Part shown: piece by piece, positions 1-64,000 of the stretch
Position numbering within the stretch: position 1 is the stretch's first letter
Layout of the letters: each line of letters starts with the position of its first letter
Source of the DNA: a virus
Length of the DNA stretch: 64,000 nt
Direction: 5' to 3' (one strand)
IMG/VR virus record: IMGVR_UViG_3300022821_000014
Coordinates: 26,968 to 90,967 of that record
Notes under the pieces: generated by a model
Database searches by the model: none
Told to the model about the DNA's origin: nothing
The model's input: only the letters and a program-made list of their open reading frames with translations
Position numbers and translations under genes: made by a program

Positions 1-90
1 GAGTTGGGCTTTAACGTCGCTTCAATTTCACGAGCTATAAAAACAAATAAATTGTATCGTGGTTGTTACTGGTCGAAAGTGTCGAAGTAG
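1..90 (+). CDS. 3' end of a homing-endonuclease-like gene (NUMOD1/IENR1-type HTH tail), partial
   Basis: Frame 1 reads ELGFNVASISRAIKTNKLYRGCYWSKVSK*, typical of NUMOD1 C-terminal HTH tails; start is outside the window. Confidence 0.55.
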   Translation, partial: ELGFNVASISRAIKTNKLYRGCYWSKVSK

Positions 91-161
91 ACTGTTGGTT
101 CTTGGGTCTCCACAAGTTCATCCATGACTTGCTCAACCAATAGTTCGATTAGCTTTTTCAT
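66..161 (-). pseudogene. 31-aa leader-only gene stub (MKKLIELLVEQVMDELVETQEPTVYFDTFDQ)
   Basis: ATG overlaps the upstream TGA (ATGA); sequence is the shared leader motif; ends inside the convergent HEG tail. Confidence 0.55.
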
Positions 162-1276
162 CCGTATGTGTGTTTCACTTGCATCTTGGTCTGGATAGCT
201 TTAAACTTATTCAAGTCAATAAAGCGGACGTCGTAGACCTTGTCTAGACCATATTCAAATACCGTTTTGATTATGTCCCTTGAATTTGACATTTCCCTGG
301 TCCACGAATTACTGTCTATATCGATACCAAGCTTTGGCTCTTCACCCTTTGAGAGTTTGGCCTGAGCAGCCTCTGGGAAATCTGAGAGCGGCGCTTCGAC
401 TGCCACTAGTAGTCTTGAACCACGAGGAATTTTAAGAGTATCAGAGTCTACAACCCACTCCCCCTCTGTAGAATATGTGCGAACTGAATCAACGATAGCC
501 TTCTTCACGTGGGATGTCCACATGTCTAATGAGACATCCTTGAATTCCTGTCGGTGTGTTGCCTTATCAACTTCCATCTTGAGGTAGCCAGCAAATTCTT
601 TAGGAGTGTCAAGAGTAAACCCACCATCTCCATATGGCGCCAGAATTTTATACCCAGGTAAATACCCGTCTCGCATCGAGCGCCCCAAGTCTTCCAAGAC
701 TTTGTCTCCGTCTTTAATCATATTTTTGGCCAGGTGACTCCAAACGTTGTCAATAATACGGCGGTTTCCCCTTGGCGCCTCGTCTGCATTGAAAATGCGT
801 CGCAGATAAGCTAAATCATCCCGAGTCAGGTCGTACGGATCATCATAGCGTACTCGGTCAACACGGCCTTGATTATCATTCATCAGTTTCTTGGCATCCA
901 TCACTAAAACAGCGTTGCGTCCAATACCGAGCCAATGCATCAGGATTTTGCGATTGTCAGAAATGCCCGATACCCCATGGAGAACACCATCGGCGAGGTC
1001 TTCTACTTTGTCCGTAACCTTTTCGTTGATTGTTGTTACGAGCCAAAATACGTTTGGGTTGCCTGGTGTAGACTTCGCTTCATCTAAAACTTCTTTTACG
1101 CACTCACTAATGAGATTTTGCAGTTCTTGCTTTTTGTTCATTTCATGTCGACTGAGTTTTTTGAAGTGCGCTAAATTAAAACCTCTGAAGGCTTCCGTTA
1201 GTGGAGCCCGCTCAGCTTCAACAAACACCTCTCTAACACATTCGCTGATGAGGACTTGCAACTCCTGTTTCTTCAT
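158..1276 (-). CDS. Hypothetical protein with doubled N-terminal leader; paralog of 1273-2271
   Basis: 372-aa ORF; KKQELQxLISECVxEV occurs twice; shares VFWxVT, GVxGISD, WLGxxRNAVLV and YxxEGEWxV with its neighbour. Confidence 0.85.
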   Translation of the reverse strand: MKKQELQVLISECVREVFVEAERAPLTEAFRGFNLAHFKKLSRHEMNKKQELQNLISECVKEVLDEAKSTPGNPNVFWLVTTINEKVTDKVEDLADGVLHGVSGISDNRKILMHWLGIGRNAVLVMDAKKLMNDNQGRVDRVRYDDPYDLTRDDLAYLRRIFNADEAPRGNRRIIDNVWSHLAKNMIKDGDKVLEDLGRSMRDGYLPGYKILAPYGDGGFTLDTPKEFAGYLKMEVDKATHRQEFKDVSLDMWTSHVKKAIVDSVRTYSTEGEWVVDSDTLKIPRGSRLLVAVEAPLSDFPEAAQAKLSKGEEPKLGIDIDSNSWTREMSNSRDIIKTVFEYGLDKVYDVRFIDLNKFKAIQTKMQVKHTYG

Positions 1277-2271
1277 TGCTTTGATTTCCTTGTCCAGAAT
1301 TTTTTCTTGTATGCATCAAATTTCTTCATTGAGATGAACTTGAGTCGGTAGTGGTTTTCAAGCCCATACCGTTTAGCTAGCGCCATAATCTCCAGCGCTT
1401 GTTTCTCTTGTACCATCTGCGGTGTAGGCCAGCCATTTACATGCGATCTAGGGTCTGGGTCTTGAGCAAATTCCTCACGGGCCTCATCGGAAATTGTCTT
1501 GGGGTCCACGTCAACGCCAATAAACAATATGCTGTCCTTAGGGACTGACATAGCATCGTCTTTGACAAACCATTCACCTTCAGATCGGTAGGTGGCACCG
1601 ATGGCTTTGAGTGCCTTTTCCACGAGGGGCATCCAATCATCCAAAGTCAGCAACTCCGCATCCTTGACAATGTGTTTCTCATTGTCATTGGCAATCTTGA
1701 TTGTGGCTTTATGAATCCATGCTGTCAGATCTTTTAGGGTATTGATAGAAGGCTTCTCAGTTTTGTATGCCCTTCCATACCAACTTGGCGCCAAAGTGCC
1801 ATAGTCAATATTGTATAAGACTGTAGCCATAGGTTTACTGGCCTGCTCTGACTTCTTGCCCTGGGCCTTGACATAATCCATGACGGTTTGCATGAGGCCT
1901 GTCCAGTCGTAATCATTTTCTGGAGAGCGGTTGAAAAGCCTGAATAGGGCAGCCATCCCCTTTGAGACAAGGTAATGAGGATTGTCATACATCACACGAG
2001 AAACATTATTTACCTCAAGGAACTTCTTTGCTGGGATGACCAGGACGGCGTTTCGAGCTACTCCGAGCCATTGAACCACAATCTCCTTTGTATCGGAGAT
2101 TCCTTTGACCCCTACAAGCTCCCCCGTGGCCAGCTGCTCAAGGGTATCTTCAGAGTGTTCATCGACGGAAGTCACCATCCAAAAAACCTTGGGGATGTCC
2201 GCTTCGGTGTAAGAAGCTTCACGGAGTACCTTGCGGACCTCTTGTTCTATTAAATTATTTAGGGTGCTCAT
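1273..2271 (-). CDS. Hypothetical protein with N-terminal leader; paralog of 158-1276
   Basis: Likely start MSTLNNLIEQEVRKVLRE at 2271; shared motifs as above. Confidence 0.85.
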   Translation of the reverse strand: MSTLNNLIEQEVRKVLREASYTEADIPKVFWMVTSVDEHSEDTLEQLATGELVGVKGISDTKEIVVQWLGVARNAVLVIPAKKFLEVNNVSRVMYDNPHYLVSKGMAALFRLFNRSPENDYDWTGLMQTVMDYVKAQGKKSEQASKPMATVLYNIDYGTLAPSWYGRAYKTEKPSINTLKDLTAWIHKATIKIANDNEKHIVKDAELLTLDDWMPLVEKALKAIGATYRSEGEWFVKDDAMSVPKDSILFIGVDVDPKTISDEAREEFAQDPDPRSHVNGWPTPQMVQEKQALEIMALAKRYGLENHYRLKFISMKKFDAYKKKFWTRKSKQ

Positions 2272-2272
2272 G

Positions 2273-2443
2273 TTATCTGGTTCTCCCAACGCCACTGCCA
2301 AGGGGGTCTAGATGTGCATCTGCGTATGCGTACATCTCCTCGTAGGATTCAAGTTGCTGAAAGTGTCTGAAGTTAAACCCTCTAACGGATTCTGCCAGTG
2401 TCTTTCGCACTTGACTTTCAATTAATTTTTGCAAGGCGTACAT
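2273..2443 (-). pseudogene. 56-aa truncated paralog of the kinase-like gene (leader + RGFN head + start of Gly-rich loop)
   Basis: MYALQKLIESQVRKTLAESVRGFNFRHFQQLESYEEMYAYADAHLDPLGSGVGRTR* aligns with the N-terminus of 2443-3147; TGATG coupling. Confidence 0.7.
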
Positions 2444-3147
2444 CAATCCATAAACCCTTCTTCGGTAAGCCCATAATCAGCAATAACTAGGCGTCCATCT
2501 GTTGTCATACCCCAGTGGTCATAACGCTCAATATCCTCTATGCCTGCTCTAGTGGCCTCAAAAGCCTTTTCAAACAGTTCAAGGTCCAAGTTATTCAAAT
2601 CACTCAATTCAATAGGCTTGTTTATGGTAAATTTAGTGAACTCATCTTTGTAGTGGTTGTTATGGTATTCAATGCCTTGAACCAATGCCTCGTCGAATTC
2701 TATATTCTGGTAAGCAAGCATAATCACCCATTCCAGAGCTACCTCGCTAACATGCATTTTACTCATCAGGTCAGCATTGTCAGCGATTATTTTGACACCT
2801 TCAGCTATCAACCACATATAATTTTCAGAATCGAAGTCATAAATCTTAGCCAGGAAGTCTTCAGCACCACTTTTCGTATAAGCTTCTACTTCGTTTCTTG
2901 TCTGTGTGTTGCCACGTTTACTGTGAACTATCTTCAGTATTTTGCCTGAGCCTAGTCCAAATACAATTCTTGCTGCGCCCCTGCCAAGGCGTGGAAGATG
3001 GTCTAGCGCATATTGGACTCTCTCTTCGGGAGTTTCTAAGAGCTTGAAACGCTTCATGTTAAAACCTCTCCAAGACTCAGACAAAGAAACACCTCGTAGT
3101 TCTTCAACCACAAGGCTTTCTACAAGTTGTTTTAGCGTGTTTGTCAC
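2443..3147 (-). CDS. Protein-kinase-like (Ser/Thr or APH-fold) protein with N-terminal leader
   Basis: LGRGAARIVF Gly loop, ILKIV lysine, N-E helix, DIERYDHWG catalytic-loop-like segment, VIADYGL DFG-like motif. Confidence 0.7.
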   Translation of the reverse strand: MTNTLKQLVESLVVEELRGVSLSESWRGFNMKRFKLLETPEERVQYALDHLPRLGRGAARIVFGLGSGKILKIVHSKRGNTQTRNEVEAYTKSGAEDFLAKIYDFDSENYMWLIAEGVKIIADNADLMSKMHVSEVALEWVIMLAYQNIEFDEALVQGIEYHNNHYKDEFTKFTINKPIELSDLNNLDLELFEKAFEATRAGIEDIERYDHWGMTTDGRLVIADYGLTEEGFMD

Positions 3148-3155
3148 GCCTATAA

Positions 3156-4022
3156 CTATTCTAGTTCAGGCAAGGAGCATGTAATGTTTTGACACGCAGA
3201 TGAAGAAACTGGGTGGTCGGTTAAAATAGTCGGTTCACCAAGCATCACCACTGGCTGCGACACGAGTCTCTGAACCTCTGAAATAACTGTTGCAAACCCG
3301 ATATAATGTGCGTCTCTTACAAAAGAAGTTGTCACACCAACTGCTTGGCCAAAGTTATTAAACAAGGGCCCACCAGAAGCTCCTGGCGAGACGTGTGCTT
3401 GGTGAATAATTCTAGTCCTGCCGTTTGGAAACTCACGAATAGATGAGATCATCCCCTCAGTGAAAAGCCAGAACTGGCTGCTTGGCATCCCAATTTCATA
3501 GACCCTTTCACCAATCCTTGGTAAAGCAGGAGCCATAGAAAACCAATGTACTGAATCTGGTTCACCCTCTACCAGGCGCAGTAAGGCTACATCCTCGCTT
3601 GGATTAGTCTGTACCACAATTGCTCTGTGAGTTACAGGTTCAGAAATTCGGCTATAGTTTCTAATGAAATTCATGTGAACTTCGTGAGTAATAAACAAGA
3701 CTTCGCTTCCGATTGTTGGTTCCGCATCAGGTATTGGTAACCTTATGGTCAAATCAGATCCAAGTGAATAAACCTGGTATTGGGGGATTTCCACACAATG
3801 ATTTGCTGTTGCCAAAATTCTCGGTCCAACAAAAAAGGCTGTGCATTGTGGCGCCGACAAGCCGTCATCCCCTCTCTCAACAAGAGCAACCGTTGAATTC
3901 ATTGCAGCATTTACCAACTCTGCATTGTCAGCGAGCCGCTGCTCGGTAGCAGCTGCCAAAACAGTACAACCACCAACTAACAGCCCAAACAGGACTACTA
4001 ATCCAACAAGTTTTTTATGCAT
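3156..4022 (-). CDS. Trypsin-like serine protease, probable lipoprotein
   Basis: TANHC, DVALL and GASGGP triad motifs; hydrophobic N-terminus ending LLVGGC. Confidence 0.85.
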   Translation of the reverse strand: MHKKLVGLVVLFGLLVGGCTVLAAATEQRLADNAELVNAAMNSTVALVERGDDGLSAPQCTAFFVGPRILATANHCVEIPQYQVYSLGSDLTIRLPIPDAEPTIGSEVLFITHEVHMNFIRNYSRISEPVTHRAIVVQTNPSEDVALLRLVEGEPDSVHWFSMAPALPRIGERVYEIGMPSSQFWLFTEGMISSIREFPNGRTRIIHQAHVSPGASGGPLFNNFGQAVGVTTSFVRDAHYIGFATVISEVQRLVSQPVVMLGEPTILTDHPVSSSACQNITCSLPELE

Positions 4023-4860
4023 TTTCTCTTATCAACTCTCGGAAATTCCTGTCCATCTGTTCGATTTCTCGTTGTCCTTCCAGAACCCTGATCATAGTTT
4101 GGATGTAGTTGATGGGTTTTGCCTGACCTAAAACGATCCCTGAGCTTTGTGTGCCCCAACCAGCTGAGTTAACACCGATCATTCGGCCTCTCGCATCCAT
4201 CAGAGCAGAGCCCGATGAGCCTGGTCCCATGCGAACTTGGTGAAGGATGTCAATCGTATTGTTTAGGCGAATATGAACCCTAGAGATGATGCCCTCCGTT
4301 AAAATCCAAATCTGTCCAACGGGCATTCCTACTGAGTAAGCAACTTCTCCAGCTCTGAGAGGTTCATTTGTGAGATTCCTCATTTCGAGCCAGTGCTCGG
4401 CATCTGGTTCATCAGCTGTAAGTTCTAGCAACGCTACATCGTGTTCATCTGCATCATCTACTACCACTACAGTAGCGTGTGTAAGTACGGGATGGTTCTC
4501 ATCCTCGTCGTCTCTACCAACCCATTCAGAATAATGCTGATGCTCGATGAAAGAAACCGATTGTCCAACTGGCGATTGATTGCTAGATCCTGGAAGTACG
4601 ACTGTTATGCCAGGTGCCAGAGTGACTCTGTTTACGGCTGGCACACAATGCGCTGCTGTTGCCAAAAGCCTTGGGCTGACATATGTTGCAGTGCAATACG
4701 AGCCTCTAATGTTCTCGTTTTCTTCGTGAACCAGCGCTACAACTGCCTCGTAAACATTCCCCAATTCATCTGGATTACCTGGCACATGCAGGTCTGGGAG
4801 CCTGGCCCCACAACTCGTAAGGAACAACGCTCCCATTAACCAAAAAACTACTTTGTTCAT
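4015..4860 (-). CDS. Trypsin-like serine protease, probable lipoprotein (paralog)
   Basis: TAAHC, DVALL and GSSGSA; start MNKVVFWLMGALFLTSCG with lipobox. Confidence 0.85.
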   Translation of the reverse strand: MNKVVFWLMGALFLTSCGARLPDLHVPGNPDELGNVYEAVVALVHEENENIRGSYCTATYVSPRLLATAAHCVPAVNRVTLAPGITVVLPGSSNQSPVGQSVSFIEHQHYSEWVGRDDEDENHPVLTHATVVVVDDADEHDVALLELTADEPDAEHWLEMRNLTNEPLRAGEVAYSVGMPVGQIWILTEGIISRVHIRLNNTIDILHQVRMGPGSSGSALMDARGRMIGVNSAGWGTQSSGIVLGQAKPINYIQTMIRVLEGQREIEQMDRNFRELIRENA

Positions 4861-4987
4861 CTTTGCCTCTACTTTCAAAACGTGTGAGAACACGCATATG
4901 AATAAATAGAAACAAAACACCGCTTTGTTACATTATTGTTACAAATGCTTAATTGCCTAGTTATTACGGCATTCTACGTAATGAGTC

Positions 4988-7900
4988 TTACCCGCACTTT
5001 GAATGCCCACAACCTTGGCAGGTAATACAACCTTCTTGGTAAGCTAGGTCTTTTGAACTACAGTTCGGACACTTTTTGAGTGAAGGTTTAGTACCATTCT
5101 CGATGTAATGTTTGAGTACCCGCATCAGACCCTTGGCCATTGTAAACATCTCATTGTCCTTGTCAGCACCCTTTTCAATTTGTTCGGTGACATATTGGAC
5201 AGGAGCACCATGCCGAAGTGCAAGTGAAACGGTCCTAGTGAACGCACTTTCTGTGGTGTTTGCGAAAACTGATGCAAGGTCCTTGATCACAAGCTCATTT
5301 TCACCTTCACCTGTGTACAGATTGTAAGTGCCATTTTTCTTGATCACACCCCTCTTGCGACTACGTGGAAGGTGGATGTGTTCCGAGCGGCCAGCGAAAA
5401 TCTCGTAAGGTTTATCATCGTAGATCCCTACAAAGAAGTTCCACTTCTCACCACGAACCTGCATATGGTAGATGTCACAAGGGAGTTGTCCAGGGCGCTT
5501 TGGAGCATGGTGATAGGCAAATTTGTCTGATGAACGAATTTCATCCTCCGACACTAATACACCTGTACGACACTTGTCACGATACACAGTAACTCCCTTG
5601 CAGCCCGTTTCCCATCCAGCCATGTAAATGTCTTTGATTGTATCTACTGTAGTATCTTCTGGCACGTTGGTAGTGTTGCTGATTGAGTGACAAACCCACT
5701 GTTGAGCAGCGGCCTGGGCCTTTACTTTGTTTAACCAGTTAATATCGTTCGAAGTGGCGCCGTGGTAAGGACTGTCCTTTGGATCAGACTTTCCAGTTAC
5801 TTCCATCCACTTCTTAAACCAGTGATGGTAAACCGTGTATTCCTGCCACTTGTCGCCCATGTCGTCAACAAAATCAACACGGGCATCATGATCTCCTGGG
5901 TTGATCTTTCGTCGGCGCTTGTAGGACAGCATGAACGCTGGTTCAATGCCGCTGGTAGTTTGAGTAAGAACTGAAACAGAACCAGCTGGAGCTGTTGTCG
6001 TGTTTGCGATGTTCCGTCGACCGTACTTTTGCCAGGATTTTTTCATTTCTGGATCAAGGTCCATGATGCGGTTGATAAAGGGGTGATCCTTCTCAAGCTC
6101 GTAATCATACACAGGGAAGGCACCACGCTCTTCAGCAAGTTTCACGCTAGAACGGTGTGAATTTAGTGCCAGATTCTTGTATATTTCGTTGATAAGCTCA
6201 ATCGACTCTGGGGACCCGTAGACAACATTCATCGCTGCAACGGCATCACCTACCGCTGTAAGTCCAAGTCCAGTCCGTCGCCCATTTTCAGCAGTTGTTC
6301 GAATCTTGTTCCATAGATCAGCCTCCATTTTCTTTACATCAGGAGGTTCTGGATCGGCATCGATTTTCGCCAGGATTCGATCAATAGCTTCCAGCTCAAG
6401 CTCAACCAGGTCGTCCATGAGGCGCTGTGAATCCTGTACAACATTTGCAAACTCTTCCCAGTCAAATGCAGCTTCGGCTGTAAACGGGTTCTTGACGAAT
6501 GTTACAGAATTGACAAGTAGCAGTCTACACGAATCATATGGTGAGAGAGTTATTTCTCCGCAATTATGTGCAAAGGTTCCCTTGAATGACTTTGTACCAT
6601 CTTGTTGCCCTGTTATACCAGTAATGATGCCAACTGTGTGGCTGTCATCTACTGTAATATTGTACACAGAGTGTGTGCCTTCAACCTCTTCAACTAAAAC
6701 AATCTTATGGTTGTACTCAATACCTGCATCGCAAACTTCACTGTAGCTTTTAAAGCCATGCTTTATTTTTTGACCCAGCCTAAATGGGACGTTTTCTTGT
6801 TTACAGGCAGTTTCCCACTCCTTGGCCAACGGCTTTCGTCCTAGCTCGTACTGCAAGGAACTCCAAATTTTAATCTGGTCTCGCATTCGAAGCTCAGCCT
6901 TTTCTTTTGCCTTACGGTTAATGGCCTTTGTTCGCTTCGCATTTATACTCTGATCAGAATTCACGTATTCAAGTGAACATGCATGTGTACAGAAAGAAAT
7001 TTCTCTTCTGTTGTGTTCAGTTACAAATGATGTTGCACAAGTTTCGCACTCTTTCTTTACCTGAACCGTATTGTCAGAAATAAACGCCTCATAACCTTGT
7101 CTGATCATCTCTTGTAGTGTTCTAACCAAACGTGGGTCTTTGTCAGTGTGTTCATAGCCCAAAGTACTGGCGCAAAGCATAGAAAGTTCAGCAGGGCTTC
7201 GGCCTAAGACCGCATGATGCATTTTAGAGAATGTCTGTGGCAACCCTTTATTCTTGGCAAAATCTTGCCATTCCTGGTGTGAGAACCTTCGGCCAAGATC
7301 CTGAGTAAAATTCAGTGCTTCTTTATAGATTTCCTTAGATTTTTTTCCGAGGAATTTACCGTTGTTTGAACCATTGTTATCATGCGTTGCATGAAATTGC
7401 TGATGTTCACGAAAAGTCATTATCTCAAGATTATCAGGATCATTATTGGTGCCATCATAATCTTTGTGATGTACAACCAACCCTCCTTTTACCCAGCCAT
7501 TTTGTTTCTCAGCTTGGTACTTTTCGGTCCACAACTTACCTTGAGTGGCTTCAGCTATGAGTCTATGTTCGTATCTCTTTTTAGGTTCTGCCGAGCGGGT
7601 CTCAGTTTTTACTTGGTAGTATTTATTACCAGACTTATTCATGCAGACAGGAGTCTTGCTGAATGAGGGCAGGCTATCGCCAGGCACTAGATCCCTAGCA
7701 TTCTTTGTTTGACCGTCCCTGAGAATCATTTTATGATTCGGAGTGACCCTAAGGGTCGTTCCATCATCAAGCGTTATTTTTAATAGCTTCTGATTGAGGT
7801 TTGTCAGGCGAGGGTTTCTTCCTGTTTTTATTTCAACATGACCGTTTTTTGGATTTACTGAGTACAGTAGGACATCTTTACCTTCATCTGCGAGCTGTTT

Positions 7901-8833
7901 AATTGAAACAGCATCTCTACCGTCAGCCAACGCAATTAGTGTATCACTAGAAAAACATGGGTTAGTTGATACTGTTCCGAATCCTACTGATTCGTAGGCG
8001 TCTGCTGGAGAGTATTTCTTAACTGTATCCCAGAACAGAAGTCCAGGCTCAGCTGATTCATGGGCTGACTCAATAATTTCGTGCCAAAGCTCTGCTGCAT
8101 CGACCCAGGCTTCGACCTTTGGGTCTACTTTTTGAGTGATGGGCCAGCGAAGCTGAACTTCTTGACCCTTCTTGACTGCATTCATAAACTCATCCGAAAG
8201 TCGAATGGAAATGTTGGCTCCAGTCACACGCTTGCGGTCACGTTTGATGTTGATAAACGTGCGAATTTCTGGGTGGTGTACTGAGATTGAGAGCATTAGT
8301 GCACCTCGACGCCCTCCTTGTCCTACTTCACGACAGGTGTTTGAAAAACGATCCATGAAAACAGCTATACCATCCGTAGTCCTTGCTGCATTTGCCGTTA
8401 GGAGACCTTGAGGTCGGATACTTGAGATGTCAAAGCCAACACCGCCTCGGCGCTTCATCAGCTGAGCCTGTTCTTGGTCTGTCTTAAGGATACCTCCGTA
8501 AGAATCATACGGCTCCTCAATCACAAAACAGTTGGATAGAGACATAACCTGATAAGGGTTTCCGACACCAGCCATCGGCGATCCTTGGGGGATTATGTAT
8601 TTGAAATCTTTGAGGTACTGGTAAATTGCCTCTTCGGACAGCCCGTTTTTAAACTTACCTTCAATTCTTGCAAACTCGCTTGCAAGCCTCCTGTGCATAT
8701 CTTCAGGAGTTGTTTCTTCTAAACCACCTCTTGGGTTGTTTATAGCATATTTTGTAATAAAAACATTGGCTGCTAGTTCATCGTTCTTGAAATATTTTAG
8801 TGATTGCTTATGTGCTTCTTCGAATGTTGCCAT
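4988..8833 (-). CDS. nrdJ: Class II (B12-dependent) ribonucleotide reductase with intein
   Basis: SNCFV, TNP|C-GE, RRTGLG, TAPAGSVS, TTSGIEP, GCKGVTVYR; C-terminal Zn ribbon. Confidence 0.93.
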   Translation of the reverse strand: MATFEEAHKQSLKYFKNDELAANVFITKYAINNPRGGLEETTPEDMHRRLASEFARIEGKFKNGLSEEAIYQYLKDFKYIIPQGSPMAGVGNPYQVMSLSNCFVIEEPYDSYGGILKTDQEQAQLMKRRGGVGFDISSIRPQGLLTANAARTTDGIAVFMDRFSNTCREVGQGGRRGALMLSISVHHPEIRTFINIKRDRKRVTGANISIRLSDEFMNAVKKGQEVQLRWPITQKVDPKVEAWVDAAELWHEIIESAHESAEPGLLFWDTVKKYSPADAYESVGFGTVSTNPCFSSDTLIALADGRDAVSIKQLADEGKDVLLYSVNPKNGHVEIKTGRNPRLTNLNQKLLKITLDDGTTLRVTPNHKMILRDGQTKNARDLVPGDSLPSFSKTPVCMNKSGNKYYQVKTETRSAEPKKRYEHRLIAEATQGKLWTEKYQAEKQNGWVKGGLVVHHKDYDGTNNDPDNLEIMTFREHQQFHATHDNNGSNNGKFLGKKSKEIYKEALNFTQDLGRRFSHQEWQDFAKNKGLPQTFSKMHHAVLGRSPAELSMLCASTLGYEHTDKDPRLVRTLQEMIRQGYEAFISDNTVQVKKECETCATSFVTEHNRREISFCTHACSLEYVNSDQSINAKRTKAINRKAKEKAELRMRDQIKIWSSLQYELGRKPLAKEWETACKQENVPFRLGQKIKHGFKSYSEVCDAGIEYNHKIVLVEEVEGTHSVYNITVDDSHTVGIITGITGQQDGTKSFKGTFAHNCGEITLSPYDSCRLLLVNSVTFVKNPFTAEAAFDWEEFANVVQDSQRLMDDLVELELEAIDRILAKIDADPEPPDVKKMEADLWNKIRTTAENGRRTGLGLTAVGDAVAAMNVVYGSPESIELINEIYKNLALNSHRSSVKLAEERGAFPVYDYELEKDHPFINRIMDLDPEMKKSWQKYGRRNIANTTTAPAGSVSVLTQTTSGIEPAFMLSYKRRRKINPGDHDARVDFVDDMGDKWQEYTVYHHWFKKWMEVTGKSDPKDSPYHGATSNDINWLNKVKAQAAAQQWVCHSISNTTNVPEDTTVDTIKDIYMAGWETGCKGVTVYRDKCRTGVLVSEDEIRSSDKFAYHHAPKRPGQLPCDIYHMQVRGEKWNFFVGIYDDKPYEIFAGRSEHIHLPRSRKRGVIKKNGTYNLYTGEGENELVIKDLASVFANTTESAFTRTVSLALRHGAPVQYVTEQIEKGADKDNEMFTMAKGLMRVLKHYIENGTKPSLKKCPNCSSKDLAYQEGCITCQGCGHSKCG
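6563..7957 (-). mobile_element. Cis intein (465 aa) with HNH homing endonuclease in nrdJ
   Basis: Starts CFSSDT after TNP; block B VTPNHKM; HHKDYDGTNNDPDNL; VYNITVDDSH...HN followed by +1 Cys (CGEI). Confidence 0.93.
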
Positions 8834-8855
8834 TGATTATACCTGGTGTTTCAGT

Positions 8856-10253
8856 TCAGCTGCCTGACTTGTTGCTCTGTATCTCACGAAGCTTCCTTCG
8901 AATGAAGGAATGGTCGTCAGAGCCCATGTCGCTTGAGTATTCAGCAACTTCGTCATCTGTCAGGATACGAAGCTTAGACTTAGCTGTGTCAAGGTGAATT
9001 TGATATTTGATGCCATCGACGCCAGCTCGGTTCTTCGCAATGAAGATATTGCCGAAACCATTGGCCTTTTGTGCTGACTTTCTTGAAAGCCCTACAACAA
9101 AATCTGCTACGTGTGCCTGACCATAGCCTTCAGCCATGTTAGTCAGATCGACAACATCATTTTGAGCGCCTTCCTTGTTGGACTGAATTGCTGTCCAACA
9201 AGGAACATCAATTTCAGTCGCAAGCTGTCGCAACTCTTCCATGACCTTTTTTAGCTCCATGCGAAGCAAGTCATAACGCTCGGAAGACCTCATGATGCCT
9301 GCGTAATCTACAATAATGACATCGGGTCGGAAATTCTGTGTGGCAAGTTTCTCAATATGCCCACGCAAAGTCATAGCCGTAACTGAAGAAGTAGGGTAGT
9401 ACTTGATTCGTAGACGACCTAGATTCTCTGCGTTATCCTGGTAGAACTCTTGGATCGCAGCTTTGTGGTCAAAACATTCAAGACTTGGAAGGTCCAAGAT
9501 GTGTGAATCATAGCGAATGCCCATGGCACGTTCATTCAACTCAAAAGTGTAATGGACAACGTTCTTCTGCTTTAGGAGAGCTTGTGCACCGACGTGCACC
9601 AGGAAGTGAGATTTGCCGACACCAGTAGGTGCTACACAAACGCCTAGCTCACCAGCACCGAGTCCGCCGTTCAGGATCTTCCGCTGGTCCAACTCGGTAA
9701 TTCCTGTTGGAACTGTACGGCGGTAGGTTTCTGAGTAGCGGCTTTCAACGTCTTCAAAAAGATCAAGACCTGGGGAGTGGTGGTTTCCAGCGTGAATCGC
9801 TTTCTTCACTATCTCGATTACCTTGTCGTAATTTTCTGATTCAACCAGGTCAACCGACTGCATTAGTGCGTGTGTGAGCCTTCTACGTTTGCACCAGTCT
9901 AATGATTTGTCCTTTACAAGGGGAAGGTCGCCCAGATCTTCGTGCGTTTTGACCCTCTTTAGGAAAGTCTTTACCTGGTCAAGAAGTACTGCGTCATGTT
10001 TGTTTTTCAACTGCTCCTTTAGTTCAGAAATAAGCAGGTCGATTGAAGGAAACTCTTTGTACTTCTGGTAATACCCGAGGTGCGTGGCTGCTACGAGTCT
10101 GAGATGTGCTAGGGTAAAGTACTCTGTGTCGAGAACCTCGTTCATCTGAGCCGCCCATGGGCGATCTACGATGAGTGCTTGGACAATCTTCGCTTGGAAG
10201 TTCTTGTCAAATGAAAAGTGTTGTTTTGGTGGTGTTGGCATTTCTTCGGTCAT
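8856..10253 (-). CDS. dnaB: Replicative helicase (DnaB/T4 gp41-like)
   Basis: Walker A APTGVGKS, YTFEL, IIVDYAG, WTAIQSNK, KNRAG. Confidence 0.9.
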   Translation of the reverse strand: MTEEMPTPPKQHFSFDKNFQAKIVQALIVDRPWAAQMNEVLDTEYFTLAHLRLVAATHLGYYQKYKEFPSIDLLISELKEQLKNKHDAVLLDQVKTFLKRVKTHEDLGDLPLVKDKSLDWCKRRRLTHALMQSVDLVESENYDKVIEIVKKAIHAGNHHSPGLDLFEDVESRYSETYRRTVPTGITELDQRKILNGGLGAGELGVCVAPTGVGKSHFLVHVGAQALLKQKNVVHYTFELNERAMGIRYDSHILDLPSLECFDHKAAIQEFYQDNAENLGRLRIKYYPTSSVTAMTLRGHIEKLATQNFRPDVIIVDYAGIMRSSERYDLLRMELKKVMEELRQLATEIDVPCWTAIQSNKEGAQNDVVDLTNMAEGYGQAHVADFVVGLSRKSAQKANGFGNIFIAKNRAGVDGIKYQIHLDTAKSKLRILTDDEVAEYSSDMGSDDHSFIRRKLREIQSNKSGS

Positions 10254-10470
10254 TTACTGCTCCTGTTTTGGCCTTGTAGAGAAAAGTCTGCCATCCTCGA
10301 ATAGGTGTTTAAACGAGTCTGGTACGTTCGTAACCTACGAGCCTGGCAGTAGACAATTGCGGAGCATCGTAGCTTAAAGAGATCCGTCGTGGACAAAATT
10401 CCAAGGTAGACCAAAATGATTTGTTTACTATTTTGTTTGTAAAATACGCATAAAACACGTATTTATGGTT

Positions 10471-11028
10471 ATGAAAAAAGGCTACCTAAAACAGCTAATC
10501 GAAATGGCCGTTTCGGCGGTCCTAAAAGAAATTGATAATAATGATGAATCTCATCTAGTGCCAGATGAACAAGGTGAATTTCATTCATCGGATGGTGACG
10601 ATTCTAGATTTTGGGGTAATCGTGGGGCAGGTATTTTACTGGTCGCTCAAGATACGGGCAAACTTCTTCTTGTCCTCCGTAGCGGTTATGTGAATGAACC
10701 AGGTACCTGGGGCGTCCCAGGCGGGAAGATAGATGATGAGGATGAATCCCCAAGTGTTGCGGCCAATAGAGAAGCTGAGGAGGAGCTAGGATACTCGGGC
10801 CCTATAGACCTCGTCCCTGCTCATGTCTTCAAATCAGGCAAGTTTCGATTCTACAACTTCATTGGTGTCGTACCAAATGAGTTTAAACCCACACTTGACT
10901 GGGAAAATGATGATGTAGGTTGGTTTTCAATTAACGACCTTCCTTCACCACTACATTTCGGTATTCAATCACTGCTAACAAACTCCGAAAATCAAATCCT
11001 AGACGTGTTCAACTCAGTAGGTCATTAG
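10471..11028 (+). CDS. NUDIX hydrolase with N-terminal leader
   Basis: Nudix box GGKIDDEDESPSVAANREAEEELG; leader LKQLIEMAVSAVLKE. Confidence 0.88.
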   Translation: MKKGYLKQLIEMAVSAVLKEIDNNDESHLVPDEQGEFHSSDGDDSRFWGNRGAGILLVAQDTGKLLLVLRSGYVNEPGTWGVPGGKIDDEDESPSVAANREAEEELGYSGPIDLVPAHVFKSGKFRFYNFIGVVPNEFKPTLDWENDDVGWFSINDLPSPLHFGIQSLLTNSENQILDVFNSVGH

Positions 11029-12027
11029 CAGACGCATTTCGCTTGTAAACTTCTCAAAGTCAAAAGCGATTGCCATTCCTGAAGCCAATACGTCCTTGAT
11101 CAAAGCGATCTTATCCATCTTGGGCTCGTGGTTTTCAGCGATATGAGTTATCTTGGCAATCTCTTTCGCAGATAGCATTGCTGAAGACAGGTGCATGAGT
11201 TTCCAATTGCGCTTTACAATATCTTCTGATTCACGAACTTGCTTGAAGACCTTTTGCCGAGCCTTAGCCGCTACTTGCTTATCACAGAATTCCATAATCA
11301 TACCAGTGTTCAGGTCCATAGATCTATCAGCAATTTGTGGGAATCTCTTGACAACCGTCTTTAGCCCAACTCCTGCGACGCCGTGAAGGTTGTCACTGTT
11401 ATCACCGACAAGGGCACGGGCCATACAGAAATTTCGAGGTGCTATTCCATACTTTTCAAAAATTTTATCGCCATCATAAACCGTTCTTGTCGCATGATCA
11501 TAGATGGTTACACTGTCGTCTTCTAGCAGCTGATAGAAATCTTTGTCGTTCGACACAATAATTTTATCGGTTGAGTCACTTCTAAAGTGTTGCGATACTA
11601 GATAAGCAAGCACATCGTCACATTCTGTGCCACTTACAAAGACTTGACACACAGGTGTATGTTTTAATAGCTTGTATAACTGTGACAGTTGTTTAACTTT
11701 AGTTTCACCGTCTGTTACGAGTGTATCTCGCATAGAGGCAGTCCCTGCCTTGAGCTTCTTAAACTCTTTAATTTTGCCTCTATTGGCTTTGTATTCCTTG
11801 TAGATTTTACGGCGTCGGGCTGAGCCGCCGCCCGTTTCCCATACAACAAACACCTTGGACGGTGCAAAGGTGTCAATAGCGTAGTTTAAAAAACGAAGAA
11901 AGCCTACTACTCCTCCGATTGGCTCGCTTTTCGAGCTAACAGTTTGGTTGACCAAATAATGGCGGATAAACACATTTAATCCGTCTATGAACAGGTATGG
12001 CCTATTTTTTTTCTCTCTGGTACTCAC
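11014..12027 (-). CDS. 5'-3' exonuclease / flap endonuclease (PolI-N, T4 RNase H-like)
   Basis: FIDGLN, YKANR, ECDD, SNDKDFYQL, GDNSDNLHGVAGVGLKT. Confidence 0.92.
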   Translation of the reverse strand: MSTREKKNRPYLFIDGLNVFIRHYLVNQTVSSKSEPIGGVVGFLRFLNYAIDTFAPSKVFVVWETGGGSARRRKIYKEYKANRGKIKEFKKLKAGTASMRDTLVTDGETKVKQLSQLYKLLKHTPVCQVFVSGTECDDVLAYLVSQHFRSDSTDKIIVSNDKDFYQLLEDDSVTIYDHATRTVYDGDKIFEKYGIAPRNFCMARALVGDNSDNLHGVAGVGLKTVVKRFPQIADRSMDLNTGMIMEFCDKQVAAKARQKVFKQVRESEDIVKRNWKLMHLSSAMLSAKEIAKITHIAENHEPKMDKIALIKDVLASGMAIAFDFEKFTSEMRLLMTY

Positions 12028-12197
12028 GCATTTTCCTTATTTTTGATCCGCATGTTTTTGTTGCCTTATGATACACGACGCACAACGAGTGGGCATTCAA
12101 CTGTTACTGTGGTAAGCAGCACCTGGTGCCAATACATTCTAGGACGCCTTCTTTCTTGTTTAAAGACCTTTCCACACTCATGTGAAACCAGCCAAAA

Positions 12198-12455
12198 TCA
12201 GTTTGAGCATTCAACTATGAAGTTGGTTTCACCATTATTAAATCTTTCAACGTGGATAAGTTCATATTCTTGCTCATGTCTGCAAAGACAAATGTTGTTG
12301 TCACAACCGACATAACTGACATCGAGTTCTTTGCATGCCTGCTCACAAAAAAAAGCTGGCTTGAGCATATCATGAACTTTAAAACCTACAAGGAAGAAGA
12401 AAGGCAGCATCAAGATGAACCCTAGAATTAAATGCTCGAACTGGTGTCTAGTCAT
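12198..12455 (-). CDS. Small membrane protein, Cys-rich
   Basis: One hydrophobic segment; coupled to dut stop. Confidence 0.55.
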
Positions 12456-12961
12456 TTATATCCTGTGGAACCAAGTCCACCATCTCCCCGTTCTGTATCT
12501 TCAAGAGTCTCTACCGTGTGAATAGAAGGTTGCTCAACACGAGCGATTACCATTTGTGCGATGCGGTCCCCAGAAGCAATAGCAAATTCTTCTTGGCTAT
12601 GGTTAATAAGGATCACTTTTAATTCACCACGATAATCAGAATCAATTGTCCCTGGAGAGTTGAGGACGGTAATACCATATTTTGCTGCTAGGCCGCTACG
12701 TGGTCTTATTTGAGCCTCAAAGCCTTTGGGCAATGACATGGCTAGTCCTGTAGATACAATAGCAGAGCGTCCTGGAGGCAGTACTACGGCTTCTGTGGCA
12801 CTCAGATCCATTCCAGCTGCTTCTGAGGATTTATACTCGGGTATCTTTGCCCAGCGGTTAAGTCTTTTGAAACAAATAGCTATCTCTTTTCCTAGAAGAG
12901 CTTTTCTGGGCGGTTCGACCCATCGTGGGTCATCAGTCTTGTAATCTTCTTTGTACTTCAT
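12452..12961 (-). CDS. dut: Trimeric dUTPase
   Basis: [36 protein letters not shown]. Confidence 0.96.
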
Positions 12962-13422
12962 TTGTCTTGTTCCATGTCTAGAATGATAATAGGTGTATAG
13001 ATGCCTTCGTCGGTCACATAATACATTCCTCCTTCTACAATTGTCTTGTCAAAATAAACCCGAACGGTTTCCATCTCATCAACAACTGAGTCTTGAAAAT
13101 TCAATTCTCCATGTGTGTACTTACCTTTGTCTACAAGATTGTCGTATGCAAACTTTGCACGGAAGCAGAGAAGGTGTTCCAGGATCAAATGCGGTCCCCT
13201 AGAAGTTACAATAACTCCTTTGCCGCTGTTCTCACGAGAAATATTCCTAATCAATTCTGCCAAACCTTTGTTCCATTGAAATTTGTCAAAAAAGAACGGC
13301 GCTCCCGCTTTTATAGCTTCTTCTGGGGGAATTGGTTCGCTGGTGTCTTGATCAATATATACACCTGGCTTCTTCGACCAGAATTTCAATTTGCCCGACT
13401 TCTCTTTTAACTCGTACTCCAT
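12958..13422 (-). CDS. Hypothetical protein
   Basis: 154-aa ORF in operon with overlapping stop/start. Confidence 0.65.
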
Positions 13423-13438
13423 ACTACCTCTTCAACCA

Positions 13439-13846
13439 CTAGCCTATTATGACCAATTCAACATGTCCACTATCCTTAATCGACAGGAACAAACTTTCTG
13501 TTTTAAACTTGTCAATCTTATACAGTGGAATTTCTGTACCAGCTAGAATCAAGCTGCCAAAAACAACTTCGTCTGTGTTACAAGGACTAATCTCTGGTGG
13601 TCTAAAATTAATGAGAACTTCCATGATTACGCTAACCAAACTTTCAGGGTCGAGTGAGATCGCCTTGACAATTCCAAGCTCATCTTGTATTGACATTATT
13701 AGTGGCATGAGGGTATGATACCACTCGTATACACTGTACCGACCTGTACTCCCACTATTCCAGTCATCTGATAACACATCACCTGTTTTGGGGTCTACTA
13801 GCTTTCCTGGCAATCTTGACCAATATCTTCTGGTGGCGAGTTTCAC
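13439..13846 (-). CDS. Hypothetical protein
   Basis: 135-aa ORF coupled to recA-C stop. Confidence 0.6.
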   Translation of the reverse strand: MKLATRRYWSRLPGKLVDPKTGDVLSDDWNSGSTGRYSVYEWYHTLMPLIMSIQDELGIVKAISLDPESLVSVIMEVLINFRPPEISPCNTDEVVFGSLILAGTEIPLYKIDKFKTESLFLSIKDSGHVELVIIG

Positions 13847-14805
13847 TTTCCATGCGCCTTTAGTGCCTCAGCCTCTTCAACGGAATCCTTGTTTACACCC
13901 GCAAAAGTCAAATGTTCCTTTGCATCACGTTGCATGACCAATGCATCGGTATATAGTGCGTCAACGTACTCTTGGTAAGCAGGGTTGTAAAGAACCCTGT
14001 TGAAATTAGGCTTGTAGAATTTTTCCTCAACAAGAATTTCACCCGTACTCTGGTCAGTCACAGTGAATGTTTTCCAAGCAGCTGTGCCAGCGACGAGGAT
14101 CGATTTCCCGTTATGAACTACACCGTAAGCATCCTTATCTTGTTTGATAACTTCCGTACAATGTGCACGAAACAAGTCAAAAACTTCTTCATGTTCAACA
14201 ACGCCGACGCCGAAGATAATCTGGAACTCACAAGTGCGGAATGGCCGAGCTACACGGTTCTTGATCGTCTTGGCTTTCACCTTAATGCCAATGACGTTCC
14301 CTGCATTATCTTTAATTTGCTGCTGCCCAGTAGAAGAAATACGAACACGGACTGAACTTGCGTAAGGGATAGCCATCCCACCAGGTGTTGTAGTGTTGTG
14401 GTTAATAAACCCTTCAGCAATATAGTTGTGAGTGTCTTCCACTTCGCAATCAACAACTTGTATGGGGTGTTGTACTTGTTCAGCACCAATGTAGTCTTCA
14501 AGACGAATATACTCGCCATCAACAAAGATCTTATGGTCTTTGGTGCCGTGAAGAGTATTTGCTTGGTAGTGCTCGTCTGCATTTTGTTTGACGACAAACG
14601 TTTTCAGTGGCTTCCAAACTTCCTGCTTGGATTCGTGATCATATGAGAGGATTTCATATTTTTCATGTTCTATATTGTAGATTTCTGGCGTATTTAGATC
14701 TTCTATACCTATACGTTTTGCCAATTCACGAAATGTGATTTCCTCTTCCACGAACTGACGTTCATGCCTTGTTTCAAGATTGTGTTTTTTTATTTCGGTT
14801 TCCAT
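13843..14805 (-). CDS. recA: RecA C-terminal half fused to a long C-intein (IntC about 14395-14805)
   Basis: Block B GTKDHKIF, block F VVDCEVEDTHNY, block G INHN then TTTPGGMAIPYASSVRVR...KNRVARPFR; start at 14805 is inferred. Confidence 0.88.
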   Translation of the reverse strand: METEIKKHNLETRHERQFVEEEITFRELAKRIGIEDLNTPEIYNIEHEKYEILSYDHESKQEVWKPLKTFVVKQNADEHYQANTLHGTKDHKIFVDGEYIRLEDYIGAEQVQHPIQVVDCEVEDTHNYIAEGFINHNTTTPGGMAIPYASSVRVRISSTGQQQIKDNAGNVIGIKVKAKTIKNRVARPFRTCEFQIIFGVGVVEHEEVFDLFRAHCTEVIKQDKDAYGVVHNGKSILVAGTAAWKTFTVTDQSTGEILVEEKFYKPNFNRVLYNPAYQEYVDALYTDALVMQRDAKEHLTFAGVNKDSVEEAEALKAHGK

Positions 14806-15619
14806 AAGTTTCTGTCTTTCGGTGGCAAGCTTCACACAATGTTCTTCCGTTTGAGGTTCTCCAAAGAGGTTCATATCTTTTTGCCTCTTCAACAGATTTG
14901 ATATTACCTTCTTCTAAAAGCAAACAAAAAGGATAAATGTGATCTACGTGCAATTTTTCTGTTCTATCGCATCTGATGCATTTGTGCTCATCACGTTTCA
15001 GAGCACTCTGCCTCCATTTTCGATATGCGTAACTTTTCCTAATCAAACTAGCGGTTTTCGTTAAACCACTTTTCCAATTTGGATTTTTTTCTTTTCTTTT
15101 TGGGTTTGCTTTATTGTATCTTATTATCCAAGAACGCAATTTTTTCCTGTGTTCCTCGGTCGGCTGATATCTTGGACTTGGTATAGCTTTTATTGGATAA
15201 AACTGGCTAAGCTTGTCTATAATTCGTTTTGTTTTTCTTAGTTTGAGATTTAGTTTATTGGCTATGTGCCCGTAAGGTACTTCCGCCTGGCACAATGCAA
15301 TTATTTGTTCATAATCTTCTGGTGATAAATCCTGGGGCAGGTATTTGATCTGCTTTTTAGCGCACTGATCCCGAACATATCTGCGATAAACCCTATCGGA
15401 AATTCCTAGTTTAGTCTTAATCCACCTGGGCGGGACGAACCTTTTATCCCAATAACCGTGAAGTTATTTAACTTGTTCCTCCGAAAGGATAACCTTCTGA
15501 GCTTCTCCAATGTTTCTTCGCCGCTCTTTCGAAAAGACCTTTCCCGTATTCGCTGCTGCGATTTTCCGCCTTGTTTCTTTTGAGTGTGCATACCTTTTTT
15601 TGTTCTTTGCTGGTTTCAT
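14774..15619 (-). pseudogene. Free-standing NUMOD3 + HNH homing endonuclease with an in-frame TAA at 15464-15466
   Basis: HSKETRRKI NUMOD3 repeats; the same frame continues past the TAA into RDEHKCIRC...HVDHI...NGRTLCEACH. Confidence 0.78.
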
Positions 15620-15623
15620 GCAG

Positions 15624-16358
15624 CTAAACATACTTGCGAATTCGAATCCTAGTGTCTGGAGTAACGCAAGGGTCTCCAAACATGACACCGATCTTCTGAC
15701 GTTGTTGGTTAATGAGAAGGAAGAGGACATTTTGGTTACCAATAATATTGACGATTTTACGCATGCCTTTACCTAACACACGGGCTTGGAGGCCAATCGT
15801 GTTAGAGTCATAATCGCCCTCAAGCTCAGCTTTAGGAGACGAGGCGGCAATAGAATCCCACACGATTGTTACTGGAACATTCTTTTGCATAGCACGAGCC
15901 TTAAGGATCGTTGATTCAGCAATTTTGAAAATTTCTTCCGTGCACGCTGTCTGACAAAAGATGAAACGGTTACTTACGTCGATACCAATTGCACTAAGGT
16001 TATCAAGGCTAGTGGCGTTTTCCGTATCTATGTAAACAACTATTCCTCCCATCTTCTGGGTCGCCTTAGAGGCTTCGAAAGCAATGTGTGATTTGCCGCT
16101 TGATGTTGGCCCCTGAATTTCTACAATCCTACCTTCTGGAAAGCCCCCGACTGCTTGGTTTGCAATGATCGCATCAAGCTGTCGTGAGCCTGTGCTAATC
16201 CATCGTTTGATATTTGTTGGGGCGTCATCGGTAGAAAGATTGAAAGCGATATTCTCGCCGTTCTCCTTGTTCAACTGCTTAATAAGGTCAGTTGTAAAGT
16301 CATCACCCATGTCATCTGCACTGGCGGTGTCTGTTGTTGTTTTTTTCTTTTTGGCCAC
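15624..16358 (-). CDS. recA: RecA N-terminal half ending in a 14-aa N-intein (15627-15668)
   Basis: ISTGS, GRIVEIQGPTSSGKS, VWDSIAA, INQQRQKIGVMFGDP|CVTPDTRIRIRKYV*. Confidence 0.92.
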   Translation of the reverse strand: MAKKKKTTTDTASADDMGDDFTTDLIKQLNKENGENIAFNLSTDDAPTNIKRWISTGSRQLDAIIANQAVGGFPEGRIVEIQGPTSSGKSHIAFEASKATQKMGGIVVYIDTENATSLDNLSAIGIDVSNRFIFCQTACTEEIFKIAESTILKARAMQKNVPVTIVWDSIAASSPKAELEGDYDSNTIGLQARVLGKGMRKIVNIIGNQNVLFLLINQQRQKIGVMFGDPCVTPDTRIRIRKYV

Positions 16359-16416
16359 GGTACCTCTTGTCTTTAATTGTAGCTGTGCCCATTAATTGAT
16401 TAAACAGGCTTAGACG

Positions 16417-16442
16417 AAAAAAGGCCAGCGTTAGCTGGCCTT
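16417..16442 (-). terminator. Intrinsic terminator after the SSB gene
   Basis: GGCCAGC-TAAC-GCTGGCC-TTTTTT on the minus strand. Confidence 0.8.
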
Positions 16443-16465
16443 CTTCGTTTTAAAGGAGCGGGGAC

Positions 16466-17344
16466 TTAGAAAACAGTACCAACGTCATCATCCAAGTCGG
16501 CGAATGCATCTTCAATGCTCTTCACCGTGTTGGAGTGTTCCTTATCTCGATCGGCACCCTTAGAAGCATTGTGATCCTTGCCTGTGCCCAGTTCCTTGCT
16601 CTCGGTATCCTCCTCACCGTCATCTCCAGCTGTTTTAGCAAGGAAGTTCTCAACCGTTTGCTGAAGCTGCTCAGGGTTACGAACCTGACCCTTGAAGTAA
16701 GCCTCAAGGTCTGGTACGGATGCGACAAGAGCGTCGACGTCCTTTTTTCCCTTGGCGAGCCTTGTGGGCTTGCGGCGAGGAGTCAGGTTGTAGTTCTTGA
16801 CTTTCCACTTGCCGAACATCTTACCAGAGTCTTCTACGTCAAGAGTGAAATCAAATCCGTTCTCAGCATCCATCATGTCCTCATCGGCATAATCAGGGTG
16901 AGCAAGAATAGAGTAAATGTCCTTGAGGATCTTGGAGTTCAACTCCCAAATCTGAACGCCCCGATCCTCTTCTCCACGCACAACAATAGGTGCATAAAAG
17001 CGATCCTTTGGACGCAGGTTGTTCATAAGACGCCAGGTCTCACGTGTATTCTCTTTACGAAGCTCATTGATAAGGTCGAAGATTGGGTCTTCTAGCTGAT
17101 ACTGAGCGGGGGATACGAAACGGCGCTCAGAAAGCTCCTTGTTGTCGTAATAAGACACTTCCTCGAAAGGTTGACCCTGTCGATCGGTGTAGGGCATGAA
17201 ACGAATTTCATAACTGTTTTTACTGCCATCCGCAAGTAGTGAAGGCTTGAACCAGGTGAGTTTCACTCGGTCACTTTTGCCCCCGTTGCGGCCACCAGAA
17301 AGGTCAGCGATTTTTTGTTTGATTGCATCAAGATTATATGCCAT
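16466..17344 (-). CDS. Single-stranded DNA-binding protein (T4 gp32-like)
   Basis: IRFMP, DPI, R-F-APIVVRGEEDRGVQIW, GFDF; acidic tail DAFADLDDD. Confidence 0.82.
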   Translation of the reverse strand: MAYNLDAIKQKIADLSGGRNGGKSDRVKLTWFKPSLLADGSKNSYEIRFMPYTDRQGQPFEEVSYYDNKELSERRFVSPAQYQLEDPIFDLINELRKENTRETWRLMNNLRPKDRFYAPIVVRGEEDRGVQIWELNSKILKDIYSILAHPDYADEDMMDAENGFDFTLDVEDSGKMFGKWKVKNYNLTPRRKPTRLAKGKKDVDALVASVPDLEAYFKGQVRNPEQLQQTVENFLAKTAGDDGEEDTESKELGTGKDHNASKGADRDKEHSNTVKSIEDAFADLDDDVGTVF

Positions 17345-17379
17345 GTGTATTTCCTATTTGTTTCTATTGTTTGTGTTTA

Positions 17380-18186
17380 TTATTTGGTTGCGCAAACATC
17401 ATGCTTGCGTGTCATGTAGAATTTACCCATGGTTTTTGGGTAAACATACTTTTTAATTTTCGTGCTAAGATTATTCCCACTGTATTTCAACTCATAACAT
17501 TGGGCAGTCTTTATTTTGTACGGTCTTTTATTGGGAATGCCAGTATTCTCGGTTAACTGGCGTTGTAACTCTTTCAAGAAATCTTGTGAGGCAGACGCAA
17601 TTTGCAGTCCTAATGTTGGCGTAACACCTTCTCTGTTTCTAATAAACCAGCAACCATCTCCATCAATAAACCCTCTGATATAATGTGGGTAAAAAGATTC
17701 TTTCAGATTGGGCCAGGACAAATTGTGAGTTTTTTGTGGTGTCACCCCATAACAAGATAAATCAGACTTTAATCTTCTGCTGCTGACTTCAAAAGTCGAA
17801 TAAGGTCCGTACGTTCTGACCTTATTTTCTGCCTCTAATTCTTCTCTAAGGTATTCTAACAAATATGCATCTTCATTTTTCAGTGTCAATTTAATTGCAT
17901 TGCGTTTCGTTGAAACACATCCATCGGCTGCCAACAATCCTAGAAAGTAAGCTTTGGAAGGTGTGTTAATATGTGAAAAATATTTTTGATTGACCTTGTT
18001 GGACCTGGGTCCAGGTGAACGTAATTTACGGTTGTGTTTTGTCAGTAACCATCTGACCCAGGATAAACTCTTGTTGAAATATTTGGCTGTCTTAGACACA
18101 CCTTCGACAAGGTATTTTTTATACACCTCATCAGGATTATAAGCCATTCGTTGTCTGTTCCATTCCTTTCTATAAGTATGGTTCAT
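17380..18186 (-). CDS. Free-standing double-motif LAGLIDADG homing endonuclease (start uncertain)
   Basis: KAYFLGLLAADGC and YIRGFIDGDGC motifs; N-terminal HTH-like segment. Confidence 0.88.
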   Translation of the reverse strand: MNHTYRKEWNRQRMAYNPDEVYKKYLVEGVSKTAKYFNKSLSWVRWLLTKHNRKLRSPGPRSNKVNQKYFSHINTPSKAYFLGLLAADGCVSTKRNAIKLTLKNEDAYLLEYLREELEAENKVRTYGPYSTFEVSSRRLKSDLSCYGVTPQKTHNLSWPNLKESFYPHYIRGFIDGDGCWFIRNREGVTPTLGLQIASASQDFLKELQRQLTENTGIPNKRPYKIKTAQCYELKYSGNNLSTKIKKYVYPKTMGKFYMTRKHDVCATK

Positions 18187-18292
18187 TGGGTCGAAATTGA
18201 CCAATTCTAAGCGTCCGAGATGAAGATTTATCTTCAATGATTTCAAGTACTTACGCACTGCAAGCAATTTATTTTGGCCATGTTTTCGAGTG

Positions 18293-18679
18293 TTAAATTG
18301 ACGCAGAATTGAGGGAAGTTTTACTACTTATGTGCAAGTTTGTAAGTTTGAGTACCGCTTCTTTAATAGCTACATTCAGTGTGAGTTTGACTACCACCAG
18401 ACGATACTTCATGATAAGTTTTTGTGCTTCCTTCACTGTCATCACAATTTCCTCTTCCACTCAGGCCATGAGGCAACCTGTTGCTTCGCTTTTTCGCTAG
18501 CGGAAATGATATCCTTGAGATAATATACCCTGCGCCAGGCGACCCTTGACTTATATCGGGCTATCAACTTCTTACAATCAGCGGGGTTCATACATTTTTA
18601 CCATATTGCTGGCTGCCTTGACAAGTTCCCAGTATCTGGTGTAGTACGTGATCAGCTTTCTACAGTCAGTCTTAGTCAA
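18293..18679 (-). CDS. Three coupled micro-ORFs (18578-18679, 18442-18591, 18293-18442)
   Basis: MTKTDCRKLITYY..., MNPADCKKLIARY...SWPEWKRKL and MTVKEAQKLIMKY...; overlapping stops/starts; missed by the ORF track. Confidence 0.55.
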
Positions 18680-19280
18680 TAACGGAAGTCTTACCAGACG
18701 CCTGCATGCAAGCAACTCGAACGGCTGTCTGAAGAACAACGGACAACATTGGAGATTCGTACAACTCTGAGGAGTACATTTGGTTCATGTGCCCAAGACT
18801 AGAAATTGCGTGCACTTCTTCTTCTGTGAGAAGAACTCTGGAGGAGTTTAACCACCAAAGCGAACGTTGAGTTGGATGCATCTTTGGGAGATTGGTATTC
18901 AACTCGTACATCATGCCCTTGTTGCGGTGCCAGTCACTTTCCTGCTCGACATAGTGGTCTTCTTCCTGATTGCCGATTTTACCTAGGTCGTGAAAAAGGC
19001 ACGTAACAATCAAACTATCTGCTGATAACTTGGACCCGAAAACCCTGTTAAGGTCTTTCGCAAGCTTGAGTACATTCAAGCTGTACTCAACAAGCCCACC
19101 TGGGTAGGCACCGACGAATTCAAGACGTGTAGAGGCTGGCGCAGCTGCCAGCCGTTCTTTTACTTCATCACAGAGTGAAAGAAGTTCAGTTTTCACATCT
19201 TCGTTTTTAATGCGACCAACTAGGCTCATATAAAGTTCCCAATTGGATTCAAGTCTTGCGACCAATTTATCGTGGCTCAT
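18672..19280 (-). CDS. HD-domain protein (YhaM-like)
   Basis: APAS...AYPGGLVE and CLFHDLGKIG. Confidence 0.75.
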   Translation of the reverse strand: MSHDKLVARLESNWELYMSLVGRIKNEDVKTELLSLCDEVKERLAAAPASTRLEFVGAYPGGLVEYSLNVLKLAKDLNRVFGSKLSADSLIVTCLFHDLGKIGNQEEDHYVEQESDWHRNKGMMYELNTNLPKMHPTQRSLWWLNSSRVLLTEEEVHAISSLGHMNQMYSSELYESPMLSVVLQTAVRVACMQASGKTSVID

Positions 19281-19436
19281 TTTGTTTCCTCTCAACAACT
19301 ACAAGGTAGCAATGCCGATTAGACTCATAAACCAAGTTACTAAAGAATTTTTTTCCAAGAAACAGGAACGTTATCGGGGCATTCAGATAAAACTATGTCA
19401 TCAGACATGCCGCTTATCTTAAACATGTTCTATCTC

Positions 19437-20072
19437 TCAGTCTAATGAGGCGGCGAGGTATCCGACGACAAAGCCAACCGCAGCTGCACCAACTACTACA
19501 AGTCCCCACTGGAGTATTTCACCAAAATCTGTATTCCAGAATCCTCCATTGCGTTCTTCTACATAACTTTCGTGTATTTGGATGCGTCGTTCTACTTCAC
19601 GTTCTAGACCAGCAATGATTACATCGGCCTGACGTCGGTCAGAAGTTACCCTTAGTCTCAGCTGACCCACTTCAAGCCTCAAACGGTTCCAGTCAGATTC
19701 ACGTTGACGTTGCAAAGCTGCTTCTGCTCGACTGCGTGCCGCTTCTGCTTCGGCGATTAGGTAAGCTACCGCTGATGGATTTAGGAGTACTCCTGGCCAT
19801 GGCGCCACCTCACCTCTTTGCAGGTACGTCTGGCGTTCGCCTCGTAAGCCATTTGAAAGTTGTGCAGGGGGTAGTTCAACTTCCTCAAGTGGAGCAAGTG
19901 TTAAATCAAGCTCAGGCCAATCAATTGTTGCACGAACAGTATCCTCTGTAGAATCCTCTGTAACCTCCTCAGAAGCCCCAGACTCTTCTTGGGCGTATGC
20001 ACCAGAAGAATTTAGACCAAGGGTTAGGAAAACGCTAAAAGCGACTATGGTAGTTATCTTATGCATGTTCAT
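19437..20072 (-). CDS. Exported/membrane protein, possible spanin partner
   Basis: Signal peptide, coiled coil, C-terminal TM; adjacent to an i-spanin-like gene. Confidence 0.45.
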   Translation of the reverse strand: MNMHKITTIVAFSVFLTLGLNSSGAYAQEESGASEEVTEDSTEDTVRATIDWPELDLTLAPLEEVELPPAQLSNGLRGERQTYLQRGEVAPWPGVLLNPSAVAYLIAEAEAARSRAEAALQRQRESDWNRLRLEVGQLRLRVTSDRRQADVIIAGLEREVERRIQIHESYVEERNGGFWNTDFGEILQWGLVVVGAAAVGFVVGYLAASLD

Positions 20073-20482
20073 TCCGAAGGAATCCCGAAAGTGTTAGTAA
20101 CAGCCCCTGTGAGAGTTGTTGGGTCCCTATCGTGTCTGCGCACAATTTGAGTTTGCGTATTATCACGGGTGTCGTCGATTTGACCAAGAACCTCCTTGAA
20201 CTCAGTCTCAAGCCTATTCTGCTCTACTAAATACTCTTGCAGGAGCCTCGCTTGTTCAATCCGCTCTTCTTCAACAATTAGTCTCAATTCTTTGATTTGC
20301 TGCTGGTGATCCCTAGATTCCTGGTGATACTGCTCCAACAGATTTTTATATGACTTAGTTTGATCAAACTGTGAGAATGCACTAGCCGTAAGAAGGCAGA
20401 CACCAATCACAATAAGAATTGTTAACCAGTTCTTCTTGACCCAGTCCCAGACTGCGCCGAAGAACTTCTTAAGTTTTTCCAT
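20069..20482 (-). CDS. i-spanin-like protein
   Basis: N-terminal TM helix followed by a long coiled coil. Confidence 0.5.
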   Translation of the reverse strand: MEKLKKFFGAVWDWVKKNWLTILIVIGVCLLTASAFSQFDQTKSYKNLLEQYHQESRDHQQQIKELRLIVEEERIEQARLLQEYLVEQNRLETEFKEVLGQIDDTRDNTQTQIVRRHDRDPTTLTGAVTNTFGIPSE

Positions 20483-20491
20483 GAATAAACC

Positions 20492-20827
20492 CTAGTTTAA
20501 CCCGTACTTCTTCTCTTCGGAGTGTACGGTCAACTTGGGTGTGTTGTCTGTCTGTTGTTCAAATTGATCAATGGTGTACATCAATTCTTCTGCGAGTGTC
20601 GAGCAGTTTACAACTTGTTCATTTAACAGCTCGACCCTGTCAATCAAGGTTGAAACCTTCATGCTTAAATTGCTTACGAGTGTAGTCAGGTCTAGATAGT
20701 TTTTGTCGGGTTCCTCCTGAGAGATCTTTGTAAACGCCTTTTGGTGTATTGAGGCGTCCTTTTCGGAACTTCTGGCATCTTCCAAGATTGTCTCTAGGGC
20801 TTCGGTTAGTTTCGTTTTGAACGACAT
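20492..20827 (-). CDS. Hypothetical coiled-coil protein
   Basis: 111-aa ORF with GGAG RBS. Confidence 0.6.
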   Translation of the reverse strand: MSFKTKLTEALETILEDARSSEKDASIHQKAFTKISQEEPDKNYLDLTTLVSNLSMKVSTLIDRVELLNEQVVNCSTLAEELMYTIDQFEQQTDNTPKLTVHSEEKKYGLN

Positions 20828-20829
20828 GG

Positions 20830-21144
20830 CTAAACTCCATTTTTATTATTCTCCTTGAGGCGGTCCTCAATGAGCTTATATAACAACTCGGCATCATGCT
20901 GGTTAGCACGATGTCTTCCCGAGTTCGTTTGCTTATGTGTAAGTGCCTCATCCATAAATTGTGACACTCTATCGTCCCTTAAAGAAACAAGCTCAACAAC
21001 ATAAGTCAAAAATTGTTGAGGCGTAAGACCTCTCTTGAAGAGCACCTTGCGAAGCTCTTTTAAAGAATCAGAATCGAAATCAAGGACGATTTTCGTCTTT
21101 TTGATGGACACTTTAGCCTCCAACGGGGCCAGTGACACCTGCAC
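20830..21144 (-). CDS. Hypothetical protein (start uncertain)
   Basis: 104-aa ORF in operon. Confidence 0.55.
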   Translation of the reverse strand: MQVSLAPLEAKVSIKKTKIVLDFDSDSLKELRKVLFKRGLTPQQFLTYVVELVSLRDDRVSQFMDEALTHKQTNSGRHRANQHDAELLYKLIEDRLKENNKNGV

Positions 21145-21778
21145 GTGGCTCAGGGTTTTGTGGCAAGTTCTGAGAACTTACCTCATCTTCCGTTGGCCTA
21201 AGGTCGTAGCTTGTGTCAAGAATCTCCATCATTTCTTTTGCTGTTCTCTCATCGTAGTTACTCTGAACATACTTTTCAGCACGGTTCAGGATCAGTGTGT
21301 TTAGATCAATCAGTGATGGAAGGTTATTAGTAAGCCTCGCCACGCTTCTTGTAAAGTCTTGTAGGTTGATCTTAGGGGTGTTTATAACTGGTTGTTCGCC
21401 AGCACCTGCGTCTTCACCATCTGCGGCTGGGTCTTCTTCGCCTAGATCACCACCTAGATCACCACCTAGGTCACCACCCAAATCCCCTCCGAGGTCAAGG
21501 CCGCCTTCTGCGTCAGCTTCGTCGTCAACTGGTTCTTCATCTTGTTCAAGCAGGAAATCAACAAGTGAGTCAACATTTGCCGATTCGAACATTTCAGAGG
21601 TAGGAATAGCTTCACGTTCATATTGAACGAAGTACCGATCGATTGCTTGGTCCAACGAAAAAGCCTTGTCAGCCACACTTGCAAAATCCTGCATGGCTTC
21701 TGGGCGTTCTTGTGGTTGATATTCTTTTAGTAAGCTCTCAAGCAACACTTCAAGATTGTTTTTGTTTTTCTTGCGCAT
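21113..21778 (-). CDS. Acidic protein with leader-like N-terminus, possible head/core protein
   Basis: LEVLLESLLKE; LLEQ followed by a D/E/G-rich linker. Confidence 0.7.
   Translation of the reverse strand: MRKKNKNNLEVLLESLLKEYQPQERPEAMQDFASVADKAFSLDQAIDRYFVQYEREAIPTSEMFESANVDSLVDFLLEQDEEPVDDEADAEGGLDLGGDLGGDLGGDLGGDLGEEDPAADGEDAGAGEQPVINTPKINLQDFTRSVARLTNNLPSLIDLNTLILNRAEKYVQSNYDERTAKEMMEILDTSYDLRPTEDEVSSQNLPQNPEPRAGVTGPVGG
21441..21496 (-). repeat. Degenerate 12-bp tandem repeat encoding (GGDL)n
   Basis: CCTAGATCACCA-like units; protein DLGGDLGGDLGGDLG. Confidence 0.8.
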
Positions 21779-22701
21779 CAGTAACGCTCCTCTTCTGGAC
21801 GTACTGGTGAGGGTGTTTCAGGTCCTGGAGGCGTCGTTGGTGGAACGTCGACCTCCCCTGAAGTGGTCACTTGATCGATAGGCGGACTCATAGCATTGTC
21901 GAGCATTTCCTGTGGAACTGCATTATACACAGGCTTAATCATGAAAAGTGCATCCAGATCACATCTTTCAGCAAGCGCCATACGAGCTTCAACCACGTTC
22001 CAGTTGATTTCACGCATCATTGCAACTATGTAATCATTTTTGTCATTTTCGTAATCGCAAATGTAAGCATGCTCCCACATGTCCATCACGAGAACAGGTA
22101 CAGCACCTAGCGGAATGCCAATGTTGTGTGAGTCAATCACGACATTCATGTAGGTGTTTTTGTAAGGCTCGTAAACCAATACAGCCCAACCACTTTTTGC
22201 TGACCTACAAGCTGCCATAAAGTTGAACTGCCAATTCTCAAAGGTGCCAAAGTCTCTTGCAAGCCTCATATATGGCAATGCGTCCACACTGATTTCTGAT
22301 GCTCTATCAGCGACGTTGTGAAAGTAAAGTTCATGAAGCTTGATTGAATTCAAGTTATAGTTTTCGTCAACCTTCAGGGAACGATACTCAGAAGAGTTGG
22401 AATTCGCCTCATGTTTGCCAGCCCCGTCAAGCGCCGAGCTTGATTTGTTGAAAGTGTCAACGTAAGAGTTATAAAGCTGTTGGTGTACTCGTTTAGTAAC
22501 TTCCGACAATGATTCTGTGTTTAAAGTAAAGGCCTGTGGTATTGCCACTAGTGCTTCTTTGATTACTCTTTTGGCGGTCTTCACAGACTCCACTAAATTT
22601 GTGGTTGGCCTGGCCACTTCTTTTTTCGTGTATTCAGGTAGCTTTCCTGACCTCTGAAGAGAGTCACGGATAGCACCGTTGATGATTTGCTTCAAATCCA
22701 T
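21778..22701 (-). CDS. Fe/Mn superoxide dismutase with N-terminal leader and Pro-rich tail
   Basis: Metal ligands in KRVHQQ, KLHELYF and DMWEHAY; SGWAVL; INWNVV. Confidence 0.85.
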   Translation of the reverse strand: MDLKQIINGAIRDSLQRSGKLPEYTKKEVARPTTNLVESVKTAKRVIKEALVAIPQAFTLNTESLSEVTKRVHQQLYNSYVDTFNKSSSALDGAGKHEANSNSSEYRSLKVDENYNLNSIKLHELYFHNVADRASEISVDALPYMRLARDFGTFENWQFNFMAACRSAKSGWAVLVYEPYKNTYMNVVIDSHNIGIPLGAVPVLVMDMWEHAYICDYENDKNDYIVAMMREINWNVVEARMALAERCDLDALFMIKPVYNAVPQEMLDNAMSPPIDQVTTSGEVDVPPTTPPGPETPSPVRPEEERY

Positions 22702-22802
22702 GGGAATTCTTTCGTTGCGCAACACGGTTAAGTATGTGCAGCAATCCAAAAGAAAACCCTAGGAAGGCGCCTAAGCGTGGTGCCTAAGTTTTATTACAAT
22801 AC

Positions 22803-23951
22803 TCAGCTCTTCTTATTTTTCCTTGGTTTACTTTTGGTCTCCCAGGGCTCAAACTGTTTGAAGACATCCGATCGAATCACATCCAAACCATACAAGGTCA
22901 TATTACATAAAGCAGATTGGTGTGTCACCATAATGGCATCCAGGTGTCTCAAATGGTCTGGTTCTCCCTTGAGTTTGGCGATGGGTATGTTGTAATTGGC
23001 GCCACAACCTCGACGTAATCGGTAATGGTTTATTTTCTTCCTGGTTTGGTTTTCGCAGCTTCTTCGCACACTGTTGACAATGTCCGTGGGTAAGTCGACT
23101 TGAAATTTTGGTTCCCTGGTAATATAGCTGTGACTCTTTTTACACTGAAAAGCGTAGCTGGCGTGTGGACTATGAATATAGTCATTGACTTGTTTCATAA
23201 GAGTTTCTGACGTCTGTTTATTACCGTTCCAGGTTACTATATGGAATTCAAACCAGAGCGACGCCAACTTCTTTTTTAAGAACCGAACCTTGAAGTCTTG
23301 AACTGGCGTTTTTTTGGTTAGCTGCTGATGATTCCAGGAAAGGTGAGACTTTACTCCTATCGGTAAATCGACCACAATGGTCTCTGTGTTCACATAACCT
23401 AAAAATAGTGCGGAATTTCCGACGGCCGTTTTGTAAACATTGCCAACAACCAAGTCTTTGACTTTGATCGAAGCCTGGGCCTTCTTTCCTGCACGCCTGA
23501 GTATGCTTTTATAGATGCCCGAGCCTACTTGAATCGGTATGAGCTTACGATTGGCCTGCACAAAAATAAATTCACCCTTCAATGTCCTTTTATCCTTTTC
23601 GAAACCTTTGCTTCGGATAGCATTGAATAGGATGTCAGGCGTGAGTTCAACAACATGTCCAGTAGGTAAACAAGCCTGCATGTATTCGGCACTCCAACCA
23701 ACTACAGCAAGCTTTGTAGGCTTGTTCAAGTGAATATATTTTAGCTTTTCCTTAGCACGTTGCTCTACTTCCTTTTTTGAGGACGTTCCCCAGTAAACCC
23801 AGTTAAACAACTTCTCAGAAAACCTTCTTGCATCTCCCTGATGTGGGTCTGTAGTTGGTAATCTGTCCCAGTCAGCTCTTGTTGGGGTCTTCTTGCCTTT
23901 GAATGAACCATTGAATATTATATGTTTTGGGATTGTTGCTGAGTACGCCAT
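22803..23951 (-). CDS. Hypothetical basic protein
   Basis: ~380-aa ORF behind a sigma70-like promoter. Confidence 0.7.
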   Translation of the reverse strand: MAYSATIPKHIIFNGSFKGKKTPTRADWDRLPTTDPHQGDARRFSEKLFNWVYWGTSSKKEVEQRAKEKLKYIHLNKPTKLAVVGWSAEYMQACLPTGHVVELTPDILFNAIRSKGFEKDKRTLKGEFIFVQANRKLIPIQVGSGIYKSILRRAGKKAQASIKVKDLVVGNVYKTAVGNSALFLGYVNTETIVVDLPIGVKSHLSWNHQQLTKKTPVQDFKVRFLKKKLASLWFEFHIVTWNGNKQTSETLMKQVNDYIHSPHASYAFQCKKSHSYITREPKFQVDLPTDIVNSVRRSCENQTRKKINHYRLRRGCGANYNIPIAKLKGEPDHLRHLDAIMVTHQSALCNMTLYGLDVIRSDVFKQFEPWETKSKPRKNKKS

Positions 23952-23971
23952 TGTATTTCCTAACAATAAAC

Positions 23972-24000
23972 ATTGTAACAGCCGAACAAATTGAAGTAAA
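23972..24000 (-). promoter_or_regulatory. Sigma70-like promoter
   Basis: TTTACT-N17-TACAAT. Confidence 0.55.
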
Positions 24001-24012
24001 CACTATTGTAGC

Positions 24013-25530
24013 TTAGCCTACCTTTGTTTTAATCTTGAAGCTAATTTTGCCTTTGATGCCCGTAGTAAAGAAGTTCTTCCCTGAGTTAGCATAGATTTTA
24101 CCCTGGAAGTTTGGTGGGTATACCACATTAAAGTCTTTAAAGAAGGCATCGACCTTGTTCACACGACCCATTTTACTATTAACTTGGATGACAGAGCTAT
24201 GATTTAAAATTGCTCTAACAGCTGCATCAAATGAGTCTTCTCTGTTAATCTGAGCTGTTAGTCTCTTTGCAATTCCTGCGAGCAGATGAAAGAATGGGTG
24301 GTAGGTAGGTGGTGGGTCGATGATCTCCCAAGGAGTTTTGCCCCACATTTGCTTAGAAAGCTCAATGAGATTTGGTGTAGACAAGCTTGGGTGGTTTGCC
24401 TTCATTCCCTGAACAGCTTTGTCCCTACGCATCCTTCTCATGTTGACGACAACCTTCATATCCTGGTCGTCTACAATACCCATAATTTTAGCTGATTCCA
24501 AGACACCGAGGATTGCGTTGTTGTTGTTAATTGTTTGAATGATGCTGATTGGAAATCCATATTCGCTCAGGATATGCTGATAACCCTTAGGGTTCTTAGA
24601 TTGAATTTCGTTCAAAATAGAAAGAAGTGAAGTCACAGATGCTGCTGCACCTGTGCCAGCCTTAGAGCTAATTCCAACCTTCATTCCATTTGGCGCTTCC
24701 AACTCTGAATCTACAAGAGCATTGGTGGCTGACTGGAAGAAGCGAATTCTGCACTGAGCATATGAACTTTGTGGTAACAGTATCTTCTCGGAAGAAGCTC
24801 TGTCTCCTGTGGACACCCAATTGGACACGACGGATATTGGTGCAAGTATCTCGCCAAGATACTTGTTGTATGCCTTCGCATATTTGTTACCACCAGGCAA
24901 AACTGGGGACTGCCCGCCTTTTAAGGCGGCGTCTAATAGCATCTCAACGTGCTCTCCAGCTTCAGCAGGCAAGCCTCCAGATTTTACCATTAGTGCAGTG
25001 TTGGTCTTCGCAGTTGATACTACTTCTGCCACAGTACGGAGATTTTCATCCTGTATGAGGTCACTAGGCTTTAGCGCAAAACCTTCAAGGGCTGCGGCCC
25101 CCTTCTTGAGTTTCAGGCCCGTGTCTCTAGCAAACTTGGCCATCGTCCATTTGCCATATCCACCATTTTTTGTATTTTGGACATACCTGATATAACCACG
25201 GTAGGTGTTATCCTCTTTATTTAAGAGATAAATTAAGATGGCACCTTTTTTGTCAGCAGTGATTGAGTTAACTTCTATTAACTCAACATCTATTTCTTCA
25301 GTGTTCAGCTCCAGAAATGAATCGACAGCATCTGAAAGCTCTTCTGAGGAATCGAATGAATCAGATTCACCTGGGAACTTTCGGATGTTGGCAATTTCAT
25401 ATTCTGTTCCATCATTATCAACTAGCAATTGCCCAGTTTCTCTCGCAGCTACCCCACGGGCTTCGCTCAGGTATAGGCTGATTTCACTATCAATCGCTGA
25501 CTCAATTAAACGGAGAAGTTGTTTGGACAT
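24013..25530 (-). CDS. Leader-bearing protein, possible PD-(D/E)XK (restriction-endonuclease-like) fold
   Basis: Leader LLRLIESAIDSEISLYLSE; GEIL...NALVDS...VGISSKAG. Confidence 0.55.
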   Translation of the reverse strand: MSKQLLRLIESAIDSEISLYLSEARGVAARETGQLLVDNDGTEYEIANIRKFPGESDSFDSSEELSDAVDSFLELNTEEIDVELIEVNSITADKKGAILIYLLNKEDNTYRGYIRYVQNTKNGGYGKWTMAKFARDTGLKLKKGAAALEGFALKPSDLIQDENLRTVAEVVSTAKTNTALMVKSGGLPAEAGEHVEMLLDAALKGGQSPVLPGGNKYAKAYNKYLGEILAPISVVSNWVSTGDRASSEKILLPQSSYAQCRIRFFQSATNALVDSELEAPNGMKVGISSKAGTGAAASVTSLLSILNEIQSKNPKGYQHILSEYGFPISIIQTINNNNAILGVLESAKIMGIVDDQDMKVVVNMRRMRRDKAVQGMKANHPSLSTPNLIELSKQMWGKTPWEIIDPPPTYHPFFHLLAGIAKRLTAQINREDSFDAAVRAILNHSSVIQVNSKMGRVNKVDAFFKDFNVVYPPNFQGKIYANSGKNFFTTGIKGKISFKIKTKVG

Positions 25531-25542
25531 ACTATGGTGTAA

Positions 25543-27873
25543 TTAGTCATCTTTACGTTCGATCACATCCAACTTGGTAAAATGTGTTGAAAGGCCGAAA
25601 TCTGACTTTTTAAATCTAGCTAACACAAGTGTATTGCTAGGAATCACTGCATCACGCTTAGGGTTGAATCCCCAGATAAAACACCCCTGCTCTGAGCCAG
25701 ACTCTCCATAGACTTTCATTCTCAGATATGGTTTTCCATTCCTTGTTTTGGCTACTACACTTCGTTTTACAACTGCCCAATAATAACTGTTTTCACTGCG
25801 CCATTCATCAACAGACCCAATACCATTTTCTTCGAAGTAGGCCTTGATCTCCTTTGTGATGATAAGGTTGATGTTCACTGAACCTGCAAGCGTCTGACTG
25901 TGCTCGATCTTCTCATCAATCGTCCAGTCCTTAAGCCCCTGAGCCTCCTTAATAAGGTCTTCCAGGATTTCTGGTGGACGTGGTTCTTTTTTCCGTGAAC
26001 AGGCTCTTTTTAGATTATCAGCTTGGTCGACAAGCACATAATGCATTTGGCGATAGTTCTTGAACATCTTGTCTTCACCGACAAGGTCCATAGACTCAAA
26101 AGCTTCAAGCTTTATAAGAGTTGAAAGGGCTCTCTTGTTGAATTTGCTGTGCCTCCATGTCTGATCCTGATTCCATAGAAGCTCCTCAACCGTTTTGTAG
26201 GGTCGGAATTCTTGAATTTCCCTTAGTGTGGGCATGCCAACATGCTTCAGTGCCTGGAAACTTGGAATTAGCACTCCGTTTTTGACCTGATAATCTGCCT
26301 CAGACTCGTTGATGTCAGGCTTCCCAACCTTGTAACCAAGACCCTTAGCTTCACCAAGGGCGATTGAGATAGGCGCTTCTTTGCCTGTAACGTGTCCCTT
26401 ATCAGTTGCACAGTAATCGATATAACTGGCCATCCACTCATCTGGATGATAGGTGAGAAGCCAAGCACACTGATATGAAGTGATGGCATAGGCGGTAGCG
26501 TGGCTCTTATTGAACGAGTATGCTACGAACTCTTCCATCTCGTCAAAAATCTTGTAGCTGGTAATCAGCTGCGTGCCGTGTACTTCTTTGCATTTGATGG
26601 CGAAATCTTCACGCATCTGCTTTCTCTGTGCGTCAGCTGCACCCTTGTTAGATTTGTCCTTCTTTGTGAAGGATTTACGAACCATGTCGGTCTCTTCGAG
26701 AGGAACCCCAGCCATCTGATGGTAGATGAGCTGTAGTTGCTCCTGGAAAACAATTAGTCCACAGGTGACATCCAGCACCTCTTCGAGTAACTCATGTTTG
26801 TAGATGATGCTCTCAGGGTTTTTGCGGTTGTTCAAATACAACTTGTCAGCTCCGATGGCTAGAGGTCCAGGGCGGAAAATCGAAGTTGCTGTTGCGATAT
26901 CAAGGATGGTCCTTGGCTTCATCTTCTTAATGAATTTCTGTACGGGAGGCTGGACGAACTGAAAAACTCCAGCCCAGTTGCCGTTCCAATACACATGTTT
27001 GTAGACTTTGATGTCATCCATCTGATTGTTGTCTGGATGAAGGTTCGTATAGAACCAGTCCTGCACATTTCGGAATGTTGGGTATTTGGTACCCTGTTTC
27101 TTTAGAATACGTCGAATTGTGTTCTCAAATATCCTAAGCGTACCAAGCCCAAGAATATCAAACTTTAGAAGCCCGAAACCTTCAAGGTGACGAAAATTCA
27201 ATCCCTCTTGCCAAGGCGTTTGAAGAACCCCACCGCTCTTGATGAGCGGCATGTGCTTATTGGGAGTCTCCGTAATGATGACGCCGCCAGCATGTCGTGA
27301 GACGTTTCTCATTTGCTTGAACAACACCTTGATGTTGTTTTCAAGGTCAGGGAACTCAACCATAAGCTCCTGAAAAGTCTTGGACTTCTCAGCTGCCTCG
27401 TCAAATGTCAATGTCCACAGCTGTCGGTCGAAGCCTGGCTTCTTCTTCGCCTCACCCAATGCCTCACTTTCAATTTTACGTGTGTATTTATTGACCTCTT
27501 CGAATGGCACTCCATTCAAGCGACACAAGTCCTTAACCAATGAGCGCATTTGAAGTTGGTTGAAGTTAGAAATCGGGATGACGTTCTCTTCACCAAAGTG
27601 TTCAGCAATAAGCTGAACTGCTTTCTCACGGTCTGAGAAATCAGAGTCAATATCGGGAAAGCCTTTCTTGAAGCGTGTGAGGAAACGCTCAAAAAGTAGG
27701 CCATACCTGATCGGGTCTAGCTGAGTAATGTTCAGAACATAAGCAAGCAAAGACCCGCCAGCAGAATTGTGTACTCCTAATCCTTCAATGTTATATGAAT
27801 GAGATTCACTGACGGTGAGATCATGAACCTTGCCTGTGTAATGGAATAGAGTCTTTTTTGTTAGCTTTGCCAA
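25543..27873 (-). CDS. dnaE: DNA polymerase III alpha C-terminal part with a 36-aa C-intein (27766-27873)
   Basis: VHDLTVSESHSY...VHN|SAGGSLLAY; PDIDSDF, SRHAGG, KFDILGL, GVFQF, FQEQ, YSFNKSHA. Confidence 0.95.
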   Translation of the reverse strand: MAKLTKKTLFHYTGKVHDLTVSESHSYNIEGLGVHNSAGGSLLAYVLNITQLDPIRYGLLFERFLTRFKKGFPDIDSDFSDREKAVQLIAEHFGEENVIPISNFNQLQMRSLVKDLCRLNGVPFEEVNKYTRKIESEALGEAKKKPGFDRQLWTLTFDEAAEKSKTFQELMVEFPDLENNIKVLFKQMRNVSRHAGGVIITETPNKHMPLIKSGGVLQTPWQEGLNFRHLEGFGLLKFDILGLGTLRIFENTIRRILKKQGTKYPTFRNVQDWFYTNLHPDNNQMDDIKVYKHVYWNGNWAGVFQFVQPPVQKFIKKMKPRTILDIATATSIFRPGPLAIGADKLYLNNRKNPESIIYKHELLEEVLDVTCGLIVFQEQLQLIYHQMAGVPLEETDMVRKSFTKKDKSNKGAADAQRKQMREDFAIKCKEVHGTQLITSYKIFDEMEEFVAYSFNKSHATAYAITSYQCAWLLTYHPDEWMASYIDYCATDKGHVTGKEAPISIALGEAKGLGYKVGKPDINESEADYQVKNGVLIPSFQALKHVGMPTLREIQEFRPYKTVEELLWNQDQTWRHSKFNKRALSTLIKLEAFESMDLVGEDKMFKNYRQMHYVLVDQADNLKRACSRKKEPRPPEILEDLIKEAQGLKDWTIDEKIEHSQTLAGSVNINLIITKEIKAYFEENGIGSVDEWRSENSYYWAVVKRSVVAKTRNGKPYLRMKVYGESGSEQGCFIWGFNPKRDAVIPSNTLVLARFKKSDFGLSTHFTKLDVIERKDD

Positions 27874-28777
27874 TGTTATTTTCCTTGTGCCACTTTCGAG
27901 CTTCTTTAATCAGTTGTTTCGGAATGTCAGAGTCAAATACTAGTCTAGCATAAAACTCGTTGTCTTTGCACCACGCCTTCAGTGCATGGTCTTTTGCGTT
28001 GCAGCGCCATTGCAATTTTTTGTAATAGAGGCCACCACGACCTTTCACTTCAACAATTCGATTTTGATTTACAATGAAATCTGGGTAGTATCGATGTTCT
28101 TTTCCTTCAAATACATACGGAATCCCCTCTAGATCAAATCGCTTAAGCGAATAACCTTTTTCTAGTGACCAGATAATGAACGCCAATTCATAAGAACTTT
28201 GGTATGTAAGACCTTCATACATACCAGATATCGCAATAGAATTTTTGATTACATTTTCACGGTATTCTGCGCTCTTCCAAAGCCTTTTCTCAATTTGTCT
28301 ATACTTCTCTTTCATGCCAGGTTGTGCATGTCTTCTTTTCTGTGAAGCTGTTTGCCTTGCAAGAGTTTCAGGCCGATTTTGCGCTATAAGTTGGGCTTTG
28401 CTATTGTTGGCTCGCCATTCGGTATCGTAGGCAAACTGTTCTTTGTAACAACTATCACAAACTGGTTTTTGGTGTTTCCTTCTCATAAACCCAAATACGA
28501 TACAAACATAGTCCTTACCACACGGACATTGGATGTAGAGGTTGTTTTTATTGTATTTGCTGTGAAGTTTTTGATTTGCCTGAAACTCCATCCAAGAGTA
28601 CCCAAACTTAGTTTCGATGCCCGAGCGCCAGGCTCGTCGCTTCAATGAATGCCAGGTCATCTTCCACTCTGTTAACATAGGTGCTAGCATGTCCTCTGTC
28701 AGACATGGAGATTCTATGTTCTCGATTGTCTGTAGTTGTTCTGCGGTCAACTTTGGACAAATTACACGGCCACCCAT
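27821..28777 (-). CDS. Free-standing endonuclease between the dnaE halves (TnsA-N-like PD-(D/E)XK)
   Basis: YQSSYELAF...IPY...RYYPDF...VEVKG; Zn-finger-like CPC/CDSC. Confidence 0.75.
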   Translation of the reverse strand: MGGRVICPKLTAEQLQTIENIESPCLTEDMLAPMLTEWKMTWHSLKRRAWRSGIETKFGYSWMEFQANQKLHSKYNKNNLYIQCPCGKDYVCIVFGFMRRKHQKPVCDSCYKEQFAYDTEWRANNSKAQLIAQNRPETLARQTASQKRRHAQPGMKEKYRQIEKRLWKSAEYRENVIKNSIAISGMYEGLTYQSSYELAFIIWSLEKGYSLKRFDLEGIPYVFEGKEHRYYPDFIVNQNRIVEVKGRGGLYYKKLQWRCNAKDHALKAWCKDNEFYARLVFDSDIPKQLIKEARKWHKENNIGKANKKDSIPLHRQGS

Positions 28778-28820
28778 GTTCGTGAATAGTTGTGTTCAAT
28801 GGTAAAGGCCGAGGGACTGG

Positions 28821-28948
28821 TTATGAAACCAATACATGGATTAGAAACATTGGCAAAGGGCAAAAATGCAAGTTTAAACCATCTGCTTTTTGTCCCAAAA
28901 CAAACCAACCCACAAATCACGTGGTTCAAATTTCACTGCCAGCTTCAT
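28821..28948 (-). pseudogene. Small frameshifted passenger ORF inside the fractured dnaE locus
   Basis: MKLAVKFEPRDLWVGLFWDKK, then in the -1 frame ADGLNLHFCPLPMFLIHVLVS*; ATGA-coupled to the dnaE-N stop. Confidence 0.45.
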
Positions 28949-30687
28949 ACTTCAACGACAACATCTTCTTCGGTGAGGTGTTGAGCTTCGACCCAGCTTC
29001 TATTTGAAGTTAGAATCTCATGGTTCTTGGTACATCTAATCACCTTACCGTTGTCGAGTTCAAGTTCAATACATTCTTCATCGATGTCATATGTCATAGT
29101 GTTTTCCACAGATTGTTCATTACCAAATGCGTCTATTACTTTATCGCTGATGATGATATCTTGAATTTTGGCATGCAACCCATCCGCCATTTTCACACGA
29201 GACCCTGGGAGAAAGCATCCTCGGGCGTTTCCAATCAGCATGTGTTCACTTACAATCTCCATAATTTTGGAGTACGTGAGGAAATACTTTGAGAAGTTCA
29301 GATGCTTGATGACCTTCAGCTCGTGCTTGAGTCGGGCAATGTACTCCTGGTTTTCAGCAAACCCTCTGCGTTTTATACCTGCAATTGCCTGACGCTTCAG
29401 TTCCTGAAAAGCAACCTGGTCTTCGGTCGCCTCGGTCCCAACCTTATCATAGATTGTTTCCAACTCAAACTTATCTACCATGCGACTGATCGATGGTAGT
29501 TTTACAGAACGATCTGGCGTGATATCATCAATCTGGTCGTGAGCAATTGTGTGTGTTCGTTCAATAGCCTCGCACACCAGATCGTCATCATAGAAATCCC
29601 AGCCCTTGCCTTCCTTATACCTGTGGTATGATTCCCAAACCTGCTCGGCATTCTTTGGATAAAGTTCACATTTCAACTCTTCCATCTTCTGCGGGAGTTT
29701 GGAAGTATCCAAGCCTTGGCCTCTGGAAGACCACGCCATCATCTTGTAAATCTCACGCTGCTTCCAGTGGTCTGGGTGAGAGTAGTGTGCATCCACTGTT
29801 ACAACAAGCTTAGTATTTGTACGCTTACTCGCTTCAATGAGATGTTGGTTTACAAGATGCTGCGCTCCCAGGGAGTTGAACTGAAGTTCGAGATAATAAT
29901 TCTCTTCACCAAGAGCCCACTTGAAGCCATCAACAACCTTTTTCAATTCCTGTTGAATCTCATCAAAGTGCAGGTCATTGGGCTCCCAGTTCTCGAAGTT
30001 TGGGTCTTTCTGTCGGTCAAATACCTTCCGTGCGGGTACTCCACCTACACATGCCGTTAGAGCAATGATGTTACCCTTTGCGTACTTCTTGAGCATCTCC
30101 AGGTCCATCCTGGGGTAGCGATAAAAGCCATCAACGTAAGACTCAGAAACAAGCTGGTTAAGTGCTGTAAGGCCCTCACGGTTTTTTGGAAGTAAAACAA
30201 GGTGATTTCTCTGGTTCAGAGGGTCGCCATATTTATTGCCCTTCGTTTCTTCCTCGTTTTCTACTACCGTGCCCGCAACCGTATCTTCCAAATCAAGTTT
30301 TGTTGAGGCATATGCATCCCCAAGAAGCTCTAGATGTCTCTTGAGCTGGTCCTTAGCATCGACATTACCCTTCTTTACTAGCTTCTCTAGACGCTTGATT
30401 TCTCTACGGCCATCATAAATTTCCTGCCATCGTGGAAGTGAATCAATGAAGTAAGCTTCAATGCCTGGCAGTGCCTTGAAGTTCACGCCCTTCTTTACCA
30501 GTTTTTCATGGTGAAAAAACTGGTGTGAATAACCATTCATGTTGCCATGGTCTGTAAGCGCCAGGGCATCCATTCCGTTATCAATGGCATAATTGATATG
30601 ATCTTGCGGCATGCCGATTGCATCACCAATCGAAAACGTACTGTGGGAATGCAATCCCACAAACTTCTTAGGGTATTTCTTATTCAT
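28945..30687 (-). CDS. dnaE: DNA polymerase III alpha N-terminal (PHP) part with a 90-aa N-intein (28948-29217)
   Basis: LHSHSTFS, ALTDHG, HLVLL, DAHY; GNARG|CFLPGS...CTKNHEIL...VEV*. Confidence 0.95.
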   Translation of the reverse strand: MNKKYPKKFVGLHSHSTFSIGDAIGMPQDHINYAIDNGMDALALTDHGNMNGYSHQFFHHEKLVKKGVNFKALPGIEAYFIDSLPRWQEIYDGRREIKRLEKLVKKGNVDAKDQLKRHLELLGDAYASTKLDLEDTVAGTVVENEEETKGNKYGDPLNQRNHLVLLPKNREGLTALNQLVSESYVDGFYRYPRMDLEMLKKYAKGNIIALTACVGGVPARKVFDRQKDPNFENWEPNDLHFDEIQQELKKVVDGFKWALGEENYYLELQFNSLGAQHLVNQHLIEASKRTNTKLVVTVDAHYSHPDHWKQREIYKMMAWSSRGQGLDTSKLPQKMEELKCELYPKNAEQVWESYHRYKEGKGWDFYDDDLVCEAIERTHTIAHDQIDDITPDRSVKLPSISRMVDKFELETIYDKVGTEATEDQVAFQELKRQAIAGIKRRGFAENQEYIARLKHELKVIKHLNFSKYFLTYSKIMEIVSEHMLIGNARGCFLPGSRVKMADGLHAKIQDIIISDKVIDAFGNEQSVENTMTYDIDEECIELELDNGKVIRCTKNHEILTSNRSWVEAQHLTEEDVVVEV

Positions 30688-30755
30688 TAATAACTTTCAT
30701 GTGAAGGGACTGGCCACAATCCCAAATCTTATATAGGCCTTTTTTATAACCAGAG

Positions 30756-31127
30756 TTACTTCGAAACTTCATACGATGGAAGCATGGGCGCTAAAAGTAA
30801 AGATTCACTTCCTTCCGTTGCCGCCAGATACAAGTGAATAACTTGTTCGCCATATAAAAACGACCTCCCTATATAAGGGAGGTTGAATAATGTGGTGCAC
30901 CTTGTGCTAGCCAGGTACATTAGCAGGTCTCCATGCTTTAGTTTAAATTCAAAGGGGCGGTTTTTCGATTCGACGTGCAGGAACGACTCGTGTAGTACTA
31001 CTCCGTTTGCTTCACATGTTCTGAACTCGGCTTCTGATATCTCAAATTGCATCTGGGCATTATAGGTCTTGAAATCATGTTTAACACGATACAACTTGCC
31101 CTTACAGAACATAACACATTGTGACAT
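30756..31127 (-). CDS. Hypothetical protein
   Basis: 123-aa ORF. Confidence 0.55.
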   Translation of the reverse strand: MSQCVMFCKGKLYRVKHDFKTYNAQMQFEISEAEFRTCEANGVVLHESFLHVESKNRPFEFKLKHGDLLMYLASTRCTTLFNLPYIGRSFLYGEQVIHLYLAATEGSESLLLAPMLPSYEVSK

Positions 31128-31186
31128 GCCCGCATCTAGGTTTAAACCAATTTGGTAAATTTGAAAACGCCCGAGTCGGGAGATAT

Positions 31187-32095
31187 TCAGATATTTCTTG
31201 GCATTATAGCGGTAGGCCCGTTGAATAGCTCAGCTGGCCAGAGATTGCTTCGAATGGCAAACACTCGTGTACGATCGTATCTATTTCCACCATCAACTGT
31301 GTCATGCCATCTGCCATAATTGGTTGTCCCTAACGTCTTGATAAGCCTTTTAGGCCATTCAGAAGATGCATCGGGCCGTGAGGCTTGTAATCTTATTCGA
31401 CCCATACTAGGGGCATTTACGGAAAACGAGTGGTATACGTTCCAAGCTAGGTCATGCTCAGCCGAAATATTTTTCCCGAACTCGATTGCTGTCGGGTGTT
31501 CGAGACCAACTGTCTCTTTATACGCAGCAGATTCTACTCTTTGATTTCCTTTGACTAGAGACTCAATTGCCGAGTCAATCTGAACTTGGTAAGTTACCTC
31601 ATCTGCAAACAAATCGTGGAAAAGAACAGCCCACATTTCCGCCTTTTCCCACTTGGGACCTTTACGTGGAACACGTCCACCTGGAGGGGCTACCAGATCC
31701 CGAATTTCGGCGCCTGTTATTAAGCGGCCTGTTTCCCAGTGTCGGAGAGAACCATCTTGAGCAATGTACTTCTTGTCTCTTTTTAGTTCACTCCAAAGAT
31801 TATCCAGAGCTTGACATGGAGCATGAAGTTCAAACTCACGAAGCAAACGCCAAATTGAGCCTTGTTTCATTGAACGTGGATATACACCAATTTTATGTTC
31901 TAGACCAGCTGATATCCCTGCGCCGTCATAGGACTGCACTGCGCCGAACTTACCACCACCTTCAGCCATAGCTGTTAGCCAAAGCCCACGCCATATGTGA
32001 CGCTTTTTTTGCTCATCCGTAAGAACGAAATCTTTGATGCCCAAAATTTTCGCTCCCGACCAAGACCTATACTTTCTCCAGCTAACTTTTGTCAT
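31187..32095 (-). CDS. Possible lysozyme-fold peptidoglycan hydrolase
   Basis: AEGGGKFGAVQSYDGAGISAG resembles E-x8-YD-x4-S-x-G lysozyme-like motifs. Confidence 0.4.
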   Translation of the reverse strand: MTKVSWRKYRSWSGAKILGIKDFVLTDEQKKRHIWRGLWLTAMAEGGGKFGAVQSYDGAGISAGLEHKIGVYPRSMKQGSIWRLLREFELHAPCQALDNLWSELKRDKKYIAQDGSLRHWETGRLITGAEIRDLVAPPGGRVPRKGPKWEKAEMWAVLFHDLFADEVTYQVQIDSAIESLVKGNQRVESAAYKETVGLEHPTAIEFGKNISAEHDLAWNVYHSFSVNAPSMGRIRLQASRPDASSEWPKRLIKTLGTTNYGRWHDTVDGGNRYDRTRVFAIRSNLWPAELFNGPTAIMPRNI

Positions 32096-32558
32096 TTCCT
32101 AATTTTACCTTGTTGAATTGTTTCAAAATGGCTTTATTGGACATTTGGACAATGTTGACCCAACCAAACTTGTCCCCAAAACCAATATACAACATTCCAG
32201 AGTAAACTGTGTCCTTGGACTTGTAACGGATACAGACACTATTCGTATTCCAATAACTGCGTTTTGTGCTAACAACAGTGTAGCCTTTTTTTACCAAATT
32301 GGCTGCCGCTGCTTTCTTTGATGCAACACAGACCAAATTGGTCTTAGTGCCCTCTGACTCCCATAAATCCGCTTTAAGGAATATAACATAATCACCATGT
32401 TGAATTTTTGTGTGATTTCTACGCCACTCGGCCTTTTGTTCCTTGTATAGGTATCGAAAGCGCCCTTGAAAAGAGTATAGCTTACCTGGTACAAGACCAA
32501 GGTCTTCTAAATCTGTGATTCTTTTTTTTCGCTGTTTTCTCTTACGGCGGTCGGTCAT
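32082..32558 (-). CDS. Hypothetical basic protein
   Basis: 158-aa ORF. Confidence 0.6.
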   Translation of the reverse strand: MTDRRKRKQRKKRITDLEDLGLVPGKLYSFQGRFRYLYKEQKAEWRRNHTKIQHGDYVIFLKADLWESEGTKTNLVCVASKKAAAANLVKKGYTVVSTKRSYWNTNSVCIRYKSKDTVYSGMLYIGFGDKFGWVNIVQMSNKAILKQFNKVKLGNDKS

Positions 32559-32632
32559 GATAAGAGTTTGCTCTTCTTGTTGACCCTTGTACAGAGCCCT
32601 GATTTATGAGTTAGAGAGCAGGTTTTATATCG

Positions 32633-33388
32633 TCACAACGACTCCAAATATGCTGGGTTCGTTGTTGTGCCTCTTCTGTAACAATAGAAAGGCATCTTGA
32701 GAACCGATGTTCGTTGAAGTAGAAGTGTCATCTTCGTGTTAAAGTCACTATCTTCGGCTTTCTGACACCTTAGTCCCAAGTTACCTGGCATGAACTTCAT
32801 GCCATGATCCCAGAGCTGCCTGTAGAAAAGTGCTGATGCGCCATGCGTCTCGAAGCTTGGACCTACGTAGTAGTGGTTGATGCCACCCGTTTTGAATCCC
32901 GTAAAAACGTGCTGCACGACTGCGGAATGTGGCATGATGTCTGACTCGGTTGGCCCGTCTGAATCTACTAAAACTGCCTGTGCTTTATCCATTTCCTCTT
33001 GTGTCCCACAATTAGCAAAACCGCATAGTGTATGATGGCTTTTCATTTTCTGAAGGGTTTTTACCTGCCACTCCAGCCTTTGCGGACATGAAGCATCATC
33101 AGCATCTTGAGTTGTCACTAAGTCACCAGTCGCTTTGGCATCGATGCCATGGTTCAGTGCGAACCACTTTCCACGATTACTAGGGAGGAAAATTGGCTCA
33201 ACAATTCGGTCATCAAGAGTGACGAGTTTATTAATCACCTCACGTGAGTTGTCGTTGGAACAATCATCTACGATGATCACTTCAACATTTTTGTATGTCT
33301 GGTTCAAAACGGACGTGACGGCTTGTTCAATGAATTGTGCATGATTGAAATTGGCTACGATCACCGAAATTTTAGGCGTGTCAGTCAT
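32633..33388 (-). CDS. GT2 glycosyltransferase
   Basis: ISVIVANFN, SVLNQT, IIVDDCSND, QDADD, AEDSDF. Confidence 0.92.
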   Translation of the reverse strand: MTDTPKISVIVANFNHAQFIEQAVTSVLNQTYKNVEVIIVDDCSNDNSREVINKLVTLDDRIVEPIFLPSNRGKWFALNHGIDAKATGDLVTTQDADDASCPQRLEWQVKTLQKMKSHHTLCGFANCGTQEEMDKAQAVLVDSDGPTESDIMPHSAVVQHVFTGFKTGGINHYYVGPSFETHGASALFYRQLWDHGMKFMPGNLGLRCQKAEDSDFNTKMTLLLQRTSVLKMPFYCYRRGTTTNPAYLESL

Positions 33389-33407
33389 TTATCACATCCT
33401 TCCTGCT

Positions 33408-34433
33408 TTAAATGTTTTGGGCATGTTTCTTACACCATTCCAAAATAATTTTGGGTGGACGAGCTTCGAGGGTGACTGAATTGGTTCTATTACCTTGCCA
33501 TGGAGTATGGAAAATATGCCCGCCTGTTTCTGTAGCAAGTTTATCAGACAATACCCTAATCTCCTCATCAGTGACTTCGTCCAGGCTCTTGTCGGCAAAG
33601 AATGGGTTCCAATCTTCCTTTTTCTTCTCGTTGTAAAGTGTAAGCCACGAACCATTCCAGAAGTGCTTGAACTTCAAGATTTTGCTCTCTATGGAAAACC
33701 AGGAGAAGTGGTAAACGGTTGGTAGATGACCAACTATCATATTGAACCACATCTGGTATTGCTTGGCAGCGGCTTCATCAGTGACTGCGAGCTGTCGCAT
33801 TTTTTCTACATCTTGGGTCATGAAGTTTGAGGATACAATAACCTTACCCGTACTTTTGTCGATGTAATCACAGCCGTCTGTTCCACGCTGCGCATACAAA
33901 AGACCATCTTCCGTCTTGCGCAGATGTTTAGGAATGCCGTGAGTGATATTTGGCAAATTCTTGCTAAGGCGCCATTTCCAAGGGTTTACATCAACCCTTA
34001 CTTTGTCAAGACTGCCCCAATATTCAACAACTGGAAGGCACATCACTGGAGCCTTGTCTATATGTTCAGCCGCTTGTTCGATAAGATTTTCAAGCTTTGC
34101 ACGAATTCCTTCTTCGGCGATCTCATCCACATCTTGCTGCCACAAGTAGTCACCTGTGCACTTGGATCGTGCGAGAGCTTTCATCTGACCATCATATATG
34201 CCGTGGTTGGGTGCATCCCAGGGGACATCCACGTGATATACAAAGAGATGATCAAATTCGTTCATCAACTCTTCTAGTTTAGCCATTGTACCATCGTCCT
34301 TGTCTGAGGAATCTCCGACAACAACCTCGTCGCAGAAAGCAAGCATGCTTCGGATTGCTTCCTCGAAAGGGTAATTCATTTCTACACAGCACCGTGTAGT
34401 GGTGTAGCCTGAGATCTTCATATAGTTTGCCAC
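33408..34433 (-). CDS. GT-A (GT2-like) glycosyltransferase
   Basis: YPFEEAIRSML, DEVVVGDS..DGT, CTGDYLWQQDVDE. Confidence 0.8.
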   Translation of the reverse strand: MANYMKISGYTTTRCCVEMNYPFEEAIRSMLAFCDEVVVGDSSDKDDGTMAKLEELMNEFDHLFVYHVDVPWDAPNHGIYDGQMKALARSKCTGDYLWQQDVDEIAEEGIRAKLENLIEQAAEHIDKAPVMCLPVVEYWGSLDKVRVDVNPWKWRLSKNLPNITHGIPKHLRKTEDGLLYAQRGTDGCDYIDKSTGKVIVSSNFMTQDVEKMRQLAVTDEAAAKQYQMWFNMIVGHLPTVYHFSWFSIESKILKFKHFWNGSWLTLYNEKKKEDWNPFFADKSLDEVTDEEIRVLSDKLATETGGHIFHTPWQGNRTNSVTLEARPPKIILEWCKKHAQNI

Positions 34434-34517
34434 CGTTTCACATAAAGGATGCCCTAAGGAGGGCTTCCTTAGGGCAGTGTATGTTTTTCTTTGTGAGTTG
34501 TAAGTCTCAGATTATCT

Positions 34518-34754
34518 TTATTTTTTTCTCTTCATTTTATATCGGTACCTAACAGCACAAACTACTCGAAACAACAACCTCAGGAGAACTCCAATACCAA
34601 ATATACAGGAGGCGGCGAAATTGATAACGGAAAACCCTGGGGTTGCCAGGAGTGACATCGCAATGGCTAGGTTGTAAATTCCTATAACGAATAGAGGAAT
34701 CTCCCAACTCCCAAAGACATACTCATTGAGATTACTTATGTGATTTTGCGACAT
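34518..34754 (-). CDS. Small two-TM membrane protein
   Basis: Start MSQNHIS; two hydrophobic segments and a basic tail. Confidence 0.55.
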   Translation of the reverse strand: MSQNHISNLNEYVFGSWEIPLFVIGIYNLAIAMSLLATPGFSVINFAASCIFGIGVLLRLLFRVVCAVRYRYKMKRKK

Positions 34755-34755
34755 C

Positions 34756-35658
34756 CTAGGGGCAGTGAACGGTGAATTTGTACGGGCAGAACCGACAGGA
34801 CCATTTGTTTTTGACTGCTCGGCCAGAAATAATCTGATTGATGGCGTCATGCACATTTGTAAGAGCCTTCTCGACTGTCTTGGGTCCTGCCGAGATTGGC
34901 AGGAAGATAATGCGACTACCATCTTTAGCAGGCCGACGGCGAAGAAGAACGAACCCACAACGGGCGTCTTTTAGATCAATACCGTGCTTTGAACACCAGA
35001 AATACTTATAGAGGATGATCTGCATCTGCTTTTGGAACGAACGTATTTGCTCAGCACGCCAGCCCCAATTAGTTGTCTTCCAATCGAGAATCCAATAGAC
35101 ATATTCTCCAGGAACGGTTTCACCCTTGAGTCCACTGAGTCGGTTCTTCTTCCCAGCCTTCTTTTTCGGAACCTTGATTACTAGGTCGATAAAACCCTTG
35201 AAATGTTTATTAACCTGACCCTCGATTGGCTCAAATAGCTTTTCCTCAGCTGATACCAATTTCCAACCTGGAAATTCTTCATCGAGCCATTGGGGCGTTT
35301 TCTCAAGAATACCAGGCATGGCATCGATGAACTCTTGAGCTGACTCGGAATCCACTGCCTTTTCGCTAAAGAGTAATTTTCCGAGGCGTTCTTGAAACTC
35401 AGCTACACACTCTTCAAGAGGTGGAACTGTGCCCGTTAGGACATATTGCTCCATAGCACCGTGCATGACCTGGCCGAATTCGGTGTGGATGGAAGGCCCG
35501 TCCATATTCAGCTTCTTCACATGCTTCAATTTGTGCATGTGTGAACAATCCATCCAGTTGGCAATCTCCGAATAGGAGATATGCCACTTCTGCGTTGGTA
35601 GTACCGTTTTATCTTCAAAAAGAGGGAGTTGTATCTTATCTTGGTTCTTATCGGCCAT
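34756..35658 (-). CDS. PD-(D/E)XK exonuclease (RecB/Cas4-like)
   Basis: HISYS...C, FGQVMH, KGFIDL, ILDWKT, QIILY, CRFCPYK...C. Confidence 0.85.
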   Translation of the reverse strand: MADKNQDKIQLPLFEDKTVLPTQKWHISYSEIANWMDCSHMHKLKHVKKLNMDGPSIHTEFGQVMHGAMEQYVLTGTVPPLEECVAEFQERLGKLLFSEKAVDSESAQEFIDAMPGILEKTPQWLDEEFPGWKLVSAEEKLFEPIEGQVNKHFKGFIDLVIKVPKKKAGKKNRLSGLKGETVPGEYVYWILDWKTTNWGWRAEQIRSFQKQMQIILYKYFWCSKHGIDLKDARCGFVLLRRRPAKDGSRIIFLPISAGPKTVEKALTNVHDAINQIISGRAVKNKWSCRFCPYKFTVHCP

Positions 35659-36610
35659 TTCGGTATCCAATTTTGCAGTTCTCTCGGAACTCATCTAGTG
35701 TCAATGCATTTGAGTAGGAGAATGCGCTCTGTAGGCCACCCCTAATCTGCTGAACCACCTCTGCGACGTGCTGGCCGACAGGCATTGCCATTGTCTTACC
35801 TTCAGGTGTCGGCAGCTCATCTCCACTACGAATTTCTCTCATGGCGTCAGCAGATGCCATACCCCGATAAAGCCCTGGATGGGGTGCCTCGGGGCACGAG
35901 GCGAACATCCGCCCACTCATAACGAGGTGGGCCCCAAGGCCGAGGGCCTTAGCAATATCTCCAATCTCACGGACTCCGCCATCAGCGATTATTCTGATAT
36001 CTGGTCTGTTTAGTTCCTTGATACCTCGTACAACGTTTTCGATTGCTGTCACTTGGGGTACAGTAACACCCGTGACGTTCTTTGTCGTGCATGCGGCACC
36101 TGGGCCAATACCAACCTTTACAGCGTTGGCGCCCCATGCAACAAGCGCAGCGGCCCCTTCATCAGTTGCTACATTTCCTGCTACAATATAGGGTTCGTCT
36201 CCGTAGTTAGACCTAAGGTGGCCCAGGATACTTTTCATTAGGTGATGGTGCCCATGGGCGATATCAATGATGAAGTGCTTTGCACCTGCCGTATGAAGCT
36301 CGTGAAAACGTTCCCGTGCATCCCCTGCTACACCAATTGAGACAAAACAAGGTCTGCCTTGCACTTTTGTATACTCTTCTACAGCGTCACCGATTGATAG
36401 AAAGCGATGAATCGCTCCGATTCCACCAGCATCAGCCATCGCCAGTGCCATTGATCCATTCGTAACTGTATCCATATTTGCAGAAATCACTGGTACGTCA
36501 ATGATGTTTTTGTGGTGCGCTGGATCTAATACACATGCGGTATTCACCTGAGACCGTGAGGTCACAGAGGAGTATTGGGGTACGATGTATACGTCTTTGT
36601 ATTCTGTCAT
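35648..36610 (-). CDS. IMP dehydrogenase / GMP reductase family (no CBS domain)
   Basis: SANMDTVT, DIAHGH, AGNVAT, KVGIGPGAACTT, IIADGG, YRGMAS, PEGK. Confidence 0.92.
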   Translation of the reverse strand: MTEYKDVYIVPQYSSVTSRSQVNTACVLDPAHHKNIIDVPVISANMDTVTNGSMALAMADAGGIGAIHRFLSIGDAVEEYTKVQGRPCFVSIGVAGDARERFHELHTAGAKHFIIDIAHGHHHLMKSILGHLRSNYGDEPYIVAGNVATDEGAAALVAWGANAVKVGIGPGAACTTKNVTGVTVPQVTAIENVVRGIKELNRPDIRIIADGGVREIGDIAKALGLGAHLVMSGRMFASCPEAPHPGLYRGMASADAMREIRSGDELPTPEGKTMAMPVGQHVAEVVQQIRGGLQSAFSYSNALTLDEFRENCKIGYRNGR

Positions 36611-37494
36611 TTATCTAGTGTTTTCCAAAAGAATGCTGTGCGGCCTCTAAGGTGTTGTTCAGTTTCATCAACCGAACCAACGAACCATCCCTCATCCTTG
36701 TGCTGCACGTTCTCACTTAGAATACACTCTAAGCCCATAAGTTTGGACTCAATTACGACCCGTGGGCATGTGTCATGCCCTGCTGGCCTGAATACCAGGC
36801 CTTTAAACCCACTCAATTTCCGCAAGAAAGCAGCTGGAGGAAGTCCACCAACAACCTCATATTTCATGCCTTTTTCTTCACACCATTTCTTTGTTTCCTC
36901 TTCCGCCTTGATCCAAGAATATCCACCAAGAACTGCCCAGGTCTCTGTAGGACTTCGTGTCTCTCTGAGACCCGCTAACATGTCAAGCGTCTCACTTTTG
37001 AATGTGGAAGTCTGAACTATGAAATTTGTTGGCTTTGCTTGTGGGAATTTATCGATATACACCTGCATCTGTGCTTCGGACATAAAATAAACCTTTTGTG
37101 CTCGCTGGTACAGACCTCGAATAAAGATACCATTTTCCTGTGTGTGACAGTCACAATCTTTCCCTTCATTCAGTTTGTGCAGGTGCGTCGACCTATGCTT
37201 GCAGAATTTGTAGTCACATTCAATAATCGCAAAGTTGACCTTTGAGACAACCAGTTCAATTATGGCTGCCCTGGGCATCTGAGTAAAGTTCCCCAGAATC
37301 CAGTATTTGCCCTTGTTGGCCTCAACAAGTTCTGCGGTACATGAAGCGCTGTGAAGTTCGAAGACGGCGCCAGGGGCTTTTTGCAGAATAGCATCGAGGG
37401 TAAGTTCGGCTCCACCTGTGTAGTCCTTTGCAAACATGTCAGAGACGACAACGAATTCAATGTCATCTGGTATGTAAAAAACGGGTTGAATCAT
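36607..37494 (-). CDS. GT-B-like glycosyltransferase
   Basis: GGAEL N-terminal motif; DTCPRVVIESKLMG matching the E-x7-E-A-x-x-x-G region. Confidence 0.6.
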   Translation of the reverse strand: MIQPVFYIPDDIEFVVVSDMFAKDYTGGAELTLDAILQKAPGAVFELHSASCTAELVEANKGKYWILGNFTQMPRAAIIELVVSKVNFAIIECDYKFCKHRSTHLHKLNEGKDCDCHTQENGIFIRGLYQRAQKVYFMSEAQMQVYIDKFPQAKPTNFIVQTSTFKSETLDMLAGLRETRSPTETWAVLGGYSWIKAEEETKKWCEEKGMKYEVVGGLPPAAFLRKLSGFKGLVFRPAGHDTCPRVVIESKLMGLECILSENVQHKDEGWFVGSVDETEQHLRGRTAFFWKTLDK

Positions 37495-37532
37495 AGAGGT
37501 ATTGTATACCCTACTCCATTTGGTGGTTAAAC

Positions 37533-37555
37533 AAGAAAAGGGGCTTTCGCCCCTT
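37533..37555 (-). terminator. Intrinsic terminator
   Basis: AAGGGGC-GAAA-GCCCCTT-TTCTT on the minus strand. Confidence 0.8.
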
Positions 37556-37577
37556 ATTCTATTAACTTGTCTAAGAC

Positions 37578-38948
37578 TTACAGGTCGTCTACCATGTTCT
37601 TATTCTCTACACAGCCAAAGGCTTTGAAGAGCATTCTGAGGTCGGACTCACTATGGGATTCCGCATACTCAAACACTCCAGGAAGTCGCTCCTGGATTCC
37701 TACTTGGTCAGCAATCTGCTTTACCCTCGTCCCATCGTCCAGAGCTTGATGTTCATCCCAATGATCCTTAGGGCATACAACTAGGCTGTAGGTATCGTTA
37801 AGGTACCCAAAAGCAAAGTAACAGTCTGGCCATCGGACTGGAGGTAGAGACGGTTCAGAACTCTCTGTCTCAGCCTTTTTGGCCTTCTTGTTGAGACCCA
37901 TAGCTTCGATAAGCTTGTCCGAATCATCATTAGCGCTTGCAGCACTCTCAGGCTTTGGTCGGCTATCTCGGGCTTCAAAAAGGTTGTAAAAGCCTCCATT
38001 GCTCAAGAAATGGCCTGCATAATCGTCGAACCCGTCAACAATGTCAATGACATGCTCTACTTCAGTGGCAGAGATGAACGTGTAAAGACTCTTTTCGATG
38101 CTACGAAGAAACAGAGGTCCCTTTGCGGTTACCGCACCAAGGTTCGTGGTTGCGTGAACCCAAATAACTTCACCCTCTTTCAACTTCTGGACACGGAGAT
38201 AACTGAGCCTCATTCCCTTCGACAGAAATTTGGTGTCCATCTTTTCAGCAAATGCAGCCTTGAGTTCTTCTTCTGAAAGAATCTTTGGCTTCAATGGCTC
38301 TGACTCCTTTGCAGTCAAGGAAGGTACACCAAGGTCTCCAAACATATCACTTAAAGTATCTTCTTCTTCTAGAACATCCGATGCTTCTGTCTGGGTTGCA
38401 GGAGTGGCTGATGTAGCGTTGGGTGAAGTTGAATCTTCTTCCTCCTCTTCCTTCTCCTGTACTGAGATCTTCCATTCGATGTCATTCGTGATACCGAACG
38501 GTTTGTCGCCACGATAAAGAATTTCGGCGAGTCCAAGAGCAAGCGCAACAGACACATCCTGAAAAGTGATCTCCTCAATCTCCTCAGAACGCATGTTCCT
38601 ACATTCCAGATAGTCCTCATCTGGGTGAACTTCTTCTACCGTATACATGTTGGAGGTGAAACCAGCATTAGGATGTCCAGTCTGTCGGAATGTTCCCAAG
38701 CCAATCACATCTTCCTTCTTAATTGAATCAAAGAGTTCAGCAGTTTCTTCTTCATCTAGGATCAATTGACCGTCTCTCAATTGATCCAGCTGGACAGGGT
38801 CATCATTATTGAGGAAGGTCATAAGTTTGCGTCCTGCATCCAGGACCTCGTGACTACCCCTGCAAGGGTAACGTACATCATTTGGATGTCGCTTCCGCTC
38901 TGTAACAATCACATGCTCTGTGACCTTCATAGTAGACTTTTCACTCAT
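37578..38948 (-). CDS. Hypothetical acidic protein
   Basis: 456-aa ORF with AGGTGA RBS. Confidence 0.75.
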   Translation of the reverse strand: MSEKSTMKVTEHVIVTERKRHPNDVRYPCRGSHEVLDAGRKLMTFLNNDDPVQLDQLRDGQLILDEEETAELFDSIKKEDVIGLGTFRQTGHPNAGFTSNMYTVEEVHPDEDYLECRNMRSEEIEEITFQDVSVALALGLAEILYRGDKPFGITNDIEWKISVQEKEEEEEDSTSPNATSATPATQTEASDVLEEEDTLSDMFGDLGVPSLTAKESEPLKPKILSEEELKAAFAEKMDTKFLSKGMRLSYLRVQKLKEGEVIWVHATTNLGAVTAKGPLFLRSIEKSLYTFISATEVEHVIDIVDGFDDYAGHFLSNGGFYNLFEARDSRPKPESAASANDDSDKLIEAMGLNKKAKKAETESSEPSLPPVRWPDCYFAFGYLNDTYSLVVCPKDHWDEHQALDDGTRVKQIADQVGIQERLPGVFEYAESHSESDLRMLFKAFGCVENKNMVDDL

Positions 38949-39097
38949 TTATTCACCTATACCTGTTGGAACTCACTAAGATCAAGTGTAAGTACACTTG
39001 AAGAATTGTTTCAGAGCTTCTTGTTGGGTCTCTCATGATTACCATTACAAATTCCCAACTTCTCAGAAGTCTCGCAGAGAGGTAATCACCTGTTTGT

Positions 39098-39126
39098 AGT
39101 ATAATGGAAGGTACCTTAGGTTTAAA
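39098..39126 (-). promoter_or_regulatory. Sigma70-like promoter
   Basis: (GG)TTTAAA-N17-TATACT. Confidence 0.5.
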
Positions 39127-39199
39127 CCAAATTACCTACAAAACCCTCTCAGACTCTCCCAATTGATAGTAATTGAGTGTTAAATTAGTCTTCTATATA

Positions 39200-39460
39200 G
39201 AGGATCTTCTAATTGACGAAGATTGATTTGATACATTCAGGTTTCTGAGATGGAATCGAAGATACTTGAATCTGTTGAATCGATGATCGATCAATGATGA
39301 TCCGAGTTTACATTATGATCAGAAACTTGTGTAACTCAGAGTTATGTAAGTAATTGAAACTAGATCACTTTTCGGGTTTGACTAACTTAAAGCTTCTTAA
39401 GTCCGATTTGGAACTGGAGGAGATCATGAGGGAATTTTGATCACCTTCCTGATCAAGCTA
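39200..39460. other. GATC-dense non-coding region (candidate pac site or origin)
   Basis: GATC at 39203, 39285, 39289, 39299, 39317, 39363, 39422, 39439 and 39451. Confidence 0.45.
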
Positions 39461-39480
39461 GCAATAAGAAAGTTTCAGAC

Positions 39481-39741
39481 TTACTTGGTCCCGATAATGG
39501 TAACCTGAGTAGCACCAGATGGCGGACTACCTTCACTAAACACGTAGACACCTCCAGAGACTCCACGGAACACCAACACAGTTGGGGAACCACCTTCTAT
39601 CACCTGGATTATGTTTGAACTCGTTAGTTGAATGAAATTAGTTCCATTATAACCAGTTCGACCTCGTAATGAGTCATAACCTATTATTTGGGATGAAGTA
39701 ATAGTCCCACTATGGGGAATGCTTGCTGCGTAGTTTGGCAT
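39481..39741 (-). CDS. Small beta-rich protein, probably virion structural
   Basis: G/S/T-rich 86 aa; follows 39749-40753. Confidence 0.55.
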   Translation of the reverse strand: MPNYAASIPHSGTITSSQIIGYDSLRGRTGYNGTNFIQLTSSNIIQVIEGGSPTVLVFRGVSGGVYVFSEGSPPSGATQVTIIGTK

Positions 39742-39748
39742 TTGAACC

Positions 39749-40753
39749 TTATACTAGAGGGTTTGTACCATCCCAGGGAAAAGCAAAATCACCAAGTCGA
39801 ATGAAATCTTTAGACGATGATGTAGCGATAGAATAGGTGGAACCATTAGAGCGAACTGGTCCAGCTGGTGATTTTAACAATGAACTTGCGCCCTTGTATC
39901 CGCCAGGGCCACTAGGGTTCGCAGTAGCAGGCCTGAACCAGAATACTGGGAGAAGATCGTCGTTTCCAGTTATATGGTTTGTTCTTCCTTTATCATCTGC
40001 AAATTCCTGTTGCGAAGCTAAAAAGAATCCATACGCCATTGCTGCGACTCCTCCATAAACTTCACTTGGTGTATTTTTTGCGAACCAAGCTGCTGGAGTT
40101 AAAATAATTGAGGAAGTGATGGCGTGGGTGACCGTGTTCGACGCAGTTAATCCATCTAATACACTACTTCCATCAGCACAATAATTTACATAGGGGTCAA
40201 CATCTCCTGGATCAAAAGTGCCGCTAACCATTCCATCAGATATCCAACACACATCAATGTTGGCGCCGCCTGGTTCAACTTGTACAAAATACCACGAGTA
40301 AGGGGGATCTTGGTCAGCCGCAACGTGGAGCGTATATGATCCATCAGTGTCAAAATAGAAAGTTTCAAAAGAAAAGTTTGGAAGTTCTGTCCCGATAAGT
40401 CTGACTTGATCCAAAGCATCTGGTAACGTAGTTGCATTAGCACTTCCTGTAAAACTTGCGCTGTAGGAATATTTGGCACGCCAACTCAATGAGTTGGTGC
40501 CTCTCTGAAAAGCATATTCACGGCGGACGCCTCCGTGCGAACCTGTTGCACCCAAAGGCTGTTTAACAACAAACCAAGCATTACTATTTGCCAGATCGGA
40601 CGCAGCCGTAAGGACATCACCCGAAGAGAAAGTTGTCGCATCTGATGAAGAGACAACAACCCAACCTGCTTGAACAAGCGTATCTTTCAGAATCCAGACA
40701 GCGTCATTACCTGTCGCTGGTGACAGAGAGGCAGAGAAGAAATAGTTGGTCAT
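39749..40753 (-). CDS. Probable virion/tail structural protein
   Basis: S/T/G/A-rich; LKDTLVQAGWVVVSSSDAT; TATTTA motif 5 nt upstream. Confidence 0.55.
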   Translation of the reverse strand: MTNYFFSASLSPATGNDAVWILKDTLVQAGWVVVSSSDATTFSSGDVLTAASDLANSNAWFVVKQPLGATGSHGGVRREYAFQRGTNSLSWRAKYSYSASFTGSANATTLPDALDQVRLIGTELPNFSFETFYFDTDGSYTLHVAADQDPPYSWYFVQVEPGGANIDVCWISDGMVSGTFDPGDVDPYVNYCADGSSVLDGLTASNTVTHAITSSIILTPAAWFAKNTPSEVYGGVAAMAYGFFLASQQEFADDKGRTNHITGNDDLLPVFWFRPATANPSGPGGYKGASSLLKSPAGPVRSNGSTYSIATSSSKDFIRLGDFAFPWDGTNPLV

Positions 40754-40890
40754 GCAACTAAATATGTTGAACTAAAATTAACAACCTGCATGTTTGAATT
40801 GTTCCTGCTTGGTCAGCAAATTCCTTCTGATAGTTGAATGAGACTGGCCAATTCTGGGTATAGAGTTAAAATAACAAAGGTAACATTTGC

Positions 40891-42591
40891 CTAGTCCCAC
40901 ACCCATTTAAACTGCTTCCAAAAACTATCGTTGTAGTTATGTGTACCGCTTGCTGCCTTAGAGTTCATGGCTCTATTTCGGTCTAGGAAGTCGGTAAGGC
41001 TACCATCTGTCATAATGGGTGGAGCAGCATGTTGGTTTGCTGAATCTGGGGCATCTACCGCATTGAACACTTGAGTGTTTACAGACATGCCAGCGATCAT
41101 TGCTTTAGCGATTTCGTCAGAGCTGTAGGCTGAGGCCCCGCCTGCTTCGAACAGAGAATTACCAATGGCGAGTGACATAACAAGGTCATCATTGTAGCCC
41201 TTCTGAGCCGATAATTTGTTATTCTTCTTCCAGACGAATGTTTGAAGTTCTGCATGGAACCTCTCTGAGTAGATGCTGAGCCGCTTGTTCCTAAGGACAT
41301 CTTCTAATCGAGCTAGAATCTCTTGTTTGCTTTTTTCAGTGGTCTCAAAACCAGGGATCTCATTAGCCAACTCTATGGTTGAGTAAGCCATGTAGATGTT
41401 TTTTTGAAGCTTTGGGTAAAAAAGGTTAGGATAATTCATCTCTTTTAACTTCAAGCATGCAGGAAGTCCTACTGAGTTGCGCTCTGGGCAAACCATTGCC
41501 ATATTGTATCTCAAGCCGGCCGTGACCAACATTTCACCAAACTTATCGGGAGGCATTTTACCTTTGTACTCGGCTACAACCTCATCGGCCACTGTGTCAA
41601 TTACGTGGAAAGCAGAGAAGTCGGCACCGTCTCCTCGGGCTACGTCTGCGGAAATGACGTATTTGTGTTCGGGTTTAGGATGCTCCCAGATCCACATATC
41701 TTTTCGTATTGTCCAGTCAGGCCCCCAAAAGGCTATTGGCTTCTTGATAACCTGATGAATCATGTCCATCACGTCAACATTCAGGAATGTGTCACCAGAT
41801 GCAGCAAACGAACACAAAAGCTCTTGTGCAACTCCTCGTTCACCCTTAGCTTCGATTAACTGACGTCGTTCCTTTTCGTACCATTCCTGATCACGTTCTG
41901 GGTGAACTGTCCATGGAAGTTCGATTGGCACAAAGTCATTTCCGCCTTCTTGTGCGGATTTCCACATTTTATGGAAAAAGGAACCAACACCTGAAGGTGT
42001 AGAGATTAGGATGGCAGAACCACCAGTGGACAAAGTAGGCCAAAGGGCAAGCCACAGGTCTTCAATTCCTTCAACGTGAGCGGCCTCATCGACTACCAAA
42101 AGAGAAAGTGCTGCACCACGGAAAGCATCCTGAGAGGTTGCAGAAGCCTCGATACGGGATCCATTGGAGAACTCAAGGTGTGACTTGGAATCTCCAGTAA
42201 CTGCTGGCATGACAAGCCAATCGGGCAAGGACATATACATGTCTCTTACTTTTCGAATGAAGAGCTGTGCGGTTTTTAGCTTAGTAGCGATGACACCGAG
42301 GAACTTTTGCTTACGGAATATACCCATCCACAGGCAGTACGCAGCAGAGACTGTAGAAAGACCCAACTGACGTGACTTGTTGACGATGGCGAATCTGTTT
42401 TGCTGAAAAATCTCCAAACACTCGTCCTGGAACGGGAAGGTGTCAAACTTAATCACCCCCTTCATTGGATGGGAGATTTTTACGTAGTTGTTGATAAAGT
42501 AGCGAGCGTCGGTGCCGCATTTAAGCACCTCTTCCATTTGTATTTTTTTGGGAGGTGCTTTGCTTTTCCTGGATTTTTTTATGCGGGCCAT
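40891..42591 (-). CDS. terL: Terminase large subunit (T4 gp17-like)
   Basis: KSRQLGLST, LLVVDEAAH, ISTPSG, ADVARGDGADFS, DDLVMS. Confidence 0.95.
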   Translation of the reverse strand: MARIKKSRKSKAPPKKIQMEEVLKCGTDARYFINNYVKISHPMKGVIKFDTFPFQDECLEIFQQNRFAIVNKSRQLGLSTVSAAYCLWMGIFRKQKFLGVIATKLKTAQLFIRKVRDMYMSLPDWLVMPAVTGDSKSHLEFSNGSRIEASATSQDAFRGAALSLLVVDEAAHVEGIEDLWLALWPTLSTGGSAILISTPSGVGSFFHKMWKSAQEGGNDFVPIELPWTVHPERDQEWYEKERRQLIEAKGERGVAQELLCSFAASGDTFLNVDVMDMIHQVIKKPIAFWGPDWTIRKDMWIWEHPKPEHKYVISADVARGDGADFSAFHVIDTVADEVVAEYKGKMPPDKFGEMLVTAGLRYNMAMVCPERNSVGLPACLKLKEMNYPNLFYPKLQKNIYMAYSTIELANEIPGFETTEKSKQEILARLEDVLRNKRLSIYSERFHAELQTFVWKKNNKLSAQKGYNDDLVMSLAIGNSLFEAGGASAYSSDEIAKAMIAGMSVNTQVFNAVDAPDSANQHAAPPIMTDGSLTDFLDRNRAMNSKAASGTHNYNDSFWKQFKWVWD

Positions 42592-42597
42592 TTTAAC

Positions 42598-42996
42598 TTA
42601 CTTCACACGGACAAGCGCATTAACCCTATAAAATGCTCTACTGAGAGCTGAATATTGTGAAATGTGAATGAACTCGGTTGACTCCTCAAACGTGCCGTCA
42701 TCCATTTCAAGTTTCAGTTTCTCATCAAAACGAGCTTCATAGTCCGCAGAAGCACGTTCAATAGCTCCTCTGATCATGGCTAGAGCTTCATTACGATGAA
42801 CTCTCTGAAGTTCACGCATCATTTGGTCAGAACGATAGGTGACTGTCATGATGCATCGAGCCCTGATTAGCCCACTGTCGATTGGGTCAAGTCGGACATT
42901 CATACCAGCGACATGTTGGTGACCAGGGCCATCAGAACCAAACGAACCGTTTAGTACCTGTGAAATTCGGAGGAGTTTATTGTAATCAGTTTCCAT
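42598..42996 (-). CDS. Hypothetical protein upstream of terL
   Basis: 132-aa ORF; TACTTA motif at 43022-43027. Confidence 0.7.
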   Translation of the reverse strand: METDYNKLLRISQVLNGSFGSDGPGHQHVAGMNVRLDPIDSGLIRARCIMTVTYRSDQMMRELQRVHRNEALAMIRGAIERASADYEARFDEKLKLEMDDGTFEESTEFIHISQYSALSRAFYRVNALVRVK

Positions 42997-43048
42997 AGCG
43001 CCTTTTCCTAAAAACTACAGTTAAGTAGCAAGCCTGCACCAAAATCAC

Positions 43049-43360
43049 TTATTTGAAGGTTAGGCTTGGCCTCTCAAGCAAGGAACGAAGTGCTATATAT
43101 TGAGCCCATTCTTCCGAGGATTTATTGGGACCTTCAGGCCAGGAAACTCCTGGTGAGCCTGTCCATCTTTCTTTACATTTATGGCAAACACCATTTGTTC
43201 TATATGCTAGGCCATCGTCTGAAGTTCGCATAGGGTGTTCACAACAGGAGCAAAAGAGTGGTATAATCCCGCTAAGATCCTTAGGAGCTACCACAACAAT
43301 TTGACCGTCCGCTACCAACTTCATTTTGCGGCTTGAGCCGCTTTCTATCCAATCATTCAT
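43049..43360 (-). CDS. Hypothetical Zn-finger protein
   Basis: PLFCSCC...GVCHKC. Confidence 0.6.
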   Translation of the reverse strand: MNDWIESGSSRKMKLVADGQIVVVAPKDLSGIIPLFCSCCEHPMRTSDDGLAYRTNGVCHKCKERWTGSPGVSWPEGPNKSSEEWAQYIALRSLLERPSLTFK

Positions 43361-43395
43361 ATTGTTGATTCTAAGGGTGATATTTACGGTTGTCC

Positions 43396-44940
43396 ATGAA
43401 TAATCCAAAACTTACAATATTGATTGAGCGAATTGTTGACGAAGTCCTCAAAGAGGACCGAGCTGACATTTCTGCTGACTATGTTGCTTCTATAAAAAGC
43501 AAAGACCCAGAGCTGTATAATGACCTTATGCAGCATGCTGAGTTTGTCATCCAAGCTACGAAAAACAAGTATAAACCATCTGATAAACTTGTTACCATAC
43601 ATCGTCTGTTGAATTCGGATCCAAACCTTGACCCGAGATCTTCAGGAGATACACATGGTGTCCGCCTTTTTATCGACTACCTCGCACGTGAGGAAGGTAA
43701 GGATTCAGAGGACTCCAGAGAGTTTGCTGGCAAAGCTAAGCGATGGTATCAATCTACGATTGATGCTTTGCTCAAAAAAGTCTTCCAGGAATCAACTACT
43801 GAAAAGAAGCGTAAAGTGCTAAGTGAAGCAGTTAGAAAGCCTTTCAACATGGACCTGCCTAGGGATCTACTAACCTTGGCAGATATCTTCACCCTAAACA
43901 GCTTTCAGCTAGTTGTTGTGGGTGGAGCGGTTCGTGATGCTCTATTGGGTAAGGAACCAAAGGACTACGACGTTGCAACAAACGCACAGCCCGACGAGGT
44001 GTTGTCTATGTTGGCAGGGCACCCACAGTTCAAGACACTGGAAATCGGCAAATCCTTTGGTGTTATTAACGTAATCACTCCCGAAGGGAATGAATACGAA
44101 GTAGCTACCTATCGAAATGATATTGGAAGTGGACGTCGGCCTGATGCAGTTGAATTTACTACAATTGAGAACGACGTAAAGAGACGAGACCTTACAATCA
44201 ATGCACTCTTCTTTGACATTGCTGAGCAAGAGATCATCGATTATGTCGGCGGCATCAAAGATTTGGAGGCTGGGCGCATCCGAGCGGTTGGCGACGCCAA
44301 AGAAAGATTTGATGAGGACCCGCTTCGTATCCTACGTGCAATTAGGTTCTCAGCACGAATGGGTGCAGGGCTTGATGACAATACTGAAGAAGCTATCCGC
44401 AACGACAACACACTAAGAGGTGTCTCACCTGAGAGGGTTCGTGACGAGTTCCTCAAGTCAATCAAGACTGCCAGGTCAGTTCCAGCCCTGATGAGGCTTT
44501 ACGACAGTTTTGATCTCTGGGGACAAATCCTTCCAGGATTGAAAATCAACACGTGGTATCAAGAGACAAAAAACATTCCAGTGCTGCTTTCTTTACTTCT
44601 CCGTGAGAATCCTCCCAAGAGCCTGGGCAAAAAGATGAACAAGTTGAAATACAGTGTCGTTGAAACTCGTCAAATTATGTTTTTAACGATGTTCCAGGGT
44701 TTGACACCAGAAAACGCATATCAAATGAAGAAGCTGTGGAAATCAACCAGATTGACAGACCAGGATCTCGAAGAGTTCGCTAGGCTGAGTAACCACCCTA
44801 AAATGCAGCTTGTAAAGGCATTCAACCAGTACACACCTACGGTGGACGGGCAAGAACTGTTGGCACAGGGCTTCAAGGGTCGTGAGCTTGGACAGGAAAT
44901 TGAACGCAGAGAGATGGATCTGTTCAAAAGGCTTATCTAA
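43396..44940 (+). CDS. cca: CCA-adding tRNA nucleotidyltransferase (class II) with a ~140-aa N-terminal extension
   Basis: VGGAVRD, KDYDVAT, EVATYR, RRDLTINA, DEDPLRILRAIRF, SPERV. Confidence 0.92.
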   Translation: MNNPKLTILIERIVDEVLKEDRADISADYVASIKSKDPELYNDLMQHAEFVIQATKNKYKPSDKLVTIHRLLNSDPNLDPRSSGDTHGVRLFIDYLAREEGKDSEDSREFAGKAKRWYQSTIDALLKKVFQESTTEKKRKVLSEAVRKPFNMDLPRDLLTLADIFTLNSFQLVVVGGAVRDALLGKEPKDYDVATNAQPDEVLSMLAGHPQFKTLEIGKSFGVINVITPEGNEYEVATYRNDIGSGRRPDAVEFTTIENDVKRRDLTINALFFDIAEQEIIDYVGGIKDLEAGRIRAVGDAKERFDEDPLRILRAIRFSARMGAGLDDNTEEAIRNDNTLRGVSPERVRDEFLKSIKTARSVPALMRLYDSFDLWGQILPGLKINTWYQETKNIPVLLSLLLRENPPKSLGKKMNKLKYSVVETRQIMFLTMFQGLTPENAYQMKKLWKSTRLTDQDLEEFARLSNHPKMQLVKAFNQYTPTVDGQELLAQGFKGRELGQEIERREMDLFKRLI

Positions 44941-45158
44941 TGTTTGAAAACAACGAAACGGATGAGTCAGGTATAGGCGAAAAAATCGGTGCTAGAAAGA
45001 AGCTGATGTATTCAGCGAGGATTGCTCACCGTGAAGGCTTCGACCCAACGACTTGGAGGAATCATCCAGAAATTCAAAAAGTTTGTTCACGACATGGCCT
45101 CGACCCTGATATACTAAATCACATAGTCGCCTGGGTTTGGACTTTTGGACGACGGTAA
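44940..45158 (+). CDS. Hypothetical protein
   Basis: 72 aa, coupled to cca stop. Confidence 0.5.
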   Translation: MFENNETDESGIGEKIGARKKLMYSARIAHREGFDPTTWRNHPEIQKVCSRHGLDPDILNHIVAWVWTFGRR

Positions 45159-45174
45159 CCTAGTTAGAAAACTC

Positions 45175-45264
45175 GGAGGGTAATGCGGCATGGGTGCTGT
45201 CACTGCCTCGAAAGCAGAGGGCTCGTCAGAGATGGCGAGTGGGGTTCAACTCCTCTGCCCTCCT
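45175..45264 (+). tRNA. tRNA-Ser(CGA)
   Basis: GGAGGGT/GCCCTCC acceptor; CTGC-CTCGAAA-GCAG; long variable arm; TTCAACT. Confidence 0.85.
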
Positions 45265-45441
45265 TTTGGCAACAGAAACAAGATGGTTTCTAGGTCAATC
45301 AAACAACAACTTTGGCAGCAACAACTGCCTTTTGCTCGAAACGTACTATGACACAACTACAATCATTTCTTAAACATATCAATTCAGTACGCCACAACAG
45401 CGGCGTATCCGACATATGCAATTTGATTGGAGAATGCAACG

Positions 45442-46293
45442 ATGAGAGACGATTTCAAAAAAGTCCTGTGCGAGGAGCCACGTCGGCTCCGTAGGGGAGC
45501 CAAGGCACTCAACAAGCTGCCTGGCTACAAAAAGAAGGCCCAGAAAAACCGACGTGGGGACTACGGCGAGTGGAATTTCCCTAAAAAAGAATCAATGCGA
45601 GCCCGTGGTGGTTGGCATCGTGGCACCAAAGTTTTTGGTGAACACTTGGGTCCGCTCGTCCGCTTCCTTAGAAGCTCGGTGGGTCGTAAATGGGACGATG
45701 TTTATTCAGAGATTGCCAAAGTTTGCCCTAATAATAGTGCGGTGAGTGGTCATATTTACGAACACCTCTGGGGATATGTTGAAACTAAACCCGCCTTCGA
45801 GGACGGCAGGCCTTATGATTCTGCTTACGGATACAGCGGTATCCGCCATTATATTGTAGACCGTGGTCAAGATAATACCTTTTACGTTGACAAGGAAGGT
45901 CTCCTTTGCCGAGCACCGCTTTTGAAGCGTGTAAAGAACAAGGTACAGAACACAATACACAAGGCCAGTGGTAAGATTTATATCAAAGTAGAAGGCGTTT
46001 GGCACGAGGGGCTTTTTCGTCGCATTCCTAAAAAACAACCCAGGACTGTTGAATTTGAAGGGTACAATTACTATACATATAAGTTTGAGGTCATTGACCG
46101 ACCTGATTTCGACGATATTTTTGTCGGAATGGGCAGTTGGTGTTGGGGTCGCCTGGCCGAAAGAACCGAGAGAAAAATGCGCCTATGCTACAAAGTATAC
46201 GGCAAAAAGGTCCACTGCTACGACAAGGTAAAGCTGAGCCCTAAAGAACTCAAAAAACTCGGGCTTGTGAACAAAGAAGCTACTAAGACCTGA
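45442..46293 (+). CDS. Hypothetical basic protein
   Basis: Start MRDDFKKVLCEEPR after a GGAGA RBS. Confidence 0.75.
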   Translation: MRDDFKKVLCEEPRRLRRGAKALNKLPGYKKKAQKNRRGDYGEWNFPKKESMRARGGWHRGTKVFGEHLGPLVRFLRSSVGRKWDDVYSEIAKVCPNNSAVSGHIYEHLWGYVETKPAFEDGRPYDSAYGYSGIRHYIVDRGQDNTFYVDKEGLLCRAPLLKRVKNKVQNTIHKASGKIYIKVEGVWHEGLFRRIPKKQPRTVEFEGYNYYTYKFEVIDRPDFDDIFVGMGSWCWGRLAERTERKMRLCYKVYGKKVHCYDKVKLSPKELKKLGLVNKEATKT

Positions 46294-46351
46294 TTTAGTA
46301 TACGTGTTTAAATTGTCATTGAAGTGTGCTCTAGTTTAGAGAAGGTGTTGT

Positions 46352-46645
46352 GTGAACCATAAAAACAAGCTAGTTTCCTTTACTTTGGTATTGGGGTTGA
46401 TGATGAGCGGGTGCATTTCTAGTGCAGACACAGCTCGTACTACTGTAGAGCCGCAGACATCGGAAATGGCTGAACGGGTGTATGCGACCGAGGAATCGGA
46501 GTCGGCTGCTGAACGAAGTACTCCAGAGGAACCCTCACGAGAGACAACGACATCGGCCCGCAGAGAACCCTTGATTATTAGTGTTGTTACTGCTGGAGTT
46601 GTTATGTTCCTAACAGGGGCCATCATTACCGCAGGAGCCAATTAA
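46352..46645 (+). CDS. Small lipoprotein/membrane protein
   Basis: LMMSGC lipobox and C-terminal TM. Confidence 0.55.
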   Translation: MNHKNKLVSFTLVLGLMMSGCISSADTARTTVEPQTSEMAERVYATEESESAAERSTPEEPSRETTTSARREPLIISVVTAGVVMFLTGAIITAGAN

Positions 46646-46682
46646 AAAACATTTAGGGAATACATAGTAGTATACTTGACTA

Positions 46683-46877
46683 ATGACTGTATCTAGGAAA
46701 AATAAGTGTCAGACATGCGAAACTGTTCTCGTCCTGGACGAAAAGTATGATGCATATATGTGTTTGACTTGTAATGAGTGGGCCGAAGGTGCCTGCCCAG
46801 ATGAAGCTTGTGAGTTCTGTTCAGATAGGCCAAAAGCTCCACAAAAGATAGTAAGAGAGAGAAAAAAATGTCACTAA
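46683..46877 (+). CDS. Small Cys-rich (Zn-binding) protein
   Basis: CxxC...YDAYMCxxCNEWxExxCxDxxCxFC..RP. Confidence 0.65.
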   Translation: MTVSRKNKCQTCETVLVLDEKYDAYMCLTCNEWAEGACPDEACEFCSDRPKAPQKIVRERKKCH

Positions 46878-46964
46878 TATTTGAAATCCATTCTGCTGAA
46901 GGCAGCGATTTAAATAAGCTTGCACAAATCAGCTTGTTGGATTGGCTTTGACCTTTCTCTTCCA

Positions 46965-47102
46965 TCAATAGTTACAAGCCTTGCAAGTCATGCGCTGGGC
47001 TTGTTTGATGCCAGTGCGCCCACAATAAATTCCATTGCGGAAAGTTTCTTCACTGAAACATTTCGAACACGGAATTTGTTTTTGCCTGGTTGTAAGTTCC
47101 AT
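46965..47102 (-). CDS. 45-aa InsA-like Zn-ribbon ORF
   Basis: CSKC..S....RNG......G...QRMTCKAC; AGGGAG RBS. Confidence 0.4.
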   Translation of the reverse strand: MELTTRQKQIPCSKCFSEETFRNGIYCGRTGIKQAQRMTCKACNY

Positions 47103-47179
47103 TTCAATCTCCCTTAGCTGGATAGTTTGTGGTCATAGCAAACATAGATTATCTACAACAAAATAAACAGGAGAATGAA

Positions 47180-47863
47180 ATGAAAGAGAAATTGATAGTA
47201 GAGCTTCGAGCAGCCGAGGGTGGTAATGACTCGAAGGATTTGATTAGGGTTCAGTTTGGTATTTATTTGAAGGCGTGTAAATATCAAAAATTTGAGGCAG
47301 AGATTATCAGGACTGATGACGCCATCATTATCTTTTCGGTGAGAGGTAAGGGGGCCTGGGGCTTTTTTAAGGGAGAGGCTGGCGGTTTGCGCTGGCAACG
47401 AGTTCCTCCAAGTGAAAAACGGGGGCGTGTACAGACAAGTACCATTACGGTAGCTGTGCTCCCTGAGCCAAAGCGCCATGAGATTCACATTGACCCAAAG
47501 GACTTGAATGAAAAATTCACCTTTGGTTCTGGCGCAGGCGGACAACACCGTAATAAAAATGCGACTGCGGTGCAACTTACTCATATTCCTTCAGGGCTCT
47601 CTGTCCGTGCCGAAAGCGAAAAGAGCCAAAAGCAGAACAGGGAGAATGCTCTTGCTTTACTAAGAGCCAAGCTCCTAGAGCGGAAGAAAAACAAAGCAAA
47701 TGAAGCTCGGTTCAGGATGAGACAGGAACAAGTGGGGTCTGGTATGCGAGGTGACAAAGTTCGTACTATTAGAGTTCGGCACAATCAAGTTATAGACCAT
47801 GAATCGGGCAAGCAGATCACGTATAAGGATTACTCACGTGGTAAGCTCTGGGGTTTAAAATAA
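47180..47863 (+). CDS. Class I peptide release factor, RF1-like, lacking domain 1
   Basis: ELRAAEGG, EAGGLRWQRVPPSEKRGRVQTS, GAGGQHRNK, SQKQNRE, RGDKVRT. Confidence 0.9.
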   Translation: MKEKLIVELRAAEGGNDSKDLIRVQFGIYLKACKYQKFEAEIIRTDDAIIIFSVRGKGAWGFFKGEAGGLRWQRVPPSEKRGRVQTSTITVAVLPEPKRHEIHIDPKDLNEKFTFGSGAGGQHRNKNATAVQLTHIPSGLSVRAESEKSQKQNRENALALLRAKLLERKKNKANEARFRMRQEQVGSGMRGDKVRTIRVRHNQVIDHESGKQITYKDYSRGKLWGLK

Positions 47864-47898
47864 TTCTATAGTGTGAGACACTACAATCATGAGGGAAG

Positions 47899-48933
47899 AT
47901 GCCATATCGTAAACCAGCAGTACAAACGAGAGATGCTGTGAAGATAACTTACGAACTAACAAATAATGAGGCTAAAAAAGCTATCATGAATTTTTTGATT
48001 GAAAATGGTAAGATACCTGGCGAGGTTGCTGGTAAAAATGTTTATATCGCAACTAGCAGCCATTTGACAAAAGGCGGTGGGACATACAACACTTGCAAGG
48101 TTGTAATTGAACAAGAAACTTTTTAGGTTTTAAAGGATATTTATCTATTTGGTGGAAGATGAATCAGGATGATGTTTTTGGGTATCCGTCGATACCAACC
48201 AGTTGCCAGCTGAATAGCATAGTCAATCGTCGGGTTCGTGTGATGATATCCAAACCATTAGCCTATTCAAGCAAGTTTGTTTTGCAATTCTCGGGAGAGG
48301 CAGGGGTGATTATTGCTCACACACCCTGTATGCCTGGCATAACTGAACTACTAGCCACTTGGTATTTTACACCTGATAGTGGTATTGGCCTAGTGATACC
48401 GATAGATCCGATGGACGTAGTTTTCATCTGATGGATAACAATAATGATGAAGTTCCTAAAGCCTGAGATGATGTACAAAGTGGGTATTGTGGGTGCCTGT
48501 GCCGACGCTATTTTTGCCTTAGGAACATGGGTCATCGGCCTCCCTCCTGCCTTTTCAGAAATTTTCATTGTCGCTGGTTTGTGCTTCCTTTTCAGCGCAG
48601 TGGCAAACTGGTCGATAGTGAAAATCCAAAATAAGAAATAGGTAACATACTGATTATATGAAGTTGCGAACCTATAAGGTACACATGCGCAAAGCTTGCT
48701 TGTTCTATACAAATAAGCTCTACGAAAAACATTTGGGACGACCACTTACACCAGCAGTTTGTGAGTTAATTCTACAAGACCTGACCGCTCTTCAAAACCA
48801 AATGAAGCAAAAGGAAAGTAACACAGTTTGGCAGGTTCCTGTTGGCCTGATGTTTGATTTTGAACAAAGCCAATTTGAAGTTGTGGTTTCTGATGAAGAA
48901 AATGTTCTTTATCTTGATTTCGACCAGCCATAA
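47899..48933 (+). CDS. Four small hypothetical ORFs (47899-48126, 48159-48431, 48444-48641 membrane, 48658-48933)
   Basis: Tandem plus-strand ORFs with plausible starts. Confidence 0.55.
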
Positions 48934-48994
48934 GAACAGGGTATAAAATTGATTTCAGGTGCGTTAGGTTAAATTGACGCATTCTGGAGAACAA

Positions 48995-49750
48995 ATGAAT
49001 AAAAATAAGACAATTACAACAGTGACCATCTTCCTATTCCTAGGCGTGGTCCTTTTGTTTATTGGTGCCCTACTTCCCCATGTAGAGGCACAACAATTCT
49101 ATGACCCAACTTACACCCCTGATATAAATGCACAAGGTTCACCAAGATCTGCATTGGACAATCAGAGAGTGCTCTTGATTGGAGACTCTCACGTAGCAGG
49201 GCCACCAGGCGTAGCGCTCGGCAATCACCTTACAGCCGCTGGTGCGACATATTATGCTCGTGCAGGCCAGGTTGGTTGGGGTGTTACGAACTGGTATTTG
49301 CATCGACGTGAAGCGAACAACCTAATTCAGCGGCACCACCCTACACTTCTTATCCTTATACTTGGAGGCAATGATTGGAGCCGTGTTGGTAATGAAGATT
49401 ATCGCAACACAGTACACGATTTCTGGAGGGAGGTTCACAATAGTACCCACAGGAGTGCACCTGAAGACTCAATGGTTTCCACTTGCTGGATTGAACCCCC
49501 TAACATTCTAGGTCGTCGAGCCGCCGAACTTCAGCCACGCAGAGATGAGGTTGCAGAAGTAATTCGCTCTGTAGTTTTCTTTAATCACTTCGTCAGGTCA
49601 AGCGACCTAACAAATACTAGAACGGGTCGAGCCCGAGATGGGATACACTTTACGCCGAGCGGCGCAAACGACTGGATACGACAGACTATTCCCCGCCTTG
49701 AGGCATGTGTCGAAAGACAACACCCAAACATTAGGCAGTTAAGTGAATAG
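48995..49750 (+). CDS. Exported SGNH/GDSL hydrolase
   Basis: Signal/TM; LIGDSH, LGGND, DGIHFT. Confidence 0.85.
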   Translation: MNKNKTITTVTIFLFLGVVLLFIGALLPHVEAQQFYDPTYTPDINAQGSPRSALDNQRVLLIGDSHVAGPPGVALGNHLTAAGATYYARAGQVGWGVTNWYLHRREANNLIQRHHPTLLILILGGNDWSRVGNEDYRNTVHDFWREVHNSTHRSAPEDSMVSTCWIEPPNILGRRAAELQPRRDEVAEVIRSVVFFNHFVRSSDLTNTRTGRARDGIHFTPSGANDWIRQTIPRLEACVERQHPNIRQLSE

Positions 49751-50567
49751 GTTTTTGGTTGTATGCGTTCTACTAATAATGACGTCTATTCCGTTGGTTT
49801 CACAGGCTCAGACCTCTGAAGAAGTAGGGCAGGAAGTAATTGAGCCTAACCTAGCTCCATTCCCAGGTGAGTCTCAAGGCGATCGAGCCCTGATGACCCA
49901 CGTTATCTTGAATAGGCTGACAATCTGGGTCCGACCCAGGGATGGCAGTAGAGTCTATATACCTGGGTGTCGCTCTTTGCGATTTGGTTGTGAGGTACAG
50001 GTTGCAGAATTTGTGAAGTATATTTGGGATGAGTCTGAAAGACAAAACTTCAACCCCTGGTTGGTAGCTGGCATAGCCTGGCATGAATCAAGGTTTAACC
50101 CATTCGCCCAGTCTTCTCAGCACGCTTACGGGATACTGCAAATACTTCAAAGGTCTGCCTGGTCGGAGGGCCTACCCTTTGTTAGACAAAGGTGGTTCAG
50201 GGAGAACACATGTAGAAGAGAGCTTGGCTCATGCCAGCAACCCGTAGTTGAAAGATCTATATACTGGCTTCGACGTTCTATTGCACAGTGCGGCTCTATT
50301 CAAAGAGGTCTAAGGATGTATAACTCTGGCCAGTGTACTGGCACATTGAGGTATGCAAGAATTGTGTACAGGTACAGGGACCTTATAGTAGCTGAGGCAG
50401 AGTCCATCAGACAAAACGGCTACATCGATCCCGTGCACCCGAATGAGGGCCCTGTTTATTTCGCTGATGATGATTGTGCTGAACCCACTTTGGAGGAATA
50501 CCTTTGTGAAAGGGGTCAGGCTCCTTGCGATACAGAAGGTGTCCGTAGCAACTGCGTTGGTGAATAG
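49743..50567 (+). CDS. Exported lytic transglycosylase (SLT domain)
   Basis: Signal peptide; IAWHESRFNP, AYGILQI, MYNSG. Confidence 0.8.
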   Translation: MNRFLVVCVLLIMTSIPLVSQAQTSEEVGQEVIEPNLAPFPGESQGDRALMTHVILNRLTIWVRPRDGSRVYIPGCRSLRFGCEVQVAEFVKYIWDESERQNFNPWLVAGIAWHESRFNPFAQSSQHAYGILQILQRSAWSEGLPFVRQRWFRENTCRRELGSCQQPVVERSIYWLRRSIAQCGSIQRGLRMYNSGQCTGTLRYARIVYRYRDLIVAEAESIRQNGYIDPVHPNEGPVYFADDDCAEPTLEEYLCERGQAPCDTEGVRSNCVGE

Positions 50568-50568
50568 C

Positions 50569-51228
50569 ATGAAATACATTTCCATCATCCTTACGGTTTT
50601 CTTGACTTTTACATCTAGTGCCTTTGCACAGGTTGTTGATGGAGATGACCCATATGGCTGGAACGAACGCTACAAGGCTAAACAGGTGGTTTTGAACAAT
50701 CTGTCATATGGCAACGGCAGGTATGCGAGGGCATGTCGTGAGGATATAACCCCAATGGGCTGTGAGAGAAGAGTCAGTTCACTCGTCGACTCCATCTTTA
50801 CCTCTTCCTTGAGGCACGAGGTGGATCCCTGGGTAATGATAGCACTTGCTTTTGAGACAACCCATTTCAACCCATTCTACATAGGGAACGATGGATTCAC
50901 AGGTATTATGGGCGTTCCACTTGAGCATACTTTCCGTAGACATGAGCCATTTTTCACCAATGCTGCCTACCGTGAAAGTTGTAGGGCAGAATTAGATGCT
51001 TGTCAAGTCGAGTCCATTGAACACAGTATTGCTCGTGTAGCAGAAACCATGAGAGTTCATGAGATATCACCTTCATTAGCGTTGCAGAGGTATTCTGGGA
51101 TGGAACTCCAAAGCTCAAGAGCTGTCTTCTCCAGGCATGTCTTGAGGAGGGCTCGTAGTTTTCGTTCTGAGGCTCTGGATATCGACGATTTTGATATTTG
51201 CCAAGCTCATCCAATGATTTGTGACTAA
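50569..51228 (+). CDS. Exported SLT-like paralog, probably catalytically degenerate
   Basis: Signal peptide; VDPWVMIALAFETTHFNP, GIMGV, RYSG. Confidence 0.65.
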   Translation: MKYISIILTVFLTFTSSAFAQVVDGDDPYGWNERYKAKQVVLNNLSYGNGRYARACREDITPMGCERRVSSLVDSIFTSSLRHEVDPWVMIALAFETTHFNPFYIGNDGFTGIMGVPLEHTFRRHEPFFTNAAYRESCRAELDACQVESIEHSIARVAETMRVHEISPSLALQRYSGMELQSSRAVFSRHVLRRARSFRSEALDIDDFDICQAHPMICD

Positions 51229-51295
51229 TAAACCAGTTCTGGGTTACTGTCTGTCGTTTCCTTTTTTGCCTGATACTTATGGCCAGAGGTAGAAC

Positions 51296-51580
51296 ATGGG
51301 TTGGATCAAAAATTCTAAAGGAGAGCCAAGTGCATCACTAACAATGTCACTTGTTGCTTTCATCGCAGTAACCACCTGGCTTATAACTTGGTTGGTAGCT
51401 ACACCTTTTGGTGCCCCTGTACCCACATTTGAGGCAGCCACCGCCATGGCGTACCTTTCCCCGATACTGGCACTCTACTTTGGTAGGCGTTGGACATCCG
51501 ATAACGGGGAAGTGACAGCCGAAGGTGTTGGCGAGCAGCACATAAACAGCAATTCGAGCGTCGACGAGACGAAAAGCTAG
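51296..51580 (+). CDS. Holin-like two-TM protein
   Basis: Two TM helices ending LYFGRRW, with a hydrophilic tail. Confidence 0.55.
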   Translation: MGWIKNSKGEPSASLTMSLVAFIAVTTWLITWLVATPFGAPVPTFEAATAMAYLSPILALYFGRRWTSDNGEVTAEGVGEQHINSNSSVDETKS

Positions 51581-51606
51581 CAAAAACGACGATTTCTGAA
51601 ATAGGG

Positions 51607-51635
51607 TTCACATACTACCCAACATCTGGTATAAT
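51607..51635 (+). promoter_or_regulatory. Sigma70-like promoter
   Basis: (GG)TTCACA-N17-TATAAT. Confidence 0.65.
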
Positions 51636-51670
51636 GAAGACCAGGCCTAAGGGAATAAGGATTAATAAAT

Positions 51671-52567
51671 ATGAGCAATAAGAAGATTGTCAAAAAGGGT
51701 GTCACTCAACTACAGGATCGTATTCGCACGATTGTAAAGGAAGAGGTTCGTTCAGCTCTCCGTGAAGAGAATGTCAGTGTTTGGTTCACGAAGTTGGGTG
51801 GCAAGCAATCGGCCTTTGCAGGTTGGCTGATGCGACAGTACTTCAACCCTGATAAGCACTCAGGCAAGGTTTGGTATGATGACTCCGTGACGAAGGACAA
51901 TGTCCTCGAATACGTAACCAAGATGGCAGCGAGCGGAGTTTTCCCACAGACCCCAAAGTCTCTCTATAGCCTGTTTAAGCTCAAGGGACAGCTTCAGACG
52001 TCTATGGGACAGCTGGACAAGTCTGGCGAGCTGGATGCAATGTCTGATTACCTTGACGATGAAGAGGATGAGGATGAAAAGGCTACCTACCAGACTGGCG
52101 AGGTATCTCTCAAGGACATCGGTAAGGAACTTGGAGGAATCACACCCACCATGGTCAACAAGCTTGCTGCGAGCGGGATGGACAAGTTTCGCTCGTTGAC
52201 TCAAGGACAAGCACTTGACAATGTTGACGGTGCCGCTCTGGAAGAGTTTTTGAAGAAGATTCAAGATGCCCGAGCAGACGCAGCAGACGAGTTTGTTCAG
52301 AGGCTTGCAGATGCAACAACCATTGGTGAATTCATCAAGAGCCTCCAGAAGGGCCAAATTCTTTCGCCCACTGATCTCAAGCTGGTCACCAAGAATGAGC
52401 TGGAAGGCCTCCGTATGCTCCAGAAGCGTGACCCAGAAGTGGCCAAGCAGATGCTCATGCAGGACATTCAGGACGACAACAACCTTTTTAAGTCATACCA
52501 GGCTATGGTTTCCAAGAAGGTCTTCCCAGGGAAGAAGCGTGGTCGTCCGAAAAAGATCAAGAACTAG
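51671..52567 (+). CDS. Leader-bearing protein with a sigma-region-4-like HTH and a C-terminal AT-hook
   Basis: IRTIVKEEVRSALRE; SLKDIGKELGGITPTMVNKLAASGMDKFR; KKRGRPKK. Confidence 0.65.
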   Translation: MSNKKIVKKGVTQLQDRIRTIVKEEVRSALREENVSVWFTKLGGKQSAFAGWLMRQYFNPDKHSGKVWYDDSVTKDNVLEYVTKMAASGVFPQTPKSLYSLFKLKGQLQTSMGQLDKSGELDAMSDYLDDEEDEDEKATYQTGEVSLKDIGKELGGITPTMVNKLAASGMDKFRSLTQGQALDNVDGAALEEFLKKIQDARADAADEFVQRLADATTIGEFIKSLQKGQILSPTDLKLVTKNELEGLRMLQKRDPEVAKQMLMQDIQDDNNLFKSYQAMVSKKVFPGKKRGRPKKIKN

Positions 52568-52568
52568 T

Positions 52569-53385
52569 ATGACAAGTGGTATATCCAATTTATTGGAGCA
52601 GCAAGGGTGGCTATGTAATGCCACCCTTCAACGCTTTAAGACGTTTATTTTCCCACCAGAAATCCAAATTTCGGTTTTTGCTTCACAGCTTTTAAAGCTT
52701 GATTTTTCTAGGCAAATCCATATGCAGGTGACACCAAAGCAGATTGATCACGCTGTTGAGGTTTATTTGAGCTACGAAGCCTATCAAAAGGAAGCGGCTG
52801 AAGAATTGCTTCTTGCAATTGAAAATGCATACAACGAAGTCAAGAACCCTGATAGCTAAGTGTATGACAGAAAATAAACATGAACGAGATGGTGAGTCAT
52901 TCATCGTTAGTGATGGGGTAAATTTAGATGAACTTGACTTGGAAAACATGGTCAGGAATGAAGTCACTGTACCTGAGATTCTCCAAACGCAATATGCCAG
53001 AGCGCCCTCCATTGAGTCCATCCCAGGGATGATCCCTAAGATCCACCAAACTCAGGAGCGGATTTGGTTGGAAATCACTTTGGACATTGATGGAACTGTA
53101 AACACTTTTCCAGGGTATGTCGAAAAACAGAAGACTACGCCTTATGTTAAATCATGGCAGCTGAGGATGGATCGAGAAAGTGCAGCGCACCTAATGATGG
53201 TAATAGCGGACTCCAACCAACATTCGGACCGAAGTGCGCTTTGCGTACAACTTAAATGGTGTTATGGTGAAAGTGAAAGGGTCATGAAGTTAGACCCACC
53301 TTCAGATATTCAGATGTTCGATGCCGAGGATATTTCTGACTCCGATTTATTTGTGAAAGTGAACTTTGAAATCTCTAAATCTTGA
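52569..53385 (+). CDS. Two hypothetical proteins (52569-52859, 52864-53385)
   Basis: Consecutive ORFs with closely spaced starts. Confidence 0.6.
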
Positions 53386-53426
53386 AATGCATGAATGAGA
53401 CATAATTACGGAGGAAGGAATCGGCC

Positions 53427-53963
53427 ATGACCAAGAAGAACAAGCCAAATAAAAACCTCCGTAAGGAATTCGAGCTACATAAGGAGCGTCGTTCACGTCA
53501 CTTAAAGAACCTCATAGAAGAGTCTATTATCAACGTTCTGGCCGAACAGGATGCAGCAGCAGCCCAGCAAGCTGCAATGACGGCCGAAACCCCACCCCCA
53601 GTAGCTACCCCTGAGAACCAAGCTCAAGGTGCTCAAGACAACATGGTCAAAGAGCAATACACGGTGGATGGCATGATTGACGAGTTAAATGCTATTCGAG
53701 GAGGCAGGTCCTTTTCCGATCCTGAGGTCTACGGCAAACTTGTGACCTTCTTCAAAACCCTAGGTGAAGAGCAAAAAAACACTTTAGATACTTTGCTAAC
53801 GCAGATCGCTGAGCTTATCACAGGAGTTGATGATGCACCAGCACCGCAACAAGACCAGAGCGCAGGTGCTCAACCGCCAAATCCTGGAGGTGCTCCGCAA
53901 CAGAACGCACCAATGCCTGGGGCACAACAAGCAGCAGGCGCCGCCGGCGTCGGAGTAGCCTAG
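53427..53963 (+). CDS. Leader-bearing Q/A/P-rich protein, possible head protein
   Basis: LKNLIEESIINVLAE; TAATTA and GGAGG upstream. Confidence 0.7.
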   Translation: MTKKNKPNKNLRKEFELHKERRSRHLKNLIEESIINVLAEQDAAAAQQAAMTAETPPPVATPENQAQGAQDNMVKEQYTVDGMIDELNAIRGGRSFSDPEVYGKLVTFFKTLGEEQKNTLDTLLTQIAELITGVDDAPAPQQDQSAGAQPPNPGGAPQQNAPMPGAQQAAGAAGVGVA

Positions 53964-53965
53964 TA

Positions 53966-54328
53966 ATGGATAAGTTGAGGGCATGGCTGACTAACCCTAA
54001 AGTGTTGTTGGTCATAGCCGTTCTTCTTGTTATTTTGAACTTTATTGACGGTGGCTTTTCTTTCTGGGCAATCTATGTTGCTCAGATTGCTTACGAGGCA
54101 AACCCTATCATGGCAGCTCTTATGGCTGTTTCGCCGTATGTCTTTCTCGTCTTCAAGGTAATAGTCCCGACAATTGCGTCATATGTTCTCTACAAGTATC
54201 GGGAACAACCAATTAGAGGTGTAAAAGTTGCCACCTGGATTCTCTGGGCTAGTTTTTTTCTGTATGTAGGATTGATGGTTCATTTCGGGTTTCTTTTACA
54301 GACAGCTATGAATGCTGGCTTTCTATAG
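53966..54328 (+). CDS. Membrane protein (DUF5658-like)
   Basis: LNFIDG, EANPIM, FKV; three or four TM helices. Confidence 0.6.
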   Translation: MDKLRAWLTNPKVLLVIAVLLVILNFIDGGFSFWAIYVAQIAYEANPIMAALMAVSPYVFLVFKVIVPTIASYVLYKYREQPIRGVKVATWILWASFFLYVGLMVHFGFLLQTAMNAGFL

Positions 54329-54415
54329 AATTTTTCTATTTGGGTTCACACTTCCTACCTAAGGTAGTACAGTATTGTTGTCTTCGATGACGAGGACGAC
54401 GAAACATTCTAAAGA

Positions 54416-54712
54416 ATGACCGATTTACGAAGAAAAGTTGAACTGCGACGATTCCGCTTGAGACGGAATGAAGATGAGTCTGGTGTTTCTGGCACTGGCT
54501 ACGTAGCTGAAGGTGTCAAGTTTACAGATGGGCAGTGCGTCATAAAGTGGTCCACAGATACCAGCAGTATTGGCATTTATCATTCCTGGGTAGAAATGAT
54601 GGCGATTCATGGGCACGGCGGTAAAACCGAGATTGAATGGGTTGATGCAGAATCCCTCGGTGGCAGTGGAGCAGCGGAAAATCCCTCTAAACCTACTAAA
54701 AAGAAAAAGTAG
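54416..54712 (+). CDS. Conserved hypothetical phage protein
   Basis: FRLRRNEDESGVSGTGYVAEGVKFTDG...IHGHGGKT. Confidence 0.7.
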   Translation: MTDLRRKVELRRFRLRRNEDESGVSGTGYVAEGVKFTDGQCVIKWSTDTSSIGIYHSWVEMMAIHGHGGKTEIEWVDAESLGGSGAAENPSKPTKKKK

Positions 54713-54720
54713 AAAACTGG

Positions 54721-54864
54721 TTCACAAACACACACCGAAGTAGTACAATGATTCTTAGGTTGACAAGCAAGACAAAACGTCAAACAAACGACCGAGAGAA
54801 AAATCACACACAAAGTAGATAAATCGGTTTACAATCCTACTTAGAAGTAGTACAATGATTCTTA
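54721..54864 (+). promoter_or_regulatory. Tandem sigma70 promoters P1/P2 of the tRNA operon
   Basis: TTCACA-N17-TACAAT (54721-54749) and TTTACA-N17-TACAAT (54828-54856); 21-bp identity GAAGTAGTACAATGATTCTTA. Confidence 0.75.
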
Positions 54865-54917
54865 CGCTCAACGAAGCAACTTCCTGAGCGCTGCATAGCA
54901 GCCACGCTGCAACACTT

Positions 54918-54991
54918 GACTCTGTCCTACTAATCAGTATGATGGTCACCCTAACCAGGTGAATTTGTGGGTTCAAATCCCCGTAGAGTCA
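54918..54991 (+). tRNA. Atypical/degenerate tRNA with AAC anticodon
   Basis: GACTCTG/TAGAGTC; TCACC-CTAACCA-GGTGA; weak D and T stems. Confidence 0.5.
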
Positions 54992-55050
54992 CTACAAATC
55001 TTCGGATTTGGATTTCTTCTATACTGCTCCACGAGAGTATAGATTCATTA

Positions 55051-55069
55051 GTTCGTTGAAAACTGAATA
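55051..55069 (+). promoter_or_regulatory. boxA-like antitermination element
   Basis: GTTCGTTGAAAACTGAATA; the 14-nt core TTGAAAACTGAATA recurs at 62901-62914. Confidence 0.55.
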
Positions 55070-55175
55070 CGTCTTACAGTTCATCTGCACTGTTACCAGA
55101 AAGCAGATGATGTAAAGACGAGCTACGTTAGTAACCATGGTTTATTCTGTGGAGGAAGCGTAGCCGTCTAAACTT

Positions 55176-55246
55176 GCAGCATTGGTGTAGTGGAAACATC
55201 TTTGGCTTCCAACCAAAGGTCACGAGTTCGAACCTCGTATGCTGCT
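55176..55246 (+). tRNA. tRNA-Gly(TCC)
   Basis: TTTGG-CTTCCAA-CCAAA; full cloverleaf. Confidence 0.92.
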
Positions 55247-55320
55247 TTTTTCTCAGGCCCTCCCGAGGTAACTTTCGGGTCCTGCGTGAACAAGAGATTG
55301 GTTGTCTTTTCTGGGAAAAT

Positions 55321-55393
55321 GGGATGTTAGCATCAAGGAGATGCAACGGGTTCCTCGACCCTATCGAGGCAGGTTCAATTCCTGTGCATCCCA
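55321..55393 (+). tRNA. Atypical tRNA, Lys-like body with an 8-nt anticodon loop
   Basis: Body resembles 57288-57359; GGG-TTCCTCGA-CCC. Confidence 0.5.
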
Positions 55394-55409
55394 CTTACAA
55401 ATGACTAAC

Positions 55410-55482
55410 TTGGAAGGTGGATGAAGTTCACTGCTAGTTTCATCACTGTGGGGTGAGGACAGTGAGTCGCAACTCTCCCCAA
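55410..55482 (+). ncRNA. Four-way-junction RNA with potential kissing loops
   Basis: GATGAAG/TTTCATC, ACTGT/ACAGT, GAGT/ACTC; loops TTCACT and GGTGAG are complementary. Confidence 0.4.
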
Positions 55483-55485
55483 TTT

Positions 55486-55559
55486 GGGTTCTTAGTGTAA
55501 CTGGATTAGCACTCCAGATTTGTTAATCAACAGTCTGGGTTCAAATCCCAGGGAACCCA
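55486..55559 (+). pseudogene. tRNA with disrupted anticodon arm
   Basis: Good acceptor, D and T arms; CCAGA-TTTGTTAA-TCAAC is mostly unpaired. Confidence 0.55.
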
Positions 55560-55612
55560 CTGGAGCGAAAGCCCGTGCACGAAGGCTTGACAGTCGGAGA
55601 GACGACATTTCT

Positions 55613-55683
55613 AGGTCACTGGTGTAATGTAGCATGACGATCTCCAAAATCGTTCGGTCTGAGTTCAAGTCTTAGGTGGCCTG
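55613..55683 (+). tRNA. tRNA-Trp(CCA)
   Basis: ACGAT-CTCCAAA-ATCGT. Confidence 0.9.
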
Positions 55684-55745
55684 TAAATCCTAGAACTGAA
55701 GGTTCCTGCCCTGGGCAGCGAAAGCTGGTTGGTAGCCTTCAAAAT

Positions 55746-55818
55746 GTCTTCGACGCCGACAGGAACGGCAGCTCGCCTTCTAAGCGAGTTTTTGAGGGTT
55801 CGAGTCCTTCCGAAGACG
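55746..55818 (+). tRNA. tRNA-Arg(TCT)
   Basis: CTCGC-CTTCTAA-GCGAG. Confidence 0.88.
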
Positions 55819-55864
55819 CTGAGAGTGTAAGACTGCCGATTATGGCAGCCCCTGCACTCGATTA

Positions 55865-55937
55865 GGGGCATTGGTCCAGTGGTTGAGGACGCTAGGCTGT
55901 CTACTTAGAAGCACGGGTTCGATTCCCGTATGCCCCG
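55865..55937 (+). tRNA. tRNA-Asp(GTC)
   Basis: CTAGG-CTGTCTA-CTTAG. Confidence 0.88.
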
Positions 55938-56037
55938 CTAGTTTCCGTTCAGGAAACAATAAATGAGCCGTGTAGCCTGAGGGCCTAGGAGAGTCGCTAT
56001 CTCTTAGAAGTTCGAACCCCATAGGGCAGCGGCATAT

Positions 56038-56111
56038 AGGATCGTAGCATAACTGGTAGTGCGCCTCCCTGTCACGGAGCGAGTGTGCGAGTTCAAATCT
56101 CGTCGGTCCTG
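56038..56111 (+). tRNA. tRNA-Asp(GTC)
   Basis: CTCC-CTGTCAC-GGAG. Confidence 0.88.
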
Positions 56112-56256
56112 TCAAGTTCTATTTCTAGAAATATGTGTATAACCTCGATAAGTGAGGGAACTGTTTTTTCTATCCTCCTACTTAGAAGAGTAACGGCAAA
56201 TGTTTCTACCGAAAAAGTTGTTTTGCCGTGCTATTTACTGTCAAGGGTAAAAGGTT

Positions 56257-56547
56257 ATGACAAGAATCACACTTAGAACATTGAGAGCCATGATCCGTGA
56301 AGCGGTTCGTGAAGAAATGAAGAACGGCCTAAACGAGGCAGGCTTCATGGGCGCCGGCGGTAAAATGCAAGGCGCTCAACGGGGTGGAGTAGGTAGTCGT
56401 CAGGCACTTTCCAAAACTGGTGGAATGACAGGTTATTCCTCCATGAATTTGGATGAGTTGGTTGCAGCGATGAAATCAGCCTCCGAGGCAGATAAACCAC
56501 ACATCAAAAAGGCTATCACAGCTCAGCTCAAGGCAGCTGGCTGGTGA
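56257..56547 (+). CDS. Small leader-bearing protein
   Basis: MTRITLRTLRAMIREAVREEMKNGLNE; TATTTA upstream. Confidence 0.75.
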   Translation: MTRITLRTLRAMIREAVREEMKNGLNEAGFMGAGGKMQGAQRGGVGSRQALSKTGGMTGYSSMNLDELVAAMKSASEADKPHIKKAITAQLKAAGW

Positions 56548-56667
56548 GCAAATAGCTGGTATTACCAGCTTTTAGAGAAAAAAACTCTAAATAGGTTCAA
56601 AAGACCTGATTATAGTGTTATACTCTTAGGTAGGAAGTCAAACAGACCTTTTACCTAAGAGTACGAC

Positions 56668-56886
56668 ATGGAATACCAGAACTTTTCGATCAATACTGCT
56701 GAAGATCTTGTCAAGGGATTTGCCATTGGCATCCGAGACAAGGTCATTGACCTCACTGAGGTTCGAGATATCGTATTGGCGAGTACGGATGATGAGCGAC
56801 TTACCCAAGTTGTTCTTGAGAAGGTCCAGCTGGAGTTGGAGTGCATGGAGCACTTTGCTCTCAGGGTAGCTGCTACGGCAGCCTGA
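56668..56886 (+). CDS. Hypothetical protein
   Basis: 72-aa ORF. Confidence 0.55.
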   Translation: MEYQNFSINTAEDLVKGFAIGIRDKVIDLTEVRDIVLASTDDERLTQVVLEKVQLELECMEHFALRVAATAA

Positions 56887-56942
56887 AAAAAAGCTGTTCA
56901 CAATCATTTATGTCTGTCCTAAACTACTTAGGTAGACAACAT

Positions 56943-57014
56943 GGGGCCTTAGTGCTAACGGGAACACACCTGCTTTGCACGCAGGAATTAAGGGTTCGAT
57001 TCCCTTAGGCTCCA
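56943..57014 (+). tRNA. tRNA-Ala(TGC)
   Basis: CCTGC-TTTGCAC-GCAGG; G3:U70. Confidence 0.92.
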
Positions 57015-57206
57015 TTATGAACTGCATAACCAACTGTAGTCAAGGAACGTCACTGTAGATTCAAGACGTGACTGCTCGGAGAGTCGAGCAAAACTTCGGT
57101 GGTGTCAGGCTTCAAGATACTCCACCTAAAACAGACTGGTAGTGAAGTAGGTACGTTCCACCACAAGGGGCAGACAAGTGGTAGGAAATGAAGACCTGCC
57201 CGTTCT

Positions 57207-57279
57207 CGGTCGTTGGTGTCAGCGGCAGCACACTGGGCTCTTAACCCACGAAGCAGAGGTTCGAATCCTCTACGACCGA
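57207..57279 (+). tRNA. tRNA-Lys(CTT)
   Basis: TGGG-CTCTTAA-CCCA. Confidence 0.9.
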
Positions 57280-57287
57280 CTAAACTT

Positions 57288-57359
57288 GGGACGTTAGCAT
57301 CAAGGCGATGCACTGGCCTTTTAAGCCATCTGAGCTGGGTTCGATTCCCAGGCGCCCCA
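57288..57359 (+). tRNA. tRNA-Lys(TTT)
   Basis: TGGC-CTTTTAA-GCCA. Confidence 0.88.
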
Positions 57360-57361
57360 CT

Positions 57362-57823
57362 ATGAAAAAGTGTTCTTCTTGCAAAGTATCCAAAACGAGA
57401 AATGAGTTCAATAAAAACTCTTCTAAGTGTGATAACCTTCAAAGCATGTGCCGTGCTTGCAATAAGAAAACTGCTAAAAATTATTATGCTAAAAACAAGT
57501 CGCATCACCGATTAGTCTGTAGCCAGATTAAAAAAAGGCGCATCAGAGAAAATCAAAATAAACTTTTCGAGGTGCTACGCAGAAGTGAGTGTGTTGATTG
57601 CGCTGAAAGAGATCCGTTGGTATTAGAATTTGACCATGTCCAAAAAAAGGACCACGGAATATCAGAGTTGCTTTGTGGTGGGTATAGCTGGCACCGAATT
57701 TTTGCTGAAATGAAAAAATGTGAAATACGCTGTGCAAACTGCCACAACAAGAAAACACACCAAGCAAATAATTCGTATCGTTGGAGGCTTTTAGTTGAAC
57801 TAAAATCTTGTACGTCTCACTAA
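57362..57823 (+). CDS. HNH endonuclease
   Basis: CSSC...CRAC; CVDC...LEFDH...KCEIRCANCH. Confidence 0.85.
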   Translation: MKKCSSCKVSKTRNEFNKNSSKCDNLQSMCRACNKKTAKNYYAKNKSHHRLVCSQIKKRRIRENQNKLFEVLRRSECVDCAERDPLVLEFDHVQKKDHGISELLCGGYSWHRIFAEMKKCEIRCANCHNKKTHQANNSYRWRLLVELKSCTSH

Positions 57824-57834
57824 ACGAGGTTCAC

Positions 57835-58080
57835 ATGTTGATTCAAGTATGGAAAGATAGTAATGGACTAGGTGTTATGCCGAAGCCAAATGCTGATGCG
57901 CTCTGGGAGAGCGGTCACATGTGTATCAACGCAGTCCTCGTTCGTGAATATGAAGCAAAAACCTGGTACGAAGCGATGTGTAAGCATCATGAGTTTCAAG
58001 GTTGGGGCGAGTACAATCCTCCTCGGCTAATGAATGGTGACATCGACCCTGTGGTTTTACAGCCACTAGATGATGTGTGA
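57835..58080 (+). CDS. Hypothetical protein
   Basis: GAGGT RBS; 81 aa. Confidence 0.55.
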   Translation: MLIQVWKDSNGLGVMPKPNADALWESGHMCINAVLVREYEAKTWYEAMCKHHEFQGWGEYNPPRLMNGDIDPVVLQPLDDV

Positions 58081-58268
58081 TAATAATGTCCTATAGTAGA
58101 CTGGTTTAGCCATCTCGATCAATCGATGATAAATTATGAACATAGTTCGGATGAGTACGACTAACAAGGGTTGCAAGTTCATTGCTTGCCTGGGGGCCTC
58201 CAAACGCCTCTGGTAGTTTAATGAAAACACTTGTAAATTTTCTTCTTACTCCAGCAGAGTAAGAATAT

Positions 58269-58342
58269 GGCGCAGTCTTCTAATGGCTTAGGAACCTTGG
58301 CTTTCATCCAAGACAATGTGGGTTCGAGTCCCATCTGCGTCA
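58269..58342 (+). tRNA. tRNA-Glu(TTC)
   Basis: CTTGG-CTTTCAT-CCAAG. Confidence 0.9.
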
Positions 58343-58348
58343 CTCAAT

Positions 58349-58423
58349 GGTCCTGTCGTCTACTATGGTTTAGGACACCAACCTCTCAAGTTGGAGAACC
58401 GAGTTCGAACCTCGGTGGGATCA
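58349..58423 (+). tRNA. tRNA-Glu(CTC)
   Basis: CCAAC-CTCTCAA-GTTGG. Confidence 0.9.
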
Positions 58424-58485
58424 TTCGAATAGGTTCTAGTTTCAGCGACTAAATTAAAATAGCACGCCAGCTATGCCTAAAACAT

Positions 58486-58571
58486 GGCCGAGTGGGGGAA
58501 TTGGCAGACCCGCAGGATTAAGGATCCTGTTCCCATAAAAAGGAGTGCAGGTTCGATGCCTGTCTCGGCTA
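58486..58571 (+). tRNA. tRNA-Leu(AAG)
   Basis: CAGGA-TTAAGGA-TCCTG; long variable arm. Confidence 0.85.
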
Positions 58572-58746
58572 CTATTTTGGTGCGAGCTTCAAGAAAGTCC
58601 CTACGAGTACTGAAGCCCTGGTTTAGGGAGCAGCAGTTATGTCACTTGCCAAATCCGTGAGTGGAGAATGACGGCATCAACAATTTCAAGAGGTTCTCCC
58701 GAGTCAGTGGGGATTAAAGCGGAGATTCGGCGAACGCCTCTTATTT

Positions 58747-58829
58747 GCTCGAATGGTGGAATGGCAGACACACACGCCTGAGTAGCGTGACCACGAAAGT
58801 GGGTAAGAGTTCGAATCTCTCTTCGAGTA
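58747..58829 (+). tRNA. tRNA-Leu(GAG)
   Basis: CACGC-CTGAGTA-GCGTG; long variable arm. Confidence 0.88.
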
Positions 58830-58832
58830 CTA

Positions 58833-58910
58833 AAAGAGAAGATGGTTCGCAGGGTGACGGCGACTAATAATCGCTGGTGAAACGACGCCGTACATCTTGA
58901 AAATCTCTTT
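58833..58910 (+). ncRNA. AGAUGGUUCG-family structured RNA, copy A
   Basis: AAGAGA/TCTCTT and AGATG/CATCT stems; internal CGGCGA-CTAATAA-TCGCTG. Confidence 0.6.
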
Positions 58911-58919
58911 CTTTGATAT

Positions 58920-58961
58920 CGTGGGTTGGAAAAGTAGCAATTCGCTAGGCTCATAACCTAG
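58920..58961 (+). pseudogene. tRNA-Met(CAT) 5' part, truncated after the anticodon arm
   Basis: CTAGG-CTCATAA-CCTAG; no T arm follows. Confidence 0.75.
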
Positions 58962-59062
58962 GGATACTCAAAACAAAAACTTTAGATAGAACTTTCCCAA
59001 ATTGGAAAGATTTCTATTTCCCGATGGGGGCAATGGCGCAATGGCGTGCCAGCGGACTGTAA
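58959..59062 (+). repeat. 104-bp exact direct repeat, copy 1 (HNH 3' end + tRNA-Tyr 5' half)
   Basis: Identical to 59603-59706. Confidence 0.9.
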
Positions 59063-59106
59063 AATGTTACACAGACATTTGAAGTTCGGTTACTCATACT
59101 AAAAGT

Positions 59107-59706
59107 ATGAAGTGTTTGGAGTGTTCAAACCCTTTGGAAACAAAGGATGCAAAGAAGTTTTGTTCCCGTTCTTGTTCGGCAACGTTCAATAACAGGAATC
59201 GAGTTCTGACTTCTAAAACCAAGTCTAAGATCAGGGTCGGCGTTCTTGGTTTCCATGCTGAACTTCCAAGAAGTCAGTACGATTATGTGTGTGACAAATG
59301 TTTGGCTGCATTCACTTCGTATGTTTATATGAGGAAAAGTCGATCGGTTAGATGCAAATCTTGCAAAAGGGTGGTGAAGAGAGCAACTAAGGATGCACGG
59401 TCGATTTTGGAGTTATCAAAACGAACAATAACCAAGTTGCTTAAAAGAGCTAACTTTGGTTGCGTTATGTGTGGCTGGGATCGCACGACGTTGGACATCC
59501 ATCACATTTTGCATAGAAGTAAAGGTGGAACCGATGCACACCAAAACTTGATAGCATTATGTCCGAATTGCCATCGTTTGGCACATGAGGGCAAATATGA
59601 CTTAGGGATACTCAAAACAAAAACTTTAGATAGAACTTTCCCAAATTGGAAAGATTTCTATTTCCCGATGGGGGCAATGGCGCAATGGCGTGCCAGCGGA
59701 CTGTAA
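59107..59706 (+). CDS. HNH endonuclease; stop codon lies in the tRNA-Tyr anticodon loop
   Basis: KFCSRSC; CVMCGW...DIHHI...GGTDAHQNLIALCPNCH. Confidence 0.9.
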   Translation: MKCLECSNPLETKDAKKFCSRSCSATFNNRNRVLTSKTKSKIRVGVLGFHAELPRSQYDYVCDKCLAAFTSYVYMRKSRSVRCKSCKRVVKRATKDARSILELSKRTITKLLKRANFGCVMCGWDRTTLDIHHILHRSKGGTDAHQNLIALCPNCHRLAHEGKYDLGILKTKTLDRTFPNWKDFYFPMGAMAQWRASGL

Positions 59707-59750
59707 CTCCGTGGCCTTCGGGCGGGTAGGTTCGATTCCTACTGTCCCCA
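59670..59750 (+). tRNA. tRNA-Tyr(GTA)
   Basis: GCGGA-CTGTAAC-TCCGT; variable arm with TTCG loop. Confidence 0.9.
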
Positions 59751-59852
59751 CTTAGAAGAGAACAGATATACATAAGTCAAGTAGTCTGTGCTAGAGCGGT
59801 ACTTGTAAATGTTAGTAGCCCGCCATCTTCGCATAATCTATCTCTGTTGAAG

Positions 59853-59939
59853 CGTATTACATCTCCAGTCACAATATTGGGGTGTAGGAAGTGGGGCTCG
59901 TAAGTGACTACGAGGAAGCAGTGCCCAATCGCTGCTACG
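59853..59939 (+). ncRNA. Four-way-junction RNA with potential kissing loops
   Basis: TACATCTC/GGGGTGTA (loop GTCAC), CTCGTA/TACGAG (loop AGTGAC), GCAGTG/CGCTGC. Confidence 0.45.
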
Positions 59940-59954
59940 GTTTAACAGGATTTT

Positions 59955-59986
59955 GGGGTCTTAGCTCACCTGGGAGAGCGTCTGTC
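59955..59986 (+). pseudogene. tRNA 5' half (Ala-like)
   Basis: GGGGTCT-TA-GCTC-ACCTGGGA-GAGC-G-TCTGTC; pairs with the 3' half of 60523-60594. Confidence 0.7.
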
Positions 59987-60001
59987 GACATACTTATCGG
60001 T

Positions 60002-60532
60002 ATGGACAACAAACTACTTGAACAGTATGTGCAGGCTAAGCTGAGTACATATGACATAGCTGCTGCGACTGGCAAAAGCCAATCAACAGTTAGATACTGG
60101 CTCAAGAAATACGGATTGAAAACCAGTCCATATAAGACCAAAAGGCAATGCCTGGTCTGTGAAAAGGTTTGCGCAACCACAAGGGCAAAATACTGCTCGA
60201 ATGGTTGCCAGAACGAAGCTCAGTACAACAAGTACATCCTGGAATGGAAACTTGGAAACGTCTCTGGAAACATGAGTAGCGGAAGAAATCTGAAGCTAAG
60301 CAATCATGTTCGTCGATTCATCCGAGAAAAACACGGAGAACACTGTTCAATATGTGGGTGGAATGAGCGTCACAAAATCACTGGTAAGGTACCAACAAAC
60401 GTTGACCATGTTGACGGAAATCCGTACAATACTAGTGAAGACAACTTGAGAGTGTTGTGTCCAAATCATCACTCACTAACAGAAACTTACGGAGCTTTGA
60501 ATAAAGGCAACGGTAGAAAAATGGGGCTTTAA
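60002..60532 (+). CDS. HNH endonuclease with N-terminal HTH; overlaps the downstream tRNA
   Basis: STYDIAAATGKSQSTVRYWLKKYG; YCSNGCQ; CSICGW...VDHVDGN...NLRVLCPNHH. Confidence 0.9.
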   Translation: MDNKLLEQYVQAKLSTYDIAAATGKSQSTVRYWLKKYGLKTSPYKTKRQCLVCEKVCATTRAKYCSNGCQNEAQYNKYILEWKLGNVSGNMSSGRNLKLSNHVRRFIREKHGEHCSICGWNERHKITGKVPTNVDHVDGNPYNTSEDNLRVLCPNHHSLTETYGALNKGNGRKMGL

Positions 60533-60594
60533 CTCAGCGGGAGAGTGTTACGCTGTCAGACAAAAGGTGAAGGGTTCAAGTCCCTTAGGCTCCA
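60523..60594 (+). pseudogene. Chimeric tRNA (Ala body, GTC loop, broken anticodon stem)
   Basis: G3:U70; TTACG/ACAAA barely pairs. Confidence 0.6.
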
Positions 60595-60596
60595 CT

Positions 60597-60663
60597 AAGA
60601 GAAGATGGTTCGCCGCCAATGGCCTGTGAAACGGCCGAATGGTTATGGTCTTGAAAATCTCTT
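60597..60663 (+). ncRNA. AGAUGGUUCG-family structured RNA, copy B
   Basis: AAGAGAAGATGGTTCGC...GTCTTGAAAATCTCTT. Confidence 0.6.
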
Positions 60664-60667
60664 TCAT

Positions 60668-61031
60668 GGGTTCATGGTCTAATAGATTTGACACCACTCC
60701 TTCAGCCTACCTAGGATAAAGCTGTAGTGAAGTGTTTAAACGGCAAGACACACGCTTGCCGGCGTGTAATGCAGGTTCGAGTCCTGTTGAATCTACTAAC
60801 TGTTCTGACGCTGGCAACGTAAATGCTGAAGCTGGGTTAGCTACCAGTGGATAAGGGCCCTTGAATGGGTAAGCTATATAATCCATCAATAGTAAGTAAC
60901 TTATAGTTTAACTGGAAAAACGCCCATACGGGAGATGAGGGTTCGAGCCCCTCTGAGCCAAAACTAATGAGATTTCGGTGTACAACGAATCAGGATTTAT
61001 GGTAGAGGTTTGAGTCCTCCGCAGAACGCCA
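60668..61031 (+). pseudogene. Cluster of decayed tRNA remnants
   Basis: 5' stub at 60668; GCC-like remnant with T arm at ~60724-60795; D+T arms with CCC-ATAC-GGG mini-arm at ~60900-60960; T-arm remnant ending CCA at ~61031. Confidence 0.5.
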
Positions 61032-61036
61032 ATTTT

Positions 61037-61085
61037 CGAGAATAGATGGTTCGCAGGTCATGAACTTGCCGTACGTCTTTTCTCG
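61037..61085 (+). ncRNA. AGAUGGUUCG-family structured RNA, copy C
   Basis: CGAGAA/TTCTCG, AGATG/CGTCT, GCAGGT/ACTTGC. Confidence 0.6.
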
Positions 61086-61088
61086 TTT

Positions 61089-61124
61089 GCCGCCTAAGCT
61101 AATCTGGTGAAAGCGCCGAGTTGA
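61089..61124 (+). pseudogene. tRNA-Phe-like 5' half broken in the anticodon
   Basis: GCCGCCT-AA-GCT-AATCTGGTGAA-AGC-G-CCGAG-TTGA. Confidence 0.7.
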
Positions 61125-61156
61125 TTAGGCAGCATAAACTATTGTAGCCATACTAA

Positions 61157-61390
61157 CAATATGGAACTGCACGGTCTACGCACTTGAAAAATAGATTATT
61201 ACAAGCTAAGGTGATTGAGAATCAATGCCATGCTTGTGCACAAATACCCACGTGGAAGGGCAAGAAATTAGTTATGGCCTTGGACCATATTAATGGTGTG
61301 AGAAACGACAATAGACTTGCAAATTTGAGGTTACTTTGCCCGAACTGCAATTCACAACAGCCTACATTTTGTAGGGCAAACGGAGCCTGA
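61157..61390 (+). pseudogene. N-terminally truncated HNH endonuclease; overlaps tRNA-Phe
   Basis: CHAC...W...LDHINGVRNDNRLANLRLLCPNCN. Confidence 0.75.
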
Positions 61391-61454
61391 GCAAGTGAGG
61401 TCATTGCGCTGGTCTGAAAAACCAGAGAACTCGGATCGATACCGAGAGGTTCCA
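61382..61454 (+). tRNA. tRNA-Phe(GAA)
   Basis: CTGGT-CTGAAAA-ACCAG; T loop ATCGATA. Confidence 0.85.
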
Positions 61455-61500
61455 CTAAGTGCCTCGGAGAGTCAGGAACAAAACCTGAAGGCGGCACTAA

Positions 61501-61572
61501 GAGTAGATGGTTCGTTTTACGTCAACCGCCTCCCTAAAAGGGGATAAGGAACGATTTAGCTGTACGTCTCTC
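61501..61572 (+). ncRNA. AGAUGGUUCG-family structured RNA, copy D
   Basis: GAGTAGATGGTTCG...CTGTACGTCTCTC. Confidence 0.55.
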
Positions 61573-61576
61573 AATT

Positions 61577-61606
61577 TCTAGCCTAGCCAAGTGGCAAGGT
61601 GTTCAC
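61577..61606 (+). pseudogene. tRNA-Asn-like 5' stub
   Basis: TCTAGCC-TA-GCC-AAGTGGCAA-GGT, similar to the 5' end of 62194-62265. Confidence 0.65.
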
Positions 61607-61635
61607 TTATAGTTTGTTTGTGATAGGATACTATC

Positions 61636-62187
61636 GTGTCACACGCATCAGAAAAGGTAAAACTTTGGCGTCAACAAACCAAAAAACGGATAGTAAAAGC
61701 TTTTGGAGGTTCATGTGGTATATGTGGATATAGTCGTTGTAACGACTCTTTAGCGCTTCACCATATCAACCCAGAAGAAAAAGACTTTTCCTTAGGGGCT
61801 ATCAGAGCTAATGCTTGTTCATGGGCGAAGATAGTTGTTGAACTTAGAAAGTGCATATTGGTGTGTCATAATTGCCATTCAGAAATTCATGCAGGCCTGG
61901 CGCATGTGTCGAAAGACATCACAAGGTTTGATGAGAGTTTCGCTGAATATCGGAAACCTAAACCGAAGTTTAGCGGCGTTTTTTGTCACTGTGGTCAAGA
62001 ATTGACTTTTGAACAAAAGAAGTACTGTTCGAATGTTTGTTATGGACTAAAAAACAGAAAAATTGACTGGGATGCATTTGATCTATCAGCGTTGTACGCC
62101 AAATATCCTGTTACACAAATAGCAGATATACTTGGCGTCAGTGACCAGGCTGTGCATAAAAGGCTGAAAAAATTAGGTTTGAAATAA
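61636..62187 (+). CDS. HNH endonuclease with C-terminal HTH
   Basis: GGSCGICGY...LALHHINP...KCILVCHNCH; IADILGVSDQAVHKRLKK. Confidence 0.9.
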   Translation: MSHASEKVKLWRQQTKKRIVKAFGGSCGICGYSRCNDSLALHHINPEEKDFSLGAIRANACSWAKIVVELRKCILVCHNCHSEIHAGLAHVSKDITRFDESFAEYRKPKPKFSGVFCHCGQELTFEQKKYCSNVCYGLKNRKIDWDAFDLSALYAKYPVTQIADILGVSDQAVHKRLKKLGLK

Positions 62188-62193
62188 CAATAT

Positions 62194-62265
62194 TCTGGGG
62201 TGGCCAAGTGGTAAGGCGATCGGCTGTTAACCGATAGAGCGTGGGTTCGACCCCCACCCCCAGAG
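62194..62265 (+). tRNA. tRNA-Asn(GTT)
   Basis: ATCGG-CTGTTAA-CCGAT. Confidence 0.93.
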
Positions 62266-62354
62266 CTAACTGATTACCGTTCTAAACCCTCAAACTTTAT
62301 TATTTGAGGACTTGTCGGTTGGTTTTATATCTTAGCAGATACAAAATGCTATTT

Positions 62355-62425
62355 TCGGGGTTCGTCTAATGGCAGGACCGTGGTTTCTGGTACCACTAAT
62401 GGGAGTTCAAATCTCTCACCCCGAG
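62355..62425 (+). tRNA. tRNA-Gln(CTG)
   Basis: GTGGT-TTCTGGT-ACCAC. Confidence 0.88.
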
Positions 62426-62431
62426 TAATTT

Positions 62432-62513
62432 GGAAGGTACGGTGCATGGTGCACAACCAGTCTTGAAAACTGGCGCATGTGAAAGCATGGTGGTTCGACT
62501 CCTCTACCTTCCG
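62432..62513 (+). tRNA. tRNA-Ser(TGA)
   Basis: CCAGT-CTTGAAA-ACTGG; long variable arm. Confidence 0.85.
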
Positions 62514-62531
62514 CTCAGTAAAGTGAAATAT

Positions 62532-62603
62532 TCGGGAGTAGTTCAATGGTAGAGCGCTTGACTTTGAATCAAGTGGTTGTGAGTTCGAGTCTCACCTCCC
62601 GAT
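62532..62603 (+). tRNA. tRNA-Gln(TTG)
   Basis: CTTGA-CTTTGAA-TCAAG. Confidence 0.92.
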
Positions 62604-62606
62604 TTT

Positions 62607-62695
62607 GGAAGATAAACCTAGAGGGTTCTGGGGCTAGTTTGCTAAACTAAGTGGTCAAGAAATTGACTGGGGATCAAGACCTCTATCTTCCGCCA
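62607..62695 (+). tRNA. tRNA-Ser(GCT), CCA encoded
   Basis: TAGT-TTGCTAA-ACTA; long variable arm; T loop ATCAAGA. Confidence 0.82.
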
Positions 62696-62701
62696 ACTCA
62701 T

Positions 62702-62775
62702 TCCCGAGTGTTCTAATGGTTTATGATGCTGACCTCTGAAGTCATGCGATGTTGGTTCAAATCCAGCCTTGGGAG
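62702..62775 (+). tRNA. tRNA-Gln(CTG)
   Basis: TGAC-CTCTGAA-GTCA. Confidence 0.85.
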
Positions 62776-62924
62776 CTAAATGGTCAAATAGCTGGTTTTC
62801 TAAAATGGCAAATCCCCATTATTGGGTTTACACTACCAGCTGATTGTGTTTCTATTAGAGAATAGAGAAACGGGTCGCAAAGACCTAGCTACTCTAGACC
62901 TTGAAAACTGAATAAGAATACCAC

Positions 62925-62998
62925 GCTTCATAAGCATTGTTGGTTCGATGCACTCGCCTTGTAAGCGAGAGAGAACGGTTCGAGTCCGTTATGAAGCT
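62925..62998 (+). tRNA. tRNA-Thr(TGT)
   Basis: CTCGC-CTTGTAA-GCGAG. Confidence 0.92.
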
Positions 62999-63001
62999 CT
63001 C

Positions 63002-63069
63002 GAATAGGCTGTGCTTGTCTGGTCACCTAAGGCTGTTTCACAGCCCCACTATCAGTGGAACCAGAGTAT
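63002..63069 (+). ncRNA. Pseudoknotted inter-tRNA RNA, copy 1
   Basis: GCTGTG/CACAGC crosses CTGGT/ACCAG; hairpin CCACT/AGTGG; core GGTCACCTAAGG. Confidence 0.65.
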
Positions 63070-63140
63070 GCTCGCATAGTTCAATGGAAGAATATTCGGC
63101 TTCGAACCGAACGATCAAGGTTCAAATCCTTGTGTGAGTG
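63070..63140 (+). tRNA. tRNA-Arg(TCG)
   Basis: TTCGG-CTTCGAA-CCGAA. Confidence 0.9.
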
Positions 63141-63143
63141 CTA

Positions 63144-63214
63144 GAATAGCGACCGACAGTGTTTGGTCACCTAAGGGTGTTTCGGTCCCATCTTGAAAGA
63201 TGAAACCAAGGTAT
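63144..63214 (+). ncRNA. Pseudoknotted inter-tRNA RNA, copy 2
   Basis: GACCGA/TCGGTC crosses TTGGT/ACCAA; hairpin CATCT/AGATG; core GGTCACCTAAGG. Confidence 0.65.
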
Positions 63215-63288
63215 GCTCTGTTAGTGAAATTGGATTATCACGCTACCCTACGAAGGTTGTATTTCAGGTTCGAATCCTGGACAGAGTG
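63215..63288 (+). tRNA. tRNA-Arg(ACG)
   Basis: ACC-CTACGAA-GGT. Confidence 0.88.
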
Positions 63289-63295
63289 CTGAAAT

Positions 63296-63366
63296 GCGTT
63301 ATTAGTTTAGTGGTAAAATTCCTGCTTGCCATGCAGGGGTCCCGAGTTCGACCCTCGGATAACGCT
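63296..63366 (+). tRNA. tRNA-Gly(GCC)
   Basis: CCTGC-TTGCCAT-GCAGG. Confidence 0.92.
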
Positions 63367-63370
63367 CTTA

Positions 63371-63442
63371 GACGGGGACAGTTGGTAACACTGGCAGCGA
63401 ATTGCAACCTCGCTTTATAGAGTTCGATTCTCTACTCCGTCT
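63371..63442 (+). tRNA. tRNA-Cys(GCA)
   Basis: GCGAA-TTGCAAC-CTCGC; GACGGGG/CTCCGTC. Confidence 0.8.
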
Positions 63443-63453
63443 CTCAAAAAAAT

Positions 63454-63488
63454 GCTTCCTTAGTATAGTGGTTCATTACACAAGCTGG
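63454..63488 (+). pseudogene. tRNA 5' stub (Thr-like)
   Basis: GCTTCCT-TA-GTAT-AGTGGTTCA-TTAC-A-CAAGC, then the cloverleaf breaks. Confidence 0.6.
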
Positions 63489-63511
63489 CTGAAAGTTGTC
63501 ATATTTTCGAT

Positions 63512-64000
63512 ATGAAGCTAAGCAAAAGCGAAGCAGGTAGACTTGGCGCTGCTAAGTCCAGACTGATTACAGCGGCGAACTATCAGAAAAGATTGGAAAT
63601 TTATAGGGGCAGCCCTAAGCTTTGCGAAGGGTGTTCAAAGCCTATTGAATATGTCAAACGACAAAACAAGTTTTGCAATCATTCGTGTGCTGCTAAATAC
63701 ACCAACGTCCAAAGGGCTGGGTACAAAGCCAGTGCCATCAACAAAAATTTACAATGCTTCAACTGCAAGAAGAAGACTTCTTCAAATAGAAACAAGTATT
63801 GCAGTCATAGGTGCCAACAGAGCTTCCAACACAAGGCCTGGGTTCAAAGGTGGTTGGCTGGCCAGGAAGATGGCATAGTCTCCTCGGGAATGAGCACTTC
63901 GGCATCCATCAAAAGATGGCTAGTTGAAAGTTACGGTGAAAAATGTGTGTTGTGTGGATGGGATGAGGCAAACCCTCACTCAGGTCGAAGGCCTCTCAAT
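63512..64000 (+). CDS. HNH endonuclease, partial (runs off the window; not in the ORF track)
   Basis: MKLSKSEAGRLGA...CEGC...KFCNHSC...CFNC...KYCSHRCQ...IKRWL...KCVLCGWDE; similar to 60002-60532. Confidence 0.85.
   Translation, partial: MKLSKSEAGRLGAAKSRLITAANYQKRLEIYRGSPKLCEGCSKPIEYVKRQNKFCNHSCAAKYTNVQRAGYKASAINKNLQCFNCKKKTSSNRNKYCSHRCQQSFQHKAWVQRWLAGQEDGIVSSGMSTSASIKRWLVESYGEKCVLCGWDEANPHSGRRPLN

Follow-up and report, generated by a model that had tools for sequence, protein, structure and literature searches.

An N-terminal leader shared by unrelated proteins of an uncultured huge T4-type phage resembles capsid-targeting sequences

Thirteen open reading frames (ORFs) in the window, the whole 64,000-nucleotide stretch of DNA that was analyzed, begin with a 15-residue amphipathic motif, L-x-x-L-I-x-E-x-V-x-x-V-L-x-E. 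This leader is a real N-terminal module that is portable across unrelated folds and under selection at the peptide level, and it is an add-on, dispensable for the enzyme fold behind it. The window is part of a 91-kb record, about 20% complete by CheckV, from an uncultured huge phage of a T4-type lineage (the terminase is ~40% identical to T4-superfamily terminases). With another 2–3 leader-bearing ORFs beyond the window, the leader load of the record amounts to 13–16 out of roughly 90 genes. Judging from the form of the motif and its counterparts among head-module proteins of related phages, we consider it rather probable that the leader is an enlarged T4-style capsid-targeting sequence (CTS) combined with a propeptide.

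A loose version of the 15-residue pattern gives 10 matches, against 0.57 expected from shuffled proteins, and 8 of the 10 lie within the first 45 residues. An HMM was built from 14 leader instances and the record was scanned in six frames; the instances score 7.5–16.6 bits and one ORF that was not used for training scores 12.7, where the top score on reversed sequences is 5.0. N-terminal scores are bimodal, with tagged genes at 10.5–18 bits and the remaining genes at 5 or below, with one exception (32633-33388). This glycosyltransferase, at 8.4 bits, is read as a false positive, the match being the ordinary N-terminal motif of its own family. Beyond the ten leader sites listed in the first-pass annotation, all of which carry the motif where it had placed them, further leaders were identified in 2273..2446, 21113..21778 and 69..200 and in two ORFs outside the window. 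That annotation had seen no leader on replication genes, which is borne out by the absence of a match of the leader model to RNR, DnaB, FEN, dUTPase, RecA or DnaE; the terminase gives no match either. The mean hydrophobic moment of the leaders is 0.43, compared with 0.26 in random 15-mers. At identical leader residues, 138 codons are identical, where codon usage predicts 139.3; synonymous sites are thus randomized, and the leader is therefore not a DNA repeat or a recent copy, and selection acts on the peptide. Conservation was looked for in the DNA upstream of the tagged genes, and none was found. A TANTTA motif had been reported before most tagged genes or their operon heads, and this is partly confirmed: TA[AC]TTA occurs within 110 nt upstream of 4/13 tagged genes and of 9/89 others, and the genes it precedes include three tail genes and the head of the terminase operon.

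The folds behind the leader include NUDIX, SOD-like, CCA/poly(A)-polymerase-type and kinase-like, which agrees with the earlier description of a portable module on unrelated proteins; a nuclease had also been counted among them, and none was found among the leader-bearing proteins. Three tagged ORFs (158-1276, 1273-2271 and 2273-2446) derive from tandem duplication. The 372-aa protein of 158..1276 (minus strand), which matches no family in Pfam and PHROG searches, does contain the leader twice, as had been noticed. Its first copy (1217-1261) lies on a fused remnant of a duplicated kinase-like N-terminus (residues 1–46) and the second (1079-1123) heads the real domain (VFWLVT...), an arrangement that is not a double tag. 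The 332-aa product of 1273..2271 (minus strand; leader 2218-2262, ending VLRE) is a tandem paralog of 158-1138 (33% identity, E 2e-46), and the 57-aa ORF 2273..2446 (minus strand) repeats the N-terminus of the kinase-like gene in truncated form; its leader (2390-2434) ends in TLAE and is followed by an RGFN motif and a Gly-loop. In the protein-kinase-like gene itself (2443..3147, minus strand; 234 aa, phrog_4301), the leader (3091-3135) is followed by SLSE, immediately before the conserved WRGF domain start. This leader requires a GTG start, and homologs with an ATG start still carry it. The kinase-like fold is supported by the AF2 model: among the 48 Foldseek PDB matches listed, all are kinases or aminoglycoside phosphotransferases, at an E-value of 6e-4 yet with low TM scores of ~0.27–0.35. 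The model places a helix at residues 5–17 with low pLDDT, and the domain from about residue 31.

The NUDIX hydrolase (10465..11028, plus strand; Pfam PF00293, 63 bits) has its leader at 10486-10530, ending VLKE, followed by an acidic stretch, with the catalytic domain from about residue 53. Here AF2 predicts a helix at residues 5–22 (blocks with pLDDT 59–69), no regular structure in residues 23–52, and a domain above 90; both models thus run from a lower-confidence N-terminal helix through an irregular stretch to a confident domain. Eighteen NUDIX homologs score 4 bits or more against the leader model, and close orthologs (~61% identity) are without leader and begin directly at the domain. The CCA-adding or poly(A)-polymerase-type nucleotidyltransferase (43396..44940, plus strand; PF01743, 120 bits; phrog_2244) has an N-terminal extension of 170 residues with the leader at 43411-43455, ending VLKE, and its orthologs in G002 (a syntenic relative, 91% complete, sharing 32 proteins with the record), L008 and L009 have the leader at the start.

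The SOD-like gene (21778..22701, minus strand; leader 22651-22695) matches Pfam in the Fe/Mn-SOD C-terminal domain only (PF02777, 83 bits); in its N-terminal extension of ~55 residues, VIKE abuts the conserved domain start, and orthologs have PLKE and KLDE at this place (three phages). Next to it, 21113..21778 (minus strand; leader 21710-21754) encodes a 221-aa acidic protein whose G002 ortholog starts ...LKRILREEFLRE. At the head of a minus-strand operon, with TAATTA 15 nt upstream, stands 24013..25530 (505 aa; leader 25474-25518, then YLSE), whose nearest clusters in the ESM Atlas consist entirely of viral hypothetical proteins, ~500–530 aa long. The leaders of these three genes are weak.

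On the plus strand, 51671..52567 (298 aa, no family assigned) has its leader at 51722-51766, ending ALRE, and 53427..53963 (178 aa; TAATTA 24 nt upstream) is laid out as 25 basic residues, the leader (53502-53546, ending VLAE) and an Ala/Gln/Pro-rich stretch; the leader is kept in the L009 orthologs of both and in the G002 ortholog of the latter. The leaders of 53427 and 51671 begin 25 and 17 residues after the Met, and these two are not at the extreme N-terminus. In the 96-aa ORF 56257..56547 (plus strand), GLNE and a Gly-rich stretch come after the leader (56281-56325). The small ORF 69..200 (minus strand) carries the weak leader MKKLIELLVEQVMDELVE and then EPTVYFD; it repeats, in truncated form, a tagged HAD-like gene (-1599..-766) that lies in the same record outside the window, as does a small leader-bearing ORF at -13529. 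Overall, the leader is kept in orthologs of the CCA enzyme, 21113, 53427, 51671 and the kinase-like protein.

The leaders mostly end like the inferred cleavage site of the capsid protein (V/L-L-K/R-E). T4 gp21 cleaves after L/I-x-E (PMC9026906), and at the sequence level the leader ends in this recognition motif, as the first-pass annotation had proposed: VLKE, VLKE, VLRE, ALRE, VLDE and VLAE are ends found in the window. Among the 13 distinct leader-bearing ORFs of the record, [LIM]-x-E is present with its Glu at motif position 15 in 8, is placed 4–8 residues later, just before the domain, in 4, and is missing in 1; ahead of RGFN, L-x-E is invariant. T4 gp23 loses 65 N-terminal residues (PMC9546572), and its F-L-T-E65 aligns with an invariant [VLI]-L-[KR]-E in 50/50 related capsid proteins. 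With the window matrix, the 15-mer that precedes the capsid site (MAQLLENQAAQVLKE) reaches 7.1 bits, a score higher than the 99.9th percentile of random 15-mers. The spacing V9-x-x-V12-L13-x-E15 is identical to that of the decapeptide MAKINELLRE removed from T4 gp24 (PMC9546572), and it fits the CTS positions that serve targeting (4 and 7) and processing (8 and 10) (PMC9026906).

The leader also occurs in the head modules of related phages, at N-termini in 78 independent loci. G002 encodes a Peptidase_S77 gp21-type protease (PF03420, 88 bits), a gp23-type capsid protein and a portal, and 78 related head loci as well as two huge phages at a greater distance encode the protease too. In the 91-kb record, a PF03420 profile search finds no prohead protease, and this ~20% of the phage holds no intact capsid gene and no gene for the ~140-aa head-module protein described below; because the fragment is without a protease gene, we infer the protease of the tagged phage from its syntenic relative. 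A parallel to phiKZ gp175 had been drawn, which is not needed because the lineage has this closer, T4-type protease. An HMM trained solely on the window leaders was applied to 1312 N-termini in 79 head-module loci and found 69 at 6 bits or more, compared with 1 reversed sequence and 2/4200 interior segments. In 61/78 loci, this model scores 5 bits or more at one of the two genes that follow the protease, and an iterated model at 7 bits or more detects it at the first gene in 31/78 and at the second in 36/74. The leader-bearing product is a conserved protein of ~140 aa whose gene lies in the interval that separates the protease gene from the scaffold/capsid genes. It begins MK(L/I)TKxxLKxIVKECLVEILxE-G and has an invariant Cys, two invariant Glu, an invariant C-terminal Trp and a nearly invariant Gly. 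A protein of ~80 aa encoded in the same interval often opens with the motif too. PHROG and PDB searches with the ~140-aa protein give no match, and hhalign detects no homology of it to T4 gp68 or gp22, or of its ~80-aa neighbor to T4 gp67 (probabilities 0.2–2%). From their gene position, both proteins may be components of the prohead core. The link to head assembly leans on relatives at about 30–60% protein identity.

We propose that tagged proteins would be made late in infection and that the amphipathic helix would dock on the scaffolding core of the assembling prohead, through the contacts also used by the ~140-aa protein and by the last helix of the capsid N-terminal propeptide. A T4 gp21-type prohead protease would then cleave the terminal (V/L)-L-x-E behind its Glu, freeing the mature enzyme inside the head, from which it would be delivered together with the DNA when the next cell is infected. 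Each of these steps, from docking through cleavage and packaging to ejection, is conjectural. More tentatively still, a clade of uncultured T4-type huge phages may have reused the cut site of the capsid propeptide, along with its last helix, as a portable address label, pre-loading the virion with a changeable enzyme kit that enters the host with the DNA. The kit would comprise a CCA-adding tRNA repair enzyme, a NUDIX hydrolase, SOD-like, protein-kinase-like and HAD-like proteins, and several unknowns. Such a strategy would resemble that of giant viruses, at a scale not known among tailed phages. Several points count against the capsid-targeting reading: the tagged CCA-adding enzyme is useful throughout infection, the tagged share of genes is far above that of T4, the leader exceeds the T4 CTS in length and has a spacing pattern as its one common feature with it, two leaders are displaced from the extreme N-terminus, the fragment has no prohead protease gene, and the promoter evidence for late expression is weak, with the motif at 4/13 tagged genes.

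The leader could instead be a docking or oligomerization tag for a cytoplasmic phage assembly (an enzyme cluster, a condensate, or a replication or translation factory) and never enter the capsid, which we regard as unlikely. A short amphipathic helix, a linker and an enzyme make up the architecture of microcompartment encapsulation peptides (PMC12339742), AF2 places a lower-confidence helix in front of the domain, and the CCA enzyme, NUDIX, SOD-like and kinase-like cargo would be of use in the cytoplasm all through infection. However, neither the record nor the 91%-complete G002 has a microcompartment shell gene (PF00936, E up to 1), in 78 loci of relatives the same motif is present on a conserved protein whose gene stands between those for the prohead protease and for the scaffold/capsid, and the conserved terminal L-x-E, at a variable distance yet right before the domains, suits a protease site rather than a docking helix. 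This last feature, together with the presence of a gp21-type protease in the lineage, would also suit a mere removable propeptide that keeps the enzymes inactive or unstable until they are cut, with no role in packaging. We consider this improbable: gp21-type proteases are known to act within the prohead core (PMC9026906, PMC9546572), a cleavage site alone needs no conserved 12-residue amphipathic helix ahead of it, and the helix is common to the head-module protein. Finally, chance, compositional bias, descent within a paralogous family or a recombined DNA cassette (promoter, ribosome site and first codons) is largely refuted and very improbable, for although Glu/Leu-rich amphipathic helices are common, tandem duplication yielded three of the tagged ORFs and one false positive arose, chance is ruled out by the shuffle, reversed-sequence and interior-segment controls, common descent is opposed by the unrelated folds, and a cassette by fully randomized synonymous sites and unconserved upstream DNA.

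If the leader is a capsid-targeting tag that loads heads, genome sequence alone would be enough to list which proteins are injected by this large, widespread group of uncultured phages, whose protease family counts at least 8000 clusters of proteins in public data; those listed would be the first-minute effectors that face host defences. The T4 principle, which in T4 serves three small anti-restriction proteins, would extend to whole enzymes, and an origin of the tag by copying of the capsid propeptide helix and cut site would be suggested. It would also offer a natural, longer targeting peptide for putting foreign proteins into large capsids.

Among known systems, the encapsulation peptides of Pdu/Eut microcompartments are likewise short amphipathic helices with a linker, carried by diverse enzymes, which they direct to a protein shell (PMC12339742, PMC11157265), but they are not removed by a protease, shell genes are absent from the record and G002, and the destination here would be the phage prohead. 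In phiKZ, 201phi2-1 and SPN3US, a large protein mass is packaged and ejected, and a diverged gp21-like protease trims many proteins of the large capsid by cutting behind a Glu (PMC9026906, PMC7411985, PMC10052503); the cleavage motif there, S/A/G-x-E, comes with few other determinants, and a leader helix common to the proteins is not described, whereas the present lineage combines a canonical PF03420 protease with a shared helix. The closest likeness is to T4, where the CTS of IPI–III and the gp21-removed propeptides of Alt, gp24 and gp23 are N-terminal tags on otherwise unrelated proteins, end in L/I-x-E and are cut by a Peptidase_S77 prohead protease of the type encoded in this lineage (PMC9026906). 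As in the T4 CTS, two hydrophobic positions three residues apart precede hydrophobic-x-Glu (PMC9026906), and T-even phages vary their tagged cargo (PMC12373910, PMC3012670). Packaging and cleavage, known for T4, are predictions here. The candidate tag has ~15–22 residues instead of 10, with a common spacing pattern only and no sequence homology to MKTYQEFIAE, and it is matched by the opening residues of a head-module protein without a detectable counterpart in T4. It is carried by recognizable enzymes and by 13–16 genes in 91 kb, compared with three small internal proteins and Alt in T4.

Translation confirmed a 15-residue amphipathic leader (L-x-x-L-I-x-E-x-V-x-x-V-L-x-E) at the N terminus of the ten proteins on which the first-pass annotation had placed it, encoded at 158–1276, 1273–2271, 2443–3147 (kinase-like), 10465–11028 (NUDIX), 21778–22701 (SOD-like), 24013–25530, 43396–44940 (CCA-adding enzyme), 51671, 53427 and 56257. 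The full ORF map adds 2273–2446, 21113–21778, a fragment at 69–200 and two genes upstream of the window. A loose form of the 15-residue pattern gives 10 matches against 0.57 expected from shuffled proteins, eight of them in the first 45 residues. The annotation had proposed an HMM of the leader as a check; such a model, built from 14 instances and scanned over the six frames of the record, separates leaders from background (instances, 7.5–16.6 bits; an untrained ORF, 12.7 bits; best reversed-sequence score, 5.0). N-terminal scores across the record are bimodal, with tagged genes at 10.5–18 bits and the rest at 5 or below, the one exception being a glycosyltransferase (32633–33388, 8.4 bits), whose score we attribute to the N-terminal motif usual in its family. 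As had also been noted, replication genes lack the leader: no replication, nucleotide-metabolism or packaging gene scores in the N-terminal scan of the record. Neither a 22-residue consensus leader nor protein 158–1276 gave a tblastn match in cultured phage records, and therefore no tag-bearing cultured phage with proteomics was found.

The main new result is the link of the leader to head assembly. A Peptidase_S77 (T4 gp21-type) prohead protease scores above the Pfam cut-off in two more distant huge phages and, at L064:11074–11736, in G002, a syntenic relative that also encodes a gp23-type capsid protein and a portal. Using a protease alignment, we fetched 79 further head-module loci, in which an HMM of the window leaders only matches 69 of 1312 N-termini at 6 bits or more; among the controls, a single reversed N-terminus and 2 of 4200 segments from protein interiors match. 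When the model is iterated and the threshold set to at least 7 bits, nearly all matches are to one of the two genes that follow the protease, either the first (31/78) or the second (36/74). Gene order in the head module is conserved: terminase, portal, p284, protease, p134, a ~140-aa leader protein, a ~80-aa protein, p165, scaffold and capsid protein. The window-only model scores at least 5 bits on the gene of the ~140-aa protein in 61 of the 78 loci, and the ~80-aa protein is tagged in some loci. The ~140-aa protein starts MK(L/I)TKxxLKxIVKECLVEILxE-G, with an invariant Cys, two invariant Glu, an invariant C-terminal Trp and a nearly invariant Gly; the LQNLISECVKEVLDE of the window is of the same type. 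No relative of this protein turned up in PHROG or the PDB, and from its gene position only we infer that it is a core-module protein. There is no detectable homology of the ~140-aa protein to T4 gp68 or gp22, or of the ~80-aa protein to T4 gp67. Between the protease and the leader protein, the G002 head module contains an ORF (L064:10163–10666) that, by reading only, resembles peptide deformylase (GVGLAAPQVG).

T4 gp21 cuts after L/I-x-E (PMC9026906), taking 65 residues off gp23 and 10 off gp24 (PMC9546572). Alignment of T4 gp23 with 50 capsid proteins from the clade puts its F-L-T-E65 opposite an invariant tetrapeptide, [VLI]-L-[KR]-E, which in most of them reads VLKE or LLRE; the window leaders end in VLKE (NUDIX, CCA), VLRE, ALRE, VLDE, VLAE or TLAE. 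Scored without gaps against the window-only matrix, the 15-mer that precedes the capsid site, MAQLLENQAAQVLKE, reaches 7.1 bits, the 99.9th percentile of random 15-mers of the record being 5.3; the LLRE variant of this 15-mer scores only 1.6 bits. In leaders without Glu15, an L/I-x-E follows a few residues later, where the conserved domain begins: before RGFN, L-x-E is invariant in all three kinase-type N-termini, and the SOD-like domain is preceded by VIKE, PLKE and KLDE in three phages. The leader spacing V9-x-x-V12-L13-x-E15 is that of the T4 gp24 decapeptide MAKINELLRE, and also fits the T4 CTS, in which positions 4 and 7 serve targeting and positions 8 and 10 processing (PMC9026906).

The simplest model, which these sequence comparisons make somewhat probable, is that the leader acts, in the manner of T4, as both a capsid-targeting tag and a propeptide. 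Proteins bearing it would join the scaffolding core via the helix common to the core-module protein and the capsid propeptide, and trimming after the Glu of the tag would follow core entry. The leader could instead dock proteins in the cytoplasm, like the encapsulation peptides of microcompartments (PMC12339742), but we consider this unlikely, as microcompartment shell genes are found neither in the record nor in G002. A DNA-level cassette is ruled out by codon identity, which at 442 pairwise leader positions with the same amino acid is 138 observed versus 139.3 expected from codon usage. Since, in addition, the DNA upstream of tagged genes is not conserved, the tag is old and maintained as a peptide; selection acts on the leader peptide, not on the DNA. 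A secretion signal was rejected on reading, the leaders being acidic to neutral (net charge −3 to +2) with no hydrophobic core.

The putative targeting tag is both portable and dispensable. Orthologs of the CCA enzyme and of 21113, 53427 and 51671 in G002 and in the other phages compared (L008, L009) keep the N-terminal leader, as do homologs of the kinase-like protein. Of the 43 homologs of the NUDIX protein, 18 reach 4 bits or more when scored with the leader model and start ...LKQLIExA..VLKE; others, ~61% identical over the catalytic domain, begin directly at the domain, without a leader. In the AlphaFold2 model of the NUDIX protein, the leader forms a helix (residues 5–22; pLDDT of 59–69 in 10-residue blocks), followed by a stretch with no regular structure and then by the domain at >90, and the kinase-like protein has the same layout.

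Pfam agrees with the NUDIX, SOD and CCA identities assigned in the first-pass annotation (for SOD, with the C-terminal domain), each behind an N-terminal extension: the NUDIX domain begins at residue 53, the Fe/Mn-SOD C-terminal domain spans residues 147–240 of 307, and the CCA/poly(A)-polymerase head domain begins at residue 173. The CCA genes of G002 (59910–61434) and L009 are interrupted by inserted ORFs. The "kinase" gene (2443–3147) has no Pfam family; every PDB match listed for its AlphaFold2 model (built on 9 homologs), at E ~6e-4 and with low TM scores, is a protein kinase or an aminoglycoside phosphotransferase, which is in line with the conservation of Gly-loop, Lys, Glu and DYG-like residues. 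Even at E up to 5, Pfam yielded no credible match for 158–1138, 2443–3147, 21113, 51671 or 53427, the ESM Atlas returned only viral hypothetical clusters for 24013–25530, and no tagged nuclease, which had been listed among the cargo, was found. The proteins of 158–1276 and 1273–2271 are tandem paralogs (33% identity, E 2e-46), each preceded upstream by a degenerate copy of the kinase-like gene's N-terminal part; in one the copy is fused in frame, hence the "double" leader described at 1276. Degenerate N-terminal fragments on the minus strand (2273–2446, 1139–1276 and 69–200) each have intact tagged genes beside them, a layout suggesting that genes in this putative cargo region have repeatedly duplicated in tandem and decayed. 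Two of the three copy the kinase-like start (leader and RGFN, with or without the Gly-loop) and one copies the start of the HAD-like gene at −1599 to −766 (leader and EPTVYFD).

A de novo upstream motif search found TACTTA/TAATTA ~six-fold enriched in non-coding DNA. The head of the terminase operon and three tail genes have TA[AC]TTA 15–31 nt upstream, and in relatives the motif lies before 21 of 53 scaffold genes; we regard it as a candidate late-promoter element differing from that of T4, TATAAATA, which is absent from the window. Most tagged genes or their operon heads had been said to follow TANTTA, but TA[AC]TTA precedes only four of the 13 (25530 with a site 15 nt upstream and 53427 with one 24 nt upstream, for example), too weak an association to call the tagged genes late.

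The record comprises 90,967 bp, of which the window is the last 64 kb, and its CheckV completeness of ~20% indicates that it is only part of a huge phage whose genome runs to several hundred kb. The window encodes a B12-type ribonucleotide reductase, DnaB, FEN, dUTPase, RecA, DnaE and a T4 gp17-like large terminase, the last ~40% identical to the terminases of Microcystis phage Mel-JY01 and Flavobacterium phage immuto. ARAGORN identified 26 tRNA genes: an array of 25 (55176–63367) with interspersed HNH-type ORFs, and a single tRNA-Ser apart from it at 45175; two genes (55486–55560 and 60523–60595) have abnormal anticodon loops. The tagged CCA-adding enzyme is located ~10 kb upstream of the array. 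G002 (309 kb, 91% complete) has 32 proteins in common with the record at ~30–60% identity, in conserved order; in G001, a distant 519-kb phage reached via the CCA enzyme, the leader is not enriched. A protein database search placed an identical NUDIX on a 284,850-bp contig, whose protease is not among the 120 matches listed. In the 91-kb fragment, no protease, intact capsid gene or ~140-aa gene was found. Short ORFs at −9235 to −8975, −7636 to −7313 and 13439–13846 match separate short stretches of the G002 gp23-type capsid protein (residues 83–124, 565–599 and 446–497), with no intact capsid gene nearby. Two window ORFs, 13843–14892(−) and 15624–16358(−), match one RecA-like gene of G002 (116006–117250) at 44% and 62% identity, and the window recA is thus split by insertion. 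The DnaE-type polymerase (25543–30687, minus strand) is fragmented into 28945–30687 and 25543–27873 with a 318-aa ORF in between, the second piece starting at an intein-like ...VHNS junction, and the ribonucleotide reductase (4988–8833) carries an insert resembling intein/HNH segments of the G002 portal.

No paper found in our literature search describes tags expanded in this way in T4-type phages, huge or aquatic. The capsid-targeting principle proposed here operates on a small scale in T-even phages, where at least 10 different internal proteins have only the leader in common (PMC12373910, PMC3012670). What sets the present tag apart from the T-even system is how long it is, that it resembles both a conserved head-module protein and the end of the capsid propeptide, that its putative cargo is enzymatic, and that ~1 gene in 6 of the fragment carries it.

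Follow-up and report, generated by a model that had tools for sequence, protein, structure and literature searches.

A phage recA gene split by an intein whose N-terminal fragment has 14 residues and whose break holds a homing endonuclease gene

Introduction

How can a phage obtain an intact RecA protein from a gene whose reading frame stops in the L2 DNA-binding loop, between the motifs GDP and TTTPGG, and is taken up again in another frame behind an endonuclease gene? The locus that raises this question lies in a stretch of 64,000 nucleotides (positions 26,968 to 90,967 of the IMG/VR virus record IMGVR_UViG_3300022821_000014), here called the window. Its source is an uncultured large phage with many mobile elements. 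Apart from recA and the SSB gene adjoining it, the window encodes a large terminase, a DnaB-like helicase, a DnaE-type polymerase in two ORFs, and the large subunit of RNR with an internal HNH segment. The L2 loop of RecA is a recorded target of inteins as well as of an intron-borne endonuclease (PMC3239194). According to the original prediction, the gene is fractured by an atypical split intein with a very short N-terminal fragment (IntN). Our analysis supports a recA gene split by an intein with a 14-aa IntN, with Cys at position 1 and Thr at position +1, whose halves are separated by a homing endonuclease gene.

Three reading frames and one predicted RecA protein

The minus strand of the locus is read in three frames, which belong to recA-N with IntN, to an endonuclease of the NUMOD3/HNH type, and to the C-terminal intein fragment (IntC) with recA-C (Table 1). 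The first ORF (15624-16358, minus strand) encodes 244 aa and matches the PHROG annotation 'UvsX-like recombinase'. Its predicted end, GVMFGDP followed by CVTPDTRIRIRKYV and a TAG codon, was reproduced by translation, coordinates and letters being correct. The second ORF (13843-14892, minus strand), in a frame different from that of recA-N, reads GTKDH ... INHN/TTTPGG (the slash marks the junction) and continues into the RecA C-terminus. That such a separate ORF carries the rest of RecA behind the intein blocks had also been predicted, and is confirmed by its translation and by the Pfam RecA profile, of which positions 6-205 fall on the first half and 199-261 on the second. The halves of the intein hence lie on separate ORFs with one extein each, and IntC has a start of its own in another frame.

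Table 1. Features of the interrupted recA locus, in positions of the window
Feature	Position	Strand	Remarks
recA N-extein, residues 1-230	15669..16358	-	GTG start, ends ...GVMFGDP; Pfam RecA E 3e-43
IntN, 14 residues, CVTPDTRIRIRKYV	15627..15668	-	intein block A: Cys1 and strand 2; from translation
TAG ending the RecA-N/IntN polypeptide	15624..15626	-	
Homing endonuclease gene, 5' part	15467..15619	-	51 codons, Pfam NUMOD3 motif
In-frame TAA breaking the endonuclease frame	15464..15466	-	
Homing endonuclease gene, 3' part, HNH domain	14774..15463	-	Pfam HNH and PHROG HNH endonuclease families
IntC: leader and HINT core, ends INHN	14395..14874	-	start ATG 14874 (160 aa) or ATG 14805 (137 aa)
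recA C-extein, 183 residues from Thr+1 (TTTPGG...), and stop	13843..14394	-	

The exteins were compared with the intein-less homolog P0029 (412 aa). Residues 1-230 of the N-extein align without gaps to its residues 1-229 (89% identity), and residues 1-183 of the C-extein to its residues 230-412 (78% identity). Both exteins abut on P0029 at 229/230 (GDP/TTTPGG) with nothing lost or gained, and dozens of other intein-less homologs of 400-430 aa have GDP-TTTPGG at the same point. The expectation that joining restores the L2 loop is borne out by this exact abutment: removal of 14 plus about 137 residues would restore a normal RecA of 413 residues. No other recA occurs in the IMG/VR record (90,967 bp), which is about 20% complete by CheckV; because the record covers only this part of the genome, a second, intact recA could lie elsewhere.

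Identity of the intein and position of the break

The catalytic set of an intein is present, namely C1, GTKDH (block B), VVDCEVEDTH (block F) and the terminal INHN/T. Among 26 relatives of the IntC-RecA-C polypeptide (39-69% identical), T111 and H114 of block B, D142 and T148 of block F, the pair H159-N160, and T162 are invariant; across 25 N-halves the same is true of Cys1, Pro4 and Arg11 of IntN. The Thr that invariably follows the terminal His-Asn in these 26 sequences argues for the Thr +1 nucleophile proposed originally.

At the same site, other contigs have contiguous mini-inteins of 133-139 aa, in which 2-3 residues bridge the break, for example in P0028 (...IRKRL-KQQ-EVTFEEL...). The AF2 model of one contiguous relative, L027, has a pLDDT of 94.7, with strands at residues 7-12 and 15-20 followed by a helix, which places the break in the hairpin after strand 2; the HINT fold is here that of L027, which is 40% identical to the window's IntC, and not that of the window's own two chains. 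The position directly after strand 2 is the atypical split site S1, used by VidaL and PolB16 (PMC13014065). With an IntN of 14 aa and a break at this very position, the window's intein falls under the definition of an atypical S1 split, for which IntN is under about 40 aa (PMC13014065). A canonical split at the endonuclease-domain site was rejected; the break falls after strand 2.

In a Foldseek search of the PDB with the L027 model, all leading matches are inteins, Pho RadA reaching a TM score of 0.81; VidaL (6vgv) ranks 17th (TM 0.53, 15% identity) and PolB16 (8cpo) 37th. An intein HMM search, suggested along with the original prediction, gave a weak match: the Pfam Intein_splicing profile (PF14890) aligns with an E-value of 0.045 and over the C-terminal 38 residues only, and its 14 bits are below the gathering score of 35.8. 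Searches of the PDB by sequence and by profile returned marginal intein matches, and VidaL (6vgv) was absent from them at E up to 10. Because the family is divergent, its membership in the inteins rests on motifs and fold. Judged by these comparisons, the lineage is a divergent one and no close relative of VidaL.

The endonuclease gene in the break

The endonuclease frame extends from an ATG at 15619 to a stop at 14774, encodes a NUMOD3 motif and an HNH nuclease domain, and fills the gap between the intein halves. Its ATG follows the recA-N stop by 4 nt and is without a ribosome-binding site of its own; its 3' part overlaps the IntC leader. The frame is collinear over its full length with intact HNH endonucleases of 265-289 aa from the five relatives L001, L005, L006, L007 and L008, and it contains a single in-frame TAA, where these homologs have Q, K, A or R. 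Owing to this codon, the endonuclease ORF listed at first, with a TTG start at 15295, represents only the 173-aa 3' part of the gene. The gene is probably decaying, or would at best give an N-terminally truncated product. The original description of an endonuclease in the third frame that fills the gap was correct as to frame and extent, but it had overlooked the nonsense codon. What lies between the halves is a free-standing homing endonuclease gene on the same strand, as is characteristic of fractured genes, albeit one that is interrupted by TAA and hence probably has lost its function. A scan for promoters and terminators remained at chance level inside the locus.

An intron-borne endonuclease is known to target the part of recA that encodes L2 (PMC3239194, PMC2677866), and the interruption could accordingly be a group I intron that carries the endonuclease gene and is excised from the transcript, as in recA genes of Bacillus phages. 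However, no Rfam family, be it of introns or of other RNAs, matches positions 13400-16800 at E up to 1, and the endonuclease frame takes up the whole gap, leaving no room for an intron core, as had been claimed. The flanks moreover encode conserved intein blocks under constraint at the protein level, which an intron would not need. We therefore regard the probability of such an intron as negligible.

For the start of IntC, the analysis departs from the original proposal, in which the fragment begins with the Met at 14805. Only a weak purine run precedes this ATG, whereas the ATG at 14874 has the better ribosome-binding site, with GAAGAGG 9 nt upstream, a motif that is also found before recA-N and before a neighboring gene; the gene caller likewise chose ATG 14874 (protein P0001). 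The leaders that precede the EEEITF strand in relatives vary between 2 and 40 residues. On the basis of these signals the second polypeptide may start at ATG 14874 and not at 14805. The question bears on the design of constructs, not on the reading of the locus as a split intein.

Modeled docking of the two intein fragments

A complex was modeled from residues 24-172 of P0001 (IntC) and residues 205-244 of the N-half, together with three controls. The complex passed, with an ipSAE of 0.80 in three out of three runs, compared with 0.01 for the best control; in the calibration of the tool, the mark was reached by 58 of 80 solved complexes and by 2 of 110 mismatched pairs. The partner had a pLDDT of at least 60, and at least 82% of the contacts were common to the runs. 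In the model, the interface comprises residues 228-244 of the N-half, i.e. GDP and IntN, and residues 40-49, 71-76, 107-115, 138-142 and 158-161 of IntC. IntN is predicted to pack on the EEEITF strand, the YEILS strand, block B, block F and the HN/T end, with the IntC leader outside the interface. The charges agree with what had been described from the sequence: IntN is basic (three Arg, one Lys and one Asp), and the EEEITF strand at the beginning of its IntC partner is acidic. The structure prediction of the IntN:IntC complex, proposed earlier as a check, hence supports an association of the fragments, at the level of a model whose score may partly reflect likeness to known structures, as solved split-intein complexes exist.

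In phage Aeh1, NrdA is split by an HNH endonuclease gene without any intein and functions as a non-covalent two-piece protein (PMC2677866). The pieces in the window might similarly be kept by a relic dead for splicing, RecA being either non-functional or a non-covalent protein of two pieces. The probable decay of the endonuclease gene, which implies that the element is past its mobile phase, would fit such a relic. So would the residue at position -1, which is Pro. A Pro at this position often slows the first step of intein splicing. Yet the catalytic set is complete and does not vary among relatives, and both exteins, at 78-89% identity to intein-less RecA, are free of lesions. The break moreover lies in the DNA-binding L2 loop, which could hardly accommodate an unspliced insert of about 150 residues, and the docking scores, as modeled, likewise tend to disfavor a relic. 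A splicing-dead element is for these reasons improbable, and an intein that splices in trans remains the preferred reading.

Distribution and stages of the family

The N-half was surveyed among metagenomic proteins through its best 120 relatives, clustered at 90% identity. In 26 independent protein clusters, a stop follows 14-24 residues past Cys1. The tails of inteins at this site, which we call site A, measure 14 aa in nine of these clusters, 15 aa in two, 16 aa in eleven and 18-24 aa in four. A second insertion site, six residues upstream (KIG/TMFGDP), harbors related inteins with the same S1 split and with tails of 13 aa (L078), 14 aa (L025/26) or 15-19 aa. An exhaustive search with IntC of 1.84 billion cluster representatives yielded 71 clusters at 50% identity, 38 of them at E up to 1e-10; in roughly half of the 71 the intein begins at protein residues 2-8, which corresponds to the same split. 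When 50,697 deposited phage genomes were searched at the nucleotide and the protein level, no match came up, and consequently no cultured phage was found to carry the element.

Natural atypical IntN fragments of 15-37 aa have been described, and the shortest one characterised has 15 aa (PMC13014065, PMC10189870). Against this published range, the 14 aa of the window's IntN are only marginally shorter than any characterised IntN. The claim that the fragment is among the shortest natural ones hence stands with respect to the literature, but not within the family, where 14 aa are common and 13 aa occur at the neighboring site. The recA element is one member of a large metagenomic family with an already known layout and is not unusual.

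The split arrangement is found again on many independent metagenomic contigs, and its variants show several stages. In L004, L014 and L028, the split intein lacks any endonuclease gene; the gene of L004 has been deleted except for about 85 nt of its 3' end, and its IntC does not differ from that of L005. An in-frame fusion of the endonuclease to IntC is found in P0011 and L031, and L012, L022 and L024 contain at the same break a different endonuclease, which is DUF559/Vsr-like. Together with the intact endonucleases, the nonsense-broken one of the window and the contiguous inteins, these fusions and deletions represent several stages of a homing cycle. A tree based on 120 columns, small and of a recombining element and hence to be read with caution, shows split and contiguous forms interleaved with good support (e.g. 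L024 with P0064, and P0030 with P0028); this interleaving indicates that switches between the two forms happened more than once.

These relatives also bear on the suspicion that the three frames are an error of assembly or sequencing, in which case the true gene would be a contiguous intein that has its endonuclease domain inside it, and the stops and frame changes would be spurious. The single in-frame stop of the endonuclease could in principle arise in this way. The three-frame layout as a whole, with a stop 14-24 residues past Cys1 and a separate IntC start, is repeated in many independent contigs and clusters, however, and three relatives are split without any endonuclease gene. The endonuclease domains of contiguous inteins, furthermore, are located at the canonical site and not after strand 2 (PMC13014065). 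An artefact is therefore hardly credible.

Proposed mechanism and significance

The core of the split-intein reading rests on the exact junction, the invariant catalytic residues, the bridging of the break in contiguous relatives, the HINT fold and the complex model. Very probably, the locus is a fractured phage recA gene with a class-1 mini-intein in the L2 loop, which is itself split at S1 by a NUMOD3/HNH gene and is spliced in trans. According to this model, two polypeptides would be made: RecA(1-230) with the 14-residue IntN, and IntC (about 137-160 residues) with RecA(231-413). The basic IntN strand would dock on the acidic EEEITF strand and on the YEILS strand of IntC and thereby complete the HINT fold. 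Protein trans-splicing would then be carried out by Cys1, the Thr and His of block B, the terminal His-Asn and Thr+1, and would release a RecA of 413 residues with its native L2 loop. What the analysis shows is the anatomy, the exact junction, the conservation, the fold and the docking as modeled; that the two pieces are expressed and splice, and where translation of IntC begins, is inferred. The endonuclease gene would once have driven the spread of the element; it now carries a nonsense codon and probably decays, and with its decay the split would have become fixed and splicing obligatory.

Tentatively, though not as a far-fetched extension, we suggest two further points. If active, the intein of the window may have the shortest natural IntN to be characterised (14 aa, Cys1/Thr+1, with Pro tolerated at -1), and the S1 hairpin may be a recurrent point of landing or exit for two unrelated endonuclease families, with repeated switches between contiguous and split forms. 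Should this be true, the family would form a natural series for studying the origin and fixation of split inteins. Because such peptides are accessible to chemical synthesis, short natural IntN fragments are sought after in protein semisynthesis, and the family offers many natural variants of 13-16 aa for screening, with Cys1/Thr+1 and mostly with Pro at -1. The recA locus would also extend, by one case, the list of essential phage recombinases that rely on ligation after translation. Neither the locus nor its relatives change what is known of split inteins.

Comparison with known systems

The VidaL intein resembles that of the window in being natural, cysteine-dependent and split at S1 after strand 2, in its very short IntN, which is usable as a synthetic peptide, and in the HINT fold. 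Inteins termed 'VidaL UvsX', from the same metagenome, reportedly appear in Thiel et al. 2014 and in Neugebauer et al. 2017. The IntN of VidaL comprises 16 aa (PDB 6vgv; cited in PMC13014065), in contrast to the 14 aa found here. PolB16 OarG is likewise a natural S1 split, and its IntN of 15 aa is the shortest characterised so far (PMC10189870); however, this intein is cysteine-independent (Ser1/Ser+1), resides in a PolB polymerase, has an IntC of 168 aa and is a distant structural match. AceL-TerL and GOS-TerL share with the window's intein a natural short IntN (25 and 37 aa, respectively) and an origin in phage-like metagenomic genes (PMC13014065), but they are split at S2, after helix 1, and their host protein is the large terminase (PMC13014065). 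The RecA intein of Mycobacterium leprae has the L2-loop hot spot in common with that of the window (PMC3239194), in a comparison at the level of the loop; it is contiguous and bacterial.

In its overall arrangement, the locus corresponds to the fractured genes of Dassa et al. 2009, which consist of a 5' half with IntN, a free-standing endonuclease gene, and IntC with the 3' half (PMC2677866), and which similarly lie on one strand and affect replication or repair genes of phages (PMC2677866). Those loci differ in that, with one exception, they are split at the canonical endonuclease-domain site and contain GIY-YIG or Vsr-like endonucleases, whereas the intein described here is broken after strand 2 and the locus has an HNH gene. 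Vsr/DUF559-like genes do occur in its relatives.

Deletion, fusion and probable decay of the endonuclease gene

Judging from its frame, the NUMOD3/HNH homing endonuclease gene in the recA break of the window is probably decaying; at the position of its in-frame stop codon (Table), the five intact homologues in the alignment encode Q, K, A or R. Other states of this gene are found among the relatives. In locus L004 (4914-4995) it has been deleted; a 3'-terminal remnant of about 85 nt persists, flanked by the stop codon of IntN and the start of IntC. The IntC of this locus is identical to that of L005, where the endonuclease gene is still present. In the metagenomic protein P0011 (567 aa) and in L031/L032:4092-5978, the stop codon of the endonuclease ORF has been lost and the ORF continues in frame into IntC-RecA-C, resulting in an endonuclease-IntC fusion protein.

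A second insertion site in recA and the S1 loop

A second insertion site in recA, KIG/TMFGDP (the slash marks the insertion point), possesses its own S1-split inteins (loci L078, L025/L026 and L045; proteins P0112, P0141 and P0184), as well as contiguous ones (L038, L046, L066). The IntN tail comprises 13 aa in L078 (CVAPGTKITFRRS), and 14 aa or 15-19 aa in the others. Both sites are occupied in L012:2642-5900, whose single recA contains two inteins with six residues between the sites, i.e. a contiguous intein at KIG/TMYGDPS and an S1-split intein with a 15-aa IntN at GDPS/TTPGG, the break of the latter holding a DUF559/Vsr-like endonuclease gene. Endonucleases of the HNH and DUF559/Vsr-like families, which are unrelated to each other, occur at the same S1 break. 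Because, in addition, contiguous and split inteins are interleaved in the tree of relatives of the window's intein, the results suggest repeated gain or loss at one place, the S1 loop.

Other features of the window

The segment of the ribonucleotide reductase large subunit that matches HNH endonucleases probably represents, according to the sequence matches, a contiguous intein that carries an HNH domain. The hairpin upstream of recA-N is probably the terminator of SSB; hence, recA-N may have its own promoter.

Table. Positions of further features in the window.
Feature	Position	Strand	Description
TAA	15464-15466	-	in frame; breaks NUMOD3/HNH homing endonuclease gene
Ribonucleotide reductase large subunit, 1281 aa	4988-8833	-	HNH endonuclease matches at residues 386-631, RNR parts on either side
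DnaE-type polymerase, two ORFs	25543-27873 and 28945-30687	-	consecutive parts (38-406 and 407-1034) of one PHROG profile
Free-standing endonuclease, 295 aa	17380-18267	-	phrog_4645; LAGLIDADG-like motifs; directly upstream of SSB gene
GC-rich 9-bp hairpin	16421-16442		T-runs on both strands; between recA-N start and SSB gene

The residue preceding Cys1

Proline at position -1, directly before Cys1, is usually unfavourable to the first splicing step. Since it occupies this position in 21 of the 36 clusters of the window's recA intein family (N-halves and contiguous forms), these inteins may be unusually tolerant of it.

What the first reader, a model, noticed from the sequence alone, without database searches (positions are those of the whole stretch)
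58833..61572. Multi-copy AGAUGGUUCG...GUACRUCU small RNA family, each copy followed by a tRNA stub
Seen: four copies (58833, 60597, 61037, 61501; a looser fifth at 59757-59845) share an outer GAGA/UCUC stem, an inner AGAUG/CRUCU stem (degenerate in copy B) and GUUCG, around a variable apical domain. Copy A shows a clean anticodon-arm-like hairpin (CGGCGA-CUAAUAA-UCGCUG). All four are followed within 10 nt by a truncated tRNA 5' end (58920, 60668, 61089, 61577), and three lie just upstream of HNH sequence. Inference: a conserved protein-binding base with a variable loop, like Y RNAs. They could be decoys for anticodon nucleases or, more speculatively, scaffolds linked to the HNH cassettes with the stub acting as a guide.
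Basis: partly seen in the sequence, partly recalled or inferred. Interest (0 to 1): 0.75.

Follow-up and report, generated by a model that had tools for sequence, protein, structure and literature searches.

The report
Repeated hairpin spacer between phage tRNAs
Four to five copies of a small folded RNA fill the gaps between tRNA genes of an uncultured giant T4-type phage; they are most likely built-in spacer or processing hairpins of the long tRNA transcript, not Y-RNA-like decoys or guides, and I found them in no other genome.

Summary
The repeat is real. AGATGGTTCG occurs exactly four times in the 91-kb contig, always on the tRNA strand. A fifth, degenerate copy follows tRNA-Tyr.

Each copy starts one base after an encoded tRNA 3' end and stops 2-8 bases before the next tRNA 5' end, so these are inter-tRNA spacers.

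The "tRNA stubs" are explained by HNH gene cassettes inserted into the anticodon loops of the downstream tRNAs. The stub after copy C and the remnant before copy D are two halves of one old tRNA-Phe.

The base of the hairpin is conserved (5' block 71-89% identical) while the apex is not (30-46%). C and D fold into the consensus as their minimum-energy structure, B nearly does, and A prefers another register.

Rfam gives no match to Y RNA, ribozymes or tRNA. The contig has no Ro60, RtcB or RNase III gene, and the apical sequences have no targets.

A complete IMG/VR scan, a JGI metagenome scan, INPHARED and 3.5 Mb of related tRNA arrays hold no second example, so covariation could not be tested. 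The tool that could fetch near-identical contigs was closed.

My best reading is a cis-acting trailer/leader hairpin released as a stable by-product, comparable to T4 species 1 and 2 RNAs. This scan has noted other spacer hairpins in phage tRNA arrays, but none with this sequence.

The parts
58831..58912 (+). Copy A: trailer of tRNA-Leu(GAG). Outer stem AAGAGA 58834-58839 / UCUCUU 58904-58909; AGAUGGUUCG 58840-58849; GUACAUCU 58890-58897.
59752..59850 (+). Copy E: degenerate copy directly after tRNA-Tyr. It shares only the flanks with the other copies.
60596..60665 (+). Copy B: trailer of the tRNA at 60523-60595. Its flanks are nearly identical to those of A, one inner-stem pair is lost, and GUAC is absent.
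61034..61086 (+). Copy C: the minimal form. A 6-bp, a 5-bp and a 6-bp helix, with a 4x4 internal loop GUUC/CGUA.
61498..61574 (+). Copy D: trailer of the old, split tRNA-Phe. It has the same 4x4 loop (GUUC/UGUA) in its MFE fold.
57800..57822 (+). Possible half copy: TGTACGTCTC, the 3' strand of D, at the end of the HNH-like ORF 57362-57823.
   Evidence: by eye; a 10-mer match, p about 0.01
58920..58962 (+). 5' part of a tRNA-Met-like gene (anticodon arm CTAGG-CTCATAA-CCTAG), cut off by the HNH1 cassette.
   Evidence: sequence read directly; 110-nt duplication 58953-59062 / 59597-59706
60668..60795 (+). Interrupted tRNA-like gene after B. Acceptor GGGTTCA pairs with TGAATCT at 60788-60794. ARAGORN calls a tRNA once about 45 nt are removed.
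61089..61124 (+). 5' half of the old tRNA-Phe (acceptor GCCGCCT, D arm, CCGAG, then TTGA of the anticodon loop).
   Evidence: (same 5' sequence starts the tRNA-Phe of L304)
61463..61497 (+). 3' half of the old tRNA-Phe (CTCGG, degenerate T arm, AGGCGGC-A-C), directly followed by copy D.
   Evidence: (family D15)
59107..59706 (+). HNH1 homing-endonuclease gene. Its 3' end overlaps the 5' half of tRNA-Tyr.
61184..61390 (+). HNH3, a truncated HNH gene. With the new tRNA-Phe (61382-61455) it forms the insert that splits the old tRNA-Phe.
61636..62187 (+). HNH4 gene, lying between an Asn-like 5' stub (61577-61612) and the replacement tRNA-Asn (62194-62266).

Best explanation
The copies are a paralogous family of cis-acting inter-tRNA spacers. 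Each is at once the 3' trailer of one tRNA and the 5' leader of the next.

Inferred mechanism. The element is transcribed within the long tRNA precursor and folds into an extended imperfect hairpin whose base brings the two tRNA ends together. This would keep neighbouring tRNAs from misfolding into each other. It would also present a defined double-stranded, partly sequence-specific site to a processing nuclease. After the 3' endonuclease and RNase P have cut, the element would be released as a 55-85-nt stable hairpin by-product.

Shown here: the position, strand, repeat structure and folding potential; the conserved base against a variable apex; the origin of the stubs.

Inferred only: transcription, cleavage and stability.

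The association with stubs and HNH genes is a consequence of HNH cassettes homing into the anticodon loops of the tRNAs in this part of the array.
For: Every copy begins 1 nt after the encoded N73-C of a tRNA or tRNA 3' remnant and ends 2-8 nt before the next tRNA +1, on the tRNA strand. The 5' block is 71-89% identical between copies and the 3' block 38-78%, while the apex is 30-46%, which is random level. A and B share 17/17 and 17/17 identical flank bases around unalignable middles. That pattern points to constraint on the base rather than recent duplication. C and D adopt the consensus fold as their MFE, and A and C have z=-4.7 and -3.7. No sigma-70-like promoter or intrinsic terminator falls within any copy. 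The micro-ORFs starting ATG GTT CG are 5-25 codons long and unconserved after residue 4. Other spacers of the same array are also structured, for example 55820-55864 with z=-4.2. One spacer hairpin, GGAGAGAC with a covarying stem, is shared with other giant-phage tRNA arrays, so processing-type hairpins are a feature of these arrays. In T4 the stable RNAs rnaD and rnaC follow tRNA-Arg by 1 and 6 nt, next to the segB homing endonuclease gene. The new tRNA-Phe trailer CTAAG joins the old tRNA-Phe 3' half, which fits a donor in which tRNA-Phe carried the same trailer.
Against: No second genome carries the element, so there is no covariation evidence. The stems barely vary, and the outer-stem 'compensations' are register shifts of GAGA/UCUC. 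Copy A's MFE is 7.7 kcal/mol better than its consensus fold. B, D and E are not significantly more stable than shuffles. Near-invariance of the 16-nt 5' strand is more than a plain hairpin needs and remains unexplained. There are no expression data, and no candidate nuclease is encoded on the 91 kb available.
Confidence: 0.45

Rival explanations
1. The copies are decaying leftovers with no function of their own: native trailers multiplied by tandem duplication of tRNA-plus-spacer units, and kept similar by ectopic gene conversion during repair of HNH-made breaks.
For: All copies lie in the 58.7-61.6-kb sub-array that holds four HNH cassettes and several tRNA fragments. E and B are visibly degenerating. 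The 5' block resembles the variable-loop-to-T-loop segment of local tRNAs, for example CGGGAGATGAGGGTTCG at 60929 and CGAGAGAGAACGGTTCG at 62966. No relatives were found.
Against: The flanks are identical where the middles are unalignable. Conversion tracts would be expected to carry the middle along. The hairpin potential of A and C is far beyond that of shuffles.
Confidence: 0.2
2. The element acts at the DNA level. It would be a recombination or recognition site used in shuffling of tRNA/HNH cassettes, comparable to the PeSL cassettes of T4-type phages or to a nuclease target.
For: One strand carries a strictly conserved 16-nt block. HNH genes are close by. A possible half copy sits at the end of the HNH-like ORF at 57800-57822, and GTACRTCT occurs 7 times on the + strand and 0 times on the - strand.
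Against: The HNH insertion points are in anticodon loops, 35-45 nt or more away from the elements. There is no promoter-like site in the copies. Imperfect-palindrome geometry is preserved through different junction layouts, which suits RNA folding.
Confidence: 0.13
3. The copies are trans-acting small RNAs whose conserved base binds a protein, that is, Y-RNA-like RNAs, sponges or decoys.
For: A conserved base with a variable apex is the layout expected for a protein-binding RNA. Processing at the flanking tRNAs would release them with paired ends. tRNA spacers acting as sponges are known in E. coli (3'ETS-leuZ; from my own knowledge).
Against: No Y_RNA or YrlA match at E<=10. No TROVE, RtcB or RNase III gene on the contig. 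The anticodon-like loop is in A only. The apical sequences have no complementary targets in the contig.
Confidence: 0.12
4. The copies are a new self-cleaving ribozyme class that trims the CCA-less tRNA 3' ends, doing what theta (HDV-like) ribozymes do.
For: The position within 1-3 nt of tRNA 3' ends matches the theta ribozyme context (PMC10879173). Conserved unpaired nucleotides GUUC/YGUA lie in an internal loop. The neighbouring spacers at 63000-63214 have been read as HDV-like by another agent of this scan.
Against: The fold is fully nested, with no pseudoknot common to the copies. No ribozyme family matches at E<=10. Copy B has lost the loop motif. Only about 8 unpaired bases are conserved.
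Confidence: 0.05

Closest known systems
Phage T4 species 2 and species 1 RNAs (rnaD, rnaC)
   Same: Small structured RNAs of a T4-type phage encoded immediately after a tRNA (1 and 6 nt gaps) in a tRNA cluster that also holds a homing endonuclease gene (segB). Their function is still unknown.
   Different: There is no sequence homology. The apparent GAUGGUUC..UACAUC match to T4 rnaD is not conserved among rnaD homologues of T6, RB10, JS98 and others. rnaC has a canonical T arm and the present copies do not. T4 has one copy of each RNA, whereas this phage has a 4-5-member family.
Theta (minimal HDV-like) ribozymes next to phage tRNAs (PMC10879173)
   Same: They lie within a few nucleotides of phage tRNA 3' ends and are proposed to act in 3'-trailer processing.
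   Different: Theta ribozymes have a double-pseudoknot fold with a catalytic C in J4/2. The present copies are nested hairpins with no match to an HDV-type model.
Y RNAs / YrlA with Ro60 (Rfam RF00019, RF02553)
   Same: Terminal stem formed by the 5' and 3' ends, with a variable internal or apical region. This scan has noted phage examples in tRNA arrays (e1-261863).
   Different: No covariance-model match, no Ro-binding helix motif, no tRNA-like domain, and no TROVE gene on the contig.
RNase III processing hairpins of phage polycistronic transcripts (for example T7 R1.1); RNase III cleavage of T4 species 1 RNA (from my own knowledge)
   Same: About 20 bp of imperfect helix interrupted by a symmetric internal loop, lying between functional units of one transcript (C and D folds).
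   Different: RNase III sites need no conserved sequence. Here a 16-nt strand is nearly invariant. Cleavage is untested, and no RNase III gene is on the contig; the host enzyme is unknown.

Membership tests
Y RNA / YrlA | Match to the Rfam covariance models RF00019 / RF02553 | tested here: not met
   cmscan of 58400-62300 at E<=10 lists no Y_RNA or YrlA match. The only YrlA match in the array is 17.5 bits against a gathering score of 69, at 58148-58250, which is not one of the copies.
Y RNA / YrlA | Ro60/TROVE protein encoded nearby | tested here: not met
   PF05731 gives no match on the 90,967-bp contig, while the controls matched. Caveat: the contig is about 20% of the genome.
Y RNA / YrlA | Conserved Ro-binding helix with a bulged C (GGUCCGA/UUGACC type; from my own knowledge) | tested here: not met
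   The copies read AGAUGGUUCG / YGUACRUCU.
HDV-like / theta ribozyme | Located within about 5 nt of a tRNA 3' end | tested here: met
   Each copy starts 1 nt after the encoded N73-C. The criterion comes from PMC10879173.
HDV-like / theta ribozyme | Double-pseudoknot P1-P2-P3-P1.1-P4 fold | tested here: not met
   The MFE and consensus folds are fully nested. No HDV-type Rfam match at E<=10.
HDV-like / theta ribozyme | Catalytic cytosine at the first position of J4/2 | not testable with these tools
   No J4/2 junction can be assigned without the fold.
tRNA / pseudo-tRNA / NCCA-ended tRNA mimic | Cloverleaf or acceptor-T minihelix ending in NCCA | tested here: not met
   ARAGORN and the Rfam tRNA model give no match on the copies. 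Their 3' ends read UCUCUUUC, UUCUCGUUU and CUCAAUUUC. C has 6+5 stacked pairs, but no 7-nt T loop.
T4 rnaD (species 2 RNA) | Sequence and structure homology to the conserved rnaD core | tested here: not met
   Alignment of 7 rnaD homologues shows that the T4-like GAUGGUUC and UACAUC words are not conserved.
Guide RNA (CRISPR-like variable segment between conserved flanks) | The variable segment matches a target | tested here: not met
   The best matches of the apical segments in the 91-kb contig are 11-12 nt, which is chance level. Matches against 3.5 Mb of fetched loci are no better.
RNase III-type processing hairpin | About two helical turns of imperfect duplex with an internal loop, between units of one transcript | tested here: met
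   C: 6+5+6 bp around a 4x4 loop. D has the same loop geometry.
RNase III-type processing hairpin | Cleavage by RNase III | not testable with these tools
   This needs an in vitro assay or RNA end mapping.

The most novel reading that the evidence does not exclude
The near-invariant 5' strand (GAG-N-AGAUGGUUCG) together with the GUUC/YGUA internal loop is the recognition or catalytic core of a new tRNA-maturation device of giant T4-type phages. It would be either the site of a phage-encoded sequence-specific endoribonuclease or a new small self-cleaving motif, and it would free CCA-less tRNAs from the array independently of host 3'-processing enzymes.
Probability: 0.1. Interest if true: 0.7.

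Novelty: new member of a known kind. Interest (0 to 1): 0.3.

Why it matters
Large phage tRNA arrays are made as long precursors, and how they are cut up is poorly understood. T4's own tRNA-linked stable RNAs have had no function for fifty years. A family of trailer hairpins with a sequence-constrained base would be a handle on array processing in giant phages. If the element is only a spacer, the finding is ordinary. What it then adds is a clean example of HNH cassettes splitting tRNA genes and leaving halves behind.

Tried and rejected
1. Homologues elsewhere. Three IMG/VR pattern scans were run. The last one was complete: 38 hits, all in coding or unrelated sequence, none next to a tRNA. 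A JGI metagenome scan found 0. blastn against INPHARED found nothing. nhmmer and a stem-aware descriptor over about 3.5 Mb of fetched phage tRNA arrays found nothing. Whole records of five giant phages that share another spacer motif showed no enrichment over the control.

2. Close relatives. Only the 66% relative, L348, could be fetched, and it lacks the element.

3. A single-sequence covariance model of copy C recovered A (15 bits) and D (10 bits) only locally. I did not build it further, because there was nothing outside the contig to add.

4. Homology to T4 rnaD: rejected.

5. Split-tRNA test with ARAGORN on the old tRNA-Phe halves: no call. The T loop AACAAAA is degenerate, so that assignment rests on acceptor and anticodon-stem complementarity and on identity of the 5' half to the tRNA-Phe of L304.

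6. Promoter or terminator reading: no site within any copy.

7. Coding reading: the ATG GTT CG micro-ORFs are unconserved.

8. Guide reading: no targets.

9. Ro60, RtcB, RNase III and RegB genes: none on the contig. The RegB control matched nowhere, so that result is uninformative.
Full report
**Source.** The window is the last 64 kb of a 90,967-bp IMG/VR contig, about 20% complete. Earlier notes of this scan describe it as an uncultured salt-lake giant T4-type phage. From 55.1 kb to the contig end it carries a tRNA array: 26 ARAGORN genes and 22 Rfam tRNA matches. HNH genes are interspersed in it (Pfam HNH, HNH_3 and HNH_5 on 59107-59706, 60002-60532, 61184-61390 and 61636-62187).

**Observation.**
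- AGATGGTTCG occurs at 58840, 60603, 61044 and 61505, all on the + strand, and nowhere else in the contig.
- The two-block pattern AGATGGTTCG..GTACRTCT is expected 0.00 times by chance.
- Copy C is the minimal form: 6 bp (CGAGAA/UUCUCG), a U.U mismatch, 5 bp (AGAUG/CGUCU), a 4x4 loop (GUUC/CGUA), then a 6-bp apical stem with a 5-nt loop. Its energy is -20.3 kcal/mol and z=-3.7.
- D has the same loop (GUUC/UGUA), closed by the same G-C pairs, in its MFE fold.
- B keeps 4 of 5 inner pairs and lies 1.3 kcal/mol above its MFE.
- A can form the consensus at -18.3 kcal/mol but prefers a shifted long hairpin at -26.0.
- E (59752-59850) shares only the flanks and is not stable (z=-0.5).
- Between copies, the 5' block is 71-89% identical, the 3' block 38-78%, and the apex 30-46%, which is random level.
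- A and B have identical flanks around unalignable middles.

**What the copies are placed between.** Every copy begins one base after the encoded N73-C of a tRNA:
- A follows tRNA-Leu (end 58830).
- E follows tRNA-Tyr (59751).
- B follows the tRNA at 60523-60595.
- D follows a tRNA 3' remnant ending AGGCGGC-A-C at 61497.

Each copy ends 2-8 nt before the next tRNA 5' end. They are therefore inter-tRNA spacers.

**The stubs.** They are explained by insertions into the downstream genes.
- The stub after C (61089-61124) has acceptor GCCGCCT, a D arm, CCGAG and the first four bases of an anticodon loop. The same 5' sequence starts a tRNA-Phe in L304.
- The segment before D (61463-61497) supplies CTCGG, a degenerate T arm and AGGCGGC.
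- Between them lie a truncated HNH gene and a complete new tRNA-Phe. So one old tRNA-Phe was split in its anticodon.
- ARAGORN does not call the rejoined halves. This assignment rests on complementarity and on the L304 match.
- The "stub" after B pairs GGGTTCA with TGAATCT at 60788-60794 and becomes a callable tRNA once about 45 nt are removed.
- The stubs after A (Met-like) and D (Asn-like) precede HNH1 and HNH4 and their replacement tRNAs.
- A 110-nt duplication (58953-59062 / 59597-59706, 98% identical) records a repeated HNH1 event.

**Known families.**
- Rfam at E<=10 over 58400-62300 gives only tRNAs and noise. No Y RNA, YrlA, HDV, hammerhead, twister or other ribozyme covers the copies.
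- A sub-threshold YrlA match (17.5 bits against 69) lies elsewhere in the array.
- The contig has no TROVE, RtcB or RNase III gene.
- The theta ribozyme paper (PMC10879173) defines a tRNA-adjacent HDV-like class. The position criterion is met here, but the fold criterion is not.
- T4 has rnaD and rnaC right after tRNA-Arg, beside segB. A tempting word match to T4 rnaD is not conserved among rnaD homologues. T4 is therefore an analogue, not a relative.

**Other genomes.**
- A complete IMG/VR scan for the core gave 38 chance hits.
- A JGI metagenome scan gave none, and INPHARED gave none.
- HNH-based fetching brought in about 160 loci, many with tRNA arrays. Neither nhmmer nor a stem-aware descriptor finds the element in them.
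- The best relative is L348, whose HNH is 66% identical. It shares the trailer CTATTTTGG after tRNA-Leu, a trailer start CTAGAATAG after ..GGGCGGCA, and another spacer motif, but not this element.
- An identical HNH1 protein sits on six other contigs, up to 284,850 bp.
- Covariation could therefore not be tested. Within the family the stems hardly vary. The outer-stem differences are register shifts of GAGA/UCUC, which I do not count as compensatory.

**Mechanism.** I read the copies as cis-acting trailer/leader hairpins of the array precursor (confidence 0.45). Position, strand and the conserved base against a free apex are shown. Folding is shown for C and D and is likely for B. Transcription, cutting and accumulation are inferred.

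Supporting context:
- No promoter or terminator site falls within any copy.
- Other spacers in the same array are also structured.
- A second spacer hairpin is conserved across giant-phage arrays with a covarying stem.

Unexplained: the 16-nt 5' strand is almost invariant. A plain insulating hairpin would not need that. It suggests a sequence-specific partner, or descent from the variable-loop-to-T-loop segment of a tRNA, which it resembles.

**Verdict.** The specific Y-RNA, decoy and guide readings are not supported. The stub and HNH association has an ordinary cause. The family is an orphan member of a known kind, namely structured RNAs linked to tRNAs in phage tRNA clusters. Interest is modest unless relatives show covariation or the RNA proves to be cut or bound specifically.

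Noticed in passing
window 55561-55611; L348 3105-3138 and 5165-5198; L439, L450, L452, L471, L477, L491: A spacer motif GAAAGCC..GGC-TTGACARTC(N)-GGAGAGAC-(N')GAY lies just upstream of tRNAs in this phage, in its relative L348 (twice) and in several giant-phage IMG/VR contigs. The pair flanking the GGAGAGAC loop covaries (UA 4, CG 4, GC 2). It is not in Rfam. GGAG in a loop recalls T4 RegB cleavage sites (from my own knowledge). It may be the 'phage-wide leader hairpin' noted in e1-5922750; I did not check this.
   Followed up: partly
window 57800-57822: The end of the HNH-like ORF 57362-57823, which starts inside the CTA trailer of tRNA-Lys, carries TGTACGTCTC, the 3' strand of copy D. This may be a sixth element whose 5' half was replaced by the gene.
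   Followed up: no
window 58425-58485, 63000-63069, 63142-63214; L348 2821-2862: Several trailers start with C-T-N-GAATAG (TCGAATAGG, TAGAATAGC). These include the twin pseudoknot RNAs and one trailer in the relative L348 (CTAGAATAG after ..GGGCGGCA). Copy C reads CGAGAATAGATGG. This may be a shared trailer-start signal.
   Followed up: partly
window 55176-63367 (tRNA 3' ends): Most tRNAs of the array encode N73-C-T-A/T/G instead of CCA. A 516-aa CCA-adding enzyme (PolyA_pol head domain) is encoded at 43390-44940. This suggests trimming to N73(-C) and rebuilding of CCA.
   Followed up: no
window 58953-59062 and 59597-59706: A 110-nt direct repeat (98% identical) comprises the last 68 nt of HNH1 plus the 5' half of tRNA-Tyr up to the anticodon. 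The HNH1 stop codon TAA lies in the tRNA-Tyr anticodon loop. This records a nested or repeated homing event.
   Followed up: partly
window 60523-60595: ARAGORN reads this tRNA with a 4-base anticodon (gtca). Rfam scores it 41.5 bits as a tRNA. Its upstream 5' stub (59953-59990) pairs even better with its acceptor 3' strand than the current 5' half does.
   Followed up: no
window 55820-55864: The trailer of tRNA-Arg (CTGAGAGTGTAAGACTGCC...) forms a very stable hairpin (z=-4.2). Its start resembles CTAAGAGTAG of copy D.
   Followed up: no

Follow-up and report, generated by a model that had tools for sequence, protein, structure and literature searches.

The tRNA array of an uncultured T4-like phage contains five HNH genes, each located 11–57 nt downstream of a tRNA-like 5′ fragment. 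We consider it probable that these genes encode free-standing HNH homing endonucleases, each lineage dedicated to one tRNA type, which invaded the array by double-strand breakage and partly illegitimate repair. The window (the whole 64,000-nt stretch of DNA that was analysed) carries all of the features described below on its + strand. Its terminase groups the phage, whose nearest relatives infect bacteria, with T4-like phages.

Results

The HNH genes of the array display three architectures and belong to the HNH (His-Me finger) endonucleases, as indicated by the ββα-metal motif (H...N...H with flanking Cys pairs) and, for HNH1 and HNH3, by Pfam hits above the gathering score. HNH1 (59107–59706, 199 aa) is a zinc-ribbon plus HNH endonuclease that scores 42.5 bits against PF01844 (cut-off 21.4). 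HNH2 (60002–60532, 176 aa) combines an HTH, a zinc ribbon, and an HNH_3-type nuclease bearing the sequence CPNHH; its HNH_3 score of 21.9 bits falls under the Pfam cut-off, but the motif is nonetheless present. HNH3 is a frameshifted remnant (61184–61390, with a dead ATG at 61162) that matches PF13392 at 27.5 bits (cut-off 24.8) and has lost its final His (CPNCH to CPNCN). HNH4 (61636–62187, 183 aa) contains an HNH domain with the motif HH..N..H and a C-terminal HTH; its Pfam score is below the cut-off, and it has 490 relatives in IMG/VR. Many relatives of both HNH2 and HNH4 are annotated as HNH, and the motif is visible in both proteins. HNH5 (63512–64000) runs off the end of the contig; in its full length of 217 aa (P0098) the protein has an intact motif. 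In all four complete cassettes the HNH stop codon lies inside the downstream “cargo” tRNA or 6 nt ahead of it, as it does in many relatives. The HNH1 leader (59063–59106) has a CATACT box 6–7 nt upstream of the ATG, which also precedes HNH2 and the dead HNH3 start; GATACT occupies this place before the GTG of HNH4, and CATATT before HNH5. The array also contains degenerate tRNA-like genes away from any HNH gene, at 55486, 60668–60796, 60897–60961, and 62607–62695.

To assess the 5′ fragments (stubs S1–S5), the first 27 nt of each were scored against 492 phage tRNAs, together with 40 shuffles of the same sequence. All five stubs outscore their shuffles: S1 finds an exact match, while S2, S3, S4, and S5 score 17, 14, 13, and 12 against shuffle maxima of 8, 6, 10, and 8, respectively. 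The claim of an earlier note on this DNA that five HNH genes each follow a tRNA 5′ stub is thus borne out for all five ORFs. The junctions cluster at the anticodon loop (S1, 37/38 or 38/39; S2, 32/33; S3, 38/39). As repair junctions, the stub ends need not coincide with cut sites.

In cassette 1, stub S1 (59026–59062) reproduces the 5′ half of tRNA-Tyr exactly over 37 nt and ends in the anticodon loop. The cargo, an intact tRNA-Tyr(GTA) with loop CTGTAAC, lies at 59670–59751, and the HNH1 stop codon TAA falls within its anticodon loop. S1 forms part of a 110-nt direct repeat, R (58953–59062 = 59597–59706, 2 mismatches), whose upstream copy consists of the final 73 nt of the HNH1 ORF (58953–59025) followed by tRNA-Tyr positions 1–37. 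The C-terminal tail encoded by R (NWKDFY...) is conserved throughout the HNH1 family and is therefore native HNH coding sequence. Because the stub is preceded by these 73 nt, the broken gene must have adjoined an HNH1-type gene; broken resident genes are indeed seen in the array, as had been proposed, but this site already bore an HNH1 end and was not naive. Its history needs an extra step: an occupied site may have been invaded again and then suffered a deletion, or part of the locus may have been duplicated in place. The base after S1 (59063) is an A that would complete the canonical Tyr loop CTGTAAA. The cargo matches the stub at all 37 nt, and at most one base sets them apart: position 38, where the stub has A and the cargo has C. 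The earlier description of the cargo as a diverged, cleavage-resistant replacement is not borne out.

Cassette 3 splits a resident gene in two. S3 (61089–61127), previously labeled as Phe, belongs instead to a tRNA-Ile(GAT), of which it forms the 5′ half with the anticodon loop TTGATTA, and the matching 3′ half (61463–61496) resumes after a 335-bp insert with a CTCGG stem strand, a 5-bp T stem carrying the odd loop AACAAAA, and the acceptor strand AGGCGGC. The halves pair at 7/7 positions of the acceptor stem and 5/5 of the anticodon stem, and the T stem is likewise complete (5/5). This is the only matching 3′ partner of S3 in the 64-kb window, and we roughly estimate that a partner like this would occur by chance within 3 kb with a probability of <1e-6. 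When joined, the halves are called tRNA-Ile(gat) by ARAGORN and yield a minimum free energy (MFE) cloverleaf of −30.7 kcal/mol. The insert (61128–61462) consists of a leader, the HNH3 remnant, a complete cargo tRNA-Phe(GAA) at 61382–61455, and 7 further nt. E-type spacers border the resident halves, E3 preceding the 5′ half and E4 following the 3′ half; since they flank the tRNA-Ile halves directly, the HNH unit is the inserted part. A Phe cargo is no substitute for a broken Ile gene, so “break and replace” is no rule.

Stub S2 of cassette 2 (59955–59986) is an Ala-like tRNA 5′ part that includes the acceptor strand, the D arm, the anticodon-stem strand TCTGT, and C32. The tRNA-like gene downstream (60523–60595) contains the HNH2 stop codon, has a loop CTGTCAG that reads GTC and, like S2, is Ala-like with G3:U70 in the acceptor. 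The stem strand TTACG of its 5′ part (60523–60553) is unpaired, and its 3′ part (60554–60595) fits S2 instead. As the earlier note had observed, TCTGT pairs with ACAAA in the 3′ part (4/5 pairs). S2 plus this 3′ part folds into a cloverleaf of −26.3 kcal/mol, whereas the gene as it stands reaches −20.5 kcal/mol with no anticodon stem. By its sequence, the tRNA after HNH2 looks like a defective chimera: its 3′ half is a better fit to the stub than to the 5′ half that now precedes it. At locus L035, which carries the relative that BLASTP ranks first for HNH2 (48% identity), the HNH gene splits a tRNA-Ile at position 32/33; the insert is the HNH gene alone, and joining the halves restores the canonical loop CTGATAA. 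HNH2 relatives are also found in phages of about 112 kb whose genome size and host suggest that they are T5-like.

The two remaining stubs are weakly characterised. S4 (61577–61612) starts right after spacer E4 and appears weakly Asn-like; its nearest neighbour, by a thin margin, is the intact cargo tRNA-Asn(GTT) at 62194–62266, 6 nt after the HNH4 end. A search for tRNA-half partners found no 3′ partner of S4. S5 (63454–63497) had been called Thr-like, but its loop, CTGAAAG, resembles that of Phe; locally it matches the tRNA-Phe of the window best, with the CTGAAA loop included, and ARAGORN at a low threshold reads the anticodon GAA, although the isotype is uncertain. The idea that each stub is followed by a replacement of matching isotype therefore holds for Tyr (37 identical nt) and thinly for Asn; in cassette 2 both parts are Ala-like but the chimera makes the match doubtful, and cassette 3 contradicts it.

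The split genes raise the alternative that the HNH genes lie within introns that are excised from the RNA, in which case the stubs would be 5′ exons of tRNAs that function once spliced. Cassettes 2 and 3 do look exon-like, and ARAGORN in intron mode reports a tRNA at 59955–60595 with a 565-nt intron. The HNH-only insert of L035, many short anticodon-loop inserts in relatives, and the published “enigmatic” tRNA introns of Lak megaphages, one of which may encode a tRNA (PMC6784885), point the same way. Against this, Rfam searches of the array (54000–64000, E ≤ 1) detected neither group I nor group II introns, and those of eight related loci (E ≤ 0.1) detected no group I intron. The ORF takes up nearly the entire insert, leaving only 15–35 nt outside it and no ribozyme core of the kind that accompanies group I intron-encoded endonucleases; the HNH ORFs are separate genes outside any detected self-splicing intron, which makes them free-standing in the sense of SegB. 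In cassette 3, processing of the complete tRNA-Phe within the insert would sever the precursor, and cassettes 1 and 4 need no splicing because an intact tRNA lies downstream. An archaeal-type bulge-helix-bulge intron would sit oddly in a T4-like phage with bacterial-host relatives, and such bacterial hosts are not known to possess a tRNA splicing endonuclease. We regard splicing as highly improbable. No integrase was noticed in 54000–64000 either, in line with the original proposal of a process requiring neither intron nor integrase.

The HNH clades follow single tRNA types over hundreds of unrelated contigs. Among uncultured phages, Tyr accounts for 10 of the 17 tRNAs flanking members of the HNH1 clade, compared with 5.7% in the background (P about 5e-9, for loci that are not phylogenetically independent). 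HNH4 relatives (at least 43% identity) are flanked by Asn in 21/35 cases versus 5.5% (P about 4e-18, with the same non-independence of loci), and a quick tree additionally contains one clade for Thr(tgt) and one for Arg(tct). Loci in which an HNH gene lies between two complete copies of the same tRNA occur for Tyr (L005, L007) and Asn (L119). At the family level, the HNH gene is present or absent beside tRNA-Tyr or tRNA-Asn, and arrangements vary. The empty-site alleles that the earlier note had proposed seeking in related phages did not turn up: phage records, IMG/VR, JGI metagenomes, and GTDB genomes yielded no close relative, no such allele, and no near-identical cassette-free genome. We infer insertion from the anatomy of the loci rather than from a before-and-after comparison. 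Taken together, the view of these genes as tRNA-targeting mobile nucleases is supported by clades tied to Tyr and Asn, by breaks in or next to the anticodon loop, and by cargo tRNAs that travel along; its replacement rule is not.

These data also bear on whether the stubs arose by local rearrangement without a targeted cut, through replication slippage or unequal recombination between similar tRNA genes, with the HNH genes as passengers in an unstable array. A simple partial duplication would account for the HNH coding sequence in repeat R, and the degenerate tRNA-like genes lacking an HNH neighbour fit such instability. Rearrangement alone would not predict, however, that 5/5 HNH genes have a stub <60 nt upstream, that the retained fragments are 5′ parts only with junctions clustered at the anticodon loop, that HNH clades keep to one tRNA type across unrelated contigs, or that the tRNA-Ile insert is exactly one HNH plus tRNA unit. 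We judge this explanation unlikely.

In other phages, stubs are seldom found beside genes homologous to the HNH families of the array, and for this reason we take the stub to be a by-product and not a component of the element. I-TevI is established to repress its own expression at its operator. By analogy, the stubs could be kept as half target sites that the nuclease binds without cutting, thereby repressing its own gene, a role that would suit their constant position just upstream of each HNH start and the CATACT leader box common to the HNH genes. Relatives of the same families mostly lack stubs, though, and the stubs themselves vary in length and state of decay, which makes such a role quite unlikely. 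It is compatible with, not opposed to, homing by tRNA-dedicated nucleases.

Discussion

We propose that the travelling cassette would comprise a short leader, an HNH ORF, and the tRNA gene (or its 5′ part) into which the ORF runs. The nuclease would cut a tRNA gene in or near the anticodon loop of a genome that lacks the cassette, and the break would be repaired using a cassette-bearing genome as the source. The left end would be joined illegitimately, because phage tRNA arrays are non-collinear and homology is often available on the 3′ side only or on neither side. The product would read, in order, resident 5′ stub, leader and HNH gene, and cargo tRNA. The position of the right-hand junction would set the outcome: an intact cargo gene, as with Tyr and Asn; a chimera of donor 5′ half and resident 3′ half, as in cassette 2; or a resident 3′ half orphaned beyond the cargo, as in the tRNA-Ile split by HNH3 and tRNA-Phe.

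A close known parallel is SegB of T4, a free-standing GIY-YIG homing endonuclease whose gene lies in the tRNA cluster. It cleaves tRNA genes and takes adjacent tRNA genes with it, and tRNA processing of its transcript is believed to restrict its expression (PMC2330249). Endonucleases reported in 2004, as that paper presents them, are likewise ORFs inside a phage tRNA cluster (PMC2330249). Like SegB, which cuts inside the tRNA genes of relatives lacking it, the array enzymes are encoded between phage tRNA genes and would be co-inherited with their neighbours. SegB is, however, a GIY-YIG enzyme, whereas those of the array are HNH, as presumably are the 2004 endonucleases. SegB recognises a generic T-arm motif of many tRNAs, in contrast to the single-isotype clades and anticodon-loop junctions found here, and the stubs and split genes present here are undescribed for SegB.

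One-sided homing in T4 proceeds by illegitimate double-strand-break repair, with microhomology junctions and extensive resection (PMC2988022), a route that would yield a resident stub followed by donor DNA. It was described for the td intron in engineered crosses, whereas the present case concerns tRNA genes in natural sequence. Lak megaphages (PMC6784885) share inserts in the anticodon loop of tRNA genes, including a possible tRNA within one insert that parallels the tRNA-Phe within tRNA-Ile, and carry an HNH1 relative beside tRNA-Tyr. Their inserts, called introns, appear short, like the 42–93-nt ORF-less inserts of our related loci. Those of the window, unlike the Lak inserts, carry nuclease genes, and two duplicate the 5′ exon. 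Phages and islands that insert into tRNA genes by means of an integrase carry a copy of the tRNA 3′ end in attP. There, too, a mobile element restores the target with its own copy of the part it displaces, but it does so with a site-specific recombinase and a duplicated 3′ end; here a nuclease is associated with a duplicated 5′ part and no integrase.

More tentatively, isotype-dedicated HNH cassettes may represent a class of homing elements, specific for tRNA genes, that is widespread and essentially undescribed and for which the tRNA gene serves as target and cargo alike. If so, the change that confers immunity could sit in the cargo copy, as with C38 in the Tyr cargo versus A38 in the stub. 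Recurrent break and repair would then drive the turnover, duplication, and half-swapping of phage tRNA genes, and hybrids could arise, for example one that combines an Ala-type acceptor with a GUC anticodon.

Results

Five HNH genes within a phage tRNA array

The contig is a single piece of 90,967 bp of which the window is the final 64 kb; coordinate 64000 is therefore the contig end. The contig encodes a T4-type large terminase, with best matches at 40% identity in Microcystis and Flavobacterium phages, together with a DNA polymerase and a CCA-adding enzyme. ARAGORN makes 26 calls in the window; 25 of them, all but one at 45175, fall in a tRNA array that extends from 55176 to the end and also includes several degenerate tRNA-like genes. 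Abnormal tRNA-like genes with odd anticodon loops or inserts lie at 55486-55560, 60668-60796, 60897-60961, 62607-62695, and 63371-63443. They include a 6-nt loop, a 42-nt insert, and a 65-nt form; one is Cys-like and detected only with a lowered threshold. These genes may be decayed residents of the array.

A spacer element, E, recurs at 58835-58911, 60598-60665, 61039-61087, and 61500-61575, with a weaker copy at 59752-59850. It starts 2-3 nt past a tRNA 3' end and stops 1-2 nt short of the 5' end of the tRNA that follows. The closing helix (AGAGAAGATG ... CATCTT..TCTCT) is conserved and the inner hairpin variable. Two copies fold far better than shuffled sequences (z = -4.0 and -3.7). The copies look like native inter-tRNA spacers, and their positions helped to distinguish the resident parts of the array. 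Neither a close relative nor an empty site was found by megablast against phage records, by protein and DNA patterns in IMG/VR, or in JGI metagenomes and GTDB genomes.

As the earlier note had it, the region 59026-64000 contains five HNH nuclease ORFs, which display three architectures. HNH1 (59107-59706) combines a zinc ribbon with an HNH domain. HNH2 (60002-60532), HNH3 (61184-61390), and HNH5 (63512-64000) have an HNH_3-type core in common, with an N-terminal HTH in HNH2, while HNH4 (61636-62187) carries its HNH domain at the N-terminus and an HTH at the C-terminus. HNH3 is a frameshifted 68-aa remnant that has lost the last His. HNH5 is truncated at the contig end but is intact, at 217 aa, in the protein collection, where its C-terminal tail does not reveal the identity of the next tRNA. 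The HNH1 protein is on record from 6 contigs and HNH5 from 9, the longest being 284,850 bp.

All five genes are preceded by a short leader with one CATACT-like box (59092-59097, 59989-59994, 61149-61154, 61626-61631, and 63500-63505), situated 6-7 nt from the start codon, or 3 nt before the GTG of HNH4. The box precedes only ~7 other ORFs in the 91-kb contig. A sigma-70 promoter formed by stub and leader was rejected, given that the count of promoter-like sites is within ~1 sd of that in shuffled sequence; none occurs at the stub-leader junctions. In each of the four complete cassettes, the ORF runs into the tRNA gene that follows or stops 6 nt short of it, and in three of them this downstream "cargo" tRNA supplies the stop codon. 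RNase P cleavage would then leave a non-stop mRNA, a possible brake on nuclease expression. A complete tRNA-Lys(TTT) is followed after 1 nt by a sixth HNH-like ORF (57362-57823), which has the motif DH...N...CANCH and matches Pfam HNH only at E = 0.04. It has no stub, a layout shared with Lak phages, where an HNH gene follows tRNA-Tyr.

For each tRNA 5' stub preceding an HNH gene, the initial 27 nt and 40 shuffles of that sequence were compared with 492 phage tRNAs. All five match more closely than every shuffle, bearing out the claim that a tRNA-like stub stands ahead of each HNH gene. In a leave-one-out test, isotype calls from a 27-nt prefix were right only about half the time and are therefore used as hints only. 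Profile HMMs of tRNA halves were dropped as too weak even on genuine tRNAs, and ARAGORN in intron mode at low thresholds gave many spurious calls, so only its 59955-60595 call was used.

A resident tRNA-Ile gene split by an HNH cassette

The stub before HNH3 (61089-61127) resembles Met/Ile-type tRNAs and has the loop TTGATTA with anticodon GAT. The complement of its acceptor strand has a single perfect partner, AGGCGGC at 61489-61495. This lies within a segment (61463-61496) that provides, at canonical spacing, an anticodon-stem strand (5/5), a 5-bp T stem, and the acceptor strand (7/7); no other 3' partner is present in the window. ARAGORN reads the joined segments as tRNA-Ile(gat), and they fold into a cloverleaf at -30.7 kcal/mol. 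The intervening 335 bp consist of the leader, what remains of HNH3, an entire tRNA-Phe, and 7 nt. Copies of spacer E flank the split gene, one ahead of its 5' half and one beyond its 3' half, and so identify the HNH unit as the insertion. The matching halves and the exact insert together indicate that a resident tRNA-Ile was split at 38/39 by an HNH-plus-tRNA-Phe cassette. The stub had been read as tRNA-Phe with a type-matched replacement; it is instead half of a tRNA-Ile(GAT), and the cargo is tRNA-Phe.

A probable chimeric tRNA and a duplicated tRNA-Tyr junction

HNH2 is followed by a tRNA-like gene with an Rfam score of 41.5 bits, but the strands TTACG and ACAAA of this gene do not form an anticodon stem with each other. 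The TCTGT of the upstream stub (59955-59986) pairs with the downstream ACAAA at four of five positions, better than the adjacent 5' half does, just as originally noticed. Joining 59955-59986 to 60554-60595 produces a cloverleaf whose 7-nt loop, CTGTCAG, is canonical, and ARAGORN's intron mode makes a nearly identical join. Since it lacks its own stem and fits the stub, the gene appears to be a chimera, foreign in its 5' part and resident in its 3' part. The best BLASTP match to HNH2 (48% identity) is in L035, a locus of a 185-kb IMG/VR phage, with which this cassette shares its 32/33 junction. There, a tRNA-Ile(GAU) (2853-3574) is split at 32/33 by a 646-nt insert holding an HNH gene only, and joining the halves restores CTGATAA.

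At HNH1, a 110-nt direct repeat (58953-59062 and 59597-59706, with two mismatches at the left edge) comprises the final 73 nt of HNH1 plus positions 1-37 of tRNA-Tyr, including the stub (59026-59062). Those 73 nt code for a protein tail (NWKDFY...) that is conserved among HNH1 family members and is thus native HNH sequence, which identifies the upstream copy as a fragment of an HNH1-plus-tRNA-Tyr unit. The stub therefore does match the downstream tRNA-Tyr as proposed, but the HNH1 tail argues against its being the orphan half of a naive gene. No similarity to an older HNH1 remnant was found left of the repeat. The repeat stops past the anticodon, where the stub continues with A, completing the canonical Tyr loop CTGTAAA, and the intact gene with C; no other candidate difference separates the broken tRNA-Tyr from the working one. 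The stub plus leader was also considered as a decayed full-length tRNA-Tyr and rejected: at 81 nt it has a suitable length, but apart from a GTTCG motif nothing matches. The 3' end of HNH1 contains, immediately ahead of tRNA-Tyr, a terminator-like hairpin (CTTTCCCAAATTGGAAAG and then a T-rich run), which the repeat carries in both copies (58992-59019 and 59636-59663).

The remaining stubs are mixed. The one before HNH4 (61577-61612) has the downstream tRNA-Asn as its nearest neighbour, in keeping with its Asn label, and the similarity runs a few bases further upstream; its acceptor, however, is not complementary to the 3' end of that gene, and an acceptor-complement search found no 3' partner. 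The stub before HNH5 (63454-63497) is Thr-like in its acceptor, which resembles the window's tRNA-Thr, but its anticodon region (GCTGG, then CTGAAAG) resembles tRNA-Phe.

Relatives of the HNH genes in other phages

The best HNH1 relatives, in IMG/VR and Lak megaphages, lie directly before or after tRNA-Tyr or between two diverged tRNA-Tyr genes. Their flanking tRNAs are Tyr in 10 of 17 cases against a 5.7% background, and Asn makes up 21 of the 35 tRNAs flanking the 27 HNH4 relatives with at least 43% identity (490 relatives in IMG/VR), both counts ignoring shared ancestry. More distant HNH4 relatives neighbour tRNAs for Thr(tgt), Lys, Val, Met, or Phe, and a quick tree of zinc-ribbon HNH proteins separates Tyr, Thr(tgt), and Arg(tct) groups. 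Stubs are absent beside most relatives, and were rejected as a family-wide feature; they look like accidents of individual insertions.

Loci L035, L038, L045, and L076, from the 185-kb phage above and related phages, contain many tRNA genes with 42-93-nt anticodon-loop inserts, several sharing a hairpin and a CTAACAGCAAG motif. These inserts are below group I intron size and resemble the "enigmatic" tRNA introns of Lak phages (PMC6784885). At L047, a weak archaeal RNase P RNA match (4442-4615; 45 bits versus a gathering score of 84) sits inside a phage tRNA array. A minor alternative is that the HNH inserts are themselves tRNA introns, as the L035 tRNA-Ile, split by an insert with an HNH gene alone, and the published, unexplained Lak introns (PMC6784885) would allow; the lack of any ribozyme signature in Rfam scans of the array (E<=1) and of eight related loci (E<=0.1) speaks against it.

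Discussion

Intronless homing by free-standing endonucleases best fits these cassettes. T4 SegB cuts tRNA genes and carries neighbouring tRNA genes along (PMC2330249), and in T4, repair with one-sided homology yields illegitimate junctions following resection (PMC2988022). By analogy, a free-standing HNH endonuclease would cut a resident tRNA gene (we infer both the cutting and its position), and repair of the break with homology on one side only would create an illegitimate junction. Such repair would account for the constant order of stub, leader, HNH gene, and cargo tRNA, as well as for the divergence into three right-hand outcomes. An extra step would be needed for Tyr, either re-invasion of a cassette-holding site or a local partial duplication. 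The cargo tRNA copy would presumably be immune to the nuclease.

Because the principle is already known from T4 SegB, the cassettes extend an established idea rather than overturn it. New are the isotype-dedicated HNH clades, the junctions at the anticodon loop, the split tRNA-Ile holding a foreign tRNA, and the chimeric tRNA after HNH2. The outcomes in this one window range from a perfect repair through a defective chimera to a gene in two halves, and provide concrete substrates for cut-site and immunity tests. If this reading is correct, such cassettes would be a source of natural, short, sequence-specific nucleases with predictable targets. Selfish nucleases specialised by tRNA type would cut the resident gene and insert themselves and a tRNA without an intron or integrase, which would explain the gain, loss, and reshuffling of genes in phage tRNA arrays.
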